Source of the DNA: Mobula hypostoma
Lineage: Eukaryota
Reading direction: 5' to 3'
DNA length: 64,000 nt
Assembly: GCF_963921235.1 (NCBI RefSeq)
Contig: NC_086097.1
Location: forward strand, 130,140,001 to 130,204,000
Part shown: one piece after another, positions 1 through 64,000 of the stretch
How the letters are laid out: each line of letters starts with the position of its first letter
Numbering within the stretch: position 1 is the first letter of the stretch
The notes under the pieces: model-generated
Database searches by the model: none
Told to the model about the DNA's origin: nothing
The model's input: the letters and a program-made list of their open reading frames with translations, nothing else
Made by a program: the position numbers and the translations under genes

Positions 1-523
1 TACCCAATTTATTTATTTAGAGGTACAGTGCAGAATAGATCCTTCCAGCCCTTTGAGCCATGTTGCCCCGGCAACCCTGATTTAACTCTCACTTAATCAC
101 GGAACAATTTATAATGACCAATTAACCTACTTTTACAATTAATCTTTCGACTGTGGGAGGAAACCAGAGCACCCAGGTAAAACTCACACATTCCACATGA
201 AGGATATTAAGAGATTCCTTACAGAGGACACTGGAAATGAACTCTGGTGCCACGAGTTGTAATAGCATCAAGCTAACTGCTACACTACTATGACCAAATA
301 AACTAGACCCTTCTCCTTCAGCAATCCCTCAGGATTGAGGAGGACTTGTTTCCATTCCAGTTCTGTAATCAGAGGTGACTGATAGCCTGATGTAGGAACC
401 AAAAATCTTCCACAGATGGGGCAGGAAGCTTCCAGTGGATGGGATGAATGAGTGTTTTTTTTTCCCCAAATGAGTATTTGAGATCATTCCTACAACTTCT
501 GTGCATTTGTTACCCTTTCACCA

Positions 524-1170
524 TCACTAGATTGGAGTACGGCACAGACAGAGTACAAGAATTCCCACACAAGTCTGACGAAGAGCTTGAAAAAAAGCAG
601 TAAGTTTTTTTCAAAGGGCATCTTTGATTGGAGTACAGCATAGACACATTAGAAGCATTCCTGCGCAAGTCCAGCAAAGAGCTTTAAAAACCCAGTCTCC
701 ATAAAAGTGAGGTACCATCTAGCAGAGTGGCCACTGTGCAAGTGGACTGAGACAGAGTGGTAAGGCTTTGCCTCAGCGTGGCTTCAACGAGAACAGGTCT
801 AAAGTAAGTAGGCAATTTCTTATTTCACTCTAGGAGAATAGGGGGCATGTCTACAGAGCCAATGTTCTGTTCTGAGAGTCAGATGTGGGATTTCTGAGGG
901 ACGACCAGCCTCCCTGATGGCCAGACCTGCACCAGGTGCTTCAAGATGCAGCTGCTTGGAGACCGCGTTAAGGAACTGGAGCTGCAGCCCAATGACTGCC
1001 AGCTTGTTAGGGATAGTGAAGAGGTGACAATAGCTACAGGAAGGTAGCTAGCCCAAGGTTACAGGAGGCAGATAAATGGGTGACTGTCAAGACGGGGGAA
1101 GGGAGACTGTCAAATAGAGAAAAGCCTCAACAATAAGTACCCCAGTTTGAGTACTGTTGGGGAGAAACGA
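524..1170 (+). mobile_element. CR1 5' UTR / ORF1 remnant
   Basis: Duplicated unit of about 97 bp (gattggagtac...aagagctt..aaaaa at 530 and 627), then decayed ORF1-like C-x-x-x-QMWD...CTRC...LLGDRVKELELQ. Confidence 0.55.
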
Positions 1171-1931
1171 CAAGGTTGAAAAGGAAGTACAACGTTCAAA
1201 AGTACGTTTGTAATTTTGACTATTTATTCAGATCTATATTGTGAAAAGAGCAAAGACAGCAGGTAATGGAGGAGACTAATTGGACCTCTCTTTCAAAATG
1301 GGACATAATGGACATGTGGTCAATGCTCACAGTCTTTCTCCCAGGGTTGGGGAATCAAGAACTAGAGGCATAGGTTAAGGTGAGAGGGAAACTTCCATTC
1401 CCAATACTTGAAAGATATTTGGTCAGGAACATGAACAGGAAAGGTTCAGATCAGAGCCAAATATAGGTAAATGGGACTGGCTTAGATTGGAATCTTGGTT
1501 GGCATGGACCAGTTGGGCTGAAGAAGCCATATAACAATGCTGGAATGAGTAGGAAGGGATAAATGGCCACCTACTACACTGTATCAATTCTTTCAATAGG
1601 ATTAGTATTTCAGATGTCTTACCAAGAATGTCTGGAAGGCTTTTCCCATTGCAAATCTTTACATAATCAGACCTATTTCACACATTGCACATCAACACAC
1701 ACATAACTCCTTTAAATGCAGAAGTCCTCCAAGACCTGGATCAACACGTTGACATCGTGTAAAGGCTTGTGTGCTTCAAGGACTCCATTAGGCGATGCCA
1801 ACTCAGGGCCACCCATATTGGAATAGCTGAGGACAAGATACCAGACGAAGATCGATCTAACCCTGTATCCCAAACGGACAGACTTGTGTCTGCTCCTCCC
1901 GGGCCACACTTCAATTAGAAGTGTGAATGCT

Positions 1932-2217
1932 GGGGCCGGCTGGTGGCGCAATGACATCGGTGCCTGACCTGGAAGCGGAGGTTCCCGGGTTCGAAACCAG
2001 TTGGGTCCGCTCCCAAGTACGCTTTTCATCCGTGCCAGGTTGAGTGTCGAGACCTCGTAAAGGGAAAAATACTGCAAAAAACGTCTGTGTGAGGAATGGC
2101 GCACCACATAGTCTCTCTCTCACTCCGCGCCTTGTAAAAGCCAAGAAAAAGACATCACAGACGCGCACGCAGACACACACACACACTTACACGCACACAA
2201 GCGCACGCCAAAAAGAC
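1932..2217 (+). mobile_element. tRNA-derived SINE, young
   Basis: A box TGGCGCAATG and B box GGTTCGAAACC; CpG-rich; (CA/CG)n tail; 10-bp TSD GTGTGAATGC at 1921-1930 and 2218-2227. Confidence 0.85.
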
Positions 2218-5079
2218 GTGTGAATGCCATATGAAACAACAACAACAACAAAATGCAGAGATATACGACTGTGTCAGCTTCCCACCTATGCCACAAAATG
2301 ATTATAAACCCAATCGGGCACAACTAAATTTAAGTTTGAATTGAACACTGAAATGCGTACAAAACAAATTAAACAGGACCCAAGCCAAAAATTTAATTTC
2401 AAAAAAATAATACACTCTTCCTAGTAAGTAATTACTATTATAATCAAGTTGATTGTAAACACGACTTTTCCTATGCAGTTAAAGCTCAAAATACCTTCTA
2501 TGCATTTTATATTATAGCAACACAAGAAAAAAATAACAAGCAAAAATTGAATCAAAGCAAGCAAGATGTACTTGCTAAAGTAAAATGAAGCTAGATCTAT
2601 GACAACCTCCAAATACCATTCCTGTTTCCGTTCCGCATTTGAACTTCAATTAGAGCCACAAATCTTCGCTCCAGTCATCTTAATTTCATGAAGGAGGAAT
2701 GAGACATTTAAAATCTTATAAATGATTTAATGTATTCACACTGGTGGTGAGAGCACGCTGCTGTAGACAAACCGTTACAGCAAACAGCAAAGATTGAGCT
2801 GACGTGAAGATTGCTCTCATTCTTGATAATCAAAAGGAATTATTAAATCCACCAGTGCAAAAACACAAGGCAAAAGCAAAAAGTAATTTCTGTCAAACTA
2901 TACTTTAAATTAGAATTTCTAGTCAGGAATTGGGCAGAAGCTTTTCTTTAAAATTAAGGTATGGAAAGGAAAGTATAGATATAGAATCACCTGAACCTGC
3001 TCTACCACTCAACAAGTACTTGGTTTATCCTGGACCGCGGGTCCACTTGCCCTTCTAATTCTTACTTCCCAAAAATCTCTCCATCTTATTTATATACACA
3101 AACAACTGTGGGGTCAGATTCTGCTCTAATGCCACCTACAAGTTCGCAGATGACACTTATCATGTGAACAAGCCTCCCCTCAATGGTCTGTCTATGCTCC
3201 CTTCCGACCCGGACAAGGAGCCAATACAGTCAAATATCCCTCATACCCCAGTCACTCTCTTTTTTTCCTCCTTCCATCGGGCAGCAGATACAAACGCTTG
3301 AAAACATGCACCAACAGGCTCAAGTTCAGCTTCTATCCCACTGCCAGATTACTGAATGGGCCTCTTGTATGATCAAGGGGACACTTGACTTCACAATTCA
3401 CCTCTTAACTGCCTTGCAGCTTATGTCAGCCTGCGCTGCACTTTCTCTGCAACTGTATCGCTATATTCTGCATTCTGTTATTACTTTCCTCTTGTACTAC
3501 CTTGAAGTACTTATGGGGTGAAGTGATCTTTATACACGGCATGCAACAAAAATGTTCACTGTGCTTTGGTGCATTAATAAACAAATTGATGAATTACCAA
3601 TGGTCTTGCAGCTTTTCTCTAGGTGCTCCAGTTTCTCTCTCCAACATCCCAATGAACACAAGATTCATAGGTTAATTGGTCACTGTAAATTGGGTGGTAG
3701 AATCGAAAATGTGTGAAAATAGTGGGGAGTGGGATTCCTCTGACTGCCACCTAATGGAATAAATGGCCTCTTCTCCGTTGCAAGGGGGAAAAAAGACTTC
3801 TTAGTTTCATTATTTTTCTTACAATCATTATAACAGATGATTAGAACCAACTAGAACTGATTCTGACAAGGCTTCATGGATCTGAAATGTAACACCATTC
3901 TACTCTTGGACCTACTGAGCATTTTCAGCATTTTCTGGTTTTAATTCAGATTCCCAGCAACCACAAGATTTTATTTTGATTCACTAATTGGAACGCGAAC
4001 ATTTTCCACCAAAATAATGGGTGATAAGTACATGATAATTACAGGCTTTCTTTCTCCATGGCTCACCCTTCATCTGACAAATGTCACACTTTGGAAGAGT
4101 AATATTTTACAAGTGTCAATTCAATAGCTGTTAATTAAACGATAATTAAGAGGTAGCCCAGTTCCAACTTTTAACTTTATTTTCTGAAAGGTAACCTGAA
4201 GTAAGAGTATGACTCTCACTTTCTTTGCATTTGATTTGACAACAAGAAGATATGCAACATCTCCCTTCTCATTTGGTTTCACCTATCACCTGCCAGTCCC
4301 TGCCTCACCCCTCTTTTTCATCCCTTTATACTGGTAATCTCCTTTTATAAATTCTCAGTCCAAATACAGGATCTCACCCAGAGACATTGCCTAACACTTT
4401 GTCTCCATAGATCCTGCTCGACCCACTGTTCCTCCAGCATCTGAGGATGCTGACACCATAAGACACAGGAGCAAAATCAGGCCATTCAGCCAATCAAGTC
4501 TGCCCCATTTCAAGTTCAAGTTAGATTTTTGATTGTCATTCAACTATACAGATGTATACAGCTAAATGAAACAGCATTCCTCTGTGCAAAACACAGTACA
4601 AATAGTCACAGTACATTCATGATTTAAGATTGTTTAATGTGATTTCCTATACACAAATGTAAGGAAAACAAAATAATTGTTACTGCAGACGCAATGCAGC
4701 ACAAAATCAGGTTTTGACTACCTGTTGTAGAACCTTCCTGTCCACCACAGTGTGGTTTCCATGCCAAGCAATGATGCAGCTTGTTATGATGCACTCTACT
4801 GTGCATCTGTAGACTAACGCAAGTATGGATGTGCGAAGTCCAGCTCTCTTCAGTCTGCTCAAAAAGTAAAGGAGTTGGGGAGCTTTCTTGATAGTGTAGG
4901 CTGTGTTCTGGGACCATGAGTAAACATATAGTTACCATAGCACACACAGTCACAGAAATAATATTAGCACAGTTCCTCGAATGGCATGCCCTGAAGATTG
5001 ATGGTGAATGGAATGTTGCCCTGGGGCCACATTTCTGCAAGAACAAGTATGGAGCAGTTCCTCATCTTGTGTTGGGCCA

Positions 5080-8000
5080 TCCATAGACAAAGGCAAAATA
5101 GCTTGTCTTGTGCTGGGTCAACAGCTCATCATCATGGCTGACTTGGTATCCCTCTCAACCCTATTCTCCTGCCTTCTCCCTATAACTTTTAACACCCTAA
5201 CTAATTCAGAACCTATCGACCGTCATTTTAAATATACCCAATGACTTGGCTTCCACAGCCATCTGTGGCAATGAATTCCATGGAGTCACCACTCTCTGGC
5301 TAAAACAAAATCCCCATCTCTGTTGTACAGTAACATCATTCTATTGAGAGGTTGTGTCCTCTGTTTCTAGACTTACCCACTGCAGGAAACATTATCTCCA
5401 CATCCCTCTACCCAGGTCATTCAATATTCAGTAGGTTGCAATGAGATCCAACCTCTCCCCAACCTCCTCATTCTTCTAAACTCCAGCAGGTACATGCCTA
5501 GAGCCATCAAAAGCTCCTCATACATTAACCCTTTCATTCCTGGAATCATTCTCATGAACCTTCTATGGACCCTCTCCAACACCAGCACATCTTTTCTTCG
5601 ATAAGGGGCACAAAGCTACTCTCAATACCCCAAGTGTGGTATAACCAATGCCTTATAAAGTCTCAGAACTACACCCTTGCTTTTATATCCTAGTCCTTTC
5701 AAAATGAACGCTAACATTGTATTTTCCTTCCTTACCACTAACAACCTGCAAATTAACCTTTAAGGAATCCTACATGAGGACCCCCAAGTCTCTTTGCATC
5801 TTTGATTTCTGAATTTTTTCCCTGTTTAGAAAATAGCCTTTATTCATTCGACTAAATTGGATGACCATACATTTCCTTACATTATATTCCATCTGCCACT
5901 TCTTTACCTATTGTCCTAATCTGTCTAAGTCCTTCTACGGACTCACTACTTCCTCAACACTACCTGCTACTCCACCCAGCTTTCTATCATCCGCAAACTT
6001 GGACACAAAGCCATCAATTCTGTCATACAAATCAGTGACACAAGCGTGAAAAGAAGCAGCCCCAACACCAACCTCTGTGGAACATTACTAGTCACTGGTA
6101 GCTAACCAGAAAAGGCCCCCTTTATTCCTACTCTTTGCCTCCTGCCAGTCAGCCGATCCTCTATCCCCATGCAAGTATCTTTCCTGCAATACCATGAGGT
6201 CTCATTTTGTTTAGCAGCCCCATATGCAGCACCTTGTCAAAAGCCTTCTAAAAATCCAAGTAAACCACAACCAGTGACTCTCTTTTGTCCGTCCTGCCTG
6301 TTATTTCCTCAAAGAATTCCAACAGATTCGTCAGACAACATTTCTTTTTAAGGAAACTATGCTGTCTTTGGCTGATCGTCATGTGCCTCCAAGTACCCCA
6401 AAACCTCATCCTTCATAATGGGCTTCAAAAATCTTCCGAACGACTGAAGTCAGGCTAACTAATGTGAAATTTCCAGTCTTTTGTCTCATTCTCTTCTTAA
6501 AAATTGGAGTGAGATTTGCAATTTTCCCATCCTCTGGAACCATTCCAGAATTTAGTGATTCTTGACAGATCATTACTAATACCTCCACAATCTCGACAGC
6601 TTCCTCTTCAGAACTCTGGGGTGTCATCCGTCTAGTCCAGGTGACTCACCTATCTTCAGACCTTTCTGCCTTCCAAGCAGCTTCTACTTAGTAATAGCAA
6701 CTACACTCATTTAAGCTCCTGACACACTTGAATTGCTGGCATACTGCTGGTTTCTTCCACAGTGAAGACGGATGCAAAATATTTATTAAGTTAGCCCGCG
6801 ATCTTTGTCCCCCATTGCTACGTCTCTAGATTAATTTTAAAGTGATCTGATATCCACTCTAGCCTTTTGATTTTACTGTTTATATATCAGAAAAACTGTT
6901 CGTATCCTCTTCTCTATTATTGGTTAGCTTATACTCATACTTCATCTTTTCTCACTTAAATGCTTTTTTTCTTTTCCTTCTGTTCATTTTTAAAAGCTTC
7001 CAAATCCTCTAACTTCCCACTAATTTTTGCTATATTATATGCCTTTTCTTTTGCTTTTATACTGTCTTTGACTTCCCTTGTCTGCCACAGTTACCTCATC
7101 CTCCCTTTAGAATACATCTTCCTCGTTGGGATGTACTTATTCTGTTCCTTTGGAACTGCCTCCAGAAACTCTAACCATTGCTGACTGCCGTTATCCCTGA
7201 TTGTGTCCCTTTCCAATCAACTTTGGCCAGCTCCTTTCTCATGCCTCTAACTCTGATATATTCAATTTTAGTTCTCCTTGCAAACTGCAGGATGAATTCG
7301 ATCGTATTTTGATCACTGCCTCCCGAGGGTTCCTCAGCTTAATTGCCCTACTCAAATCAATACCCAATCCAGAATTGCCTTACTCGAAGTGGGTTCAACC
7401 CCAAGCTGCTCTAAAAAGCTATTTTACAATTTGAAATACAGGCATTTTACAAATTCCATCTCTTGGGAACCAGCACCAACATGTTTTTCCCAGTCTACCT
7501 GCATACTGAAATCCCCCTTGACTCTTGTAATATCACCCTTTTTACATGTCTTTTATCTCCCATCTCCCACTGTAATTTATACTCCACATCCTGGCTACTG
7601 TTTGGAGGCCTGTCTGGATCTTTTTCTTTAATTTTAGAGATATGGTGCAGAAAAGGCCCTTATGGCCCAAATTGCCGCACCAGCCAGCAACCCACCTACT
7701 TAACCCAAACTAAACACAGGACAATTTACTTTGACCATTTAACCTACAAACTGGTACATCTTCAGAATGAACCTACTAACTGGTACATCTTCAGAATGTA
7801 GGACAAAACTGGAGCACCTGGGGGAAACCCACACGTTCACGGGGAGTAACATATTATCTACAGTCTCTTACAGACGGGATCCAACCTCCAACAAGCTATA
7901 ATAGTGTCACACTATTTCTTGATTCTACTCACAAGGACTCTACACCTTTTGATGCCATATTACCTCTTTTGAAGGATTTGATTTCATTTTTTACCAACAG

Positions 8001-8420
8001 AGTCACCCCACTCCCTTTGCCTACCAGCCTGTCTGTGCATTCTTGCATAGGATGTTACGCTCCCAGCTACAATCTTCCTTTATCCATGACTCAGTAATTC
8101 CCACAATGTCATTCCTGCCAATCTCTAACTGCATTACAAGATCGCCTACCTTACTCTGTATATTGCATGCATTCACAAATAACACCTTCAGTCCTGTATT
8201 CATCACCCTTTTCAATTTTGCCCGCACGTTAAATGTCCTTGGAAGCTAAATTCTGATCCCTTTCTAAACTATACACTCCATTTACTTCTATACCAACTGT
8301 CTCATCCTCAGGCCTATAACTCTGGTTCCCAGTCCCCTGCCAAATTAGTTTAAGTCTTCTCTAACAGCTCTAGCAATCCTGCATGGAAAGATATTGGTTT
8401 CCTACAGGTTCAGGTGGTAC
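5080..8420 (-). mobile_element. Decayed CR1 LINE (APE endonuclease to RT)
   Basis: Minus-strand remnants LKVLFVNACNIQSK...DIVGITESW (endonuclease) and SLNSGMVPEDGKIANLTPIFKK (RT); interrupted by a SINE near 7630-7910. Confidence 0.85.
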
Positions 8421-10442
8421 AGGTCCTACCTTCCCCAGAGAAATGCGAATTATCTAGAAATCTAAACCCTTGCACCCTGCACCAATTCCTCAGCCATGCC
8501 AAATCATCTATAGCACGGTGGCTTCACCAATGTCTTGTTCAACTGCAATATAACTTCCCAGCTTCCATACTCAACGCCCATTCTGATGAAGGTCAATGTG
8601 CCAAACACCATCTTCACTACCCTATCTACCTGTAACTTATCTCCACTAATTCAACATGTACAGGTTCCTCACCAAGCAGTATTGGTATCATAGATATTAT
8701 TCTTGCCTCCATGTGATTCAAGAGTAAACACAAAATTGAAATACACAGCCGGTGATCCACCATTTCACTATAGCACCACTTGTTGGAATCAAAGGCAAAG
8801 GTAAAAGAAACTGGGCCATTGTCCCAATGTTTTACAGTGTCATCTGTAAGATCAGGATTCAAATACCATCGATGTCTGTAAGGAATTTGTATGTTCTCCT
8901 AGTGACCGCGTGGGTTTCTTCCAGGTGCTCTGGTTTCGTCCCACACTCCAACGATATACGGTTAGGGTTACTGAGTTGCGAGCTTGCTACTTTGGCACCA
9001 GAAGCATGGTGATAATTGTAAACTGCCCAGCATAATCTTCACTGATTTGACGCAAATAGCGCACTTCACTATGTTTTGATGTACATGTGACGAATAAAGC
9101 TAATCGTTTTAACCAGCTTTGCACATCAGTGCTCAACAGGATGCAGAGGCCTGTGTAGGGGATACATTACAGATAGATGTGTGCAGACAGTACTCTATTC
9201 CAGCACTGCCAAGATAACGGAAATGGACAGAGAATAAATGACATAGTTATCCAAAGACAGAACTGGTCAGACTGGCTTCAGCTGCAAAGATTTACTGCAG
9301 GTTAAAATTGCAATTGTCAGTTAAACTCATTACTTTTCTAGTGTCTTGGAGAGCCGAGTCACAGCCGCGCCAAGGAGACAAAGCGGGCTGCAACTCAACT
9401 GCTGGTATCCACTAAATTACCCGCTGGATGTACAAATGTAGGTTGTTACAAAGCTTTTAGTTCAATAGGGACAAAATCACTGTGGACTTCTGATTCGCTG
9501 ATGAGATTAACATGCTATTTTAAACTGTAAACAGATGTATCTGATGCACGTTTCAGCCTTGACTGCACTCCAGAAAGCTAATGGCTCTCCATCATGCATG
9601 TTAATTCGTACATCAGGAAAGCTTTGCGGGCTGAAATTTAAGTATTTAAAATACACCAAAGGATGTTCAATCTCCTACAAACACAAATTCTGCTGGCTGC
9701 TTAGAACACAAATTTGATGGGCTAGCAATTATACACTGATGGAAAATAAAAGAATTGCATTTGTGTTGCATTATCGGTTTTTTTTTTATTATGTAGAGAT
9801 CCAACAAGACGCAAGGCCCTTCTGATTCAGCTAGGCCACGACACCCAATTACACCCTTGTAACCAATTAACCTACAATCTGTATGTCTTTGGAATCTTGG
9901 AAGAAACTGGAGCACCCGAAGGAAACCCACATGGTCATGAGGAGAATGTACAAATTCCAATGATGGAACTGAAACCAGATCACTGGTGCTTCAGTATTTT
10001 AAGTGAGACCAGGGCATATTTTCACAGTGGACAGTAGGGCCGTGGGGAGTGTCGTAGAACGGAGGAACCTAGGAGTTCAGTTCTTGCATGTGGAGCCACA
10101 GGTAGGCAGGGTGGGGAAGAAGGCACACTCATCTTCCTTTGTCTGGGCATTGAGTATAGGAGTCCAGGCATAATGCTGCAGTTGTATAGGACGACGTTGA
10201 GGTTACACATGGGAGTATTGTGTATAGTTTTGGTCACCCTGCTATAGAGGAGCTAACATTAAGCTAGAAAAAAAATGCAAAGGGTTTTGAAGATGCTGCT
10301 GGGATCTGAGGGCCTGGGATACAAGGAGAGATTGTGCAAGCTGGAAGTTTATTCCATAGAGGTATATAAAATCACAGATAGAGTGAATGCATAGTCTTAT
10401 TCCGAAGGAAAGGGAATCAGAAACTGGTGGGCGTAGTTTTAA

Positions 10443-10758
10443 GGGGCACGTGGCCAAGCGGTTAAGACACTTGACTAGCGATCTGAAGGTCATGAGTTCG
10501 AGACCCAGCCGAGGCAACGTGTTGTGTCTTTGAGCAAGGCACTTAATCACACAGCGCTCTGCGACGACACTGGTGCCAAGCTGTATGGGTCCTAATGCCC
10601 TTCTCTTGGACAACATCAGTGTCGTGGAGAGAGGAGACTTGCAGCATGGGCACCTAACTGCCTGTCTTCCATACAACCTTGCCCAGGCCTGCACCCTGGA
10701 GCGTGAAACTTTCCAGGCGCAGATCCACAGTCTCACAAGACTAACGGATGCCTTTATC
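10443..10758 (+). mobile_element. tRNA-derived SINE with CORE-like segment, inserted in a CR1 3' fragment
   Basis: A box TGGCCAAGCGG, B box AGTTCGAGACC, CORE-like gtgtctttgagcaaggcacttaa; direct repeat AGTTTTAAGGGG at 10435-10446 and 10759-10770. Confidence 0.85.
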
Positions 10759-12131
10759 AGTTTTAAGGGGAGAAGAGAGAAATGAGAAACAAGCTTTTGA
10801 ACACATAAGGTAATGCACATGGAATAAGCAGCCAGAAGAAGTGATTGAGGTAAGCACTGTACATTCACAACACTTAATAGGCACTCGGACTGGAACATGG
10901 ATGGGACTATTTTACAGGGATATGGGCCAAACATTTGACAATGAGACTAGCTGTGAGAGATCCTGGTCAGCATGGACAAGTTGGGCTGAAGGGCTAGTTT
11001 CCATGCTGTATGATTGTATTTAAGATGAAAACAAAGATAACACTACAGCCAGCAGATGATTAATTGTCAACAAGCTAGGTTGTCACCCATTGCAAGTGGC
11101 CAAGGTTTATTTAATGCACATGACTTATATGTGGCTGCACACTACTCATTGAACTTTTCCTAGAGAAATAAATCATAGTTATTGAGAGAGGTTGCTGCAG
11201 TTTCCATTTCCTGCACTATTTGAATTGACTCTGTTTTCTAAACAAATTTACTACACGGACAGATCTTCTTCTACCCCAAGTTTGCAAGTCTCCACATGCT
11301 GGACCATACTGTTTCTCCCAAAATGTAGTCTTCCACTGATAAACTAGCTCCTGGCAGATCAGAGAAGTACAAAACCTCTCCCAAAGCAAGAAACCGGATG
11401 CAGTGACAAGATCGCCGAGAATAACCAGTCTCTGACCCCAACTCACCAGCTTCATACCTGCTATTTAAATTGGATGTTCAACTGCTCCACCACTCATTAC
11501 AGTCATGGCTAATCTTTTACTTCCACAGTGCTCAACATCTGGCCAGTGGGGTAGTTCCATCCAGCCCAGCTGTGGGAGTTACTCTGTATCTATACTCGTA
11601 AGTCCTTCACTGCATTTGCCCCAGTTGACAACTCTGTCCCTGAAGATGTTTCCTGAAGTGAGATCTTACTTAGAAAAAAAAACACCACCTCAGACTTCCT
11701 GGCTATCGGAACCATTACAGCACTGAATATGTCTGTGAACCTCTTATGCATTCTCTAATGGTTCAGACACACTTCCGGTAAGATGGCAGCATAGTCTGAC
11801 ACAGCAGCTTCTACAGGGTCAACTGAAGGTGTTATTGTCTCTTTTAAACATTTTTTTACAATCGCAAGACCCTGCTAAACATTAAAGTACTGCAGATCTA
11901 CTCCATCGAGTTGCTCGTTGCCGGAGAAACTGAGGGAGTTGGTATGGACTGTGACAGAGGGGCTTCAGTACGCAATGGAGGTATGCAGTCTACCAGCGAT
12001 TGATCATCTTAGTTGCTTTTCTTGTGATTGCAAAACTCTGTCCTTTACTGGTTTTTCACCTGGAACATACTAGCCTTCTCCTTCCCACCCTCCCCCCACC
12101 TTCTTTATAGGGCTTCTGCCCCTTCCCTCTA

Positions 12132-12169
12132 CAGTCCTGACGAAGGGTTCTGGTCCGAAGCGTCGACTG
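12132..12169 (+). ncRNA. Hammerhead motif, degenerate (GAAA>GAAG), in a Penelope 3'-end fragment (about 12080-12260)
   Basis: cagtc-CTGACGA-agggttctggtcc-GAAG-c-GTC-gactg; perfect 5-bp stem I cagtc/gactg. Confidence 0.6.
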
Positions 12170-15100
12170 ATCTTTTCCACGGATGCTGCCCGACCTGCTG
12201 AGTTCCTCCAGTGTGTTGTGAGTGTTGCTTTGACCCCAGCATCTGCAGATTATTTTGTGTTCTGTTGGATACTGGTGGTATGGAATGCTTCAAGTCCAAC
12301 TGATTAGCTAGTTGATGAATGACAGGGGAGCGGCATGACCTCATGACCCAGGACTGGGTCTCAAGCCATGGTGGCACCTGTGGCCAGTTGCACAGGGACA
12401 GGGGTTGGAGTTGGGCACTCCACTGGAGTGCCAGAGGTGGTGTGGCACAGAATAGGGATGTTGCTGCCCTAGTGTTCCCTTGGCAGAAGACAAGCAGAAT
12501 TGTGATTAACTACAGACTGCTGCAACATTCATGGACTAAGGAACTTGGATATATTTTTGTGTGACTGTATTTTACTTCCATCTTATACTGCATGTGCTTG
12601 CTGTCTCATATGTGCTGTGTGCGCCTGGTGCTGTGTATGACTGTTGGTGCTGTGTTTTGCATCTTGGCCCTGGAGTAACACTGTTTCATTTTGCTGTATT
12701 CATGGGTATTCATGTATGGTTGAATGACAATTACACTTAAACATACGTACACAAAAAGAAGTTGGGGGGGGGAGAAAAAAAAATCGATCCTCAGAAGTGA
12801 TTTGGATCGCCAATCCACCTCCCCCACAACAACTATTCACTTCAAGTCTTTTACCCTCCTAATTCCCTAAACCCTCAATAATTTACTCAATGTTGTAAAT
12901 CTCTACCAAAACAAGACATGAATTTCAAAGATTTATAACCACAAGTAAAAAAAAAAGCCTCTGTCCCTGTCCTAAATCACTGGCCCTACAATTAAGTTCT
13001 TATTTCCTGGCTTTAGCTTGAAGAAATAACCTCCTAGTTTTCATCTGTGCAGAATCTTACTGAACTAATGAATCACCTATTTCCAAACATCAGTAAGTGT
13101 TGATATATCCAATTTAATCACTCCTTAAGACTTAAATCATCTTAAGTCTGCTCCTCCATATGGTATAACTGAACGGCACTGTGGTCAGGCCAAGTTTGTT
13201 TTTCAACATACACCCAGGATGAAAAAGAGTCGATGGTCCATCTGGTTCATGCTGCTGCTTATGGTCCACCCCAACTCCAATCATTCCTCAGCATTTAACT
13301 CGATCTAGTGCCACCTCACCTACACCTTGTATTCTCTGAGCCATTAACTTCCCCTGCTTAGGTAGTCCATTGCGACTGAGAATGATTGGCTTCAATTCAG
13401 GCTTGTGAATTCTGAGGTGATCATTGAGGCTAACGTGGAAGGGCAGACCTTCCACAGATGAGCAGGAGATGCCTGATAGGATAGATGGACAGATACATCT
13501 GCAGATGTCTGTCGACTCCAGCCTCCCTTCCCCTCCCCTCCCATACCTTATGATAACCTGCCTGTTACTTTCAGTCCAGCAATCATCTCAGACTCCTGTG
13601 TCAGCACTCCCCATCTCCTCTCTTCATACCAGCCATTTCCTCACTCTCAGTCCTGATGCTGAGTTTCCACCCAAAACATCGACAATTCCTCTCCTACAAA
13701 TGCTGCTTAACCCACTGAGGTTCATCCAACAGACTGTTTATTAGCAAATTTATTATGAAACCCTTTTTACTTCTTGGTTTGTTATCAGACGACAGGTTAC
13801 AACATCCATTTTGAGTCATAGGAGTAACTGAGGGTGCCCACCAAGCGAGTCCCATGTCTTGCATTTGACCTGTATCCCCTCCTATTCATGCATTCATCCA
13901 AATCATACATAAACCTTGTCAGGTAGGGACAGACTTCCTTCACTGAAGGATGAAGATTAGATGGGATTCTGCCACTTCACCTCCACATTACAGATCCCCA
14001 AGTTTACTTAGCAACCTGAATTTAAATTCTCCAGCTTTCCTGCTGAGATCTTAACTCTGCATTAACACCACAAAGCTCCAAATACTGTCCAGCAGCTCTA
14101 CCATGTGATAATACATGTGCCTTTCAATAGGTAGAATCAGCCAACACTGCCCATGTTACATACCCAATGCCATTGAGTATGGACCTGTTTTCTCCAAGTA
14201 TTGCTGTAGTCTAACTTACCTATTTTTAGATAATGAAGCATCAATGTACAATCAGTCCACTATTTTGAGGCATGTTATAAAGATTAACAATGTATCTAAA
14301 TATTGACCCTTCCTCTCCTTTTAAAAGCACACAATTTTTCTCTTTACAATTCAAAATTCTCAGCAGGACCCACTACCCTAGTGGGAGGATAAAGGAGTGA
14401 TGCCAGGACATGGCAAGAGGGAGGGGAGGCAGGTGAGAAAGACCCCCTGTCAGTTCTCTGTTCTTACCTCCACTCACTCTGCACGTTCCTGGAGACATTT
14501 TGGAACTGCAGCATTCTCAGGAGACTTGCCAACAATGGAGACCCAGAAGGCGATATCGAGACCTGGTGGCACTGTAATTTCAAATAGGAATGTCCAGTGG
14601 GCCATCAGGTCTGTTTGCACATGGAGCATCTCAAAAGATATTTTAGAAATAAATCATTTACAAAAATAACGCATCTCCAGTCAAAGGTGGGGGATCTACT
14701 TTTACACACAGCCTCAAATGAACTGCATGAAAAACTTCATGAAATGTCCCAAGTATTGACACTGTTTTCATCAACTTTCCACTATCCAAAGTTCAACCGT
14801 CTCCCTAAGTTAAAGTACACCCAGCTTCATCTTGCATTTCTGTTTCTTGGTCTGGCTCCTAAACCTCTCTTACATAAACTCTCCCATGGTTCCTCCTCAC
14901 CTGCTATCTCCTGAAGTGTCTCTGCTCCCACTCTTTCAAACACTGACACAGGCATCTCGGTTTCCCTACTTGTATTTCTCATATTGCACTTCCCCCTTTC
15001 CATGTCTTCTTCTCACTCGTTCCCACACAAAGAAAACACACACACACCTCTCAAACTTTTCAAACCTTTAAACTGTTCGCTCAGCTAATCTACTGTTCTT

Positions 15101-15918
15101 AAAGAGATGGTGGCCATAGAAGGTGTGTATTTGGGTGTTGCTGTAAAAGAAAGCCACTCACGCACACAATAATATTATCTTTTCCCATGTTGATAGTATG
15201 CCAATCTCTAGCATCCGTGACCTTGAGCTCTTTCAAAACTCTCTCCAACCTTCTTCCAAGCATGCACATTGGATCATCCAACCCAACGCTCCCTGACCTA
15301 GACTGTCCACAAAAAACTGGCACCCAGAACTACAATCCTCCAATCACTCCATGCTCCTCCAATCCTTGCCTCTTATACACTCTCTCCATTGACCTCAATT
15401 CCTGGCTAGGTCTAGAGATCTGGAATTCCTTCCTTTCCTTCAAGATCACCCTTTAAGAAACTGACTTAGTGACCAAGGTGTTAGCCAGTCTTCCAAATAT
15501 CCTTCTCTTTGGTTTGGCTTCAACCTCTCTCTCACTGCTCTCCTGTGAAGTGCTTTGGATGGTTTCCTCTTGCTAAAGGCATTACAGACAACACCTTTTT
15601 TTGCTAGTTTGCAAACATTAACCAGTGAAATAAGTGATGGGAACAGATGGCACATCTTTAGACACACAAACCCATGGTAAAAATCTAAAGCATTAGGATA
15701 GGAATGAAATTAATTCCCAGAGCTTGCAGCCTACACAAATGTGGAGCCACTTCACATAACAAGGTGCAGTACTGAGCCAAAACAGCAAGCAGTCCATTAC
15801 CTAACACTATTAAATATGAGAAGAGAGAGGCCCACCCCAACACAGTGTTTAAAAAAACCAATCCTCATTCCTCCTCAATAAACATGAAGCTCAACAAGGC
15901 AGACGACAGTGCACTTAC

Positions 15919-17037
15919 CAGGACGAGCAGCAACTAAGTGAGTTGTCCTGTTGGGGTCTTTGGGATTCAAAGATAAGGTTTTGCTAACCTTGGCTCCAAG
16001 GGCTGTGGCATGATACCACTCTCTTGTCTTTTCCATGGGGTAGTTTGTTGGGTAGAGTCCACTGAATATTATCCTTGTGCCTTCAAGTGTCTTGCTCTTC
16101 AGTTCTGGAACAATCTTCCTCAGATCAGGCACTTGCTTCTCCTTTTTGAGGTACTTCTCATACTGGGCATAATACTCTGTGTGGACATGGACCAGGATCG
16201 TTTCCAAGTGAATCAAATGGTCATCGTCATCTTGGTCCTCCTCCTCCTCTTCCACGTCCATGCTTTGATCCAGGGACTCACCCATCGTTACACCCGATTG
16301 TTCACTGTTCTGAGACTCCGTCTCAGCCTCTTTCTTTTCAGTGCACCCGTTCCCCACGTCGCCAAGCAAGTCCTGGTCAGCATCTGTCTCGGGCTCCAAG
16401 TCGGCTCTCTTATCCTGCAAATCTGACTCTAATAAATCAAGTACCTTCTCCTTCTCTGAGTGGTTAAATTTTGTCTCTGTGCTCCCCTTTCGCTGCTTCC
16501 TTGTCTTCTTTTTTGCTGTGCCCTTCTCACTGTCTAGGCTCAGGGTGGGCGAGGGCGAAGTGGAGCCTTGTTTTCCTTCCTCCAGTTCACTGTCGCTGTC
16601 ACTCGACAGGTCAAAATCGAGCTCACTGCTAGCTGCCTTTAAGTGGCTTTCACCTTCCTTGGCAGACTGCCCCGAGCTACTCTCTGCCAGCGTAACTGCA
16701 CACTCTGACAATTGTTCAGACTCTTTTGCTTTACCAGAAATAACAGTACTAGCAGTTTTTGTGTGGGAAAGACTGGTGTCACATAAAGATATCCTTTCAT
16801 GTTCTTTGTCATGTAAAGCATTTGCAGCAGGACCACATTTTAAAGATTCACTACATTTTAAGGATTCATCCTTTAGGATACTATTGCTACCATTTTGTTT
16901 CTTGGAACACTCCCCAAGGCCATTACTTTCTTCTTTTCTTTCTGTTCCTTCACTACACCTGTTGCTTGTACTGACAGCTTCTGTTGAAATGGGCACGGTC
17001 TGCTCCAGTCCTTCTGTGGGCTTTGAAGAATGATTTA
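15919..17037 (-). CDS. CTDP1: CTDP1 exon 8 (acidic/Ser-rich linker, DDDDHLIHLE, start of BRCT domain)
   Basis: 1119 nt, phase 1-1; acceptor ...ttccacag, donor GTAAG; ORF 15875..17140 contains DDDDHLIHLETIL...PDLRKIVPELKSKTL...IIFSGLYPTN...THLVAA. Confidence 0.96.
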
Positions 17038-18688
17038 CTGTGGAACATAGCAAGAAAAAAAACATCAAGATTAGAAACAATAATAAAATTAACAAAATCA
17101 TTGCATACAGCAAAACTAAAAACACACTTTCAATCATCAATCCTTTCTAATGAGGAGATAAGACTGCAGATGCTGAAATCTGGAGCAAAAGACAAACTGC
17201 AGGAGGAACTCAGTGGTCAAGCAGCATCCCTGTAGCCAGATAGATGGTCTACCTTTTTGGGTCAAGATCCTGTTTATCCTGATAAAGGATCTCGGTCCGA
17301 AACATCAACTGTTTACTCTTTTCCAGGACTGCTGAGTTCCTCCAGCATTTTGTGCGTGTTACTATCCTATTTGTTCTACTAGGTCCTAAATATAGAATGC
17401 AGCCATAACGTGCACAAAAGTAGTTCTGTTGCCTTTATGTAATGTGTAACAGTAACACCTAGTTAGCAATTTCATCCACATCTCAAAGTCCCATTTTACA
17501 ACTGGCTTCTGTCATATTCTGAACATTAATTTCGTGCTCATTCTCCAGGAACTTCCAACCTTGGACTCATGATAGTGATAGGGGCCTGTTTCTAGGCCTT
17601 TGGTCCACGCCAACCAAAATTCCCATGTAAGCTCGTCCTATTTGCCTGCGCTTGGCCTACATCTTCCTAAACCTTAGACACAAGCACCGCAGATGCTAGA
17701 AATCTACAGCAATACACACAATGTGCTGGAGGAGCTCAGCAGGTCCGTTCTGATGAAGGGTCTTGGCTCAAACCATCAACTGTTTATTCCCATCCATACA
17801 TATTGCACCTGGCCTGCTGAGCTCCTCCAGTACATTGGGTGTATTGCTCCTTCAAAACCTTTTCTATCTATGTACCTCAGTCAAGTACCTTTCAAATGTT
17901 GTTAATGTACTGGTCTCAAAAATTTACATTGGCAGTTCATTCCACACACTGACCACCATCTAATATCAAAACTCTGCTGCTCTGGATCCTATTAAATTTC
18001 CCTCCACTCACCTTAAATCCAAGTAGGTAATTTGGTTTATTACTGTCATATGTACTGAGGTACAGTGGAAAAACTTTGTATTGCATGCCAACCAAACTGA
18101 TCCTTTCATCACATCAGTGCATAACCCATGCCCTCAAATCCTTGATTCCCAAAAAGGACATCCACCCCATCTATGTTCTTCATGATTTATTCACCTCTAT
18201 AAGAGATCATCCTTATTTTCTGATGCTTCATTGAATAATGTCCCAACCTTCTCAAGCTCTTTTCACCAGTAAATAGTAAAGCTCAGAGCAAAAGATGGAT
18301 GCAGAGACTGATTTTGATTCATTCTCAGAGTATGGGCCTTGAAAAGCAAGGCCATCATTTACTACCTATTCCCAAAGTTCTCCTGGACCCAGTGGCTTTC
18401 TATGATCATTCTAAAGGGCTGACAATATTCAAACAATTGCTGAGGGTTTCATGTCACACACAGTCATGCAAATATTTTGGATTTCATAATGCACATTGAA
18501 GAGGATTTTTTTTAAATGACAACCCAGATTGGACAAGGGCTTTTAAGTTCTAAAATTAATTAACAGATTTTAAAGTCCATATTGAAATTTAAACTCCAGT
18601 AACTTAAATATAACGTGGCTGTACCCAAGAAAGCCGTTTAAAAAATTGCAAAATCCTACAGCTGCCACACGCACTTATTAAGACTCAC

Positions 18689-18855
18689 CCCTCTTCTTCA
18701 CTGGCACATCTTTAGATCCTGGTGGAGCATTGATATCACCAGTTCCTTGAAAATAGGTGTATTTTTTAACTAATATTAAGTTTGGTGCAAATTTCCAGAC
18801 GTCTTCCCGATCATCAATGATGCAAACCATCGAGTCACCACAAGGAAAAAGATTC
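18689..18855 (-). CDS. CTDP1: CTDP1 exon 7 (NLFPCGDSMVCIIDDREDVWKFAPNLILVKKYTYFQGTGDINAPPGSKDVPVKKR)
   Basis: 167 nt; acceptor ...tttag, donor GTGAG; IIDD HAD motif IV. Confidence 0.97.
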
Positions 18856-21399
18856 CTAAATTGATGAATAAAAAAAAAGAAAACCAAAATATAAATACAA
18901 TTTCAGAGATGCTGGTAATATGAAAGCAATCAAAAACAGAAAATACTGGGAACTTTCAGCAATTCAAATAGCATCCGTGGAGATTGGAACAGATTTAATA
19001 CTTTAGATCAGAGGTTCTGATGGTAAGTCATTGACCTGAAACTTATTGCTTGTCCTTCCATAAATAATGCCATATCATCTGAATATCTATAATGTTTAAA
19101 TACTATGTAAATGTTTAAATCCTCCATTTATTCCCTAATCCAGTTTTATAAAACATCAATTACACCAGACAACTAAGAATCGACAGAGCTTGAGGAACAT
19201 TACTCACTATTGTCTTCATGGCATTTCATGTAATACTTAGCAACTCCAGCACGTGCAATGAACAAGTTTGCTCATTGCAGGAAGAACCCCAGCATATCAA
19301 ATCTCTTCTATGAACTGAAATTCTCTAGTCCAAGCCACTGCCTGGTGCACCACCTCTGCACTTGCTCCAGCCCAAATCAGTCCTCTAGTGTGGCAACCAG
19401 AAATTCAGATTTTAACCCCCTTCAGAACAGTCTGCAGCTTTATTATTTCTATCCATTAATCAAAATTGTAAAAATAATTATGCATTTGAAACATGCCCCT
19501 TTTGAATACTGTTTGCTTCAGGTGAGAACACCTCTCATTTTTCTAAACTTAAGGAAGCACAGGCTCAATCTGCTTAATCACTTTTCATATGACAAACAAT
19601 ACAATTGTATTTCTTTGGCCTACTGTGAATGCCTGCAAGAAAGCAACCCTCAGGTGACATATACACACTTCGATAATAAATTTACTTTGAATTTTGAGCA
19701 AACAGACCATCATACCAACCAATGTGGTGACATTCTGCTGCACTCCCTCTGTTATACATGTATGCTTCTTTACACCACACACTGTGTTCAAAGTGCAGTT
19801 TCCCAGTGCTCTATATATCCTAAATAAAATATGCCTTTTGTATTCAAATCCTCCTGCAATACAAGCCACTTATCTTTCCGTTTTTTGCAGAGGAGTTTCA
19901 CCAAGATTTCAAGCTGTCATGTGCACAAGTATGATAAGGTACAGGTATAATGAAAAACTTGCTTGTAGCAGCACGACAGGCATGTAGGAACCGACAACAC
20001 ACAGATTATAAATTATGCATAAACTCTACAAAATAGTGAAGATAGAATTAAAGAAGACTGCAAAAACAAAAACAGTGCAAAACAGAGACAAAATCAGAAA
20101 GGAATCCTTAATAGCGCAAGAGATGGTCTACAGCGTTCCATTGCTGAGGCTGCGGTAGAGTTGTGCAAGTCAAAACGTTTCATTCACGAGAATAAACTTG
20201 AGAGCCTGGGTCTCTTTTCCCTGGAACAGAGGTGGTTAACTGGGGACGTGATCAAGTTATATAGAGTTAAGATGAATAGAGAGATGGGACTGCCAGACTG
20301 CCTTTTTCAGAGATAAATAAAACTAGCAGACATAGATTTAGGTAAACTTAGAGGGGATTTGAGGGGAACCCAAAGCGTGGTCAGTGCTTGCGATACATTG
20401 TCTGTGAAAGTGGCAGAAATAGGATCACTGACTGTATTTAAGAAAGGTATAAGAAAAGCACTTGAATTATCTGGGTTAAAAGACTATGGGCCAAGTGCTG
20501 AAGGACGGAATTTGTTCAGATGGATGGGGTTGTCTTGATGGGTTGAGTGGCCAGTTTCCATGTAGTATGGCACCAAGACTCTCTAAATGCTTGCTCAAAC
20601 GCACACCATGTTTCAAGGACATCCAGCTAGCTCTGAACAAAAACATCTTTCAATCCATATCTCTGTGCCAGCTACTTGCTGTAGTGCAACAACTCACCAA
20701 GGCTTCTTTAAACGATACTCCCAAACCCACAACCTTCAGCATTTGCTCAAAGGTTAAAGGCGGCAGGCAGACAGGAAGGGCAGCAAGCACCACTCCAAGG
20801 CATCGAAATACAACAACGCCTTGTTCATCTGGTCAAAAAATCCCCTAATTCCATAGCTCTCTGCATTGTGGAAGCGCCCACACCACATAGACTGTAGCCA
20901 CACAAGGTGACATCTCACCCCCAGGTTATCAATAAAGGACAGATAATTGATGCTGACACTCCCAGTGAGCTTATAAAAGTGCTACCATTTATCTGCTCAG
21001 TGATGTCCCCAACTCTTCCTCTATCGACAGCAAATTTCAAAATCAAATGTGGGAAAAAGCGAATTATTTTCCCACAATCCAATTTAGGCACCCCTCAACA
21101 ATTTCAATTGCCCACAACATTAAAGATAGTTATCAAAAAGATATCTGCAATTAGTACCAAAGTAGGTCACAGTTTTCTGTTCTATTGTTCATCTCTAAAC
21201 AAGCACAGAAATTAATTACCATCTTAATGCCATGACTTGAATTCCTCAATAGTATGCCTTGTTTTATGAAGAAGATTCATTTAAAAAAAAAGGAAAAAAG
21301 AGCTAGTTTCCTGGATGTACTTGTTGAATTGACTATTGGTTAACATCTGAACCAAATGCATACAAGTAGGGAATTATAAATGCTGAGCACAGTACTCAC

Positions 21400-21490
21400 C
21401 GTAGATTGCCAGTTTTAGAATATGGATCAATGCACTCATCTCTTGATAAAATTCGATGGGAAAAAAGTTTCTTCTCTGGATCCAGAAACC
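21400..21490 (-). CDS. CTDP1: CTDP1 exon 6 (GFLDPEKKLFSHRILSRDECIDPYSKTGNLR)
   Basis: 91 nt; acceptor ...ctgcag, donor GTGAG; frame continuous with exons 5 and 7. Confidence 0.96.
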
Positions 21491-24122
21491 CTGCAGTTTA
21501 AAGAAACGAGAAACAGGAAAAAAACAAGATGGTATGTGAGAGATACTAGAGTAATAAGCACAGGCCATCAACAGGTTAAGAACATCCCCTACATATGACC
21601 AAGCTCCCATATGATTAAATTTAGCAGTCTTACACACATGCATTCCCATGGATGGCAAAATGAGTTTCCTTTCCATCTCTGCACCTATGGTTATTTTGGT
21701 TATATGTGACAGAAGTATGATTCCCGTATTGAGTGATCTTCATGCATTTTCTGGCTTATGGACAAAATTGACTTGTAAACGTTTGTAAAAACAGAACTCA
21801 CTCATTACTCAAGAGTACAGTTAATCCTTACAGGCCCAGGATTGACTATTTTGGCCTGTGAACTCAAGTACTCAATCATAAAAGTGCAATGCAACAGAGG
21901 CAGGAAATCTGTAATTAAATTAGATTATTAGCAAATTATGAAAATTTTCAAGAGATCAGACAGGGTGTGTTGAGAAGGAAACAGTTAATGTTTCCACTCA
22001 CTACCAGTACGCCTTCTTTTTAATTAAAATCATCCAGTCGTAAAATATGGCTCAAGTGCTAGATGAGGACCTAAACCAAAAAGTAGTGTTATCTCTTGGA
22101 AACAAGAGATTGTAATTGCTAGAATCTGTTGGAGGAACTAACTACCTTCCCTCCCTGATCACTGTCCTGATGCAGGGTTTCAGAAAGAAATGTCGACAAT
22201 TCCTTTTCTTCCACAGATGCTGCAGCAGAATGTTACTCCAATTATTTCTCCCTAAGACAGAGAACAGAAAAGAAAAGGAACAGGCTCTTTGGCCCATAAT
22301 GTCTGCACCAATGATTATACCAAACTAAATCAAATCCCTTCTGCCTGTACATACTCTATTTCCATCCGTACCCTGCACATTCATGGGTATAACAGCCTCC
22401 AAAATGACACCATCACATTTGCTTCCAACACTACACCACGCAACCCGTCCCAGGCACCTATTACTTTCTGTGTAAAAAAAAACTGACCTGCACATCTCGA
22501 TTAAACTTTTACTCTCTTGCCTTAAATGCAAGTCCTCTAGTATTTATATTTCAACCCTGGAAAAAAGATGAAGACGCTATCCCATCTAGTCTCACAGTTT
22601 TATGAGCTTCAACTGGATCTTTACTTGGCGTCCAACTCCCCAGAGAAAGCTTATCCAACTTCTCCTTATGGTTCATACCTTTAATTCCAGGCAGTGTCCT
22701 GGAAAACCTCTTCTGCAGATTTCCAAAGCATCTGCAGTCTATATTCTTCCTGTAAAGGGGCAAACAGAATTGTGCACAATACTCCAAGGGGAGCCTAACC
22801 AAAGTTTTAATTAGATACTACCTGATTTCCTTACTCTATACTCAATGCCCTGTAATTATGTCTGAATCAACTTGAAGTATCTTTAAAATAATTAAGACTT
22901 CATAAAATGAAAAGATCTTAACTACTTTGTGTTATCCTAATTGCAAATCCACTTCCCCCAATTTCACGTACAACGAAACAACTTGCATTTGTACGGTGCC
23001 TTTTATTTCAAAGTGTCTCCACCTCTTAGTGCCAATTAAATCCTTTCCGAGGTACAATTGTTCTAATTGTAGAATCAAGGTACCAATATGTGCACATCAT
23101 TCTCCAAAAAGAGCAGCACAATAATCACTGCACAGTCTATTTTGGTAGGATAAAATGGATCAGCATATTGAACACTGTTATAGAATCATAGAAAACCACA
23201 GCACAGAAACAGGCCTTTCTGCCTTATCTAGTCCATGCTGAATCACTTAATTTTCCCGGTCCCATCGACCTGCGCCTGGACCATAGCCCTGCATACCCCT
23301 CCTATTCATGTACCTATCCAAACCTCTCCTAAATGTTAAAAATCAAGATCACCTCCACCACTTGCACTGGCAGCTTGTTCCACACTCTCACCACCCTCCG
23401 AGTGAAAAAGCTCCCCCTCTGAAACATTTCAGCTTCACCCTTAACCCATGATTTCTCGTTGTAGTCTCACCCAACCTCAGGGTAAATTGAAGCAGACTTT
23501 TTCCACTATCTATACCTATCATAATTTTGTATACCTCTATCAAATCTCCCCTCAATCTTACACCATAAAACCATAAGCCAAATGGGCCATCAAATCTGCT
23601 CTGCCATTTCATCATGACTGATCCAATTTTCCTCTCAGCCCTAATTTCCTACCTGTGTCCTGACCAATCAAGAACCCATCAACCTCTGCCTTAAATATAC
23701 ATAAAGACTTGGCCTCCACAGCTGCTTGTGGCACAGAAATCCACAGATTCATCACTCTCTGGCTAAAGAAATTCCTCCTCATCTATGTTCTAAAAGGACA
23801 CTCCTCTGTTCTTGAACAATGCCCTCTGGCTTTAGACTCTCTGTCCATAGGAAACATCCTCTCCTCATCGACTCTATCAAGGCCTTTCACCATTCGATAG
23901 GTTTCAATGAAGTCACCCCTCATTCTTCTAAATTCTAGTAAATACAGGCCCAAAGCCATCAAATGCCCTTTACATGACAACCCATTCAATCCTGGAATCA
24001 ATTTTGTGGACCTCCTTTGAACCCTCTCCAGTTTTACCACATCTTTTCTAAGATAAGGGCCCAAAACTGCTCACAATACTCCAAATGAGGGCTCACCAGT
24101 GCTTTATAAAGTCTCAAACGTT

Positions 24123-24247
24123 AGATAGCAACACACACAAAATGCTGAAACGTCGACTGTGTTTTTTTCCATAGATGTTGCCTGGCCTGCTGAGTTCCTC
24201 CAGCATTTTGTGTGTTGCTCAGATTTCCAGTATCTGCAGGTTTTCTA
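24123..24247. mobile_element. Short Penelope-derived foldback insertion inside a CR1
   Basis: agcaacacacacaaaatgctg...cagcattttgtgtgttgct inverted ends, half hammerhead gaaacgtcgactg; TSD TCAAAC(G/A)TT at 24114-24122 and 24248-24256. Confidence 0.75.
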
Positions 24248-24829
24248 TCAAACATTGCATACTCGCTTTTATATTCCAGTCTTCCTGAAATAAATCCCAA
24301 CATTGCGTTTGCCTTCCTTACCATAGACTCGGCCTGCAAATTAACCTTTAGGGAATCCTGCACAAAAACTCCCACATCCCTTTGCACCTGTTTTTTTTTT
24401 TAAATATTTTCTCTCCATTTAGAAAATACTCAAAACTTTTCATTTATTCTACCATACACTTCCAGGCACAGTATTCCATCTCCCATTTCTTTACCCGTCT
24501 CCTAATTTGTCTAATGCCTTCTGCAGCATCTCTACTTCCTCAAAACTACCTGCCCCTCCAGTCATCTTCATCTCGTCTGCAAACTTTGCAACAAAGCCAA
24601 CAATTCCATCATCCAACAGCCAACCAGAAAAGGCTCCCTTCATTCTCACTCTTCGCGTCCTGTCAACCAACCACTGCTTTATCCATGCTAGAATCTTTCC
24701 TGTAATACCAGGGGCTCATAGCAGCCTCATGTGTGGCACTTGTCAAAGGCCTTCTGAAAATCCAAGTACTCGATGTTAACCAATTCTCTAGCTATCCTGC
24801 TTGTTGTTTCTTCCAAGAATTCCAATAGA

Positions 24830-26571
24830 CGCCTGCCTGTTTGTTGGCTACATGGAATAGTCTAAGTTCCAAGCCTACACTGGTGACCATCCCGCACTTT
24901 TCCTACGCTACATCAACGACTTTATTGCTGCTGCTTCCTGCTCCCAAGCTGAACTTGTCGACTTCATCCACTTTGCCTCTAACTTCCACCCTGCCCCCAA
25001 ATTCACCTGGTCCATTTCTGACACCTCCCTTCCCTTTCTTGATCTTACTGTCTCTATCTCTGGATCCAGCTTATCCACTGATGTCTATTACAAACCTACA
25101 GAGTCTCACAGCTGCTGGGACTATACGTCATCTCACCCTGCAACTAGTAAAACTGCCATCCCCTTCTCAATTCCTCAGTTTCTGCTGCATCTGTTCGCAG
25201 GATGAGGCTTTTCATTCCAGAACGAAGGAGGTATCCTCCTTCCAGCACCATCATCGCCGCCCTCAACCGCATCTCTTCCATTTTGCACACATCAGCTCTT
25301 ACCCCATCCTCATGCCACCCTACCTGGGACACGGCTCCTCTTGCCCTCACCTACCACCCCATCAGCATCCATGCCCAGCACATAATTCTGCAAAACTTCC
25401 ATCACCTCCAATGGGATCCCACCATCAAGCATTGGATCAGCAAGTTTGCTGATGATACAAAGATTGGAGGTGTAGTAGACAGTGAGGAAGGTTTTCAGAG
25501 CCTTCAGAGGGACTTGAACCAGCTGGAAAAATGGGCTGAAAAATGGCAGATGGAGTTTAATACTGACAAGTGAGGTATTGCACGTTGGAAGGACAAACCA
25601 AGGTAGAACATACAGGGTTAATGGTAAGGCACTGAGGAGTGCAGTGGAACAGAGGGATCTGGGAATACAGATACAAAATTCCCTAAAAGTGGCGTCACAG
25701 GTAGATAGGGTCGTAAAGAGAGCTTTTGGTACATTGGCCTTTATTAATCGAAGTATTGAGTATAAGAGCTGGAATGTTATGATGAGGTTGTATAAGGCAT
25801 TGGTGAGGCCGAATCTGGAGTATTGTGTTCAGTTTTGGTCACCAAATTACAGGAAGGATATAAATAAGGTTGAAAGAGTGCAGAGAAGGTTTACAAGGAT
25901 GTTGCCGGGACTTGAGAAACTCAGTTACAGAGAAAGGTTGAATAGGTTAGGACTTTATTCCCTGGAGCGTAGAAGAATGAGGGGAGATTTGATAGAGGTA
26001 TATAAAATTATGATGGGTATAGATAGAGTGAATGCAAGCAGGCTTTTTCCACTGAGGCAAGGGGAGAAAAAAACCAGAGGACATGGGTTAAGGGTGAGGG
26101 GGGAAAAGTTTAAAGGGAACATTAGTGGGGGCTTCTTCACACCGAGAGTGGTGGGAGTATGGAATGAGCTGCCAGACGAGGTGGTAAATGCGGGTTCTTT
26201 TTTAACATTTTAGAATAAATTGGACAGATACATGGATGGGAGGTGTATGGAGGGATATGGTCCGTGTGCAGGTCAGTGAGACTAGGCAGAAAATGGTTCG
26301 GCACAGCCAAGAAGGGCCAAAGGGCCTGTTTCTGTGCTGTAGTTTCTATGGTTCTATCTTTCTCTCCCCCCACCCCCCACCACTTTCTGCTTTCTGCAAG
26401 GATCAATCCCTACACAATTCCCTTGTCCATTCATCTCTCCCCACTGATCTCTCTCCTGGCACTTATCCTTGCAAGCAGAACAAGTGCTACACCTGTCCCT
26501 ACACCACCTCTCTCACTACTATTAAGGGCCCTAAACAGTCCTTCCAGGTGAGGCAACACTTCGCCTGTGAG
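24830..26571 (+). mobile_element. Penelope-like RT fragment interrupted by a CR1 insertion
   Basis: Visibly homologous to the 39860-41660 element in the opposite orientation (gcctgcctgtttgttggctac ... tccttccaggtgaggcaacacttc); split by the CR1 at 25432-26357. Confidence 0.82.
25432..26357 (+). mobile_element. Young 5'-truncated CR1 LINE 3' end
   Basis: ISKFADDTKIGG...LQRDL...WQMEFN then, after one frameshift, an open 211-aa RT C-terminus (LYKALVRPNLEYCVQFWSP...RRRMRGDLIEVYKI); tail ttctatggttctat. Confidence 0.92.
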
Positions 26572-27830
26572 CGTCTTCCAGTTGAAGACTGATGCGAAAT
26601 ACTTATTCAGTTTGTCCATCATTTCCCTGTCACTCATTACCACCTCTCCAGCATCGCTTTCCAGCAAGCCAATATCCACTCTCACCTCTCTTTAACACTA
26701 TGTATCTGAAGAAACTTTTGGTATCCTCTTTAATGTTATTGGCCAGCTTATTTTTGTGTTCCAGTTCTACCTTCTTAATGACTTTTTAAAAATTGTCATC
26801 CATTGGTTTTTTAAAGCTTCAGCATCCTCTAACTTCTAATTTTTGCTCTATTATATGCCCTCTCTGTCTTATATGTTGGCTTTGACTTCTCTTGTTACAG
26901 TTGTGTCATCTTGCCTTCAGAATATTTTTTTCCTCTTTGGGATATATATCTCCTTTGCCTTCCAAATTGCTTCCAGAAATTCCAGCCATTGCTACTCTGC
27001 CGTCATCCCTGCCAGTGTTCTTTTCCAATCAATTCTGGCCAACTCCTCTCTCATGTCTCTGCACTTCCCTCTACTCCACTGTAATACCAATACACTTAAC
27101 TTTAGCTTCTCTTTCTCAAATTTCAGGGTGATTTCGATCATATCATGATCACTTGCCCCTGAGGGTTTTTTTTTTAAACGTTAAGGTCACAAATCAATTC
27201 TGGTTTGGTGCATAACACCCAATCCAGAATAGCTGATCCTCTCGTGGGCTCCACCACGACCTGCTCTGAAAAGCCATCTCATAGGCATTCCGGAAATTTC
27301 TCCTCCTGGAATCCAGCACCAATCTGATTTTCCCAATCTATATTGAAATCCCCCATGACTACTGTAGTATTGCCCTTTTGGTATGCATTTACTTTCTCCT
27401 GTTGTAATTTGTAGACCACATCCTTCCTACTGCTTGCGGGTCTGTATACATCCCCCTTCTGGGTCTTTTTACCCTAGCATTTCCTTAGCTCTATCAACAG
27501 AGGTTCAACACCTTCTGACTCTCGTCACCTCTTTCTAATGATTTGATTTCTACGTTCTAGGGAATAAAGTTGTAAGCTATTCAATCTTTCCTTTTAACTT
27601 TGGTCTTCTAGTCTTGGCAATACCTTTGTAAATTTTCTTTGTACTCTTTCAAGCTTATTTATATCTTTCCACTAGATAGGTAACCAAAACTGCACACAAA
27701 ATTCCAAATTAGGCCTCACCAACATCTTACACAACTTCAACGTGACATCCCATCTCCTATACTCGAAACTTTGATTTATGAAGGCCAAAGTGCCTAAAGC
27801 TTCCCACATGACCCTATCTACCTGTGTCAC

Positions 27831-28441
27831 TGATAAAGTTTAAGGGAATGGGGGATTCTCAGATTCCTGTAAACAATGGATTCAGTACTGACTATGTCTG
27901 TGACTGCAGTGTGTTTGAATAATGTTTCACAGCTGCTTTCTTTGGAGCAAGATAAGGGTTAAAGTTCACCCAGATCCACATAAGATGTCTCTGGGCTTTT
28001 CACACCTTTTGATTTTGACAAAAAGCAGTTGGAAATTAGACAGAACATTCCTTTCTTAATTCAAGCATAAATTTGACAGATGTTCTTATCTTTGTAATTA
28101 AGTTTGTGGCTCCAGCAAACCAGGTAGGACATTCTTTTCTTTAATTAAGGTGGCTGGAGTGTCTAACAAATTGATTGTTCTCTGTATCAACAGTCCATTG
28201 ACTTGACCGGAATGGTCATCAAACTAATTGTTCTTTTGTATCGGTAGCCTTATAACTTCTGTCAATTCTGACACTGGGCAGTGAACTTGTAGAACTACCA
28301 GGGAGATGAGAAAGGGTCTCTCCCTGATGTCAGGTCCAAGTTCACTCACTGGCTGAGCTTGAAGAAATAAATGGGTGAAAAGATAAGTAACGATCTTTTT
28401 GTGCTGTCGTTATTTGATCCAGCAAAGTTACGTTTCCATCA
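27831..28441 (+). mobile_element. Solo LTR (611 bp) inserted in a CR1
   Basis: TGAT...ATCA termini, 4-bp flanks TCAC/CCAC, TATAA at 28251 and AATAAA at 28366; the host CR1 resumes seamlessly on both sides. Confidence 0.78.
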
Positions 28442-30814
28442 CCACTTTCAATGAATTATGGACCTGTATCCCAAATCCCCTTGTTGTACCACAGTCCTCA
28501 GTACCCTACTGCTCACTGTATACCTACCCTGGTTGATCCTCCCAAAGTAAAACACCTCACACTTGTCTACATTAAATGCCATCTTCCATTTAACTCACAA
28601 TTTTTCCAGCTGGTCCAGATCTTTCTGCAAGCTCTACTAGTTTTCCTTGCTGTCCATTACACCCGCAATCTTGGTGTATTAACCACATTATCCTCCAGAT
28701 CATTGATATAGGAGACAAACAAAAAACCCAGTACCAATCCCTGTGGCAAAGGCCTCCAGCCAGGGAAGCAAACATCTACTACCACTCTTTGGCTCCCCCA
28801 CAAAGCCAATGGCTTACCCAATTTACTACCTCACCTTGAATGCCAAGCAGCTGAATCTTCATGACCAAGCTCCCGTGCAGGACCTTGGCAAAGGCCTTAC
28901 TAAATCCACGTAGATAACATCCACTGCCTTGCCTTCATCAACTTTCCTACAGACTTTCTTGAAGAACTCTATAAATGTCATTAGCCATGCTCTACCACAC
29001 ACAAAACCATGCTGACTATCCCTAATCAGTCCTTGTCTATGAAAATACTTATATATCCGGTCCCTTGGAATACCTTCTCATAACTTTCCCACTGCTGATG
29101 TTAGGCTCACTGGCCTATAATTTCTTGGTTTATTCTTAAGAGCCTTTCTTAAACAGCAGAAAAACATCAGCTATCCTCCATTCAGCTCCTATGTCAATGG
29201 TCTTACAAATATTCTAAGAGAAGAAACTTCTTCTCATCTCTCTGCCTTGGTTGTAAAGATCCTATCCAGCAGCTACAAATTCCCATGCATTAACATATCA
29301 GATAGGCCCCAGCATACAGATGCAGTCACAAGGAAGATGCACCAGGCTCATTACTTCTTTTTTTAAATAGAAAGTCAAGGTGATTTGACATGTCACTGAG
29401 CACTCAAAAGTTCAAACGTTTGAAGGAAATTTATTATCAAAGTAGGCATACATGTCACTATATACTACCTTGAAGATTTGTTTTCTTGCAGACCTTTTAC
29501 AGGAAAACAAAATCCAGCAGAATTACGAAAAACTAGAAACAACGAAGACTGAAACAACCAAAGTGCAAAAGAAGACAAATCATGCAAATAAGTAGTAAAT
29601 ACACAAAGAATAAATAATACTAACAAATACAAATGTACTGTTCAAAGTATCCTGACTGGTTGCATCATCGTTTGATACAGCAATTCAAATGCACAGGAGT
29701 ACCAGAGGCTGTACAGAGTAGTGGACTCAGCACTGTGACATCCCTCCCTATTATCAGTGAGGGACCAAATTCAAGAACAACTACTTCCTTCAACTGTCTG
29801 CTTCTCGAACCAACCAGCACAACTCTGATCACCACCTCAGCATAGCAACGTTAGGATCATTTTGCACTACAATGGACTTCAGTTTCTTTTGTTCTAATTT
29901 TGTTTTATGTTGTATAATTTATATACAGTTTATGTTTTTCTTGTGAATGTTATGTATCTGATGCTATGTGCCTGTGACGCTGCTGCAAATTTCACATTGC
30001 ATCTGTGCATACATGCACTTGTGCAAATGTCAACTGACCCAACTTTGATATGTCAGCCTGGATTTAACTTCCCCAGGTGCTGCCTGATATGCTGAGTTCC
30101 TCCTGCTCAGGTGCTCCAGATCGAGCATTCAGAGTTTCTCGTCTCTTCAGCTCTGCATTTATCCTGACAAGCCTGTTAAGAATTTTGTACATTTCAGTGA
30201 GATCACTTCTCATTCTTCTAAACCCAAGACAGCTAGGCCCATTTTGCATAATCTTGCCTCAGTCAAACTCATCTCAGAAATCATCCTGGTGAACCTTCAC
30301 TGCTGTCCCTCATTGTAGGGATATCCTTCCTTGGGTAGAGAGACCAGACATGTTCACAATATTTCAAATGGTGCTCACTAGATTTCAATATCAAATCAGT
30401 GAGGTGAATTCATTCTTGTGCTCAAATCATCATATAATAAATTCCCACATACAGTCCTCATTGTTTCTGGTATCTGTTTGTTAACATTCACTGATTGTGT
30501 ACAAGGACATCCAGCTATGCAAAGATACAAACCCAAACAGCTTCAAGGAAGATATTAAGCACTTTCCATACATCAAAGAGGCAGAGATTTTAAAATGTTA
30601 ACTATTATTACATAATGCTGAAGATGACTGTCAAATGAGTCCAAATGACAAATTGTTACTTAGCTCATGATAATTTGACAATTGAAAACTTTAAATGTCT
30701 TAGAATTAAGCAGCAATGCATCTCATTTCATTTGCCTCTGCATACAGGATAATGAGGAGAAATTAAATGTATACAATTTTCCTACAGATTGAAGACAAAA
30801 TAATAAAGATAAAC

Positions 30815-31237
30815 TGTGACGAAGGCCCGTCACTAACTACGGACAGCACATGGTGCACTCGGTGAAACACTCATCCCCAGCAGTAATAGTGACTGGGTCT
30901 GAACCAGAGCTGCTGCATGGAGCTGTCTCATATAGAGACAGCAGCAACCTGCACAGGTGTGCATTGGTGGAGGATACCATCTTTAATTGGATAATTGAGT
31001 TAATTTGCTTTTGGCTGGTCAGGGGGAGGGGCTTAGCAGTTATAAGCCTCAGGTTACCAAGGCTTTGGGGTTAGTTTTCTTTTGTGTTTAGTCTAAAGGT
31101 GGCTATATATATTTATTGTTTTTTTTCCCCCAGTTTTTGTCTTGTTTTGAGGTAAATAAAAGCACCTCAATCTATTTTTGCGACTCAAGCCATCTGGTTA
31201 TTTTTCTTAAACAAATGACCCACAGTTTTTTGTGACA
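30815..31237 (+). mobile_element. Probable solo LTR (423 bp)
   Basis: TGT...ACA termini, 5-bp flanks TAAAC/CAAAC, TATATAT near 31104 and AATAAA at 31155. Confidence 0.55.
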
Positions 31238-34200
31238 CAAACCCAATACAGATGCCAGAAGTGTGTGGCGTAAATAGAAAATGTTGGAAATCTTCAGCAG
31301 ACCACAACAGCACCTATTTCAAGATTTTGACCTTATCAGAACCCCGAAATATTGCAGGCATAATGTGTTTTTAAGGAACAAATGATTCAGGGAGGGGAAG
31401 AAAGAACAAAAAGAAAGACCTTGTGTAATGAGGAAATGAAAAAACAAATTAATGAACAGCAGAATTATTCCTAGCATTTGCTAGTAATCATCATCACAAA
31501 GGCAAAATGTTCATCCAACCATGAAAATGTTTTGACATCTCCCTGTGTAATATCTGTTCCTCAGTGTGGGCTGGGTCACAACTCAGATGTGATTGCATTC
31601 ATTTTGGGTGGGAGGGTGAGTTCTTGGATGGCAATGTTACACTGAAAGTTACCACAAACTTAGACAAAAAAAAATCTGGATATTTTACATACACAGTAAA
31701 ATTTCTGTTGCAATACGATTCACAGTGACTACACAACCAATTTTCTCAGCAACTCACATGGGTTCTTGCAGAGAACCATCAAACTGCCTTGGGTTGCACA
31801 AAAACCATCGTTAACTATTTACCAAACAAATGCTTTTAGATAGCTGAATTCACGAAGCTACTCCAAAATCAGAGCATCTGCTGCCTGCAACTCTTTCCAT
31901 AGCAGAATCGTTAGATTGATTTGCAATAGATCACTGAGGTTTAAAAATGAACTGTAACTTGACTGGTTGATTAAATTTTTAATCTCCCCTCCATGAACCT
32001 ACCTCCAGTATACTAAATTGTTCCTTAAGACCTATGATTCCAACCAGCTCATAGCCACCTGCTCCAGTGTCTCCTTGTGACAACGTATGACCTATAGGTG
32101 TTTGGGGAAAACAATGACTGACGACAATTTGAACACAACCTCCCCATCACGCCCCCAGGATACAAGCAGAGAAATAGGCTCTTTGCCACAATGATTATCA
32201 ACCACGCATATGCAAGAAACACAAGAGACTGCAGATGCTGGAAGCTGGAGCAACGAATGCACCACTGGAGTAATTAGCACTAATTCTATATTAATCCCAA
32301 TTTTATTCTCCCCACATTATCAAGTCCATCTACAACCCCTCCCTGATTCTGTCACTCACCTAAAACTTACAATTCCAAGTAACTTACCAAACCACACACC
32401 TTTTGGATGTGGTAGGACACCAGAGCACCTCAAGGAAAACGCAGTCATTAGGATTGCAAGCAATCTCCAGGCAGACAGCAGGATTGAACCATGTCACTGG
32501 AGTGTGAGACAGAACTTTGCTGTAAGAGCCATGCATCTGTCATGCAGCCAAATATGACAGTACCAGAGGTATCATGTAAATGAAAGTTGTTATTGACACT
32601 ATCTGCACTAAGCAAGGTATCTGCACTACCTGCACAGGCAACAGATGGAGAACAATTGAGTAAGTAAACTCAGGTGACAGTGGTACCAATGAGTTCAGAT
32701 CCAAATCAACTAAACAGATTAGTTGTCCATTCTCACTTATTTCATTATGACACAGGAGAGTTGAAACTGAATTGACTTTATTTCTTACATCCTTCACATA
32801 CATGAGGAGTAAAAATCTTTGTTACGTCTCCATCTAAATGTGCCATGTGCAATCATAGTAATTTATAATTTATAATAAATAGAACAGTCAATGTAATATA
32901 GAGTACATTCAAATCAGCGTGAGTTCCATCAGCGAAGACTATTTGGTTCTTCAATTCTATAACATCTCTGAGCCTTACCATTCTCCTACTTGACTCCCAT
33001 AACTTATTTTCTCTCACATTGCTCTCAACTGCCCCAAATTCTCTTGCCTCCCCCTTCCTACACTAGATTAAATTTACTGCAGCCAGTTAATCTACCAGGG
33101 TGCGGGAGAAAACTGCTATAAGTACATGAACTTACAAGAACATACAAACTCCAAACAGACTGCACAGAGGACAGGATCAAACCTGGGTCACTGGAGCCGT
33201 GAAGTAGTAGCACAAACAGCAGCATCATCACAATATCCATCGATTAACTGTTACCTGCACAAACTTGCTGGGAGTAACTGACAAAAAGGCTTCTCACTTT
33301 AAACCAACGAAAAGACCCAAAGTAGTACCTTGACAGTTAAAGAACATTTGGGCAATCCTTGGTTGTGAAAGAGGCAACAGAAATAGAAGTCTTTTGTTGT
33401 GGTGTTCAGCTTTGTAAATATGTTCCCATCTCTATGAAGCTTAACACTTTAATTACCATCACTACTCGGAACTTAATCTCAAAGGTGGATCACTATCCAA
33501 AATGAAACTTCCTTGGAAAAATTGGAAATATTCAAATAGAAAAAGAAGGACATGCCCTTCCAAGAGAGTTTCAATTTACTTTTAAGTAAAACTAATTTTG
33601 TCAAGGGATGAAACAGCACAGTTCTGCACATTCTAGAGGTAATGGGGTTAAAATGTATCACAGGTTGCCTCTATAACTTTGTGATGTCAGTTGTAAGGCC
33701 ACTCAACACCTGATGTCTCATCTGCCACTGAATTAGATCATGCTACTATACCTTCGATCAATCCCAATCCCATAATCTTTAATAATCTTGGCTTTAATAA
33801 TTCGGTTGTGATGTTTTCAAACTAAGAGGTTTCATTAAAGTTTACAAATTTTCTTCAGTTATTTGTTAAGGAATTTGTTCTCCAAAGTGAATCAGTCTTG
33901 AAGGGTAGCCTTGACAAAAGCTTGGTGGGCCAAAATGTTATCATTTTACTAAAATCTAACAATTCGTCACCAGGTAGGAGTCTCTATTCTGAACCAGGAG
34001 TCCAAAGTGATGCATGCTTCAGAATGAAAGTCACCCTCCGGGCTCCGCAACTAACGTCGATGGTTTAGGGCCAGATGCTGTCTTGTATGGAAGTGGAACG
34101 GTACGAATGAGAATTGCCACAGTTCCTAGACATGACTATAGGCCAGTAAATTAAGTGACCACACAAAGACATCCTCCCCAATGTGAGAATTTCCAAACTT

Positions 34201-35190
34201 ATCACTTCATGTAAAGCAACTAAATGAAAATTTACTATTGGGTGCTGCTATTAAGAACAGATAATGAAATGCTTCACAATTCTACACCAAATTCTAACCT
34301 TGCAGACATAAGAGATTGCCGATGTTATCATGTGAAGCAACACACAAAAAGCTGGAGGAAATCAGTAGGTCAGGCAGTATATAACAGTTATTTCCCCTCT
34401 ATCTTTCAGACCAATGAAGGGTCTCAACCAAAAATAAAACACTGATTGCACATTTCTCCCCTTAGATGCCATGTGACCCTTTGAGTTTCTCTAGCTTTTC
34501 GGGTTCCAACACTGATCTCTATATTTAACCAGACTCCTTTGGATGAACTTAAATGTTACAAGTTCACTTCCAAACAAGGGAAACAACTGGAACCTGTGTA
34601 ACACAACAGGACACGTTCCATTAGTATCACACACAACAAAATCTTGTGTTTACACACAAAGGTGTCCCAATTCTCAGAGGCAAATGGCAACAGATCCACC
34701 CCCTCTCCCACCATCCTCACACTATATTGAACACTAGCTAAAATCGGCACAAACAGTAGTATCGGCTCAAGCCCCACTCAAGGTTATAAGGGTCAAGGAG
34801 GGAGCATCATTGGGCCTTACCATTGGACAGGACCTGAAGAGAGCAGTGGCCAAACTGGGTATGTGAGAGGTCGTGACACACAAGAGATTGCAAATACTGG
34901 AATCTCAAGCAACAAAAAGCTACAGGCAGCATCCGAGGAGGAAAATGGACATTAAAGACCCTTCACCTGGACTGAAAGAGTAGAGGAATTCCCCTTCTAA
35001 TCTGGTCTGGCCAATGTGACCCCCTACCCGCTGACCCTTGATCGACTTCCAAAATTTAATTCAGGTGGTAACCAGTGGTGGACAATGTCTCGCCTGCAAC
35101 ATCCTGTTAACAAATCAGTTGTTTTAAATATTACCAAATTTTGACGCTACTCGAGAAGTTAGAAGCTGCTGTCTACTTTTTTCTACATAC

Positions 35191-35341
35191 CTGCAATGGT
35201 GTGTGCGTACAGTCTGCTCCCGAAGGTGAACACATGTAGCTCGTAGAGTTTTGCTATTTTTTCTAGAAACTCTTTACAGTGCGGTCTCAGGCGTGTATGC
35301 AGCATTGGCTCTCCTCTGCCTAGCTGGAAGTGAAAAATTCC
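35191..35341 (-). CDS. CTDP1: CTDP1 exon 5 (GIFHFQLGRGEPMLHTRLRPHCKEFLEKIAKLYELHVFTFGSRLYAHTIA)
   Basis: 151 nt; acceptor ...ttgcag, donor GTATG; FCP1 homology domain sequence. Confidence 0.97.
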
Positions 35342-36777
35342 CTGCAAGCAATAACAGAAAACAGCACAATTAAATTCTAAACGAACAGACATGTCCACAA
35401 TCAATTTTTAGATCGCGTGTAAACTGCAAACACCAAATCACGGATCACATGCACCATAAAACCAACCATTGCCCACTAAACAACTCATAAGACTGGGCAA
35501 AAGGTGTGTTCTGCACTGGCCACACAGCTTCTGACTAACTGGATATTCATGAAAGGGCTTGCCAAGGGACTTACAGATCAGACTTAATACTGGGTACAAA
35601 ACAGCTTTAAGGAGACACTATAATTAACTGTCAGTGTTGTAATGTATGACACACAGTAGTGTATTTGTGCTCAGTAAGCTCTCACCAACTGATCACAATA
35701 ATGGCCAGGGATTGCTCTGTTGATTGTGGCCAAGACGCACATTTCTACTCTTTGCCAAAATAGTGCCTTAGGGTCCAAGGTATTTCTCCACAAGAGCAGA
35801 AGGGTCTTCAGTTTCACATATCAGCTATGAGCTGACATTCCCAACAATGCAGCATTCCCTCAGTACCACAACGCCTGTCAGTCTGTGCTGAAACCTCCAG
35901 CTATTCACCGACTGAGAGAACAAAGTGCTAATAATTGGATCACAGCCAATGCCATTGCTGGATCTGGCGCTTTTGATCCAGAGGCTCTTCAGAAGTCCAG
36001 AATGAGGCATAACATTGGTGGTTACAGCCACTTTATTAAGTATCAAGAAAAAGCTGTAGTCATCTCATACCCAGACTAGAAATAAACAACATCCCAGTGA
36101 AAACAACTAACCTAAGTGATGTGACATCTGCTGCAAAAAAGCTGAGAAGCTTCTGGAAAACTATAAAATCATCAATACAATTTCTGGAACATTTACTGAA
36201 CAATTACACATAGGTATATATTAAAATCATAAACTAGCATAGGAAAGTTAAACAACAAGGAAAATAACTATTCTACACCTTATTCCAACTTTGCTTTGTT
36301 ACTAACCCCAAACAAAGGTATTCTTCCACCTTTTCTAAACCAGTGACTGGTCAGCAAACTTCTAATCACTTCCCTTGGCATGATTTTACAGCGGTCAATG
36401 ACTTCTGTCAGCATTTCCCACATTATTCCTAAACCCCTCAGCAAGATTTCTGCTTTAAAAATGTGCCCTGCCTGTTAGATCACAACTTCAGTATCAATAC
36501 AAAACAGCAGGACTATTTGCAATTACCTGAGAGCATTAGACAGAGTACAAACAGCCAAGATGGAGAATAAACCAAGCTGCTGGAAGTACTCAGCAGATCC
36601 TGATGAAGCGTCTTCACCTGAAATGTTGACCATCCATTTCCAGCCTGTGTCCGGCACATAATTCTCTGAAACTTCTGCCACCTCCAACGGGATCCCACCA
36701 CATCTTTCCCTCCCCTCCCCCTTTATTCACCATTCCTTTATTCTTCCTGGGTTTATGTACACTCAGAAAGAACTCAC

Positions 36778-36906
36778 CTTGTTGGACATTTTCTGGCACA
36801 GCTGCTCTGTTGTATGGATTAAGGTCTGATCCAGATCCACCATCAACACTAGCTTCCGGTTCTTATGTAGCCACTGCTGATCCTCTCGACCCAATTGCTC
36901 AGCTTG
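36778..36906 (-). CDS. CTDP1: CTDP1 exon 4, catalytic DxDxT motif (QAEQLGREDQQWLHKNRKLVLMVDLDQTLIHTTEQLCQKMSNK)
   Basis: 129 nt; acceptor ...ctcacag, donor GTGAG; DLDQT is the FCP1 active-site signature. Confidence 0.97.
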
Positions 36907-37206
36907 CTGTGAGGTAGAGGTGATAAGGCGGGGCAGGGGGTGGTGGGGGTGTAAAACAAAGATCTTTTTAAAAATCTATACCCATGTTAATGTAACATGT
37001 ACAGAGAAACAACTTTGCAGCACAATAAAACGCCTTTCAATCTCCATATCTATGACTGACTTTGCTCTCTATATAAGCCTCCTCCAATTCTAACATCGGA
37101 ATATTTTTCTATTCTTTTCTCTCTCTGTTAAAAGTCCCTGGTAAATGCCTCAACTAAATGACACCCATATTCTCACTATTTTCTGGGCAAAGAACTTCCC
37201 TTAGAG

Positions 37207-37286
37207 CAGAGGTTCCCAACCTGGGGTCCATGCACCCCTTGCTTAACAGTATTGGCCCATGACATAAAATAGTTGGGGAACCCCTG
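37207..37286. mobile_element. 80-bp hAT MITE
   Basis: TIRs cagaggttcccaac / gttggggaacccctg; degenerate 8-bp flanks CCTTAGAG/CTCTAGGG. Confidence 0.7.
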
Positions 37287-39104
37287 CTCTAGGGTTTTTG
37301 ACTTAACAGCAATTGTCTTAAACTTACGCCCACATGTTTTGGACACCCTATAACTGGACATATTTTCTCTGGTTTGTCCAATTCAATACATAACGGGCAC
37401 ACCTCTCCTCACATTAGCAATATCTACAGGAGGTACTGCATCAAGGTGGGAACAGCTATCAAAGATCCCCACCATCTTCTTGCAGGTACCATTGGATGTT
37501 GGACAGAAGCCTGAAGTCCCACACTACCATGTTCAAGAACAGCTACTTCCCTTCAACTATTCAGTTCTTCAACCAACTAGCACAACCCTAATCACTACAA
37601 CACTATGACCACTTTGATTACTTGGAACTACAATGGATTTTTTTTTGCTCTAATTGTGTTCTTGTAAAAATGGGTTAATTTTGTTTAATTTATGTTTTTC
37701 TTGTGAATGCTGATTATATGATGCTATGCACCCGTGATGCTGCTGCAAGTAAGATTTTCATCGCATCTGTGCATACATGCATTTATGCATACGACAATAA
37801 ATTCAACTATTAAACTCAACTATTGACTATTCAATCTCTTTATACATTTAACAGGCATTTCCTGAGAAATGAGGAGATTCAGTGTTCCAAGAGAGTTTTG
37901 CCATCAGTCTTCCACATCAACCTTTTTCTGCTCTTTGAATTACAGAAAAAAGGCACTGTGCAGAATGAGGCCATTCGATACACTAGTCTGAGACAGACCC
38001 ATACTTCCTCCTTCGAGCAGGAGTGTGGCATTGTGTAATCCATAAACACTCCAGTGATTGCCGAGCACTTGAGAATGTCAGAAGGAGCAGTAATGTGTAG
38101 CACAACTATCCTGTCCAACTCCCTTCACCATATATATCAACGTGGTACATTGTGAAGTAGTACACAGATCACTGCAACAATGGAATGGCTTAAAACAGAT
38201 CAACTCTAACCGAACAGGAATATATTTCATGGCTGGTATGAAATATGGAAGACCTTAAGGGCAAAATAAGCCAAGTGCTGTTGGAAAAAGAATCAGGATA
38301 GGTTACTCAATGATTTCAATCCATCCTACAGTTTAATCTTTATCTTGACATCAATTGATATCCACAACCATGCAAGTCTAACGGTTTCAAAATTCCTATT
38401 AAATCCGGCATATCAAATAGCTGGTTGTTGTCTTCTACTCTCACCTCTGGGGGAATCAAAGTGCTTTCTGATTCACTCTAAACGGCACATCTTTCATTTT
38501 AAGGTGGTGAGTTCTTACGCTTTATTTCACACTACTGCGGCATAATCAATAGGAACACAACATTTGTTTTACAGCCTAGCTTCATAACATAACCTGTTAA
38601 GCACCAGGCATTGTTTCCAACAAATCTGTCTGTGGAAGGATGCAAAAGAGAAAGGAGCAGAAATGAAAACACTGCCAGAAACTCTGCAGCAGTGAATACA
38701 AAAATTGAGCAAGACTCTCAAAAGGATTGAAGGAAATACAGCAAGGAATAAATTACGCTGGGAACGATGCAGGGAAGATATTTTTATTTGCAAATTACTT
38801 GGATAAATAAACATGCCAATTATTGCAATCTCAAACGTCAACTGGAACAGAGAGCCTCAATGCTGTGCAATTACCAAGCGACAGCACCACCTACTGATAA
38901 TAGGTCAGGTACTCATGACAGTGCCACCTACTGGAGTAGGGAACAGAAACAAGAAATTCATAGAAAGGAGATTAATTTGAAGACTGTTCTAAAAAGACAC
39001 CAGCAAGAGCGACGGCAGTAGGAGATAAACTAAAAAGAGAGATCAAGAAAGGCAAGACAGTGATATAGAACAGAAACACTGTACTTTAATTCCACTGGAC
39101 TCAC

Positions 39105-39198
39105 CTCAGAGCTCACCATCAATTCTGGAACACTGTGAACCATGGAAACTGTTGCTGTGGCTACTGGTGCTGTTTGCTTCCCATTCTTCTTCTGTAAT
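39105..39198 (-). CDS. CTDP1: CTDP1 exon 3 (LQKKNGKQTAPVATATVSMVHSVPELMVSSE)
   Basis: 94 nt; acceptor ...cttcag, donor GTGAG; phase joins exon 2 (CA+A = Gln). Confidence 0.95.
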
Positions 39199-39859
39199 CT
39201 GAAGACAAGAATGCAAAATGAAGGACGAATTGCCATCCAAGCATCCGAGGAGGAAGCTGCTGTCTGCCACAATATTCTCAGACCTCCTTAACAATGCTTC
39301 CACTAATGAATTCAGTAACCATTTTATTGGATACATCCAGAGAGAAAGAGGAAAGTGGCATTAAAGCAGATATTATTGCCATCTTAAAATGGTGTATCTG
39401 CTCTACAGCTTCCCCTCCTATCTTTCTTCATCTCATTGCATCATAAACTCTTACTTTCCCTCCCTCAAGTGCTTTTACTGCTTCAGTTAAGTGCATCTCC
39501 ATTACTTGCCTCACTCATTCCTGATAACCAGTTCCACATTCTAGTCATGCTTTGGGCAAAGAAATTTCTTCCAAATGCTTCATTAGCGAGTACAGTTAAT
39601 GTGCACAGTTCTGGCCTCCTTATTGTACCAGCAAAAGATAGTAGTCTAAGGGAGGTCCATTAGGCTAATTCCTCAGACAAAAGCTTCCCTCCCACAAGCA
39701 AGTGAAGTTACATCTACAATACATTTTTTGAAGTCTGAAGGGTGATCTTTTTGAAATAATACAAAGATTCTAAAGGGGCCATGACAGTAGATGTTGAGAT
39801 ATTTCCACTAGTGGGAGAATTTCAAGATTGGGAGATGAGTAGTAGTTATAGAGAACCAC

Positions 39860-41660
39860 GTACAATGTGCCGGAGGAGTTCAGCAGATCAGGCAGCTTTT
39901 ATGGATGAGAATAAACAGACGATGTTTCGGGCCGAGACCCTTCATCAAGACTGGAAAAGGAGAGGGAAGAAGACAGAATAAGAAGGTGAAGGAGGGGACG
40001 AAGTAGTACAAGGTTGCAGGTGATAGGTGGAACCAGTAGGGGAGGAGGGGGTGAAGTAAAGGGCTGGGAAGTTGATTGGTGAAGAGATAAAGGGCTGGAG
40101 AAGGAGGAATCTAATAGCAGAGGACAGGACACCATAGAAGAAAGGGAAGAAGGGAGTAGCACAAGAGGGAGGTGAAGGGCAGGTAAGAAGTTGTGACAGG
40201 GAAACAAGAATAGGGAACGGTGAAGGGGGAAAGGGGGCAATAACAAGTAGTTTAAGAAATCAATGTTCATGCCATCAGGTTGGAAGCTACCCAGGTGTTG
40301 CTCCTCCAGCTGGAGTGTGGCTTCATTGTGGCAGTAGAGGAGGCCATGAACTGGAATGTCAGAATGGGAATGGGAAGTGGAATTAAAATTGGTAGCCACC
40401 AGGAAATCACACTTTTTGTGGGGAGTAGAGTGAAGGTGCTCGACGAAGCAGTCTCCTAATCTACGCCGTATCTCACTGATATACAGAAAGCCACACCGTG
40501 AGCACCGGATACAGTAGATTATCCCAACAGACTCACGGTGAAGTGTCACCTCACCTGGAAGGACTGTTAGGGGCCCTGAATGGTACTGAGGGAGGTGATA
40601 TAGGGACAGGTGTGGCACTTGCTCCACTTGCAATGACAAGTACTAGGAGGAAGATCAGTGGGGAGGGACATGTCGACAAGGGAGTTGCGTAGGGAGCCAT
40701 CCCTACTTCGTGGTGGGATCCCGATGGAGATGGCGGAAGTTAGGATAATTATGTGCTAGATGCGGAGGCCTGTGGGGTGGTAGGTGAGGGGAGAGGAACC
40801 TTACCCCTGATGTGGCAGCAGGAGGATGGGGTGAGGGCACAGAAGAGTGCAAAATGGAAGAGATGTGGGTGAGGGCAGTGCTGATGGTGAGGAAGGGAAG
40901 CCTCTTTCCTCGAAGGTGGAGGACATCTCAGTTGTTCTGGAATGAAAGTCTCATTCTGAGAATAGATGCGGCAGAGACAGAGGAACTGAGAAAAGGGAAT
41001 GGCATTTTTGCGAGTGACAGGGTGGAACAGGTATAGTCAAGATGGCTGTGGGAGTCAGTGGGTTCATAAAAGATACCAGGAGATAGACCGTCTCCAGAGA
41101 TGGAGACAGACAGATCAAGAAAGGAGAGAGTGGTGTCAAAAATGGACCAAGTAAATTTGAGAGCAGGATGGAAGTTAGAGGCAAAGTTGGTAAAATTGAC
41201 AAGCTCAGCATGGATGCAGGAAGCAGCACCAATGTACTCACCAATGTAGCATACGATTTGGGGAGCAATGTCAGTGTGGTCTTGGAACATAGACTGTTCC
41301 AGGTAATCAATGAAAAGGCAGGCATAGCTGGGACCCACACGAGTGCCCGTGGCTACACCCTGGGTTTGAAGGAAGTGGGAGGAGCCGAAGGAGAAAATAT
41401 TGAGGATGAGGACCAGTTCCGATAGATGGAGGAGAGTGATGGTGGAGGGGAACCGGTTGGGTCTGCTGTCCAGGAAGAAGCAGAGAGCTTCCCCTGATAG
41501 GGGATAGTGGTGTATAGAGACTGCACATCCATAGCGAAAACAATCCAATCAGGGCCAGAGAACTTAAAGTCATTGAAGAGATCAAGAGTGCGTGAAGTGT
41601 CATAGATATAGGCAGGATGGGACTGAACCAAGGGGGATAAAATAGAGTCAAGGTGTATAG
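39860..41660 (-). mobile_element. Penelope-like retroelement, 5'-truncated and frameshifted (RT + GIY-YIG endonuclease + 3' repeat with hammerhead)
   Basis: Minus-strand ORF pieces MDVQSLYT, QTQGVATGTRVGPSYACLF and LSFLDLSV (Penelope RT), and GIIYCIRCSRCGFLYISE...RRLGDCFVEH (GIY-YIG), followed by a hammerhead-like motif at 39916-39953. Confidence 0.88.
39916..39953 (-). ncRNA. Hammerhead motif, degenerate (CUGAUGA>UUGAUGA), at the 3' end of the Penelope element
   Basis: Minus strand cagtc-TTGATGA-agggtctcggccc-GAAA-c-ATC-gtctg. Confidence 0.6.
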
Positions 41661-42414
41661 GAATTTATTTTTATAGAGCATGGTTAATCTCTGCAATTTT
41701 CTACTCCAGAATGGTTGTGGAGGCTCTGTTGACCTCTCTGGGTGTATTTAAGACAGCAAATATATACTGTTTTGAAATATTGAGGAATTGGCAAAGGAAA
41801 GATGATGTCGAGAGGATATCAGCCACGATCATACTAATGATAGGCCAGGTTTAAGGAACCATTTGGCCTACTCCTGCTTCTCTTTCCTTGTGTTCTTAAC
41901 CTCATACACAGGTGATCTCCAATACTGGCCTCTGAACAGAAACGTCATAACCACACCCTTGTTATCAACCCCTTCCATTATCAGAAATGCCTCTCAGCTT
42001 CCCCCTTTCTAAAGAATATAGCTCCATCCTTTGTCTCTCCTGACAGTGTGAACCTCCTTTAAAGTCATTTCTGCACTCCCTACTGTTCCAATGTCCTTTC
42101 TGTAAATGGGAGACAGATTCAGCACAACTGAAACTACAGAAAAAGCTCAATGATCTGGACCTAAAGCTATAGGAACTCAACAGGTCTGGCAGCAATCTAC
42201 TGTGAGAAATAGACGTCAACATTTTAGTGCGCATTCAGCTTGTACCATTCATTTCAAGCCAAGGGACATCATAAGGACAATGAGACAGGCTAAAACAAAG
42301 ACGGAATTAATTAGGATTTGGGACTGTTGACCTCTCTGGGGTGGGGAGAGTGAAGGATAAGAAAGCAAAGTGAAGAACCATGGAACAACTGTTTACCCAA
42401 TTTACCCAAGAAAA

Positions 42415-44117
42415 CGCTGGATGAACTGAATCAATATTTTGGACCAGCCATCACTGTGGAAGACACTAGCAGTATGCCGGAAGTTCGAGTGTCAGGGGGC
42501 AAAAGTAAGTGAAGTTGCCATTACTAGGGAGAAGCTACTTGGGAAACTGAAAGGTCTGAAAATAGATAAGTCACCTGGAGCTGAAGGTGTACAACCCAGG
42601 GTTCTGAAGGAGAAGGAGGCTGAAGAAATTGTGGAGGCATTAGTAATGATCATTCAAGAATCAATAAAGTCTGGCATGGTTTTGGAGGACTTGAAAATTG
42701 CAAATGTCACTCCACTCTTCAAGAAGGAAGACAAGCAGGAAAAAAAAATTATAGGCCAGTTAGTCTGACCTCAGTGGTTGGGAAGAAGTTGGAGACAATT
42801 GCTAAGAGTATGGTTTCGAGGTATTTGGATTCACGTGACAAAATAGGCCACAGTCAGTATGGTTTCCTTAACGGAAAAATTTGCCTTACAAATATCTTGG
42901 AATTCTTTGAACAAGCAGGATAGACAAAGGAGAATCAATGGATGTTGTATACTTTGATTTTCAGAAGGCCTTTAACAAGGTGCCATGCATGAGGCTGCTT
43001 AACAAGTTAAGAGCTCATGGCTCTTAACTTGACAAGAAAGATACTAGCATGGATAGAGCATTGGCTGATCGGCAGGAGGCAAAAAGTGGGAACAAAGGAA
43101 GCCTTCTGGTTGGCTGCCGGTTACAAGAGGAGTTCCGCAGGGTTCGGTGTTGGAACTGTTTCCATTTAAGTCATAGGTCAATGATTTGGATGACGGAATT
43201 GATGGCTTTGTGGCTAAGTCTGCAGATGATACGAAAATAGGTAGAAGCACAGGTACTTTTGAGTAAGCGGAGGGGCTACAGAAGGACTTAGACAGATTAG
43301 GTGAATGGGCAAAGGAGAAAGGTCAAGAAATGGCAGATGGAATGCAGTGTCGAGAAGTGTATGGTCATGCATTTTGGTAGAAGAAATGAAAGTGTATATT
43401 ATTTTCCAAATGGAGAGAAAATTCAAAAATCAGAGGTGCAAAAGGACTTGGGGGTCTTAATGCAGGATTCCCTAAAGGTTAATTTGCAGGTTGAGTCAAT
43501 GGTGAGGAAGGCAAATGCAATGTTCGCATTCATTTCAACTGGAGTAAAATATACAAGCAAGGATGTAACGTTGAGGCTTTATAAGACACGGGTGAGTGCT
43601 CACCTGGAATACTGTGAGCAGTTTTGGGCCCCTCATCTGAGAAAGGATGTGCTGACACTGGAGGGGGTTCAAAGGAGGTTCAGGAAATGATTGAAAGACT
43701 TATCATATGAAGAGCGTTTGATGGCTCTGGCCCTGTACTCACTGGAATGCAGAAGAATGAGGGGGGAATCTCATTGAAACTTACTGAATGTTGAAAGGCC
43801 TCAACAGAGTGGATGGTAGGGAAGTCAAGACCAGAGGACACAGCCTCAGAATAGAGGGATAGCCATTTAGAACAGAGATGAGGAGGAAATTCTTCAGCCA
43901 GAGTGGTTAATCTGTGGAACTCATTACCACAGGCAGCTGTGGAGGCCAAGTTATTTGGTATACCCGAGGCAGAGATTGATAGACTCTTGATTAGTCAGGA
44001 CACAAAGCAATACGGGGATTGGGGCCGAGAGTGAAATGCTTCAGCCATGATGAAATGGCGGAACAGACTCAATGGGCTAGATGGCCTAATTCTGCTCCTA
44101 TATCATACGGTCTTATG
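42415..44117 (+). mobile_element. Decayed CR1 LINE RT region
   Basis: KSPGAEGVQPRVLKE...KIANVTPLFKK; WQMECSVEKCMVMHFG...HLEYCEQFWAP; 3' tail ggcctaattctgctcctat. Confidence 0.88.
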
Positions 44118-44369
44118 TTCAACCTCGTCGATCATGGACATGTGGCTCTCCTTACCTATGCTGCAGATTCCTTATCTGCCAAGGAATTCATTACTCAAGA
44201 GCAAGTGAAGCCTCCAACTGAAGAGAAACAATTACATTTTGGTGAAGCATTCATTAGGTTGAGGCAATTCCACACCACCAGCTTATTCTACAAACACTCT
44301 GCTTCAGATCTCACTGCAGGATGCATTTTATAACAAAGATTGGTGGAGGCAAGGATGGAAAGAACTTAC

Positions 44370-44453
44370 TGCGTCAAGTCTTGGCCACACGCTGCACAGA
44401 GACCTTTCATAATGACTGGATGATTGCATCCTTCTAGTCGCAGTAGTACAGCT
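44370..44453 (-). CDS. CTDP1: CTDP1 exon 2 (AVLLRLEGCNHPVIMKGLCAACGQDLTQ)
   Basis: 84 nt; acceptor ...tttgcag, donor GTAAG; contains the conserved C-x-H...GLC-x-x-CG motif. Not in the ORF track, read by hand. Confidence 0.95.
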
Positions 44454-47283
44454 CTGCAAAGATCAAGCGAGAGAAGTCATTAGCAAGGCTGCAAGAAAAT
44501 ATTTCTTTTAACAAAAAGTACTACTACAGACCAAGGGTCTATTAAATAAAAACAACACTGCAGATACTGCAGACTTGGACCTGCTCCACATGGAAGAGTT
44601 GGGCCGAAGGGCCTGTTTCTATGCTTTATAACTCTGACTCCAAACAAAAAAGACACTTAATGCTAAGTACATGATGTACAGCAAGTCAGGAGGCATCAGT
44701 GGAAAGAGAAAAAGAGTTAATGTTCCAGTTCAGAGACCCATTATCTGAAGTGGAGAAGAGAAATGGCATGAAGGGTTATGGGGAGAAGGCAGGAGATTGG
44801 GGCTGAGAGGAAACCTGGATCAGCCATGATGAAATGGCAGAGCAGACTTCATGGGCCAAATGGCCTAATTCTGCTCCTATATCTTACGTTATGAAAGTAA
44901 AGAGAAAAATAAAGAAAGATCATTTTAAACTGCAGAGAAGATGATGTGAAGAACAGAGAGGTCAAAGAAAATATCTGCGATGATGCAAGATTAGGAAAAT
45001 GTTTAATGGTGCAGTTAGAGGGCGAATGTTACTTCGTCCATGTTAAGTGTTGCTAAGATCAGGGCAACGTGAAATATTGAGCGTATCAGAAACTGAGCCA
45101 TTATTACAGATGAATGACTTATAGAAGTGTTTTTTTCTGATATGTGATTGCTTTTTATTTAATGTTTTCCAAAGGATAAATTACCAACGCAGGTAGATGG
45201 AGTTAAGATGATCACCTGCTCCAGTAGCTCATAGTTTACTACTTAACTGTGATCTAATGAGGAAACCATGAGGAAATAGAACAAGCAGCAATATTTGGCC
45301 ACTTACATCTACTTTGCTTTTCAATAAGATCATGACATCAAGCTCAATAATCTGCCAAATTCCACTATTGCTGGAGTTCAAAGGTTAATCAATCCCTGCC
45401 CTGGTTATGCTCAATATCAGAGAGTTTCCACAGTTGCCCTTGGTAGAAATTCTCATCTATTCCTCCCATACCACCATCCCCAATGTTGTTTTAAATGTTT
45501 GTCTACATAGGCCAAAAGCCTCTCCTTTTGCCCCAGATTGGCCAGCCTTTCAGTGGCCACTTTCAGCAATCCTCTTTTGGCCAGAAAAGCCAACTATTCA
45601 TTTCCTACCACAGAGACCGCCTGACCTGAGTTCCACCAGCAGCTGGTATTTTTGCCCAATTACAGCTTCTGCACTGTCATGTTGCCCCTCTCAGAGGCCA
45701 GTATCTTGCAGTGGGACTTCCTTTCATTCCTCATAATTCCAATAGGTTCAGCCCAAAGTCAATCATTCTCTCCTCATTGGCAGCACACCAGAACTGATTC
45801 TGTGAACCGATCACTCCCTTCTACAGAAATCCAAACTTCAGTGTGGTTCCACCAAGCAGAAAGCTTACAGGTGTCTTTATCAACAGAACACATCACACCT
45901 CAACAGGACTGGGACCAGTATCCTCACAAGGGATTTCATTGTGGGAGGGTGTAAACTAGTTTGAAAGGGGTCTGAGAGCTTTGGAATCCAGTGAGATGAG
46001 AAAACAGAGGAAATTGAAGCTAGAAATCAAAACAAGCAAAACTAAGAGGCAGAGGAAAACCACAGTAGGCATCAAAGTAAGTATAGAAAAATGGTAAAAG
46101 GACGAAGTGAAAAGGTACTCTCTCCAGACGCATGCTGCACAGAGGAATAAATGGCACAGGTTAGTGAGAATGACTGAACTACCATTACAGAAACATGGCT
46201 GCAAAGTGACAGGAGCCAAATGTTCAAGAGTATTCAACATTCAGGAAGGGCAAGCAAAAGAGATACAGCAAGAGGTGCCACACTATTTATAAGGGCTGAA
46301 ATCAGTATCGGGGTGAGAAATAACTCTGGCTCAGCATACCACAAGTAATAGAATCAGCCTGAGTGGAGCAAAGAAACTTTGCTGGGAATTACTTTGAGAC
46401 CACAAATTTTAAATTAAATTTATTATCAAGCTACATGTATGTCGCCAGTTACAACCTAAGATTTATTTTCTTATGGGCATATTCAATAAATCCAATAACC
46501 ATGAGGATCAATGAAAGACCTCACCACCAGATCATACAACACAGATCAGGGACCAGCAAGAACCAGAAATTTAAAAATGTGTATTATGAGGTTAATGTAA
46601 CAATCATTCAGACATATAATCTACACAGTGGACAACTAAAGTGAACAGCAAAATGATGGCATATTCATGGAATGTAACACTGGTCTTTGAGGAAGATCCA
46701 AGGGCCTTTAAGTGACCATCATTTGGTTGAAAAATTGCCGGGATTCCCTTCATTTATTTGGGACACTAAACCTCTTACTTGGGTCAGGACACTGTTGCCA
46801 AACAGTTTTTAACTAGCATCAATTGCGTGCACATCTTGTGGCCATTAGACACCTCGGTGCACTGAGCAAAGTTTTTAAAATAGCATCAGCTGTGTGCACT
46901 TGTGTTTAAGAAAAAGTGATTTTTGTTAAGGATGTCGATTATTGTCAATGTTGTCTAAAATGTAATTTGGAACCATTCTGCTCACCGCGGTTTCAAGCAT
47001 TCAGGCATGGAGATGCCAAAAATAGCCCAGAATGAAAATAAAACAATTTCACTATTTCAACAAGTTAAGACCTATGAAGAATTTGAAGGTATCAGCAATC
47101 ATCTTGAACGTTACAACGAAATAAATATTTGGAGGATGAAATTATCAATAGCATTGAATGAAGGCAATCCATAATCTACTCTAGGTGGCTGCGCTGATTT
47201 TCTTCATTTACGGTCAATCAAAAGAACATAGCAGCGTACACGTATGCTGGATTAATTAATCCATTGATAACTAGGAACTAATA

Positions 47284-48105
47284 CGGGTGCACATTCCTTT
47301 ATCCGAAATTCTGAAATCCAAAAAGCTCTGAAAACAGAAGTTTTTTTTGCCAACAGCTGACGTCACTCAGGTGTGACGTGGCAGCACTAGCCAGACGTTA
47401 GGTGTGGCTCAGCGCTCGTACTGGTTACACGTGTATTTGCTGTTTGCTGATATTTTGTGTTCACTGTTGACTTTTGTGTTTCATTTCACTGTGAAAATGT
47501 CAAAAAGAGCTGCAGATACCCCTATGGATAACAATGAGAAAAAGAGAAGGAATCTTCTCTATCGATAATGAAAGTGGAGTTATTGCAGAAGCTTGATCGT
47601 GGTGTGTCTGTGCGGCATCTTACTGAAGAAAATAGTGTCAGAACTACCACTGTATAAGATTTACATAAACAGAAAGACATGTTACTGAAGTTTTAGTGAC
47701 AGTGACGTTCAACATTTATTCTAATAAGTCATTTACCATGTGTTTGATTCGGTTTGTTTGAAGCTGTATATTTTTATGTTTTATTGAATGTTTGTGTTAA
47801 AAATAAAATTTCTTGTCATTATTCCCTAAACAATACAGTATAACAATTACATACATAGCATTTACATTGTATTAGGTATTATAAGTAGTCTAGAGATGAT
47901 TTAAAGTATATGGGAGGATGTGCGTAGGTTTGGTGCACCGCTGGGTCTTAAAGTCTACCGCACTTGGACAGGTTAAATAAGGAACTTGAGCATATGTGTT
48001 TTTTGGTATGGTGGGGGGGGGGGGGGGTCGTCCTGAAATCCGAAAAATTCTGAATTCCAAAATGCAACCGGCCCCAAGGATTTCGGATGAGGGATTGTGG
48101 ACCTG
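47284..48105 (+). mobile_element. Tigger/pogo-type DNA transposon, internally deleted
   Basis: TIRs cgggtgcacattcctttatccgaaat / atttcggatgagggattgtggacctg, TA duplication on both sides; decayed N-terminal HTH coding remnant (MSKRAADTPMDNNEKKRR...KVELLQKLDRGVSVRHLTEE) from 47497. Confidence 0.85.
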
Positions 48106-48925
48106 TAGTTTTATAATGCTGTAGTAGTATTGATAATGTTCTAATTTTTCCTGTACCTCATTTAAATACATAATTTGTTACTCACTTAGATGATTGTTGT
48201 CTTTTTTTAAAAAATACCTTTTTAACAATTTCTATTAAACTTCAGCTAACTGGGAAAGCCGCTTAATTGGGCCAAAGTGTGCTGTCATATTTCTGTTTTT
48301 TTTTTATTTGTCTTCCATGAACGCAGACCATTTCCATCAACTCTTCCTGCCCCCCACCACTTTAATTCTCGTCTCTGACCAGCATTTGCCCTTACTGTGT
48401 TTTTCACATTTTTGCATATTGGTAGAAACTCTCACAGTTTAATTTTGTCCTGTCAGTTTACTCTGGGATTCTATCCTTCCCTTTATCAGTTCATGGGATG
48501 TCTTTGCCATTTACTGAAATACTTCTGGTCTTTATGACTACAGTGGATTTCAGTTAATTATTTCAAGAGGATTTAAGTAAAGGAGTAAAGAGGTCTTACT
48601 GCATTTATTTATGATGTTGAGAGTGTACCTTGAGTACTGTATGGCATTTTGGTAACTTGAAGAAAAAGGATATACCTGCCAGAAAGCAAATACAGTAAAG
48701 TACAGTAAAATACAGTAAATTCACTACATTGGATTCAGGGGTGTTTATAAGCCACATTAAAGATTAAGTAGTAAATAGTTTTGAAGAATGAGAGATGATT
48801 TCACTGAAATTCACATAATCCTAAGAGTTCAACAGGGGAGATGCTGGGTAGAGATTTCCCCTCATTGAAAAATACAAAACGAGGAATCATTCTCTGAGAA
48901 TAAGTCATCTGCTCTTTGGGACTTA

Positions 48926-49730
48926 CAGTGCCTTGTAAAAGTATTCAACACCCAACCCTTCGTTCACATAAATACTACAACTAGGGATTTTGATCAATTT
49001 AACGGTGAATTTTTATTGGTGAATAACATGCTCCTTCACACACACACACGAACCCAAAAAACAGGGGAAACTGTAAACCATGAAAAACTAAACATTCAAA
49101 AACTGAAACATTAGTAGTTCAAAAGTATCCATTCCCCCTTTGCTCAGTACTTAGTTGAACCACCTCTCACAGGTATTTCAGCCAGTAGTCTTTTTGGATA
49201 AGTCTCTATTAGCTTTGCAATGTGATGGAGAAAGATTTGCCCATTCCTCCTTGCAGATTTGCTCAAGCTGTGCCAAGTTAGTTGGGAAATGGCAGTGGAC
49301 GGCAACCTTGAGGTATTGCCAGAGATGTTCAATTAGGTTAATGCTCTTTCATCTTCATTTTTGGTTAATCTGTTGAAAATCACCATACTTTCCTATCTTA
49401 GAGAGAGGGGATATGTATTCTTATGAATTCATTGAAAACAGGTGATCCTCCAATTTTCTACATCAACAAATTGGGTGAGTTGGTCAGGTAATATACAGTA
49501 CTATACCTGAGGAAGGTTAGCATTGTAATTAAATGGGATGAATACTTTTTCAGCTTTACAATTTTGGTTTACAATTTTCAGTAAATTTGACAGTTTTTTA
49601 AATTTTTCTTTGATTTGACAACACTTGTAGATTAGCTCAAAAACCTTACTTCAATATATTTTAAACTTAGACAATGAGACAGCAAAATGTGAAAATAGTT
49701 GAGAGGGCTGAATACTTTTTCAAGCCACTG
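48926..49730 (-). mobile_element. Tc1-like DNA transposon, internally deleted
   Basis: TIRs cagtgccttgtaaaagtattca / tgaatactttttcaagccactg; ORF 49144..49332 ends ...LIETYPKRLLAEIPVRGGSTKY, a typical Tc1 transposase C-terminus. Confidence 0.85.
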
Positions 49731-49892
49731 CAGATAAGGGCAAGTTCCTTCATTCAATCTTTGCGATTCCCTACCCCAATTGGGCTGTGTAGGCTTAGTC
49801 AATGAGCCTTTAAAAATCAAGATTGATTAAGTTACACACATAAAAGACGCTGGCGAACGCAGCAGGCCAGGCGGCATCTCTAGGAAGAGGTA

Positions 49893-49930
49893 CAGTCGAC
49901 GTTTCGTGCCGAGACCCTTCGTCAGGACTA
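49893..49930 (-). ncRNA. Minimal type I hammerhead ribozyme motif (one stem II mismatch)
   Basis: Minus strand tagtc-CTGACGA-agggtctcggcac-GAAA-c-GTC-gactg, within a Penelope-end fragment at about 49830-49950. Confidence 0.68.
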
Positions 49931-50149
49931 ACTGAAAGAAGAGCTGTCTTTTTTCTCCCCCCAAGAAAAGGGCATCAGTGAATATGAAGAGCACAGGAAA
50001 AACGGTAAAGATACAAGATCATTCTGAAAAATGATCTGAAAAGCCCAACTCCTGCTCCTAATTTTAGTGTTCTTAAGGATTTTTTTTCTAAGAAGGATCC
50101 TTTACACAAAATTACAAGAGACAGGATTCAAACCTAGATCTGCAGCATT

Positions 50150-52000
50150 TATATCAGGTGTCCCTGACCTAATCAAGATATGACCTCCGTAAAGCTATAA
50201 GAGATGGTTAGAGAAAGACCAACCCATCATCATGTTGCAGTCCAGCAGTCAACTGTGGCAGGGCTTACGTATCACCAACTGTGCATTCCTTCCCGATAAG
50301 CTTAACACATTCTATGCACGTTTTGAACAGAAAGGAATGGGTATGTCACCACCCACTCTGATAGCCTCCAGTGTATATGAATCAACAATCACCACCAGAT
50401 GTGAGGTCAGTCTTCTGGAGGGTGAACCTGTGGAAGGCATTGGGTGCTGATGGTGTCCTTGGCGGTGACCTTAAATCCTGTGCGGATCAGTTGGCAGGGC
50501 TATTTGCAGGCATTTTCAACCTCTCACTGCTTCGGGCTGTGGTTCCCTCCTGCTTTAAGGTGGCCACTGTCTTCCCGGTACCCAAGACAACATGCCTTAA
50601 TGTTTACCGTACAGATGCTCTAACATCTATCATCTGGAGGTGCTTTGAAAGGATGGTCACGACACACATCCACTCCAGCTTTCCAGACAATTTCCAACCC
50701 ACTACAAGTTCCCTAACTGAAACAGGACTACAGCGAACACCATCTCCCTGGCCCTATACTCATCCATGTAGTATCCAGACAGTAAGGAACACTGACGTCA
50801 GAATATTGTTTATTGACTCTTGAATTACTCCAAACAAACTCATCACCAAATTCTAGGCCTTTGGAATCAATACCTCCCACTGCAATCTGATCTTTAACTT
50901 CCTGACCAATAGACCACAATCAGTAAGGACACCTTCAGCACAATTATTCTAAACACTGGTGCTTCCTCAGCTTCCTACTCTACTCCCAGTACACTTGGAG
51001 TAGCCCGACTCCACTCTAACTTCCTTGGAGTAGCCTGACTCTACTCTAACTTCACCTACAAATTTCCAGACAATACTACTGTAATGGGCCACATCTCAAA
51101 TAACAATGAGTCAGAGTACAGGAAAGAGATAGAGAGCTTCGTACCATGCACCATGACAATAACCTTTCCCTTAATGTCAACAAAACAAACCAGCTGGTCA
51201 CTGACTGCAAGAATGGGGGTGGTGCACATGTCAATTGTGTGGAGTTGAAAGCTCAAAATCCTACTGTAGGTATGAACAATACCAATAGCCTATCCTGGTC
51301 TAACCACATTGAGAGGAGACACAGAAGCAGTCTGGGAGAGCTCTGTGGGGCGCACTGGAATCTGTACTGGGCTAGGAGCAGGCCCTTCCCATCGTGCTGC
51401 TCTCCAGTGTTCATTTGGTGGAAGAACAAGTTAGAGCAACACAGCTTACCATAAATCTATTCACATGCCACTCAGGGACTTGGGCTATATTTTTTTTAAT
51501 ATTGTGACTCTGTTTTTCTGAAATTGTAACCATATGTGCTATTTGTTCTATGTGTTATTGGCCCTTGGCCCCAGAGGAATGCTGTTTCGTCTGGCTATAT
51601 TCATGTATGGGTGAATAATAATTAAACTTGAACTTGATGTCACAGCCAAGAAAGCTTATCAACACTTCTACTTCCTCAGGAGGCTGAAGAAACTTGGCTT
51701 ATTCCCATCAACCCAATTTTTATCATAGAAAGCATTCTGTCTGGTTGCATAACAGTTCAGAATGACACATAACCATAAAAAAAACTGCAAAGTTGTGGAA
51801 ACAGCTCAGCGCAACACAGGAAAAGGCCTCCCCTCTATACATTCTGTCTGTACTTCTTGCTGCCTCAGTATAGCCGCCGGTATAATGAAAGGCCACCCAC
51901 CCTGGATATTTTCTCTTCTCCCCTCTCCTCACACTGGAGGACAGCTTCTATCCCACTGTTATCAGACTCTTGAGCAGGCCACTTGTATGATAAAATGAAC
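50150..52000 (+). mobile_element. Decayed Rex1/Babar-type LINE
   Basis: ORF 50371..50823 KALGADGV...LKSCADQLAGLFAGIFNLSL...VPSCFK...CLNVYR...ALTSIIWRCFERMV...VRILFID. Confidence 0.8.
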
Positions 52001-52109
52001 AACTGGCCTCACAATCCACCTTCAGACCTTTCACTTTATCATTTACCTACACTGCTCTTTACACTTCATTTTGCATTGTTCTACCTCATTCTAGCTCAAT
52101 GTACTGAGT

Positions 52110-52357
52110 CAAACATGAGAAATTCTACAGATGCTGGAAATTCATGCAACACACATCAAAGTTGCTGGTGAATGCAGCAGGCCAGGCAGCATCTCTAGGA
52201 GGAGCTACAGTCGACGTTTCGGGCCGAGACCCTTCATCAGGACATTTTTCAACGTTTTGGGCCGAGACCCTTCGTCAGGACTGGCCCGAAACGTCGACTG
52301 CACCTCTTCCTAGAGATGCTGCCTGGCCTGCTGCATTCACCAGCAACTTTGATCAAG
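52110..52357. mobile_element. Short foldback Penelope-derived insertion with tandem hammerheads
   Basis: About 71-bp inverted arms 52155-52225 and 52283-52353; 9-bp TSD GTACTGAGT at 52101-52109 and 52358-52366. Confidence 0.85.
52208..52243 (-). ncRNA. Minimal type I hammerhead ribozyme motif, core intact
   Basis: Minus strand reads gtc-CTGATGA-a-gggt(ctcg)gccc-GAAA-c-GTC-gac: catalytic core, stem II, palindromic ACGT in place of stem III, GUC cleavage triplet and stem I gtc/gac. Confidence 0.75.
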
Positions 52358-52559
52358 GTACTGAGTAACGATTTGATCTGTGTAAATAGTGTACAAGTTT
52401 TTCCACTCTATCTTAGTACATGTGACAATAATTAATACTAAAAGAATGTGTTTTGTTTAAGGCAGATAGCAAGCAACTTCACCCCACAGCAGAGGTGTTT
52501 AAAACTCTAGGGCACAGACTAAAGGCAATTTTTTGAGTTTTAGAGGGGATCTGAAGAGG

Positions 52560-53250
52560 TGGTAAGTGGAAAAGACAAAAGAAGGAGGAATCTGATAGAA
52601 GAGAGTGGATCAAGGGATAAAGGGAAGGAGGAGTGGTATTAAGCAGGTGAGGAGAAGAGGTAAGAGGCAAGAGGAGGGCAGGGGAAACATTACCAGAATT
52701 TGGAGAAATCAATGTTCATGCCATCAGGTTGGTGGCTACCAAGATGGAATATGAGGGGTTGCTCCCAAATCCAAGAGTGACCACACTGTGGCAGAAGAGG
52801 AGGCCATGGACCCACATGTCAGAATGGGAATGGGGATAGCTGCTGGGAAATTCCACTTTTTGCAGATGGAGTGGAGGTGCTCGGCAAAGCAGTCCCCCAA
52901 TCTATATTGGATCTCACCAATGTTCAGGAGGCTGCCTTGGGAGCACCGGACACAAACAACCCCAGCAGATTCACAAGTGAAGTGCTGCCTCACCTGGAAA
53001 GACTATATGAGGCCCTGAATGGAGGTGAGGGAGGAGGCAAATGGACAGGGTGTAGCACATCTGCCATTGGCAGGGATAAGTGCCTGGAGGGGGAGTAGTG
53101 GGGAGGGATGAATGGACAACAGAAACACAGAGGGAGTAATCCCAGGAGAAAGTGGAGAGTGGGTGGAGGTAAAGATGTGTTTGGCAGTAGGGTCTCATTG
53201 AAGATGGCAGAAGTTGCTGAGAGAAATGTGTTGGATGCGGAAAGTCATTA
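52560..53250 (-). mobile_element. Penelope-like GIY-YIG 3' fragment
   Basis: ORF 52736..52993 FTCESAGVVCVRCSQGSLLNIGEIQYRLGDCFAEHL; nucleotide similarity to 40070-40780. Confidence 0.8.
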
Positions 53251-53629
53251 TAGATGTTATAGTTGATCATTTTCCCCCCTCTCTATTGGCACACAAACCT
53301 ATACTCGCAGCACTCTCTTAATCAGTCTCTAACCACTTCATTAGCAACTTAACCCTAGCCTCAACTTACCACAGATCTTCCTTTGTCCTAACCATCAGCA
53401 GGTTGCTTTTGATTTCCTGATTGTACATCACCCCCTCAGCACTGGCACAGAGAATACAGGCCTAGACTTTGTGCTTACAGCCTTCCAATCAGAGAAAAGA
53501 TTGCTTATAATTGAACTAACAGATTACCCTATCACGAAGCTGGAAGGGCAAGTTGACAGGAGTCAAAAGAACTCTACTGCATCGATGTGAACTTTTTTGA
53601 AAGTTCTTTGGGACTTTAATTTTGGAATG

Positions 53630-53870
53630 GCATGGTACAGTAATAGTTAGCGTAACGCTATCACAGAGCCAGCAATCCAGGTTAAACTTATCTAAAAGTT
53701 TGTACATTCTTCCCATGACCACGTGAGTTTCCTCTGGGTACTGTGGTTTCCTCCCACATCCCAAAGTCTACAAGTTAGTAGGTTAATTGGTTACACAGGC
53801 GTAATTAGGCTGCATCAACTGGTTGGGCCAGAAGGCCCTGTTACTGTGCTGCATCTCTAAATAAATAAAC
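53630..53870 (+). mobile_element. V-domain-type SINE (dispersed family)
   Basis: Motif tgtacattct.ccc.tgacc.cgtg.gtttcctc.ggg...ggtttcctcccaca recurs at about 20-300(-), 7630-7910(-), 8840-9110(+), 9810-9990(-), 33050-33210(-) and 58115-58200(-). Confidence 0.7.
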
Positions 53871-54100
53871 AAACTGTACATGGACACGGCAGGCTACGTG
53901 TAACTAGATGCTGTTAAAATGTTCGGAGTTCACGACACAAGATAGTTTTGGAAGCTCAGTCAGTATATCCTCAGAAGAAATTGGGACATTTCTGAATATG
54001 GGATATAGGATTAATGCAGGAAAAGCAGAATGAAAGCACAGTCAGCCATGATTTCATTGAATGGAACAAGCACATGGGGCCGAACTCCTACTTCCATTTA

Positions 54101-54240
54101 AAAACGCAAACACGAGCAATTCTGCAGATGCTGGAAATTCAAGCAACACACATCAAAGTTGCTGGTGAACGCAGCAGGCCAGGCAGCATCTCTAGGATGC
54201 TGCCTGGCCTGCTGCGTTCACCAGCAACTTTGATGTGTGT
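54101..54240. mobile_element. Short foldback Penelope-derived insertion with perfect 46-bp hairpin
   Basis: Arms 54145-54190 and 54196-54241 are exact reverse complements with a TCTAG loop; 15-bp TSD TCCTACTTC(C/T)ATTTA at 54086-54100 and 54241-54255. Confidence 0.88.
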
Positions 54241-54394
54241 TCCTACTTCTATTTAGACCTTATATTAGGTAGGCCTCAATTTTTGGCTCTGCATCAGGTA
54301 TCCTCTTAAAACTTGTTACAATTATGCAACTAAATGTACTAGCCAACAAAAATTCTTCTATTCTCCTTCCTCCCAGCACTTTTTTGCTCTAAAC

Positions 54395-54587
54395 CAGGGG
54401 TCAGCAACCTTTTTGCCTCTGTGGGCGGGATCGCGTATTAATGAGCGGACAGTGGGCCAGTTAAATGCCATAAAAAAAACTTGAAATATGGGAATTATCC
54501 ATTTAAATACATCTAGTTATGTTTTGCCTCAAATTAATGAATAACGCGCGCTAGAAAATCATTTGTGCTTAAGGTTGCCTACCCTTG
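54395..54587. mobile_element. hAT (Charlie-like) MITE
   Basis: TIRs caggggtcagcaacctt / aaggttgcctacccttg; perfect 8-bp TSD CTCTAAAC. Confidence 0.88.
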
Positions 54588-57500
54588 CTCTAAACACTAG
54601 CCTTCAATGTTAAATCCACATTTTTCAACTTCCTCTCTAGAGTTCACAATTTTTGAACTATTAAGTTTTTAGAAAAATAAATAAGCGGGGTTCAATGAAG
54701 TGATATGAAAATCGTCAACAATCCATTCACTCAATCAACTGAAGGTTTCCCTGTACCTTGTCCCAATGGACAAAACTCGCTCTTAAGAGCTTATGCCTGA
54801 AAATCATGTGTTACTTGGGTTTTAGTGCAAACCACAAATATATGGTTTACATATGACAAATTAGTACATCAAAATATAACACACCTAGCTGATTTGGCCA
54901 GGAGTGCCAGACCAAAGAATAATATCACGAAGTTACATAGACTTGTCAAACATTACACGGTGCTTCAAAGGATCACCCCAAATCTTTGTCAAACAAAGTT
55001 TTTAAGAAACATTCAAGAGAAGTGAAGTGGTTAAAGGACGGTACAAATGCATTACTCAAAGGAACTATTATAGATTTTGTCCTTAGCTTGTCTCTTGAGA
55101 AACTGTCTGAACTCTTTAAAACAAGGCCCAATCAATAATGATCAAAAGCTGTCAGAAACTATGATGCCAGCAAGATAAAACATAATATCCATAATCTGAC
55201 TGATTCAATATACTTCAGCACTGAACAAGCATCCTTTCATCCACTGGAGTGTTTGATGTCCCTGGGCCTGTACTCAATGGAACTCAGAAGATGAAAGGAG
55301 ATTTCATTGAAACCTATTAGATATTGAAAGTACTGGATAGAGGGGACATGGAGAGGATATTTCTATTAGTAGGATTGTCTAGAATCAAAATAAATGGACA
55401 CCCCTTTAGAACTGTGGTTAGGACAAATTTCTTCGGCCAGTTGGCGAATCAGTAAAATTTGTTTCCACAGAGGGCCGCGGACATCAAGCCATTGAGTGTA
55501 TTTACAAGAAAGTAATAGATTCCTGATTGGTAAGTGAGCTAAAGATTACACAGAAAAGGCAGGAGAATGGCTCAAAAAAAAAATTAGCCATAATGGCATG
55601 GCAGAGCAGACTCAATGGGCTGAATGACCTAATTCTGCTCTTTTATCTTACCGATTAACCACTTACTGGGGTCAAATATGGTGCAGTACCCTATTTATAT
55701 TAACCCTGAGGATTTATAAATATAATCATGGGGGACAGATCTTATCAAATGCTTGTCTGGTTATATCTGGAGTTGTGTACCAAAAACGGGAGCAGGAGAT
55801 GGCTGCTAGGCTTTCTAAACCTTCTCCACCATTCAGTACAATCATAGCTGATCCTTTACCTCAATCCCATATTCTTGATTTCTCTCCATGCCACTTAACA
55901 ACTTTTGTGTATGGACCTTTATTTCTCCTCAAATACATTATTTAATGACTTTATCCATTAGAAGGCAAGAGGATGAAACATGATCTTATAGAGATGCACA
56001 AAATCATGAGAGGTATAGATGCATTGAATGCAGCCTTTCTCCCCAACCCCCAGGGTTGGAGCGTCAAGAACTAGAGGACATGGGTTTAAGGTGGGGTGGG
56101 GGAGGTGCAATAGGAGTCCACCCAGAAGGTGCTTAGTTTATGGAATGAGCTGCCAAAGGAAGTGACTGAGGCAGGTACCTTCGCAGCATTTAAAAGAAAC
56201 TCAGACAGGCATACAGATAGGTGCAGAGGGATATGGGCTAAACTTGGACAAATAGGAATCTTGGCTGGCATGGAGCAGATAAGCCAAAGGGACTGATTCC
56301 ATACTGTATGACAACTCTATTGAATAAACTTAAATCCACAAAGTCATACTAAGAAAATCATTGAACATTCCGTACTCAAATCAATTGACTATTAGAAGCT
56401 AAGGGGTAACCTGACAGGAATATATAAAATCATGAAGGGCAAAGATAGGGCTCAGAATAAAGTCTTTTCCCCCAGGTAGAAGAGTGAGAAGGCGGCAAAG
56501 GCTTACAGGAGATTTACAAGGCAGATGGCTTTCTCCCGCACAGAGTGGTAGGTGCCCAGAACGTGCTGCCACGAGGAAGTGGTGGAAGCAGATACAATAG
56601 CAATATTCAAGCAGCATTCAGATACATGAACAGGCAGGGAATGGAGGGACAGAGAGCATGTGCAGGCTGATCAGATTAGTTTGGATCGGCATCACGGTCG
56701 GCACAGACATTATGGGGTGAATCAGAATTGGAACTGGTTTATTATCAATGACATATGTATGTCATGAGATTTGCTGTTTTGTGCCAGCAGTACATTAAAA
56801 AAATTACTAAATTACAATAGAGCTGTTCGAGTCAACAACTCTCTGTAGTTTGTTTGATTTGTGCAGAGGAGCCCATGAACAATGAAGGCCCCATTCCAGT
56901 GCTATACCCTTCTACATATGCCAAAATGAAATAAAAACATTCCGGAGAGAGGAGAAAATCCCTTGCAGATCCAGAAGTACAAAGGATGTGAAACCAACTG
57001 GATAAGCACCAACTACAATTGCAACCTCACCTTTCTCCAGCATTCAAGTGCTTGAGCAGTTTCCACAGCCTTTCAGAAATCTGACTTAAATGAAAATAAC
57101 ATCTGGGCAGATTCTCCACCAGCCCCATCTTGGCTTACATTTATAAGCAAGTCTTGAAAAAGGATGGAGACTCCAGGGAACAGTGGACACAGATATTCCA
57201 CCCGAGAACGGAAGCAATTCACTTTTTCCAGCTTGCGAAACAGCAAGAAGTATTTAAAGGCAAAACATATCCGGTCCAGATTTAATAGTTCCAAACCTAT
57301 CACTCAATTCATCTGACAGCATTTTTTCCCGAATTAAATAATAATTACATTTTAATGCTTTGTGTCATGTACCCACAAGTTACAGCTAGTCAGGTAACAA
57401 AAAATTGCTCTTATGTATCCACATATCATAATCAATACAAAAAGCTAACAAAATAACAAATTTTGTCAACATTTCCACCAACCCCATGTTTACTCTACAG

Positions 57501-58319
57501 AAAAACAAGATAGGTTTAGGAACACAACCTTCCTATAATGTGGGGTGTGCCATCGTGTGTACGCTATTAACCACTGCTCATAACAGGTTATGTGAAATTC
57601 AGTTTGAGATTTGTTACCATGAGGGGTCTTGCAATGAGAAGCTACACTAAAAACTTTCTATGGATACAAGATGTAGTCATCAGTACTTTATGTAAAAAAA
57701 AGTAACAAGGATGCATCAAGAAATGTGAGGAAACACAGTAAACCCAGTGGGCAGCAGCTACAAACCAAATATAAATACTCTGTGCAATAAGCAAATTGAA
57801 ACCAAACACAATCTAAGCTGAGAAAGATCATTCACCACATACAATGGAATCATCAACATCAAGCTGAGAGGTTAGAGAACACCTCAGTTTATCACCTTAA
57901 TAGCATAAAATAATTACCACCTCATGCTACATGAGATTACACTCTCAACCCGCTGGAGAGCATTTTGAACTCAGAGTTCCATTTGCTGCTGAGCCGCAGC
58001 CAATGCCAATTATAAAGAGTTTAAATTTTCCAATTTTCCTGCCAGGGTGGTAGAGAAGGCAGATACATCAAGAGCATTTAATAAACTATTAAATAGGCAC
58101 ATGAATGATAGAAAAATGGACTGGGGGAGGAAACCAGAGCACCCAGAGGAAACCCACACAGTCACAGGCAGAACATACAAACTCCTTACAGACAGCAGCA
58201 GGCTCGCTGATGCAAGTCATGAAATTTGTTGTTTTACAGCAGCAGTACAGTGCAATACATTAAAATTATAAACTGCAATAATATAAAAAGGGAATAATAC
58301 AAAGTAAAATAGAGAGGTG

Positions 58320-58910
58320 GTATTCATAGGTTCAGAGACTGTTCAAAAATCTGACGCCAGAGGAGAAGAAGCTGTCCCTAAAGTGTTCAGTGTGCGTCTT
58401 CAAGCTCCTGTACCGCTTTCCCAATGGCAATAATGAGAAGAGGGCACGTCCCAGATGGCAAGGGTCCTTCATGATAGATGCTGGCTCTTGAGGTACCCCA
58501 TTTTGAAGATCTTCTTGATGGTGGGGAGGCTTGATGGAGCTGGCCGAGTTTTCAACCCTCTGCAATATTTTCTGATCTTCTACAGTGGCACCTCCATACC
58601 AGATGGTAATGCAACCAGTCAGAATGCTCTCCACAGTACACTTGTAGAAGTTTGCTGGAGTCTTTAGTGACATACCAAATCTCCTCAAACTCCTAATGAA
58701 ATATATCCCGTAGCAGCCTTCTTCGTAATTGCATCAATATGTTGGGCCCAGGATACAGCTTCAGACCTGACGACACAGAAACGCAAGGCTGCTCAACCTT
58801 TCCACTGCTGAACCCTTGTTGAGGATTGTGTGTGTTCTCCTCATCTCCCCTTCCTGAAGTCTACAATCCATTCCTTGGTCTTACTGAAGTTGAGTGCAAG
58901 GTTGCTGTTC
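58320..58910 (-). mobile_element. Rex1/Babar-type LINE 3' fragment
   Basis: ORF 58332..58688 RRFGMS...FYKCTVESILTGCITIWYG...LFSLLPLGKRYRS; related fragments near 3110-3590, 29300-30050, 37400-37810 and 63490-63900. Confidence 0.8.
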
Positions 58911-59650
58911 AAAGTTCGGAGTACATACATGTCACCAGATACAACCCTGAGATTCTTTAAATAAAATCTCCCAGACCAACACAAAAAGTCCCAATTATGC
59001 TGGATGAACTGAGTTTTACTGTACTGGGTACCATGCTAATAGTGGCCCATAATATTGTGCCAAACTAATTAACTAATTAACCAAATGAACACCTGCAAGC
59101 TACACAATCTCCATAGCTCACTATTCTCTCCACATTCATATGCCTATCATATATCTATCATAATTGCCTCCACTACCACCCATAATAGTGCATTCCAGAC
59201 TCCCTTGAACTCATCCCCTCACCTAAATGCACACCTTCTAGTATTAGACATTTCTATATTAGGATAAATATAATGGTTGTCTATATATACCTCTCATCAT
59301 TTTATAAACCTCTATCAATCTTCTCTCAGTTCCCCCCACTTCAGAGAAAACGATCCAAGACTGTCCAACCTCTTGTTATAGCACACGCCCTCTAATCCCA
59401 GCAGCAGCCTGGTAAATCTCTTCTGTACCCTCTCCATAGTCCCCACATCGATACTATAATGGGGTGACCAGTATTAAATGCAATACTCCAAATACAGCCT
59501 AGGCAGTTTAATGAAGCTGCAACATAACCTCCCGAACTTAAAGGCAAGCATGTTGTGCATCTTCTTTACCACTCTATCGACTCTAAGTGAGGTATGGACA
59601 CGGACACCAAGATCCCTCTATACATCAACACTATTTACAGTGTACTCTCC

Positions 59651-60014
59651 TTATTTGATTTTGAGAAAAGATGGGGCTCATTTGCTTGTTATTATCATTT
59701 GAGATAATTGATAATTTTTTTCCACGATCTAACTGCAAATTTTTTTTAGTATATTTTCTTTTCTTGCTGGCAGTTTGATGTTTATTTTTAGAAGCTTTTT
59801 GTATGACGCAGGACTCCGGGTTGTACACCTAATGGGTTCCTTTTTTGTCCCCCCTCACTTTTTCTGCTAGTAGGTTTTTTTTGTTATCACAAAATAATTT
59901 TTTCAATCTTTAAGATAATGTCTTTTTTGAGACATTGTAAGTGTTGTTACTTCAATGTACTCATGTTATTTATTTTGTATAATATATTACAATAAAAAGA
60001 TTTGAAAAGAACTC
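59651..60014 (+). mobile_element. 5'-truncated L1/Tx1-like 3' end inserted in a CR1
   Basis: T-rich 3' UTR, AATAAA and A-rich tail; 10-bp TSD TGTACTCTCC at 59641-59650 and 60015-60024. Confidence 0.6.
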
Positions 60015-60759
60015 TGTACTCTCCCTTTACATTGGATCTCCCAAAGTGCAACATCTCATACTTGGTTGGATTAAACTCCAACTATTAAACGGAGCTCTTC
60101 GGGGTAGACATACTTTCAAAGAGTAGTTAGGGACATCTCACTGGAATCTCAGCCAGTAATTACCTGTCAATCAATACAGATAACCTGGCAATTAATTAAA
60201 AGCTGTTTTGTGGGAGCTTGCTGTGTATAAATGGCTGCTGCATTTGCTCCCATGTCTACCTGTCAAATTCTCTTCAGTGGCCACAAAGCACTTTGGGTTG
60301 TGCTTGAACAGGAGAAGAAAAGCACAACATAAAAATACAAAATCCTCTGAAAATACTCTGCTTCCAAATCCCTCCATGAACTCGCCTTTCCCTCCTTCCA
60401 TGGGCTAACTCATCAGGAGCCTCAATACAATGAGATGTTGTACTCTGAATATCAGCATACTCATTCAAACACACCCGAATATACTTGTGCAACTACCGTT
60501 CAAATTTCTTAAATGCAAACCATGACTAAGATGTTTTCTGCTTTGCCTCAGCAAGCACTCAACAGTGCCAACATCCCTGATAATCCCATCTGACTAGAAG
60601 GTTAAATAATAGATTGAGAAAAACACACCAAAATACCTTTATAATGGACTGGACAAGTCTTTCAGAAACAACACCTGCTGTGTCAATACCATTCCAGGAT
60701 GCACTTGCGCTCCAAAGGTCAGTTGGATGCACCTCAGTCACCCATCAATATCATGCAGA

Positions 60760-62762
60760 ATTATATAAAGCAGAAAATGGTGGCTAAGATGAACATAGGT
60801 CCCTTGGAGGACAAGAAGAGAGAATTGATATGCAGTAACGAGGAAATGGCCAAGGCTTTGAATGACTACTGTGAGATGATCTTCACAGTGGAGGACACGT
60901 CTAACATGCCAAAAAGAGATGTTATGGGTTCAACATGAGGTAAGGACCTCGATACAACAGCTAAAAAGATAGAGCTGAACAAACTCGTGGGCTTGAAGAT
61001 AGTTAAGTGCCCTGGTCCTGATTGAATGCATCCCAGGGTACTAAAAGAAATGGCAGAAATTATAGTAGAGGCTTTGGTGATAATTTACCAAAATTCTCTG
61101 GACCCTGGGCAGGTCCTGGCAGATTGGACAATGGCAAATGTCACACCACTGTTCAAAAAAGGATGTAGGCAAAAGGAGGCAGGTAACTATAGGCCAGGTA
61201 ATTTAACATCTGTAGTTGGGAAAGTGCTTGAAACTATCATTAAAGAAGAAATAGCAAGGCATCCGGAAAGAAATGGATCCATCAGGCAGATGCAGCATGG
61301 ATTCAACAACAGCAGGACTTGTTTGATAAACTTACTGGTGTTCTTTGCAGATATAATGAGCGCAGAAGGGAACAGATGGACGTTATCTACTTGAATTTCC
61401 AAAAGGCATTCAATAAGGTGCCACATAGAAGACTCGGGGGTTGGTGCTGGGCCCACAACTGTTCACAATATACATTAACGATCTGGAAGAGGGGATCAAA
61501 TGTAGTATATCTAAGTTTGCTGATGATACTAAATGAAGTGGAAAAGCAAATTGTGCAGAAGATATGGAGAGTCTGCAGAGATATAGATAGGTTAAGTGAG
61601 TGGGCAAAGGTTTGGCAGATGGAGTGCAATGTTGGTAAATGCAAGATCATCCACTTTGGAAGGAAAATGGAAGATCAGATTATTATTTAAATGGTAGAAA
61701 ATTGCAGCATGCTGCTGTACAGAGGGACTTGGGAGTGCTTGTGCATGAATCACCAAAGGTTGGTTTGCAGGTGCAACAGGCTATCAAGAAGGCAAATAGA
61801 ATGTGGCCTTCATTGCTGGAGGGATTAAATTTAAGAGCAGGGAGGTTATGCTGCAACCGTACAGAGTACTGGTGAGGCCGCACCTGGAGTACTGTGTGCA
61901 GTTCTGGTCTCCTTACTTGAGGAAGGATATACTGGCTTTGGAGGCGGCACAGAGGAGGTTCACCAGGTTGATTCCGGAGATGAGGATGTTAAACTATGAG
62001 GAGAGATTAAGTCACCTGGGACTGTACCTGCTGGAATTCAGAAGAATGAGAAGAAATCTTACAGAAACATATAAAACATAGATAACATAGAGGCATGAAA
62101 GTTGCTTCCACTGGTAGGTGAGAATAGAACTAGGGGACATAGCCTCAAGATTCGGGGGAGTAGATTTAGGATGAAGATGAGGAGCAGCTGCTTTTCCTAG
62201 AGAGTGGTGAATCTGTGGAATTCTCTGACAATGAAGCACTGGAGGCTACCTCAGTAAATATATTTAAAATAAACTTGGATAGATTTTTGCATCGTCGTCG
62301 TCAGGTCACATCTGGAATTTCCAGTTGGTGGACGATTTCCCTCCACGTCGCTCTGACTTATTGGGAAATCATATACTTGGCAAGTTACAGCAGTGGTTTG
62401 CCTTTGCCTTCTGCCGAGTGAGTTTAAAGAGATCACCACTTCTTGCAGTGGATGACCAGGACATCTAAATGCCTTGTCATGCTCTTAGTGCTCCACAAAC
62501 GCCTGTTGGCCTGCCTTCTTGACCGTTGGACCATTAATCGGTCTCCTCCGCTCCATCTGCCAGGGCCAGACTTCACACGCTGGGATAGGCAGATCCCCTA
62601 CCTCACCAAGGGTCAAAGAATTTTGCATAGGGGAAATTAAGGGTTATCGGGAAAAGGCAGGTAGGTGGAGATGAGGTTCATGGCCAGATCAGCCATAATC
62701 TTATTGAATGGCGGAGCAGGCTCAACGGGCCAGATGGCCTACTCCTGTTCCTATTTCTTATG
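60760..62762 (+). mobile_element. Decayed CR1 LINE RT region
   Basis: HPRVLKEMA...ANVTPLFKKG...NYRP; LVRPHLEYCVQFWSPYLRKD; 3' tail ggcctactcctgttcctattt. Confidence 0.88.
62293..62620 (-). mobile_element. Short non-autonomous RTE-like retroposon inserted in a CR1
   Basis: Minus-strand (GAC)n tail, motif gaaggcaaaggcaaaccactgc resembling RTE/Bov-B-related elements; 8-bp TSD TTTTGCAT at 62285-62292 and 62621-62628. Confidence 0.65.
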
Positions 62763-64000
62763 TTCAACAATTTGCAAGTACATTCTGCACAAGGGCAAAC
62801 ACATACCTTTGCTTGAGTGTTACAAAGACAAGAATGAAACCAGATCCTTGGTAAAGAATGTGGAGTTCTACTACTTCTGCACTTCTCCCTATCCATTACA
62901 AAAAATAAATCACACCCCAGGTTTTAAAATTCCACATCCAAATGATGACCTTCTTTCCTCTCTCTTCATCTGAAACAAATGTAGTCATATACAAAATGTT
63001 GCAAGAGATCCATTATTTTGCAAAGTATGAGGATAAAAGGGAGTTAGAGGCACCATAGGTTCAACATGGAGATGAGAAGGAGTTCCTTCACTTGGCAGTA
63101 CATCTTTGGAACCCTCCACCCTGGACAGCTGTGGCTGTTCAGTAACAAACTGTAATCAAAGCCAAGAATTGAAGAGTTATCAGGCACTCGGGAAGTAAAG
63201 ATTAATGGGAATTGTATAATGAAATGAACTTTAAACGCGGGATCAGCCAAGACCACACAGAAAACACTCAAACTCCTAAACTAAAAACAAATAACTTTGC
63301 ATCAGCAGGCACACCTGAGCCGTTTCCAGGTATATATATTTGAAAGACAGTTACTTCATATTCATATCCTCACACATGGAGTAAGGAATCTAAACCACTA
63401 CAAATAACCTCAAATAATTTACCACAGCTGCAGACTACATCCCCATTAAGGGTCAGACCAAGATGAAAATATAAACTTGGCCATGACTGATCATCGTACA
63501 TCACTGAGGGATCAGTAGTGGAAAGGGTGAGCAGCCTCAAGCTCCTGGGTGCCAACATCTCAATCTATCTATCTTCTGCCCAACATATTGATGGAACCAT
63601 GAAGAAAGCACACCAGTGACTAGACTTCATTTGGACTTTGAGGAGATTTGGTATGTCACCAAAGACTCGAGCAAATTTCTGTAAGTGTGCAGTCAAGAGC
63701 ATTCTGGATGGTTCATCACTACTTCATTTGGGGTCTCCAGTACATAGGATTGAAAGAGGCTTCAGAAGATTGTAAACAGCCAGCTCCATCACAGGCATAA
63801 GCCTCCCTACCATCAAGCCCCGCCAAGAGGCATGGCTCAAGAAGACAGCATCCATTATTGAGAACCCTCACCACCAGGGACATGTCCTCTTCTCATTCCT
63901 TCTGTTACAAGGATTTTCCCTCAATAAGTGACCAGTTAAGTTCAAAGTACCCTATCAAAATATGCATACATTATACAACCTTGAGGTTCACCTCCTAACG

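Follow-up and report, generated by a model that had tools for sequence, protein, structure and literature searches.

Probable fossils of a hammerhead-bearing Penelope-like pseudo-LTR in introns of ray CTDP1

Repeat copies and coding fragments at the CTDP1 locus

The window, i.e. the whole stretch of 64,000 nucleotides of mobulid ray DNA that we analysed, contains coding exons for residues 108-719 of CTDP1; the remaining exons of the gene were not found in it. Copies of a short repeat sit in the introns of this gene, together with fragments of a Penelope-like element, pieces of which are annotated as several ray proteins.

15917..44452, minus strand: CTDP1 coding exons, residues 108-719 (44452-44369, 39197-39105, 36906-36778, 35341 to about 35195, 21494-21399, 18857-18690, 17038-15917)
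39854..41670, minus strand: Penelope-like element, putatively Neptune-type, 5′-truncated and frameshifted; coding homology 41664-40247 (tblastn)
24822..26583, plus strand: second coding fragment (24822-25432 and 26299-26583) with Neptune-type linker; a different LINE-like repeat in between
52665..53245, minus strand: third coding fragment, with what is left of linker and endonuclease; predates the adjacent young insertion and is separate from it

The element at 39854..41670 consists, in this order, of an RT remnant, a CxxxxCxxC linker, a GIY-YIG remnant, a 3′ UTR, a hammerhead motif and a 3′ end of the short class described below. The linker was recognised in two of the window's fragments (at about 40625-40600 and in the frame 26206-26592), and in the tblastn matches RT and C-terminal GIY-YIG are colinear, the window fragments being frameshifted. 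A Pfam search of the window's retroelement fragments gave no match, ray relatives match RVT_1 and GIY-YIG below the curated cut-offs in a Pfam-type domain search, and no solved structure was found to be sequence-related to the full-length relative P0014. Penelope-like elements are general in vertebrates (PMC6155905, PMC4350176). The assignment to Neptune is suggested by the linker motif and about 40% identity of ray proteins to the relative L012; a CX2-5CxxC linker is described as defining Neptune-like elements, and a linker zinc finger also occurs in Nematis (PMC8557442, PMC3846280). The 8-bp direct repeats that flank the element (39846-39853 and 41671-41678) reach a score attained by 8/150 random pairs, and we regard this target duplication as borderline.

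Repeat copies were searched with two profiles. The first, seeded with five window copies, gave 27 matches at E≤1 and none on the reversed window used as control. The second, longer profile was built from nine window copies, which match by construction, and yielded 27 arms at E≤0.05, against one match in ten shuffles and none on the reversed window. These arms, 13 on the plus and 14 on the minus strand and thus without bias relative to the host gene, group into 20 loci with 2,224 bp, or 3.5% of the window. The original prediction had named motif copies at 11 positions, all of which proved to be family members. Its starting point at 3860 fared less well, aligning weakly (37/51 bases) and being recovered by neither profile. 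Furthermore, an independent covariance model, built from 14 metagenome motifs only and run on 63,701 of the 64,000 bases, returned positions already predicted as its best eight matches (E 7.5e-9 to 0.023) and ranked 22165 and 13648 12th and 23rd, while 34408 was missed in the bases scanned.

52110..52352, minus strand: young compound insertion of inverted arm (52282-52352), partial tandem motif, intact-core motif (C3 at 52240, minus strand), body and tail; 14-bp target duplication with 1 mismatch (52096-52109 and 52353-52366)
52249-52283, minus strand: partial tandem motif of this insertion, G12>A; motif spacing at the locus 38 nt
52207..52246, minus strand: minimal type I hammerhead, the best of the window, with intact core, A9.1 bulged, stem I of 3 bp, stem II of 4 bp and an ACGU palindrome where helix III would be; cleavage predicted after C at 52213
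54101..54240, unstranded: young head-to-head insertion of two arms without hammerhead, one tailed and one tailless, 46/47 bases identical; 15-bp target duplication with 1 mismatch (54086-54100 and 54241-54255)
49827..49931, minus strand: single young arm with intact core and a stem I of 5 bp; stem II mismatched once (C11.2>A), 3′ end of the short class
12040..12263, plus strand: tailed arm that includes about 95 bp of 3′ UTR; hammerhead altered by A15.1>G
17158..17363, unstranded: old head-to-head pair, tailed arm minus, hammerhead arm plus with G8>A and G16.2>A; 71% alike
17679..17849, unstranded: head-to-head pair, tailed arm minus, decayed hammerhead arm plus
24122..24248, unstranded: tailed arm whose start lies 8 nt ahead of the cut site; inverted stub of 24 nt
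34313..34501, unstranded: old head-to-head pair, hammerhead heavily decayed
36573..36726, unstranded: inverted stub, decayed hammerhead (36598-36641), then a piece of the element's coding region
13647..13735, plus strand: old arm, A9>C, stem I short
22161..22223, plus strand: old arm, A9>C and downstream letters in common with 13647
4355..4442, plus strand: very old arm that has, on its upstream side, about 95 bp of 3′ UTR
18907-18984 (minus), 30071-30141 (plus), 32224-32254 (minus), 34883-34975 (minus), 42134-42227 (minus), 44665-44749 (minus), 45576-45674 (plus): further old single arms
about 3858-3960, plus strand: marginal old single arm

The minimal hammerhead motif and its copies

By its sequence, the motif of the repeat is the minimal type I hammerhead described by Cervera and de la Peña (PMC4209133) in Penelope-like pseudo-LTRs, those of Neptune included. 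Both have a core without helix III, a bulged base after position 9, the G10.1-C11.1 pair and a palindromic 15.2-16.2, lie in the pseudo-LTR and occur mostly as single dispersed copies of truncated elements with opposite-strand pairs nearby; we also count among the likenesses the published occurrence of thousands of motifs per genome. Here, stem II has 4 bp and the motif occurs in a ray (the searchable part of the published supplement gives no match for "shark", "Callorhinchus" or "skate"). Descriptor, alignment and covariance model all revealed stems I and II, the bulged base after A9 and the G10.1-C11.1 pair, and the ACGU palindrome that stands where helix III is absent was found in the young copies and in 15/16 aligned motifs. 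A minimal motif without helix III needs a partner: published minimal hammerheads showed no activity as monomers and little as dimers (PMC4209133). Of the Xenopus dimers tested, 8/9 remained uncut, and the hammerhead of the anole element Poseidon was cleaved only with protein and was dispensable for insertion in vitro (PMC11167929).

Most copies are relics. The core (CUGANGA, GAAA and a UH cut triplet) is intact at 52240 and 49925 but carries a lesion, in the core itself, the ACGU palindrome or the G10.1-C11.1 pair, in 12 of the 14 aligned copies, those at 12134 and 52278 having exactly one each. The structural descriptor was passed by a single window copy (52207-52246), which scored 40.1 bits with the covariance model and is predicted to be sequestered by its own inverted arm, within a hairpin of about 70 bp into which 52110-52352 folds (z -18.9). 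Thus the very large ribozyme repertoire foreseen by the original prediction is overstated, while Penelope origin, identity of the minimal hammerhead and the link to RT/GIY-YIG were all supported.

An Rfam scan of the whole window found no hammerhead at gathering score, nor was there one at E≤10 near 52240; four weak matches to microRNA models reflect hairpin shape only. This result, as well as the folding of the motif monomer, which was no better than that of shuffles (z -0.13), could be taken to mean that a palindrome-rich repeat end resembles hammerheads by chance. However, while the present form without helix III was matched by none of the Rfam models, the model made from non-ray motifs detects the ray copy. 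Moreover, the 16 invariant columns of the alignment correspond to the catalytic core, the bulged A, the closing bases of stem II and the palindrome letters, while the stems vary, different families using different letters there. The position after the endonuclease is also conserved: the fold follows it at 96-149 nt in 12/34 related metagenome loci, on the sense strand only and against no match in 20 shuffle rounds, and the motif of L012 is the published Acropora Neptune motif. Descriptor scan and covariance model have therefore already largely refuted an origin by chance, to which we give almost no credence. Covariation of stems I and II across families, proposed as a further check, gave 84% paired, a value that is partly circular because the descriptor that selected the motifs demands pairing. 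Exact-motif scans of viral and of metagenome contigs gave nothing, and a protein-guided scan of viral contigs found no relative.

Both intact-core copies are sense relative to CTDP1, and among non-CpG positions of 13 copies the core matches more often (112/130) than the others (144/191; p=0.023). One might thus suppose that some of the intact copies dispersed in the genome act as ribozymes on host pre-mRNA, cleaving it as trans-dimers or with the aid of protein and thereby influencing host genes. The excess in the core is nevertheless expected from subfamily differences and ascertainment, the intact copies are simply the youngest, with all four CpG sites kept, and the lack of strand bias among the arms speaks against host cutting, as do the published inactive monomers and uncut dimers. 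In addition, structure prediction pairs off the motif at 52240 in the long hairpin and leaves 49925 misfolded at minimum energy. We consider host cutting very improbable; most likely, the dispersed single copies in CTDP1 pre-mRNA do not cut. A functional dimer of 52249-52283 and 52207-52246 was rejected on account of G12>A in the upstream motif, of a GUU site whose stem I measures 2 bp, and of the long hairpin.

Insertion ends, inverted pairs and decay

The predicted facing inverted copies are real. Many of the short insertions, most of them 50-250 bp, are truncated head-to-head pairs with their 3′ ends outward. The target duplications of 14 and 15 bp outscored all 150 random controls; these were the 2 clear cases among 19 loci tested, 16 of which had no direct repeat above 8, the score reached by 8/150 random pairs. 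The 3′ ends of the 27 arms are bimodal, 12 lying at +56 to +74, 12 at +86 to +109 and 3 elsewhere, which distinguishes a short class from one with a tail of 30-45 nt. Within pairs the tail is present on one arm only: 5 of the 6 profile-detected pairs, and likewise the stub locus at 24122, combine one short and one tailed arm, and none has two tails. The 5′ ends are scattered between +65 and points more than 90 nt upstream, the latter within sequence that is UTR-like. Although 19/27 arms span the cut site, none starts at it or within 5 nt of it (0/27), and cleavage-defined 5′ ends in the window were accordingly rejected. A conserved fold 3′ of the cut site is not claimed because the consensus fold of 10 arms was empty, a stem of 7-9 bp appearing in 3/10 single folds. 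No microsatellite targeting is visible at two young sites.

The copies span a range of ages, as had been predicted, though these are relative only: the arms of the 6 pairs are 98, 94, 88, 83, 78 and 71% identical, and from 4 to 0 of 4 CpG sites are kept. Decay is mostly CpG loss, 28 of 36 changed sites reading TG or CA. At 71% likeness, the arms at 17158..17363 are possibly two separate events. The motif had also been predicted to form the end of the RT/GIY-YIG element. That end is indeed homologous to the youngest copy, with C3 at 39950, 297 nt past the coding end at 40247 (a 3′ UTR of about 290-300 nt), but not identical (73/99 bases, 74%), and the motif it carries is disrupted by C3>U and G16.2>A. 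Because an intact source element for the youngest subfamily is absent from the window, whose coding element is only 74% alike, the young copies are tied to an autonomous partner by inference.

The short copies might instead form a self-contained non-autonomous family, SINE-like or retrozyme-like, that arose from the pseudo-LTR and has its own transcription, its RNA being cut by dimeric hammerheads, copied by Penelope RT and perhaps circularised. Short-copy loci do outnumber coding fragments (20 versus 4), no young copy extends further than about 18 nt upstream of the core, two motifs are spaced 38 nt apart at one locus, and non-LTR retrozymes, with a proposed pseudo-LTR origin, have been reported in one chondrichthyan genome (Li, Clavereau and Pollet 2026, preprint 10.64898/2026.07.22.740005). 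The latter share with the ray repeats the type I hammerhead, dispersed monomers and derivation from a Penelope pseudo-LTR. Retrozymes, however, are tandem units each with a complete hammerhead, whereas self-comparison of the window found no tandem array of full units, the only candidate being the 38-nt partial tandem whose upstream core is broken by G12>A. The scattered 5′ ends also oppose this reading, and a tail with inverted arms is a standard outcome of truncated insertion. We therefore judge an independent family to be unlikely.

Origin of the repeats and their meaning

The repeats are very probably genomic fossils of the 3′ pseudo-LTR of successive Neptune-type Penelope-like retrotransposon subfamilies in the mobulid ray, a pseudo-LTR that carries the hammerhead about 300 nt after the endonuclease gene. 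By analogy with other Penelope elements, the GIY-YIG domain would cut the target, and RT would begin downstream of the hammerhead at either of two internal sites, from which the short and the tailed class of ends would result, and would usually halt early. The hammerhead fold would be maintained by selection in the source elements, where cleavage is predicted in a multimeric precursor RNA, probably only as a dimer or with protein help; the template of the window insertions would have been uncut at the hammerhead site or re-ligated.

As in the Neptune clade (PMC8557442, PMC3846280), RT is followed by a CX2-5CxxC linker and then, at the C terminus, by a GIY-YIG with zinc-finger cysteines, and 5′ truncation, inverted arms, a one-sided tail and target duplications occur; a pseudo-LTR with hammerhead is known from Acropora digitifera Neptune (PMC4209133 supplement). 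On the other hand, target duplications are longer here (14-15 bp versus 8-10 bp in the rotifer examples given), the young sites show no microsatellite targeting, many insertions are pseudo-LTR ends alone, and the 3′ UTR before the hammerhead exceeds that of the metagenome relatives (about 300 versus 96-149 nt). Poseidon PAc of the green anole (Frangieh et al. 2024, PMC11167929), although of a different clade from the Neptune-type ray element, also has two internal RT start sites that define the tail, cutting and extension of both target strands and a hammerhead of stems I and II only; we count as a further likeness that the account describes no RNA-seq ends at the cut site. PAc initiates at an AC-rich stem-loop, whereas no conserved fold was found in the equivalent region here, and its reading frame begins inside the hammerhead, whereas in the relatives L025 and L028 the frame match lies 460-710 nt after the upstream motif.

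More tentatively, the tiny head-to-head insertions could record double-ended target priming by one endonuclease-RT dimer, a possibility we hold to be less probable than not. The dimer would cut with a stagger of 14-15 nt and both free 3′ ends would prime cDNA with pseudo-LTR RNA as template, the proximal internal start serving one of them and the distal start the other; synthesis would stop after 50-150 nt and the products would be joined. Such priming would account for pairs of one short and one tailed arm. A self-priming model for such insertions is already in print. It may also be that the hammerhead was lost in a subfamily that went on amplifying, for which the A9>C copies 13647 and 22161 are candidates.

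As motifs of this kind were published in 2014, about 4,000 of them from coelacanth and 9,000 from Xenopus (PMC4209133), novelty is limited to host and family. A literature search for the family in sharks or rays, with Dfam, Repbase and the supplementary tables of the retrozyme preprint outside its scope, found no description; the chondrichthyan families tabulated by that preprint (10.64898/2026.07.22.740005) could already include this sequence. In its 64 kb, this single window holds one motif that passes the descriptor and about 20 relic loci, a local density that may exceed that of coelacanth and Xenopus.

The repeats thus carry little weight as a ribozyme discovery, motif, place and abundance in vertebrate genomes having been described. 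Their value is as material: for the in vivo role of the Penelope hammerhead and the origin of inverted one-tailed insertions, a vertebrate genome that contains some 20 relic loci per 64 kb in several age layers would offer statistical power. Moreover, they make up 3.5% of an intronic window and place long hairpins in a housekeeping pre-mRNA, which is relevant for repeat masking and gene prediction in rays. With relics at such density, ray genomes would provide a large natural data set for choosing between double-ended priming and the self-priming model, and could show whether the hammerhead is ever cut in the template.

Detection and class of the hammerhead repeat

Using a profile built from five window copies, we obtained 27 matches in the window and none on the reversed window. 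A second profile that included the 3' tail found 27 arms (profile-matched copies; E ≤ 0.05); in our grouping they make up 20 loci and span 2,224 bp, and ten shuffles yielded one match. Since the seeds were window copies and match by construction, we also trained an independent covariance model, solely on 14 motifs taken from metagenome loci, and scanned 63,701 of the window's 64,000 bases with it. The top eight matches of this model all coincided with motif positions of the original prediction, the best being 52207-52246 (40.1 bits); 22165 and 13648 scored weakly, 34408 was missed, and a marginal copy proposed at 3860 was recovered by neither profile.

The best copy opens with a stem I strand and the CUGAUGA core; a single bulged A precedes a 4-bp stem II whose closing pair is G10.1-C11.1, and GAAA, CGUC and the other stem I strand follow. 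It is without helix III, whose place is occupied by an ACGU palindrome. This is the minimal hammerhead of Cervera and de la Peña (PMC4209133). Rfam models detected no hammerhead for the window motif. According to that paper, Xena, Poseidon and Neptune elements carry minimal hammerheads in their pseudo-LTRs; most copies are solitary and scattered, some form opposite-strand pairs, and coelacanth has about 4,000 and Xenopus about 9,000. The monomer tested there stayed uncut, and the dimers cleaved weakly. The accessible part of a 2026 preprint (10.64898/2026.07.22.740005) describes pseudo-LTR-derived retrozymes in one chondrichthyan. The ray repeat is an added member of this already described Penelope hammerhead class; new are the host and the family, for which our literature search, Dfam and Repbase lying outside it, found no published description in rays.

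Coding partner and metagenome relatives

Fragment 40931-41548 matched eight proteins, seven of them from Mobula and Hypanus, and the cluster of the eighth includes a 928-residue full-length relative. Protein matches placed four coding remnants:

40247-41664, minus strand, mid-RT to endonuclease end
24822-26583, plus strand, split by another repeat
52665-53245, minus strand
36631-36726

The first is frameshifted with a decayed RT catalytic motif, and its element is bounded by direct repeats of 8 bp whose significance is borderline. It has a CxxxxCxxC linker, a type marking Neptune-like elements in the available text of PMC8557442 and PMC3846280, and a hammerhead with two lesions lies 297 nt past its coding end. 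The proposed tie of the short copies to this RT/GIY-YIG element holds as homology of the 3' ends; the end of the element is 74% identical to the youngest copy, so this is an older relative, from which the young copies did not derive. At 36573-36726, some 50 bp away from a CTDP1 exon, an internal piece of the coding region directly adjoins a decayed hammerhead, the result of either a template jump or a deletion. Almost the whole sequence of database proteins P0001 and P0002 is Penelope RT or RT-endonuclease; their names, chitinase domain-containing protein 1 and divergent protein kinase domain 1C isoforms, are likely annotation artefacts. Decayed fragments of another LINE-like repeat, putatively CR1-like by its sequence style, lie at 5130-7610, 23570-26370, 42420-44110 and 60990-62270, and one of them interrupts a Penelope fragment at 25433-26298.

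In a protein-guided scan of metagenomes 293 stretches were confirmed; of the best 80 loci, 43 extend as far as the endonuclease end, and in 34 the sequence continues beyond it for 300 nt or more. Twelve of these 34 carry a descriptor-passing minimal hammerhead on the sense strand, 96-149 nt downstream of the endonuclease, with none on the opposite strand and none in 20 shuffle rounds. Across an alignment of 16 motifs, invariance is confined to the core and neighbouring columns, and the stems vary among families. The suggested test of stem covariation gave, across these families, 39 cells with changes on both sides (14.9 in shuffles) and a paired fraction of 84% (21-42% in slid structures). The paired fraction is partly circular because the descriptor demanded pairing, a reservation that does not touch the fixed position and strand. 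Metagenome locus L012 has a motif identical letter for letter to the Acropora digitifera Neptune motif in the 2014 supplement of PMC4209133. From this we conclude that the fold is under selection in source elements of the clade. Loci L002 (1087 and 3582) and L012 (2289 and 4460) have an upstream pseudo-LTR in the classic inverted arrangement, carrying a hammerhead of its own on the opposite strand.

Decay and origin of the window copies

The repeats are as widespread as predicted, but core, palindrome and closing pair are kept in only two of 14 aligned motifs (52240 and 49925). The copy at 52240, whose stem I has 3 bp, is the one window copy to pass the descriptor, and its inverted arm is predicted to pair over about 70 bp, masking the cut site. 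One passing motif per 64 kb would give about 16,000 per gigabase, an extrapolation and not a measurement, a count of one permitting about 400-90,000. The decay looks neutral: 28 of the 36 changed CpG sites (20 of 56 remain) read TG or CA. Core positions match more often than other non-CpG positions (112/130 vs 144/191, p=0.023), which speaks against neutrality, but subfamily differences and ascertainment likewise predict a better-matching core. We consider it very improbable that some of the dispersed copies work as ribozymes on host pre-mRNA. Arm orientation is unbiased (13 vs 14), and both intact-core copies are sense to CTDP1. The old copies at 13647-13735 and 22161-22223 have in common A9>C in the core and identical altered letters just past the cut site, which leave stem I with 3 bp; they may represent a subfamily that multiplied although its hammerhead was degenerate.

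Over six pairs, arm identity drops from 98% to 71%, upholding the proposed age series in relative order, not in dates. Two young insertions have clear target duplications:

around 52110-52352, 14-bp duplication (score 11)
around 54101-54240, 15-bp duplication (score 12)

Random pairs (150) scored at most 8, as did the other 17 loci tested, where no clear duplication was found. Relative to the cut site, 12 arm 3' ends lie at +56 to +74, 12 at +86 to +109 and three elsewhere, those of old copies being imprecise. Copies facing an inverted segment were recovered as six head-to-head pairs, five of which join a short and a tailed arm; in the sixth, a coding fragment follows. A seventh pair, of the short-plus-tailed kind, includes a 24-nt stub at 24122. 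This is the one-sided tail known from Penelope-like elements (PMC8557442 and PMC3846280); in an anole element (PMC11167929) the tail corresponds to the sequence lying between two internal sites of RT initiation. Of the 27 arms, 19 cross the cut site and no start falls within 5 nt of this site; hence the template RNA either had not been cut at that point or had been re-ligated. The arms at 17158-17363 are 71% alike, seemingly of different subfamilies, and may be one copy inserted in an older one.

We are confident that the most likely mechanism is one in which a Neptune-type element would be transcribed as multimeric RNA, its protein would cut the target, and cDNA would begin downstream of the hammerhead, at either of two sites, usually ending within 50-250 nt to leave short relics. 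The hammerhead would probably act in source RNA only, as a dimer or protein-assisted. The anole hammerhead needed protein, was dispensable for in vitro insertion and left no RNA-seq ends at its cut site (PMC11167929). Self-priming was proposed for inverted pairs in 2013 (PMC3846280); the outward 3' ends and the short-plus-tailed rule would, in these few pairs, fit priming from both cut strands.

Host gene CTDP1

Protein matches mapped the host gene:

44452 to 15917, minus strand, seven CTDP1 coding exons (residues 108-719)

Exon 15917-17038 is 100% identical to Mobula hypostoma CTDP1 (P0023). The first and last exons were sought in the 64-kb window and not found, and we infer that the whole window lies inside mobulid ray CTDP1 with all repeat copies intronic. 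Near 40 kb (39000-42000) GC skew turns from mostly negative to mostly positive with the gene direction unchanged, a switch for which the pyrimidine-rich element accounts in part. The inverted arms are alike in 67 of 71 bases at 52110-52352 and 46 of 47 at 54101-54240. In CTDP1 pre-mRNA such near-perfect arms would pair into long double-stranded hairpins, possible substrates for editing or small-RNA pathways.

Follow-up and report, generated by a model that had tools for sequence, protein, structure and literature searches.

Gene context and anatomy of the insertion

The window analysed here is a stretch of 64,000 nucleotides from Mobula hypostoma, and its host gene is CTDP1. A large minus-strand frame is 100% identical to the M. 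hypostoma CTDP1 protein (P0001), and seven coding exons of this protein (aa108-719) map to 44452..15917 on the minus strand. The most upstream coding exon in the window (aa108-135; 44369..44452, minus strand) is located 7.7 kb from the element described below (52110-52353). The element is therefore found upstream of the first mapped CTDP1 exon, and its hammerhead motifs are present in CTDP1 sense. For aa1-105, no placement was obtained in the 64-kb window. The initial annotation had placed the motifs in sense within CTDP1 intron 1; the minus-strand exons bear out the sense orientation, while intron 1 is an assignment that fits, as aa1-105 lie outside the window.

The element is 244 bp long and is flanked by a target-site duplication (TSD) of 13 bp with one mismatch (52097..52109 on the left and 52354..52366 on the right, both on the plus strand), which increases to 14 bp if the T at the end of the arm is counted. 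Flanking repeats of this type occur by chance at 2 of 20000 random positions. The TSD that had been noted before is thus real, but its 9 bp only represent the last part of the left repeat. The longer repeat absorbs four bases after the arm and, as a consequence, the insertion covers 52110-52353 and not 248 bp as initially proposed.

The left end of the element is formed by a pLTR 3' tail of approx. 39 nt (52110..52148, minus strand), followed by the primary arm, which consists of the pLTR body and the 3' half of the first hammerhead motif, HHR-A (52155..52225, minus strand). The right end is an inverted, 5'-truncated pLTR copy in head-to-head orientation (52283..52353, plus strand), which begins within stem II and is devoid of a tail. 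The inverted arms had been estimated at about 71 bp, and the comparison of 52155-52225 with 52283-52353 indeed gives 71 nt with 96% complementarity and differences at 3 of 71 positions. HHR-A and a duplicated hammerhead unit, HHR-B, are separated by a T-rich spacer of 5-8 nt (52244..52250, plus strand) that has no in-register match to pLTR copies (0 of 5 bases at 52244-52248) and is likely untemplated. The tail is found only on the left arm of the element and is shared with a copy at 54107 (94.5% over 91 nt). Sequence comparison revealed no tail in the inverted arm or in a copy at 49834, and the tail length corresponds to the distance that separates the 52110 terminus from the inner end that is used by the inverted arm of the 54k copy and by the 49.8k copy. 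Within the pre-mRNA, the near-perfect 71-bp duplex of 52155-52353 (minus strand) would probably be a substrate for ADAR or for endo-siRNA formation.

Both junctions of the element occur once each in the 64-kb window at ≤4 mismatches, and their one-off nature refers to this window and to the joints listed. A paralogue spanning the empty site was not detected in the window, where the flanks match separate pieces of an older repeat, and an empty allele was not seen among the contigs of the sequencing runs. The 3' part of this older repeat (51620-52109 and 52367-52440) serves as target site; pieces of the flank match 3327-3444, 58339-58386 and 18036-18076, and the joint 52101>52399, which is among the joints listed, is derived from other copies. 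In run X1, which may be the source sample, difference-free contigs enter the element by 24-30 bases from each flank and at flank depth. The bridging rule for contigs is 31 letters, and the slightly shorter X1 crossings therefore provide a strong hint against an assembly artefact, with no counted bridge. Run X5 represents organism B, which shows 7 differences in 348 bases. Here, a full-depth right-flank contig enters the arm by 27 bases, again below the 31-letter rule, and the left-hand contig ends at 52109 with four unaligned letters. The right-flank contig gives a hint of an insertion older than the split from organism B.

A Penelope-like family and its foldback copies

Judged by its sequence, the element is the pLTR of a very abundant, endonuclease-bearing Penelope-like element (PLE). 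A profile derived from four window slices retrieved 25 matches at 20 loci in the 64 kb and 0 matches on the reversed window. In run X1, the summed contig depth, which does not equal copy number, was 2-11 million in the element and 34-44 in clean flank bins. The element itself contains no ORF and its own subfamily (copies of 89-95%) adjoins no ORF in the window; the connection to PLEs runs via a relative with 74% identity. This relative belongs to a broken, longer Penelope-like copy at 39853..41664 (minus strand), which comprises RT and GIY-YIG frames, a pyrimidine-rich 3' region and a hammerhead-bearing pLTR. The pLTR is located approx. 250 nt behind the broken RT and endonuclease frame and matches the 52110-52353 element with 74% over 89 nt (E 2.6e-12). 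The frame was identified by tblastn with the ray homologue P0121 (E 3e-77) and is also matched by P0126 and P0128.

Pfam searches with eight frames of the window gave no RT or GIY-YIG match because these frames are broken, and the class was reached via homologues instead. P0126 and P0128 are full-length relatives, in which RVT_1 is above the cut-off, while GIY-YIG is above the cut-off in P0126 and just under it in P0128. P0121 contains YIDD, a CX2-5CxxC motif (position 236) and GIY-CxxC-YIG; the CX2-5CxxC linker is also present in the window fragment 26266-26571, and GIY-YIG clusters (51% and 22% of members) are also indicated by the Atlas. The definitions used here for endonuclease-bearing PLEs are those given in the available sections of PMC8557442, which describe this linker as common to Neptune, Nematis and Naiad, and Penelope and Poseidon as being without it. 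Placement by the linker motif, and not by an RT tree, points to a PLE of the Neptune/Nematis type.

Two additional PLE fragments are present in the window. A separate, broken PLE endonuclease fragment at 52687-53245 (minus strand) lies 330 nt off the element, and its 3' region fades with no recognisable hammerhead. A PLE RT-endonuclease copy at 24822-26571 (plus strand) is interrupted at 25432-26370 by an insert that resembles a piece of a CR1-type LINE. In public collections, a 24-mer gave 0 matches in metagenomes, and viral contigs also gave 0 matches. A 19-mer produced 13 matches, none of which exceeded 26 nt, and these were judged to be chance matches. A literature search, mostly outside subscription journals, yielded no titles that deal with PLE hammerheads of rays or with a tandem junction of this kind.

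The long inverted repeats and the 9-bp flanking repeat could also recall a MITE or a foldback DNA transposon with a 9-bp TSD. This is hardly credible, because the repeats are non-terminal, with an offset of 45 nt for the left arm, the TSD extends to 13 bp, and the entire sequence is PLE pLTR.

A sister insertion of the same subfamily is located at 54101..54241 (minus strand; 94.5% over 91 nt). It contains no hammerhead and is flanked by a 14-bp TSD with one mismatch (54087-54100 and 54242-54255). Its terminus is nearly the same as that of the 52110 element, and it folds approx. 40 nt downstream of the hammerhead position C3. The stretch 54087-54255 contains a near-perfect 49-bp hairpin within the same intron as the 52110-52353 element. 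A second sister copy at 49834..49949 (minus strand) has neither foldback nor tail; it carries a hammerhead with all core letters (49898-49925, minus strand), which is in CTDP1 sense and has one stem II mismatch and no masking arm.

Inverted pieces above background were observed in 5 of 20 loci in each of two scans, and in 6 of 20 loci when both scans were combined. All six foldback loci are arranged head-to-head, each with its own fold point; a locus at 36.6k is borderline. In the four loci with both arms resolved, the tail is always found on one arm alone. The 20 pLTR loci show no orientation bias (8 plus, 7 minus, 5 both). Older head-to-head pLTR foldbacks are located at 17161-17363, 17687-17849, 24127-24246, 34317-34500 and 36575-36640, and three of these five fold ≤3 nt from the hammerhead 5' edge. 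The foldback is a recurring product of this pLTR family, and its layout has already been published for Penelope.

Hammerhead motifs, their decay and their predicted activity

The two head-to-tail hammerheads that had been recognised on the minus strand correspond to a 33-mer that is repeated at a spacing of 38 (52211-52243 and 52249-52281). HHR-A (52208..52243, minus strand) is a minimal type I hammerhead in which no core letter is missing (C3 at 52240, G12 at 52220 and C17 at 52213) and the layout CUGAUGA-A-stem II-GAA-ACGU-C. It displays the boxes, the bulge after position 9, the G10.1-C11.1 pair and the palindromic helix III of the minimal type I core. Helix I of HHR-A comprises 3 bp in place, which is less than the 4-5 bp of minimal hammerheads. 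HHR-B (52249..52282, minus strand) begins at the helix I 5' edge and reaches to ≤2 nt from the cleavage site. Its core is incomplete due to G12>A at 52258 and it also carries C17>U at 52251; these are the changes from GAAA to AAAA and from GUC to GUU that had been read in the second core, next to an intact first one. An inverted half copy of the hammerhead, also described before, starts at 52283. Core letters and pLTR identity support the initial assignment to the minimal type I hammerheads of PLEs.

HHR-A and HHR-B differ at 3 of 33 positions, and all three differences are CpG-type transitions. The 52110-52353 copy deviates from the majority of the contig depth at 52145, 52173, 52201 and 52205. 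The number of hammerhead copies was set to 13 of 14 rows by leaving out a mis-anchored row at 4.3k; all core letters and the palindrome are maintained in 2 of these 13, HHR-A and the 49.9k copy, which are both in CTDP1 sense. The hammerheads represent the element's own minimal motif, which decays at CpGs. Rfam, which the initial annotation had suggested as a check, left the motif undetected: nothing in the 64 kb reached the gathering score, and the five matches at E≤10 included no hammerhead family. These five, weak matches to miRNA and lncRNA families (E 0.44-3.1) far under the gathering score, were discarded as hairpin look-alikes. In an alignment of 11 copies, covariation did not exceed that of shuffled controls, of which 260 of 500 were as high for pairing and 97 of 500 for the covariation score.

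The tandem arrangement could also result from a later, local duplication at the DNA level, by slippage or hairpin-related repair, within the same insertion. Long inverted repeats are unstable in DNA, and the units differ at just 3 of 33 positions. Nevertheless, we regard a later duplication as improbable, because clean slippage would not generate a spacer that fails to match the pLTR in register. Moreover, the units are approximately as diverged as the arms (3 of 33, all at CpGs, and 3 of 71, respectively) and need not be younger.

The initial annotation had favoured a retrozyme-like, non-autonomous unit. In this reading, the Penelope machinery would copy a retrozyme- or SINE-like mini-element as one piece. 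In its favour are the TSD, the pLTR end that would be recognisable for the enzyme and the two tandem hammerheads, and animal retrozymes have been proposed to be derived from pLTRs in the available text of bioRxiv 10.64898/2026.07.22.740005. The data do not support this proposal, which we consider quite improbable: each junction is found once in 64 kb at ≤4 mismatches, the fold points differ among the sister foldbacks and only one core is complete. According to the same text, retrozymes need two consecutive complete motifs, which are not present here as HHR-B lacks G12, and the 38-nt unit is below the published consensus range of 51-972 bp. In addition, a circle that is cut between the two sites would contain neither the tail nor the arms.

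The minus-strand RNA is predicted to fold at -164.3 kcal/mol, a stability reached by 0 of 200 shuffles (z -19.6). When present alone (60 nt), HHR-A is predicted to form helices I and II with a probability of 0.73-0.97. In the full RNA, the predicted probability of helix II of HHR-A is 0.0004. Transcription of the pre-mRNA reaches the antisense arm before the hammerheads, with which this arm is predicted to pair when they emerge; accordingly, the predicted probability of this helix stays at ≤0.004 in every RNA prefix tested. The active fold is disfavoured by a calculated ddG of +17.6 kcal/mol for the monomer and +41.9 kcal/mol for the dimer in the full RNA, and by +8.4 and +14.7 kcal/mol, respectively, when the arm is removed. 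According to the established dimer model, the cores of a double hammerhead act on each other's sites. If this model applies here, core A would face site B with a helix I of 2 bp, while site A, with a helix I of 5 bp, would face the G12A core of HHR-B. Neither tertiary contacts nor proteins enter these energies; for the anole hammerhead, protein assistance is described in the available sections of PMC11167929. For minimal hammerheads, the part of PMC4209133 at hand reports no cleavage as monomers and low cleavage as dimers. Both motifs are predicted to be inactive and non-cutting, and the intact HHR-A is predicted to be masked by the arm (+17.6 kcal/mol), in line with the masking by the foldback arm that had been suggested before. 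Masking needs no functional reading, because the copy at 49898-49925 is unmasked although it has the same sense and is located in the same intron; the hammerhead fold is not predicted for this motif alone.

An intronic ribozyme or hairpin switch that has been retained by the host for regulating CTDP1 pre-mRNA would be compatible with the sense orientation, the intact core, the very stable hairpin and the hint from run X5 that a related species also has the insertion. A retained switch is nonetheless very improbable considering the CpG decay and the private substitutions of the copy, the unbiased orientation of the 20 loci, the lack of covariation above shuffles in the 11 aligned copies and the predicted inaccessibility of the active folds.

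Proposed origin and comparison with known systems

The 244-bp pLTR piece with its 13-bp repeat probably originates from one insertion with two RT template changes. According to the predictions, its hammerheads are carried along in the CTDP1 pre-mRNA as inactive passengers. An autonomous Neptune-type copy would provide the GIY-YIG endonuclease that cuts the target, and reverse transcription would be primed at the tail end (52110) and proceed over 134 nt to the hammerhead 5' edge, a presumed preferred stop. After addition of 5-8 untemplated bases, synthesis would resume close to the cleavage site, with pLTR RNA as template, and the hammerhead would be copied a second time. Joining to a pLTR piece of opposite polarity in head-to-head orientation could occur by snap-back or by second priming from the other DNA strand. 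Repair would then leave the TSD, and the copy would have decayed neutrally since. Adjacent inverted pLTRs with a 9-10 bp TSD, an optional tail and head-to-head layout are described in the accessible part of PMC3846280 and are interpreted there as self-priming; the accessible part of PMC8557442 also gives the inverted-pLTR layout with an optional tail of 30-40 bp. According to the available sections of PMC11167929, the anole PLE protein is able to cut the two strands and to extend them from two internal start sites; the ribozyme is dispensable for insertion in vitro. Priming on two strands suggests a second route, in which two primings are joined at their truncated ends, and the data fit both routes.

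The approximate start of the sense piece relative to C3 is -4 in the 52110 element, -2 at 17.3k, -3 at 17.8k and -2 at the borderline 36.6k locus; the other loci start at -20 (34.4k), +20 (24.1k) and +40 (54.1k). Fold points thus coincide with the hammerhead 5' edge in three of six clear foldbacks, or in four of seven including the borderline one. Binomial P values, determined post hoc on few loci and varying with the assumptions made, are 0.005-0.04 and 0.0006-0.008, respectively. Joints starting at 52243 were left out of this evidence, since it is at this position that the reference sequence departs from the family. The clustering suggests a discrete RNA or cDNA end at the hammerhead 5' edge. 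Most copies that keep upstream sequence have, at this edge, a pyrimidine tract with CAG as its last letters. The tract with CAG is seen at 4330-4360, 12090-12136, 13600-13650 and 39950-40000, in some cases with a TATA-like TTTATA approx. 30 nt before. By its letters, this arrangement would fit a promoter initiator, for which we assume the commonly quoted consensus, or a splice acceptor. In D. virilis, the intron ends at helix I (PMC4209133, available part) and the start site is located 46 nt upstream of this intron (PMC2377424, available part), a point in favour of a splice acceptor.

HHR-B starts at A 52282, and its templated part ends at +26 to +29, around the cleavage site at +27. This raises the unlikely idea that the duplicated unit is a genomic fossil of in vivo hammerhead cleavage, generated by transcript start, run-off and end-to-end jump. 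The PLE transcript would begin with the A in the initiator-like (T/C)CAGTC of the hammerhead 5' edge, and tail-primed reverse transcription would run off the 5' end like retroviral strong-stop DNA. An end-to-end jump with untemplated bases would then lead onto the 3' end of a start-to-cleavage fragment of 31-32 nt. If true, the hammerhead stretch would provide the terminal redundancy for jumps from 5' to 3' ends, which would build partial tandems in Penelope elements. If such tandem junctions peaked at the cleavage site genome-wide, in vivo cutting by PLE hammerheads would be testable from DNA alone. On the other hand, this junction is a single case that was noticed post hoc, and the available sections of PMC11167929 report zero anole reads ending at the cleavage site.

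The locus contains a real but ordinary decaying Penelope pLTR insertion, one of very many such scraps. As this insertion shows, introns of a housekeeping gene tolerate minimal hammerheads on the sense strand, and its value is that of a data point on Penelope integration, a process that is still poorly understood.

Several known systems resemble the ray element, and the comparisons refer to the accessible parts of the respective publications. The green anole Poseidon element PAc (Frangieh et al. 2024, PMC11167929) shares the hammerhead, the subsequent AC-rich region and the two preferred ends that define the tail. It differs from the ray family, for which sequence indicates the Neptune/Nematis-type CX2-5CxxC linker that Penelope and Poseidon do not have (PMC8557442). 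Non-LTR retrozymes (Li, Clavereau, Pollet 2026, bioRxiv 10.64898/2026.07.22.740005) are likewise pLTR-derived and non-coding and contain tandem type I units, with cleavage in one of nine dimers tested. In contrast, the ray element is a TSD-flanked foldback with two 38-nt units, one of which has an incomplete core, and its junctions were seen in one copy in the 64-kb window.

The min-HHRs of metazoan PLEs (Cervera and De la Pena 2014, PMC4209133) have the CUGANGA and GAAA boxes, the unpaired base between positions 9 and 10.1, the G10.1-C11.1 pair, the palindromic ACGU replacing helix III and the pLTR location in common with the ray element, and that study describes hammerhead pairs on opposite strands, 100-700 bp apart. 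The ray motifs deviate by a stem II of 3-4 bp, a helix I of 3 bp in HHR-A and the loss of G12 in HHR-B, and no ray element is among those in the accessible part of that study. A parallel in layout is provided by the head-to-head inverted-pLTR insertions of endonuclease-bearing PLEs (Arkhipova et al. 2013, PMC3846280; Craig et al. 2021, PMC8557442), with which the ray element shares the 5'-truncated pLTR joined to an inverted truncated copy, the outward tails with a 30-40 bp tail on one arm, and the short TSD, although this is 13 bp in the ray element and 8-10 bp in the published insertions. Different from these insertions, the ray element has no ORF between the repeats and carries an extra 38-nt hammerhead duplication at the junction.
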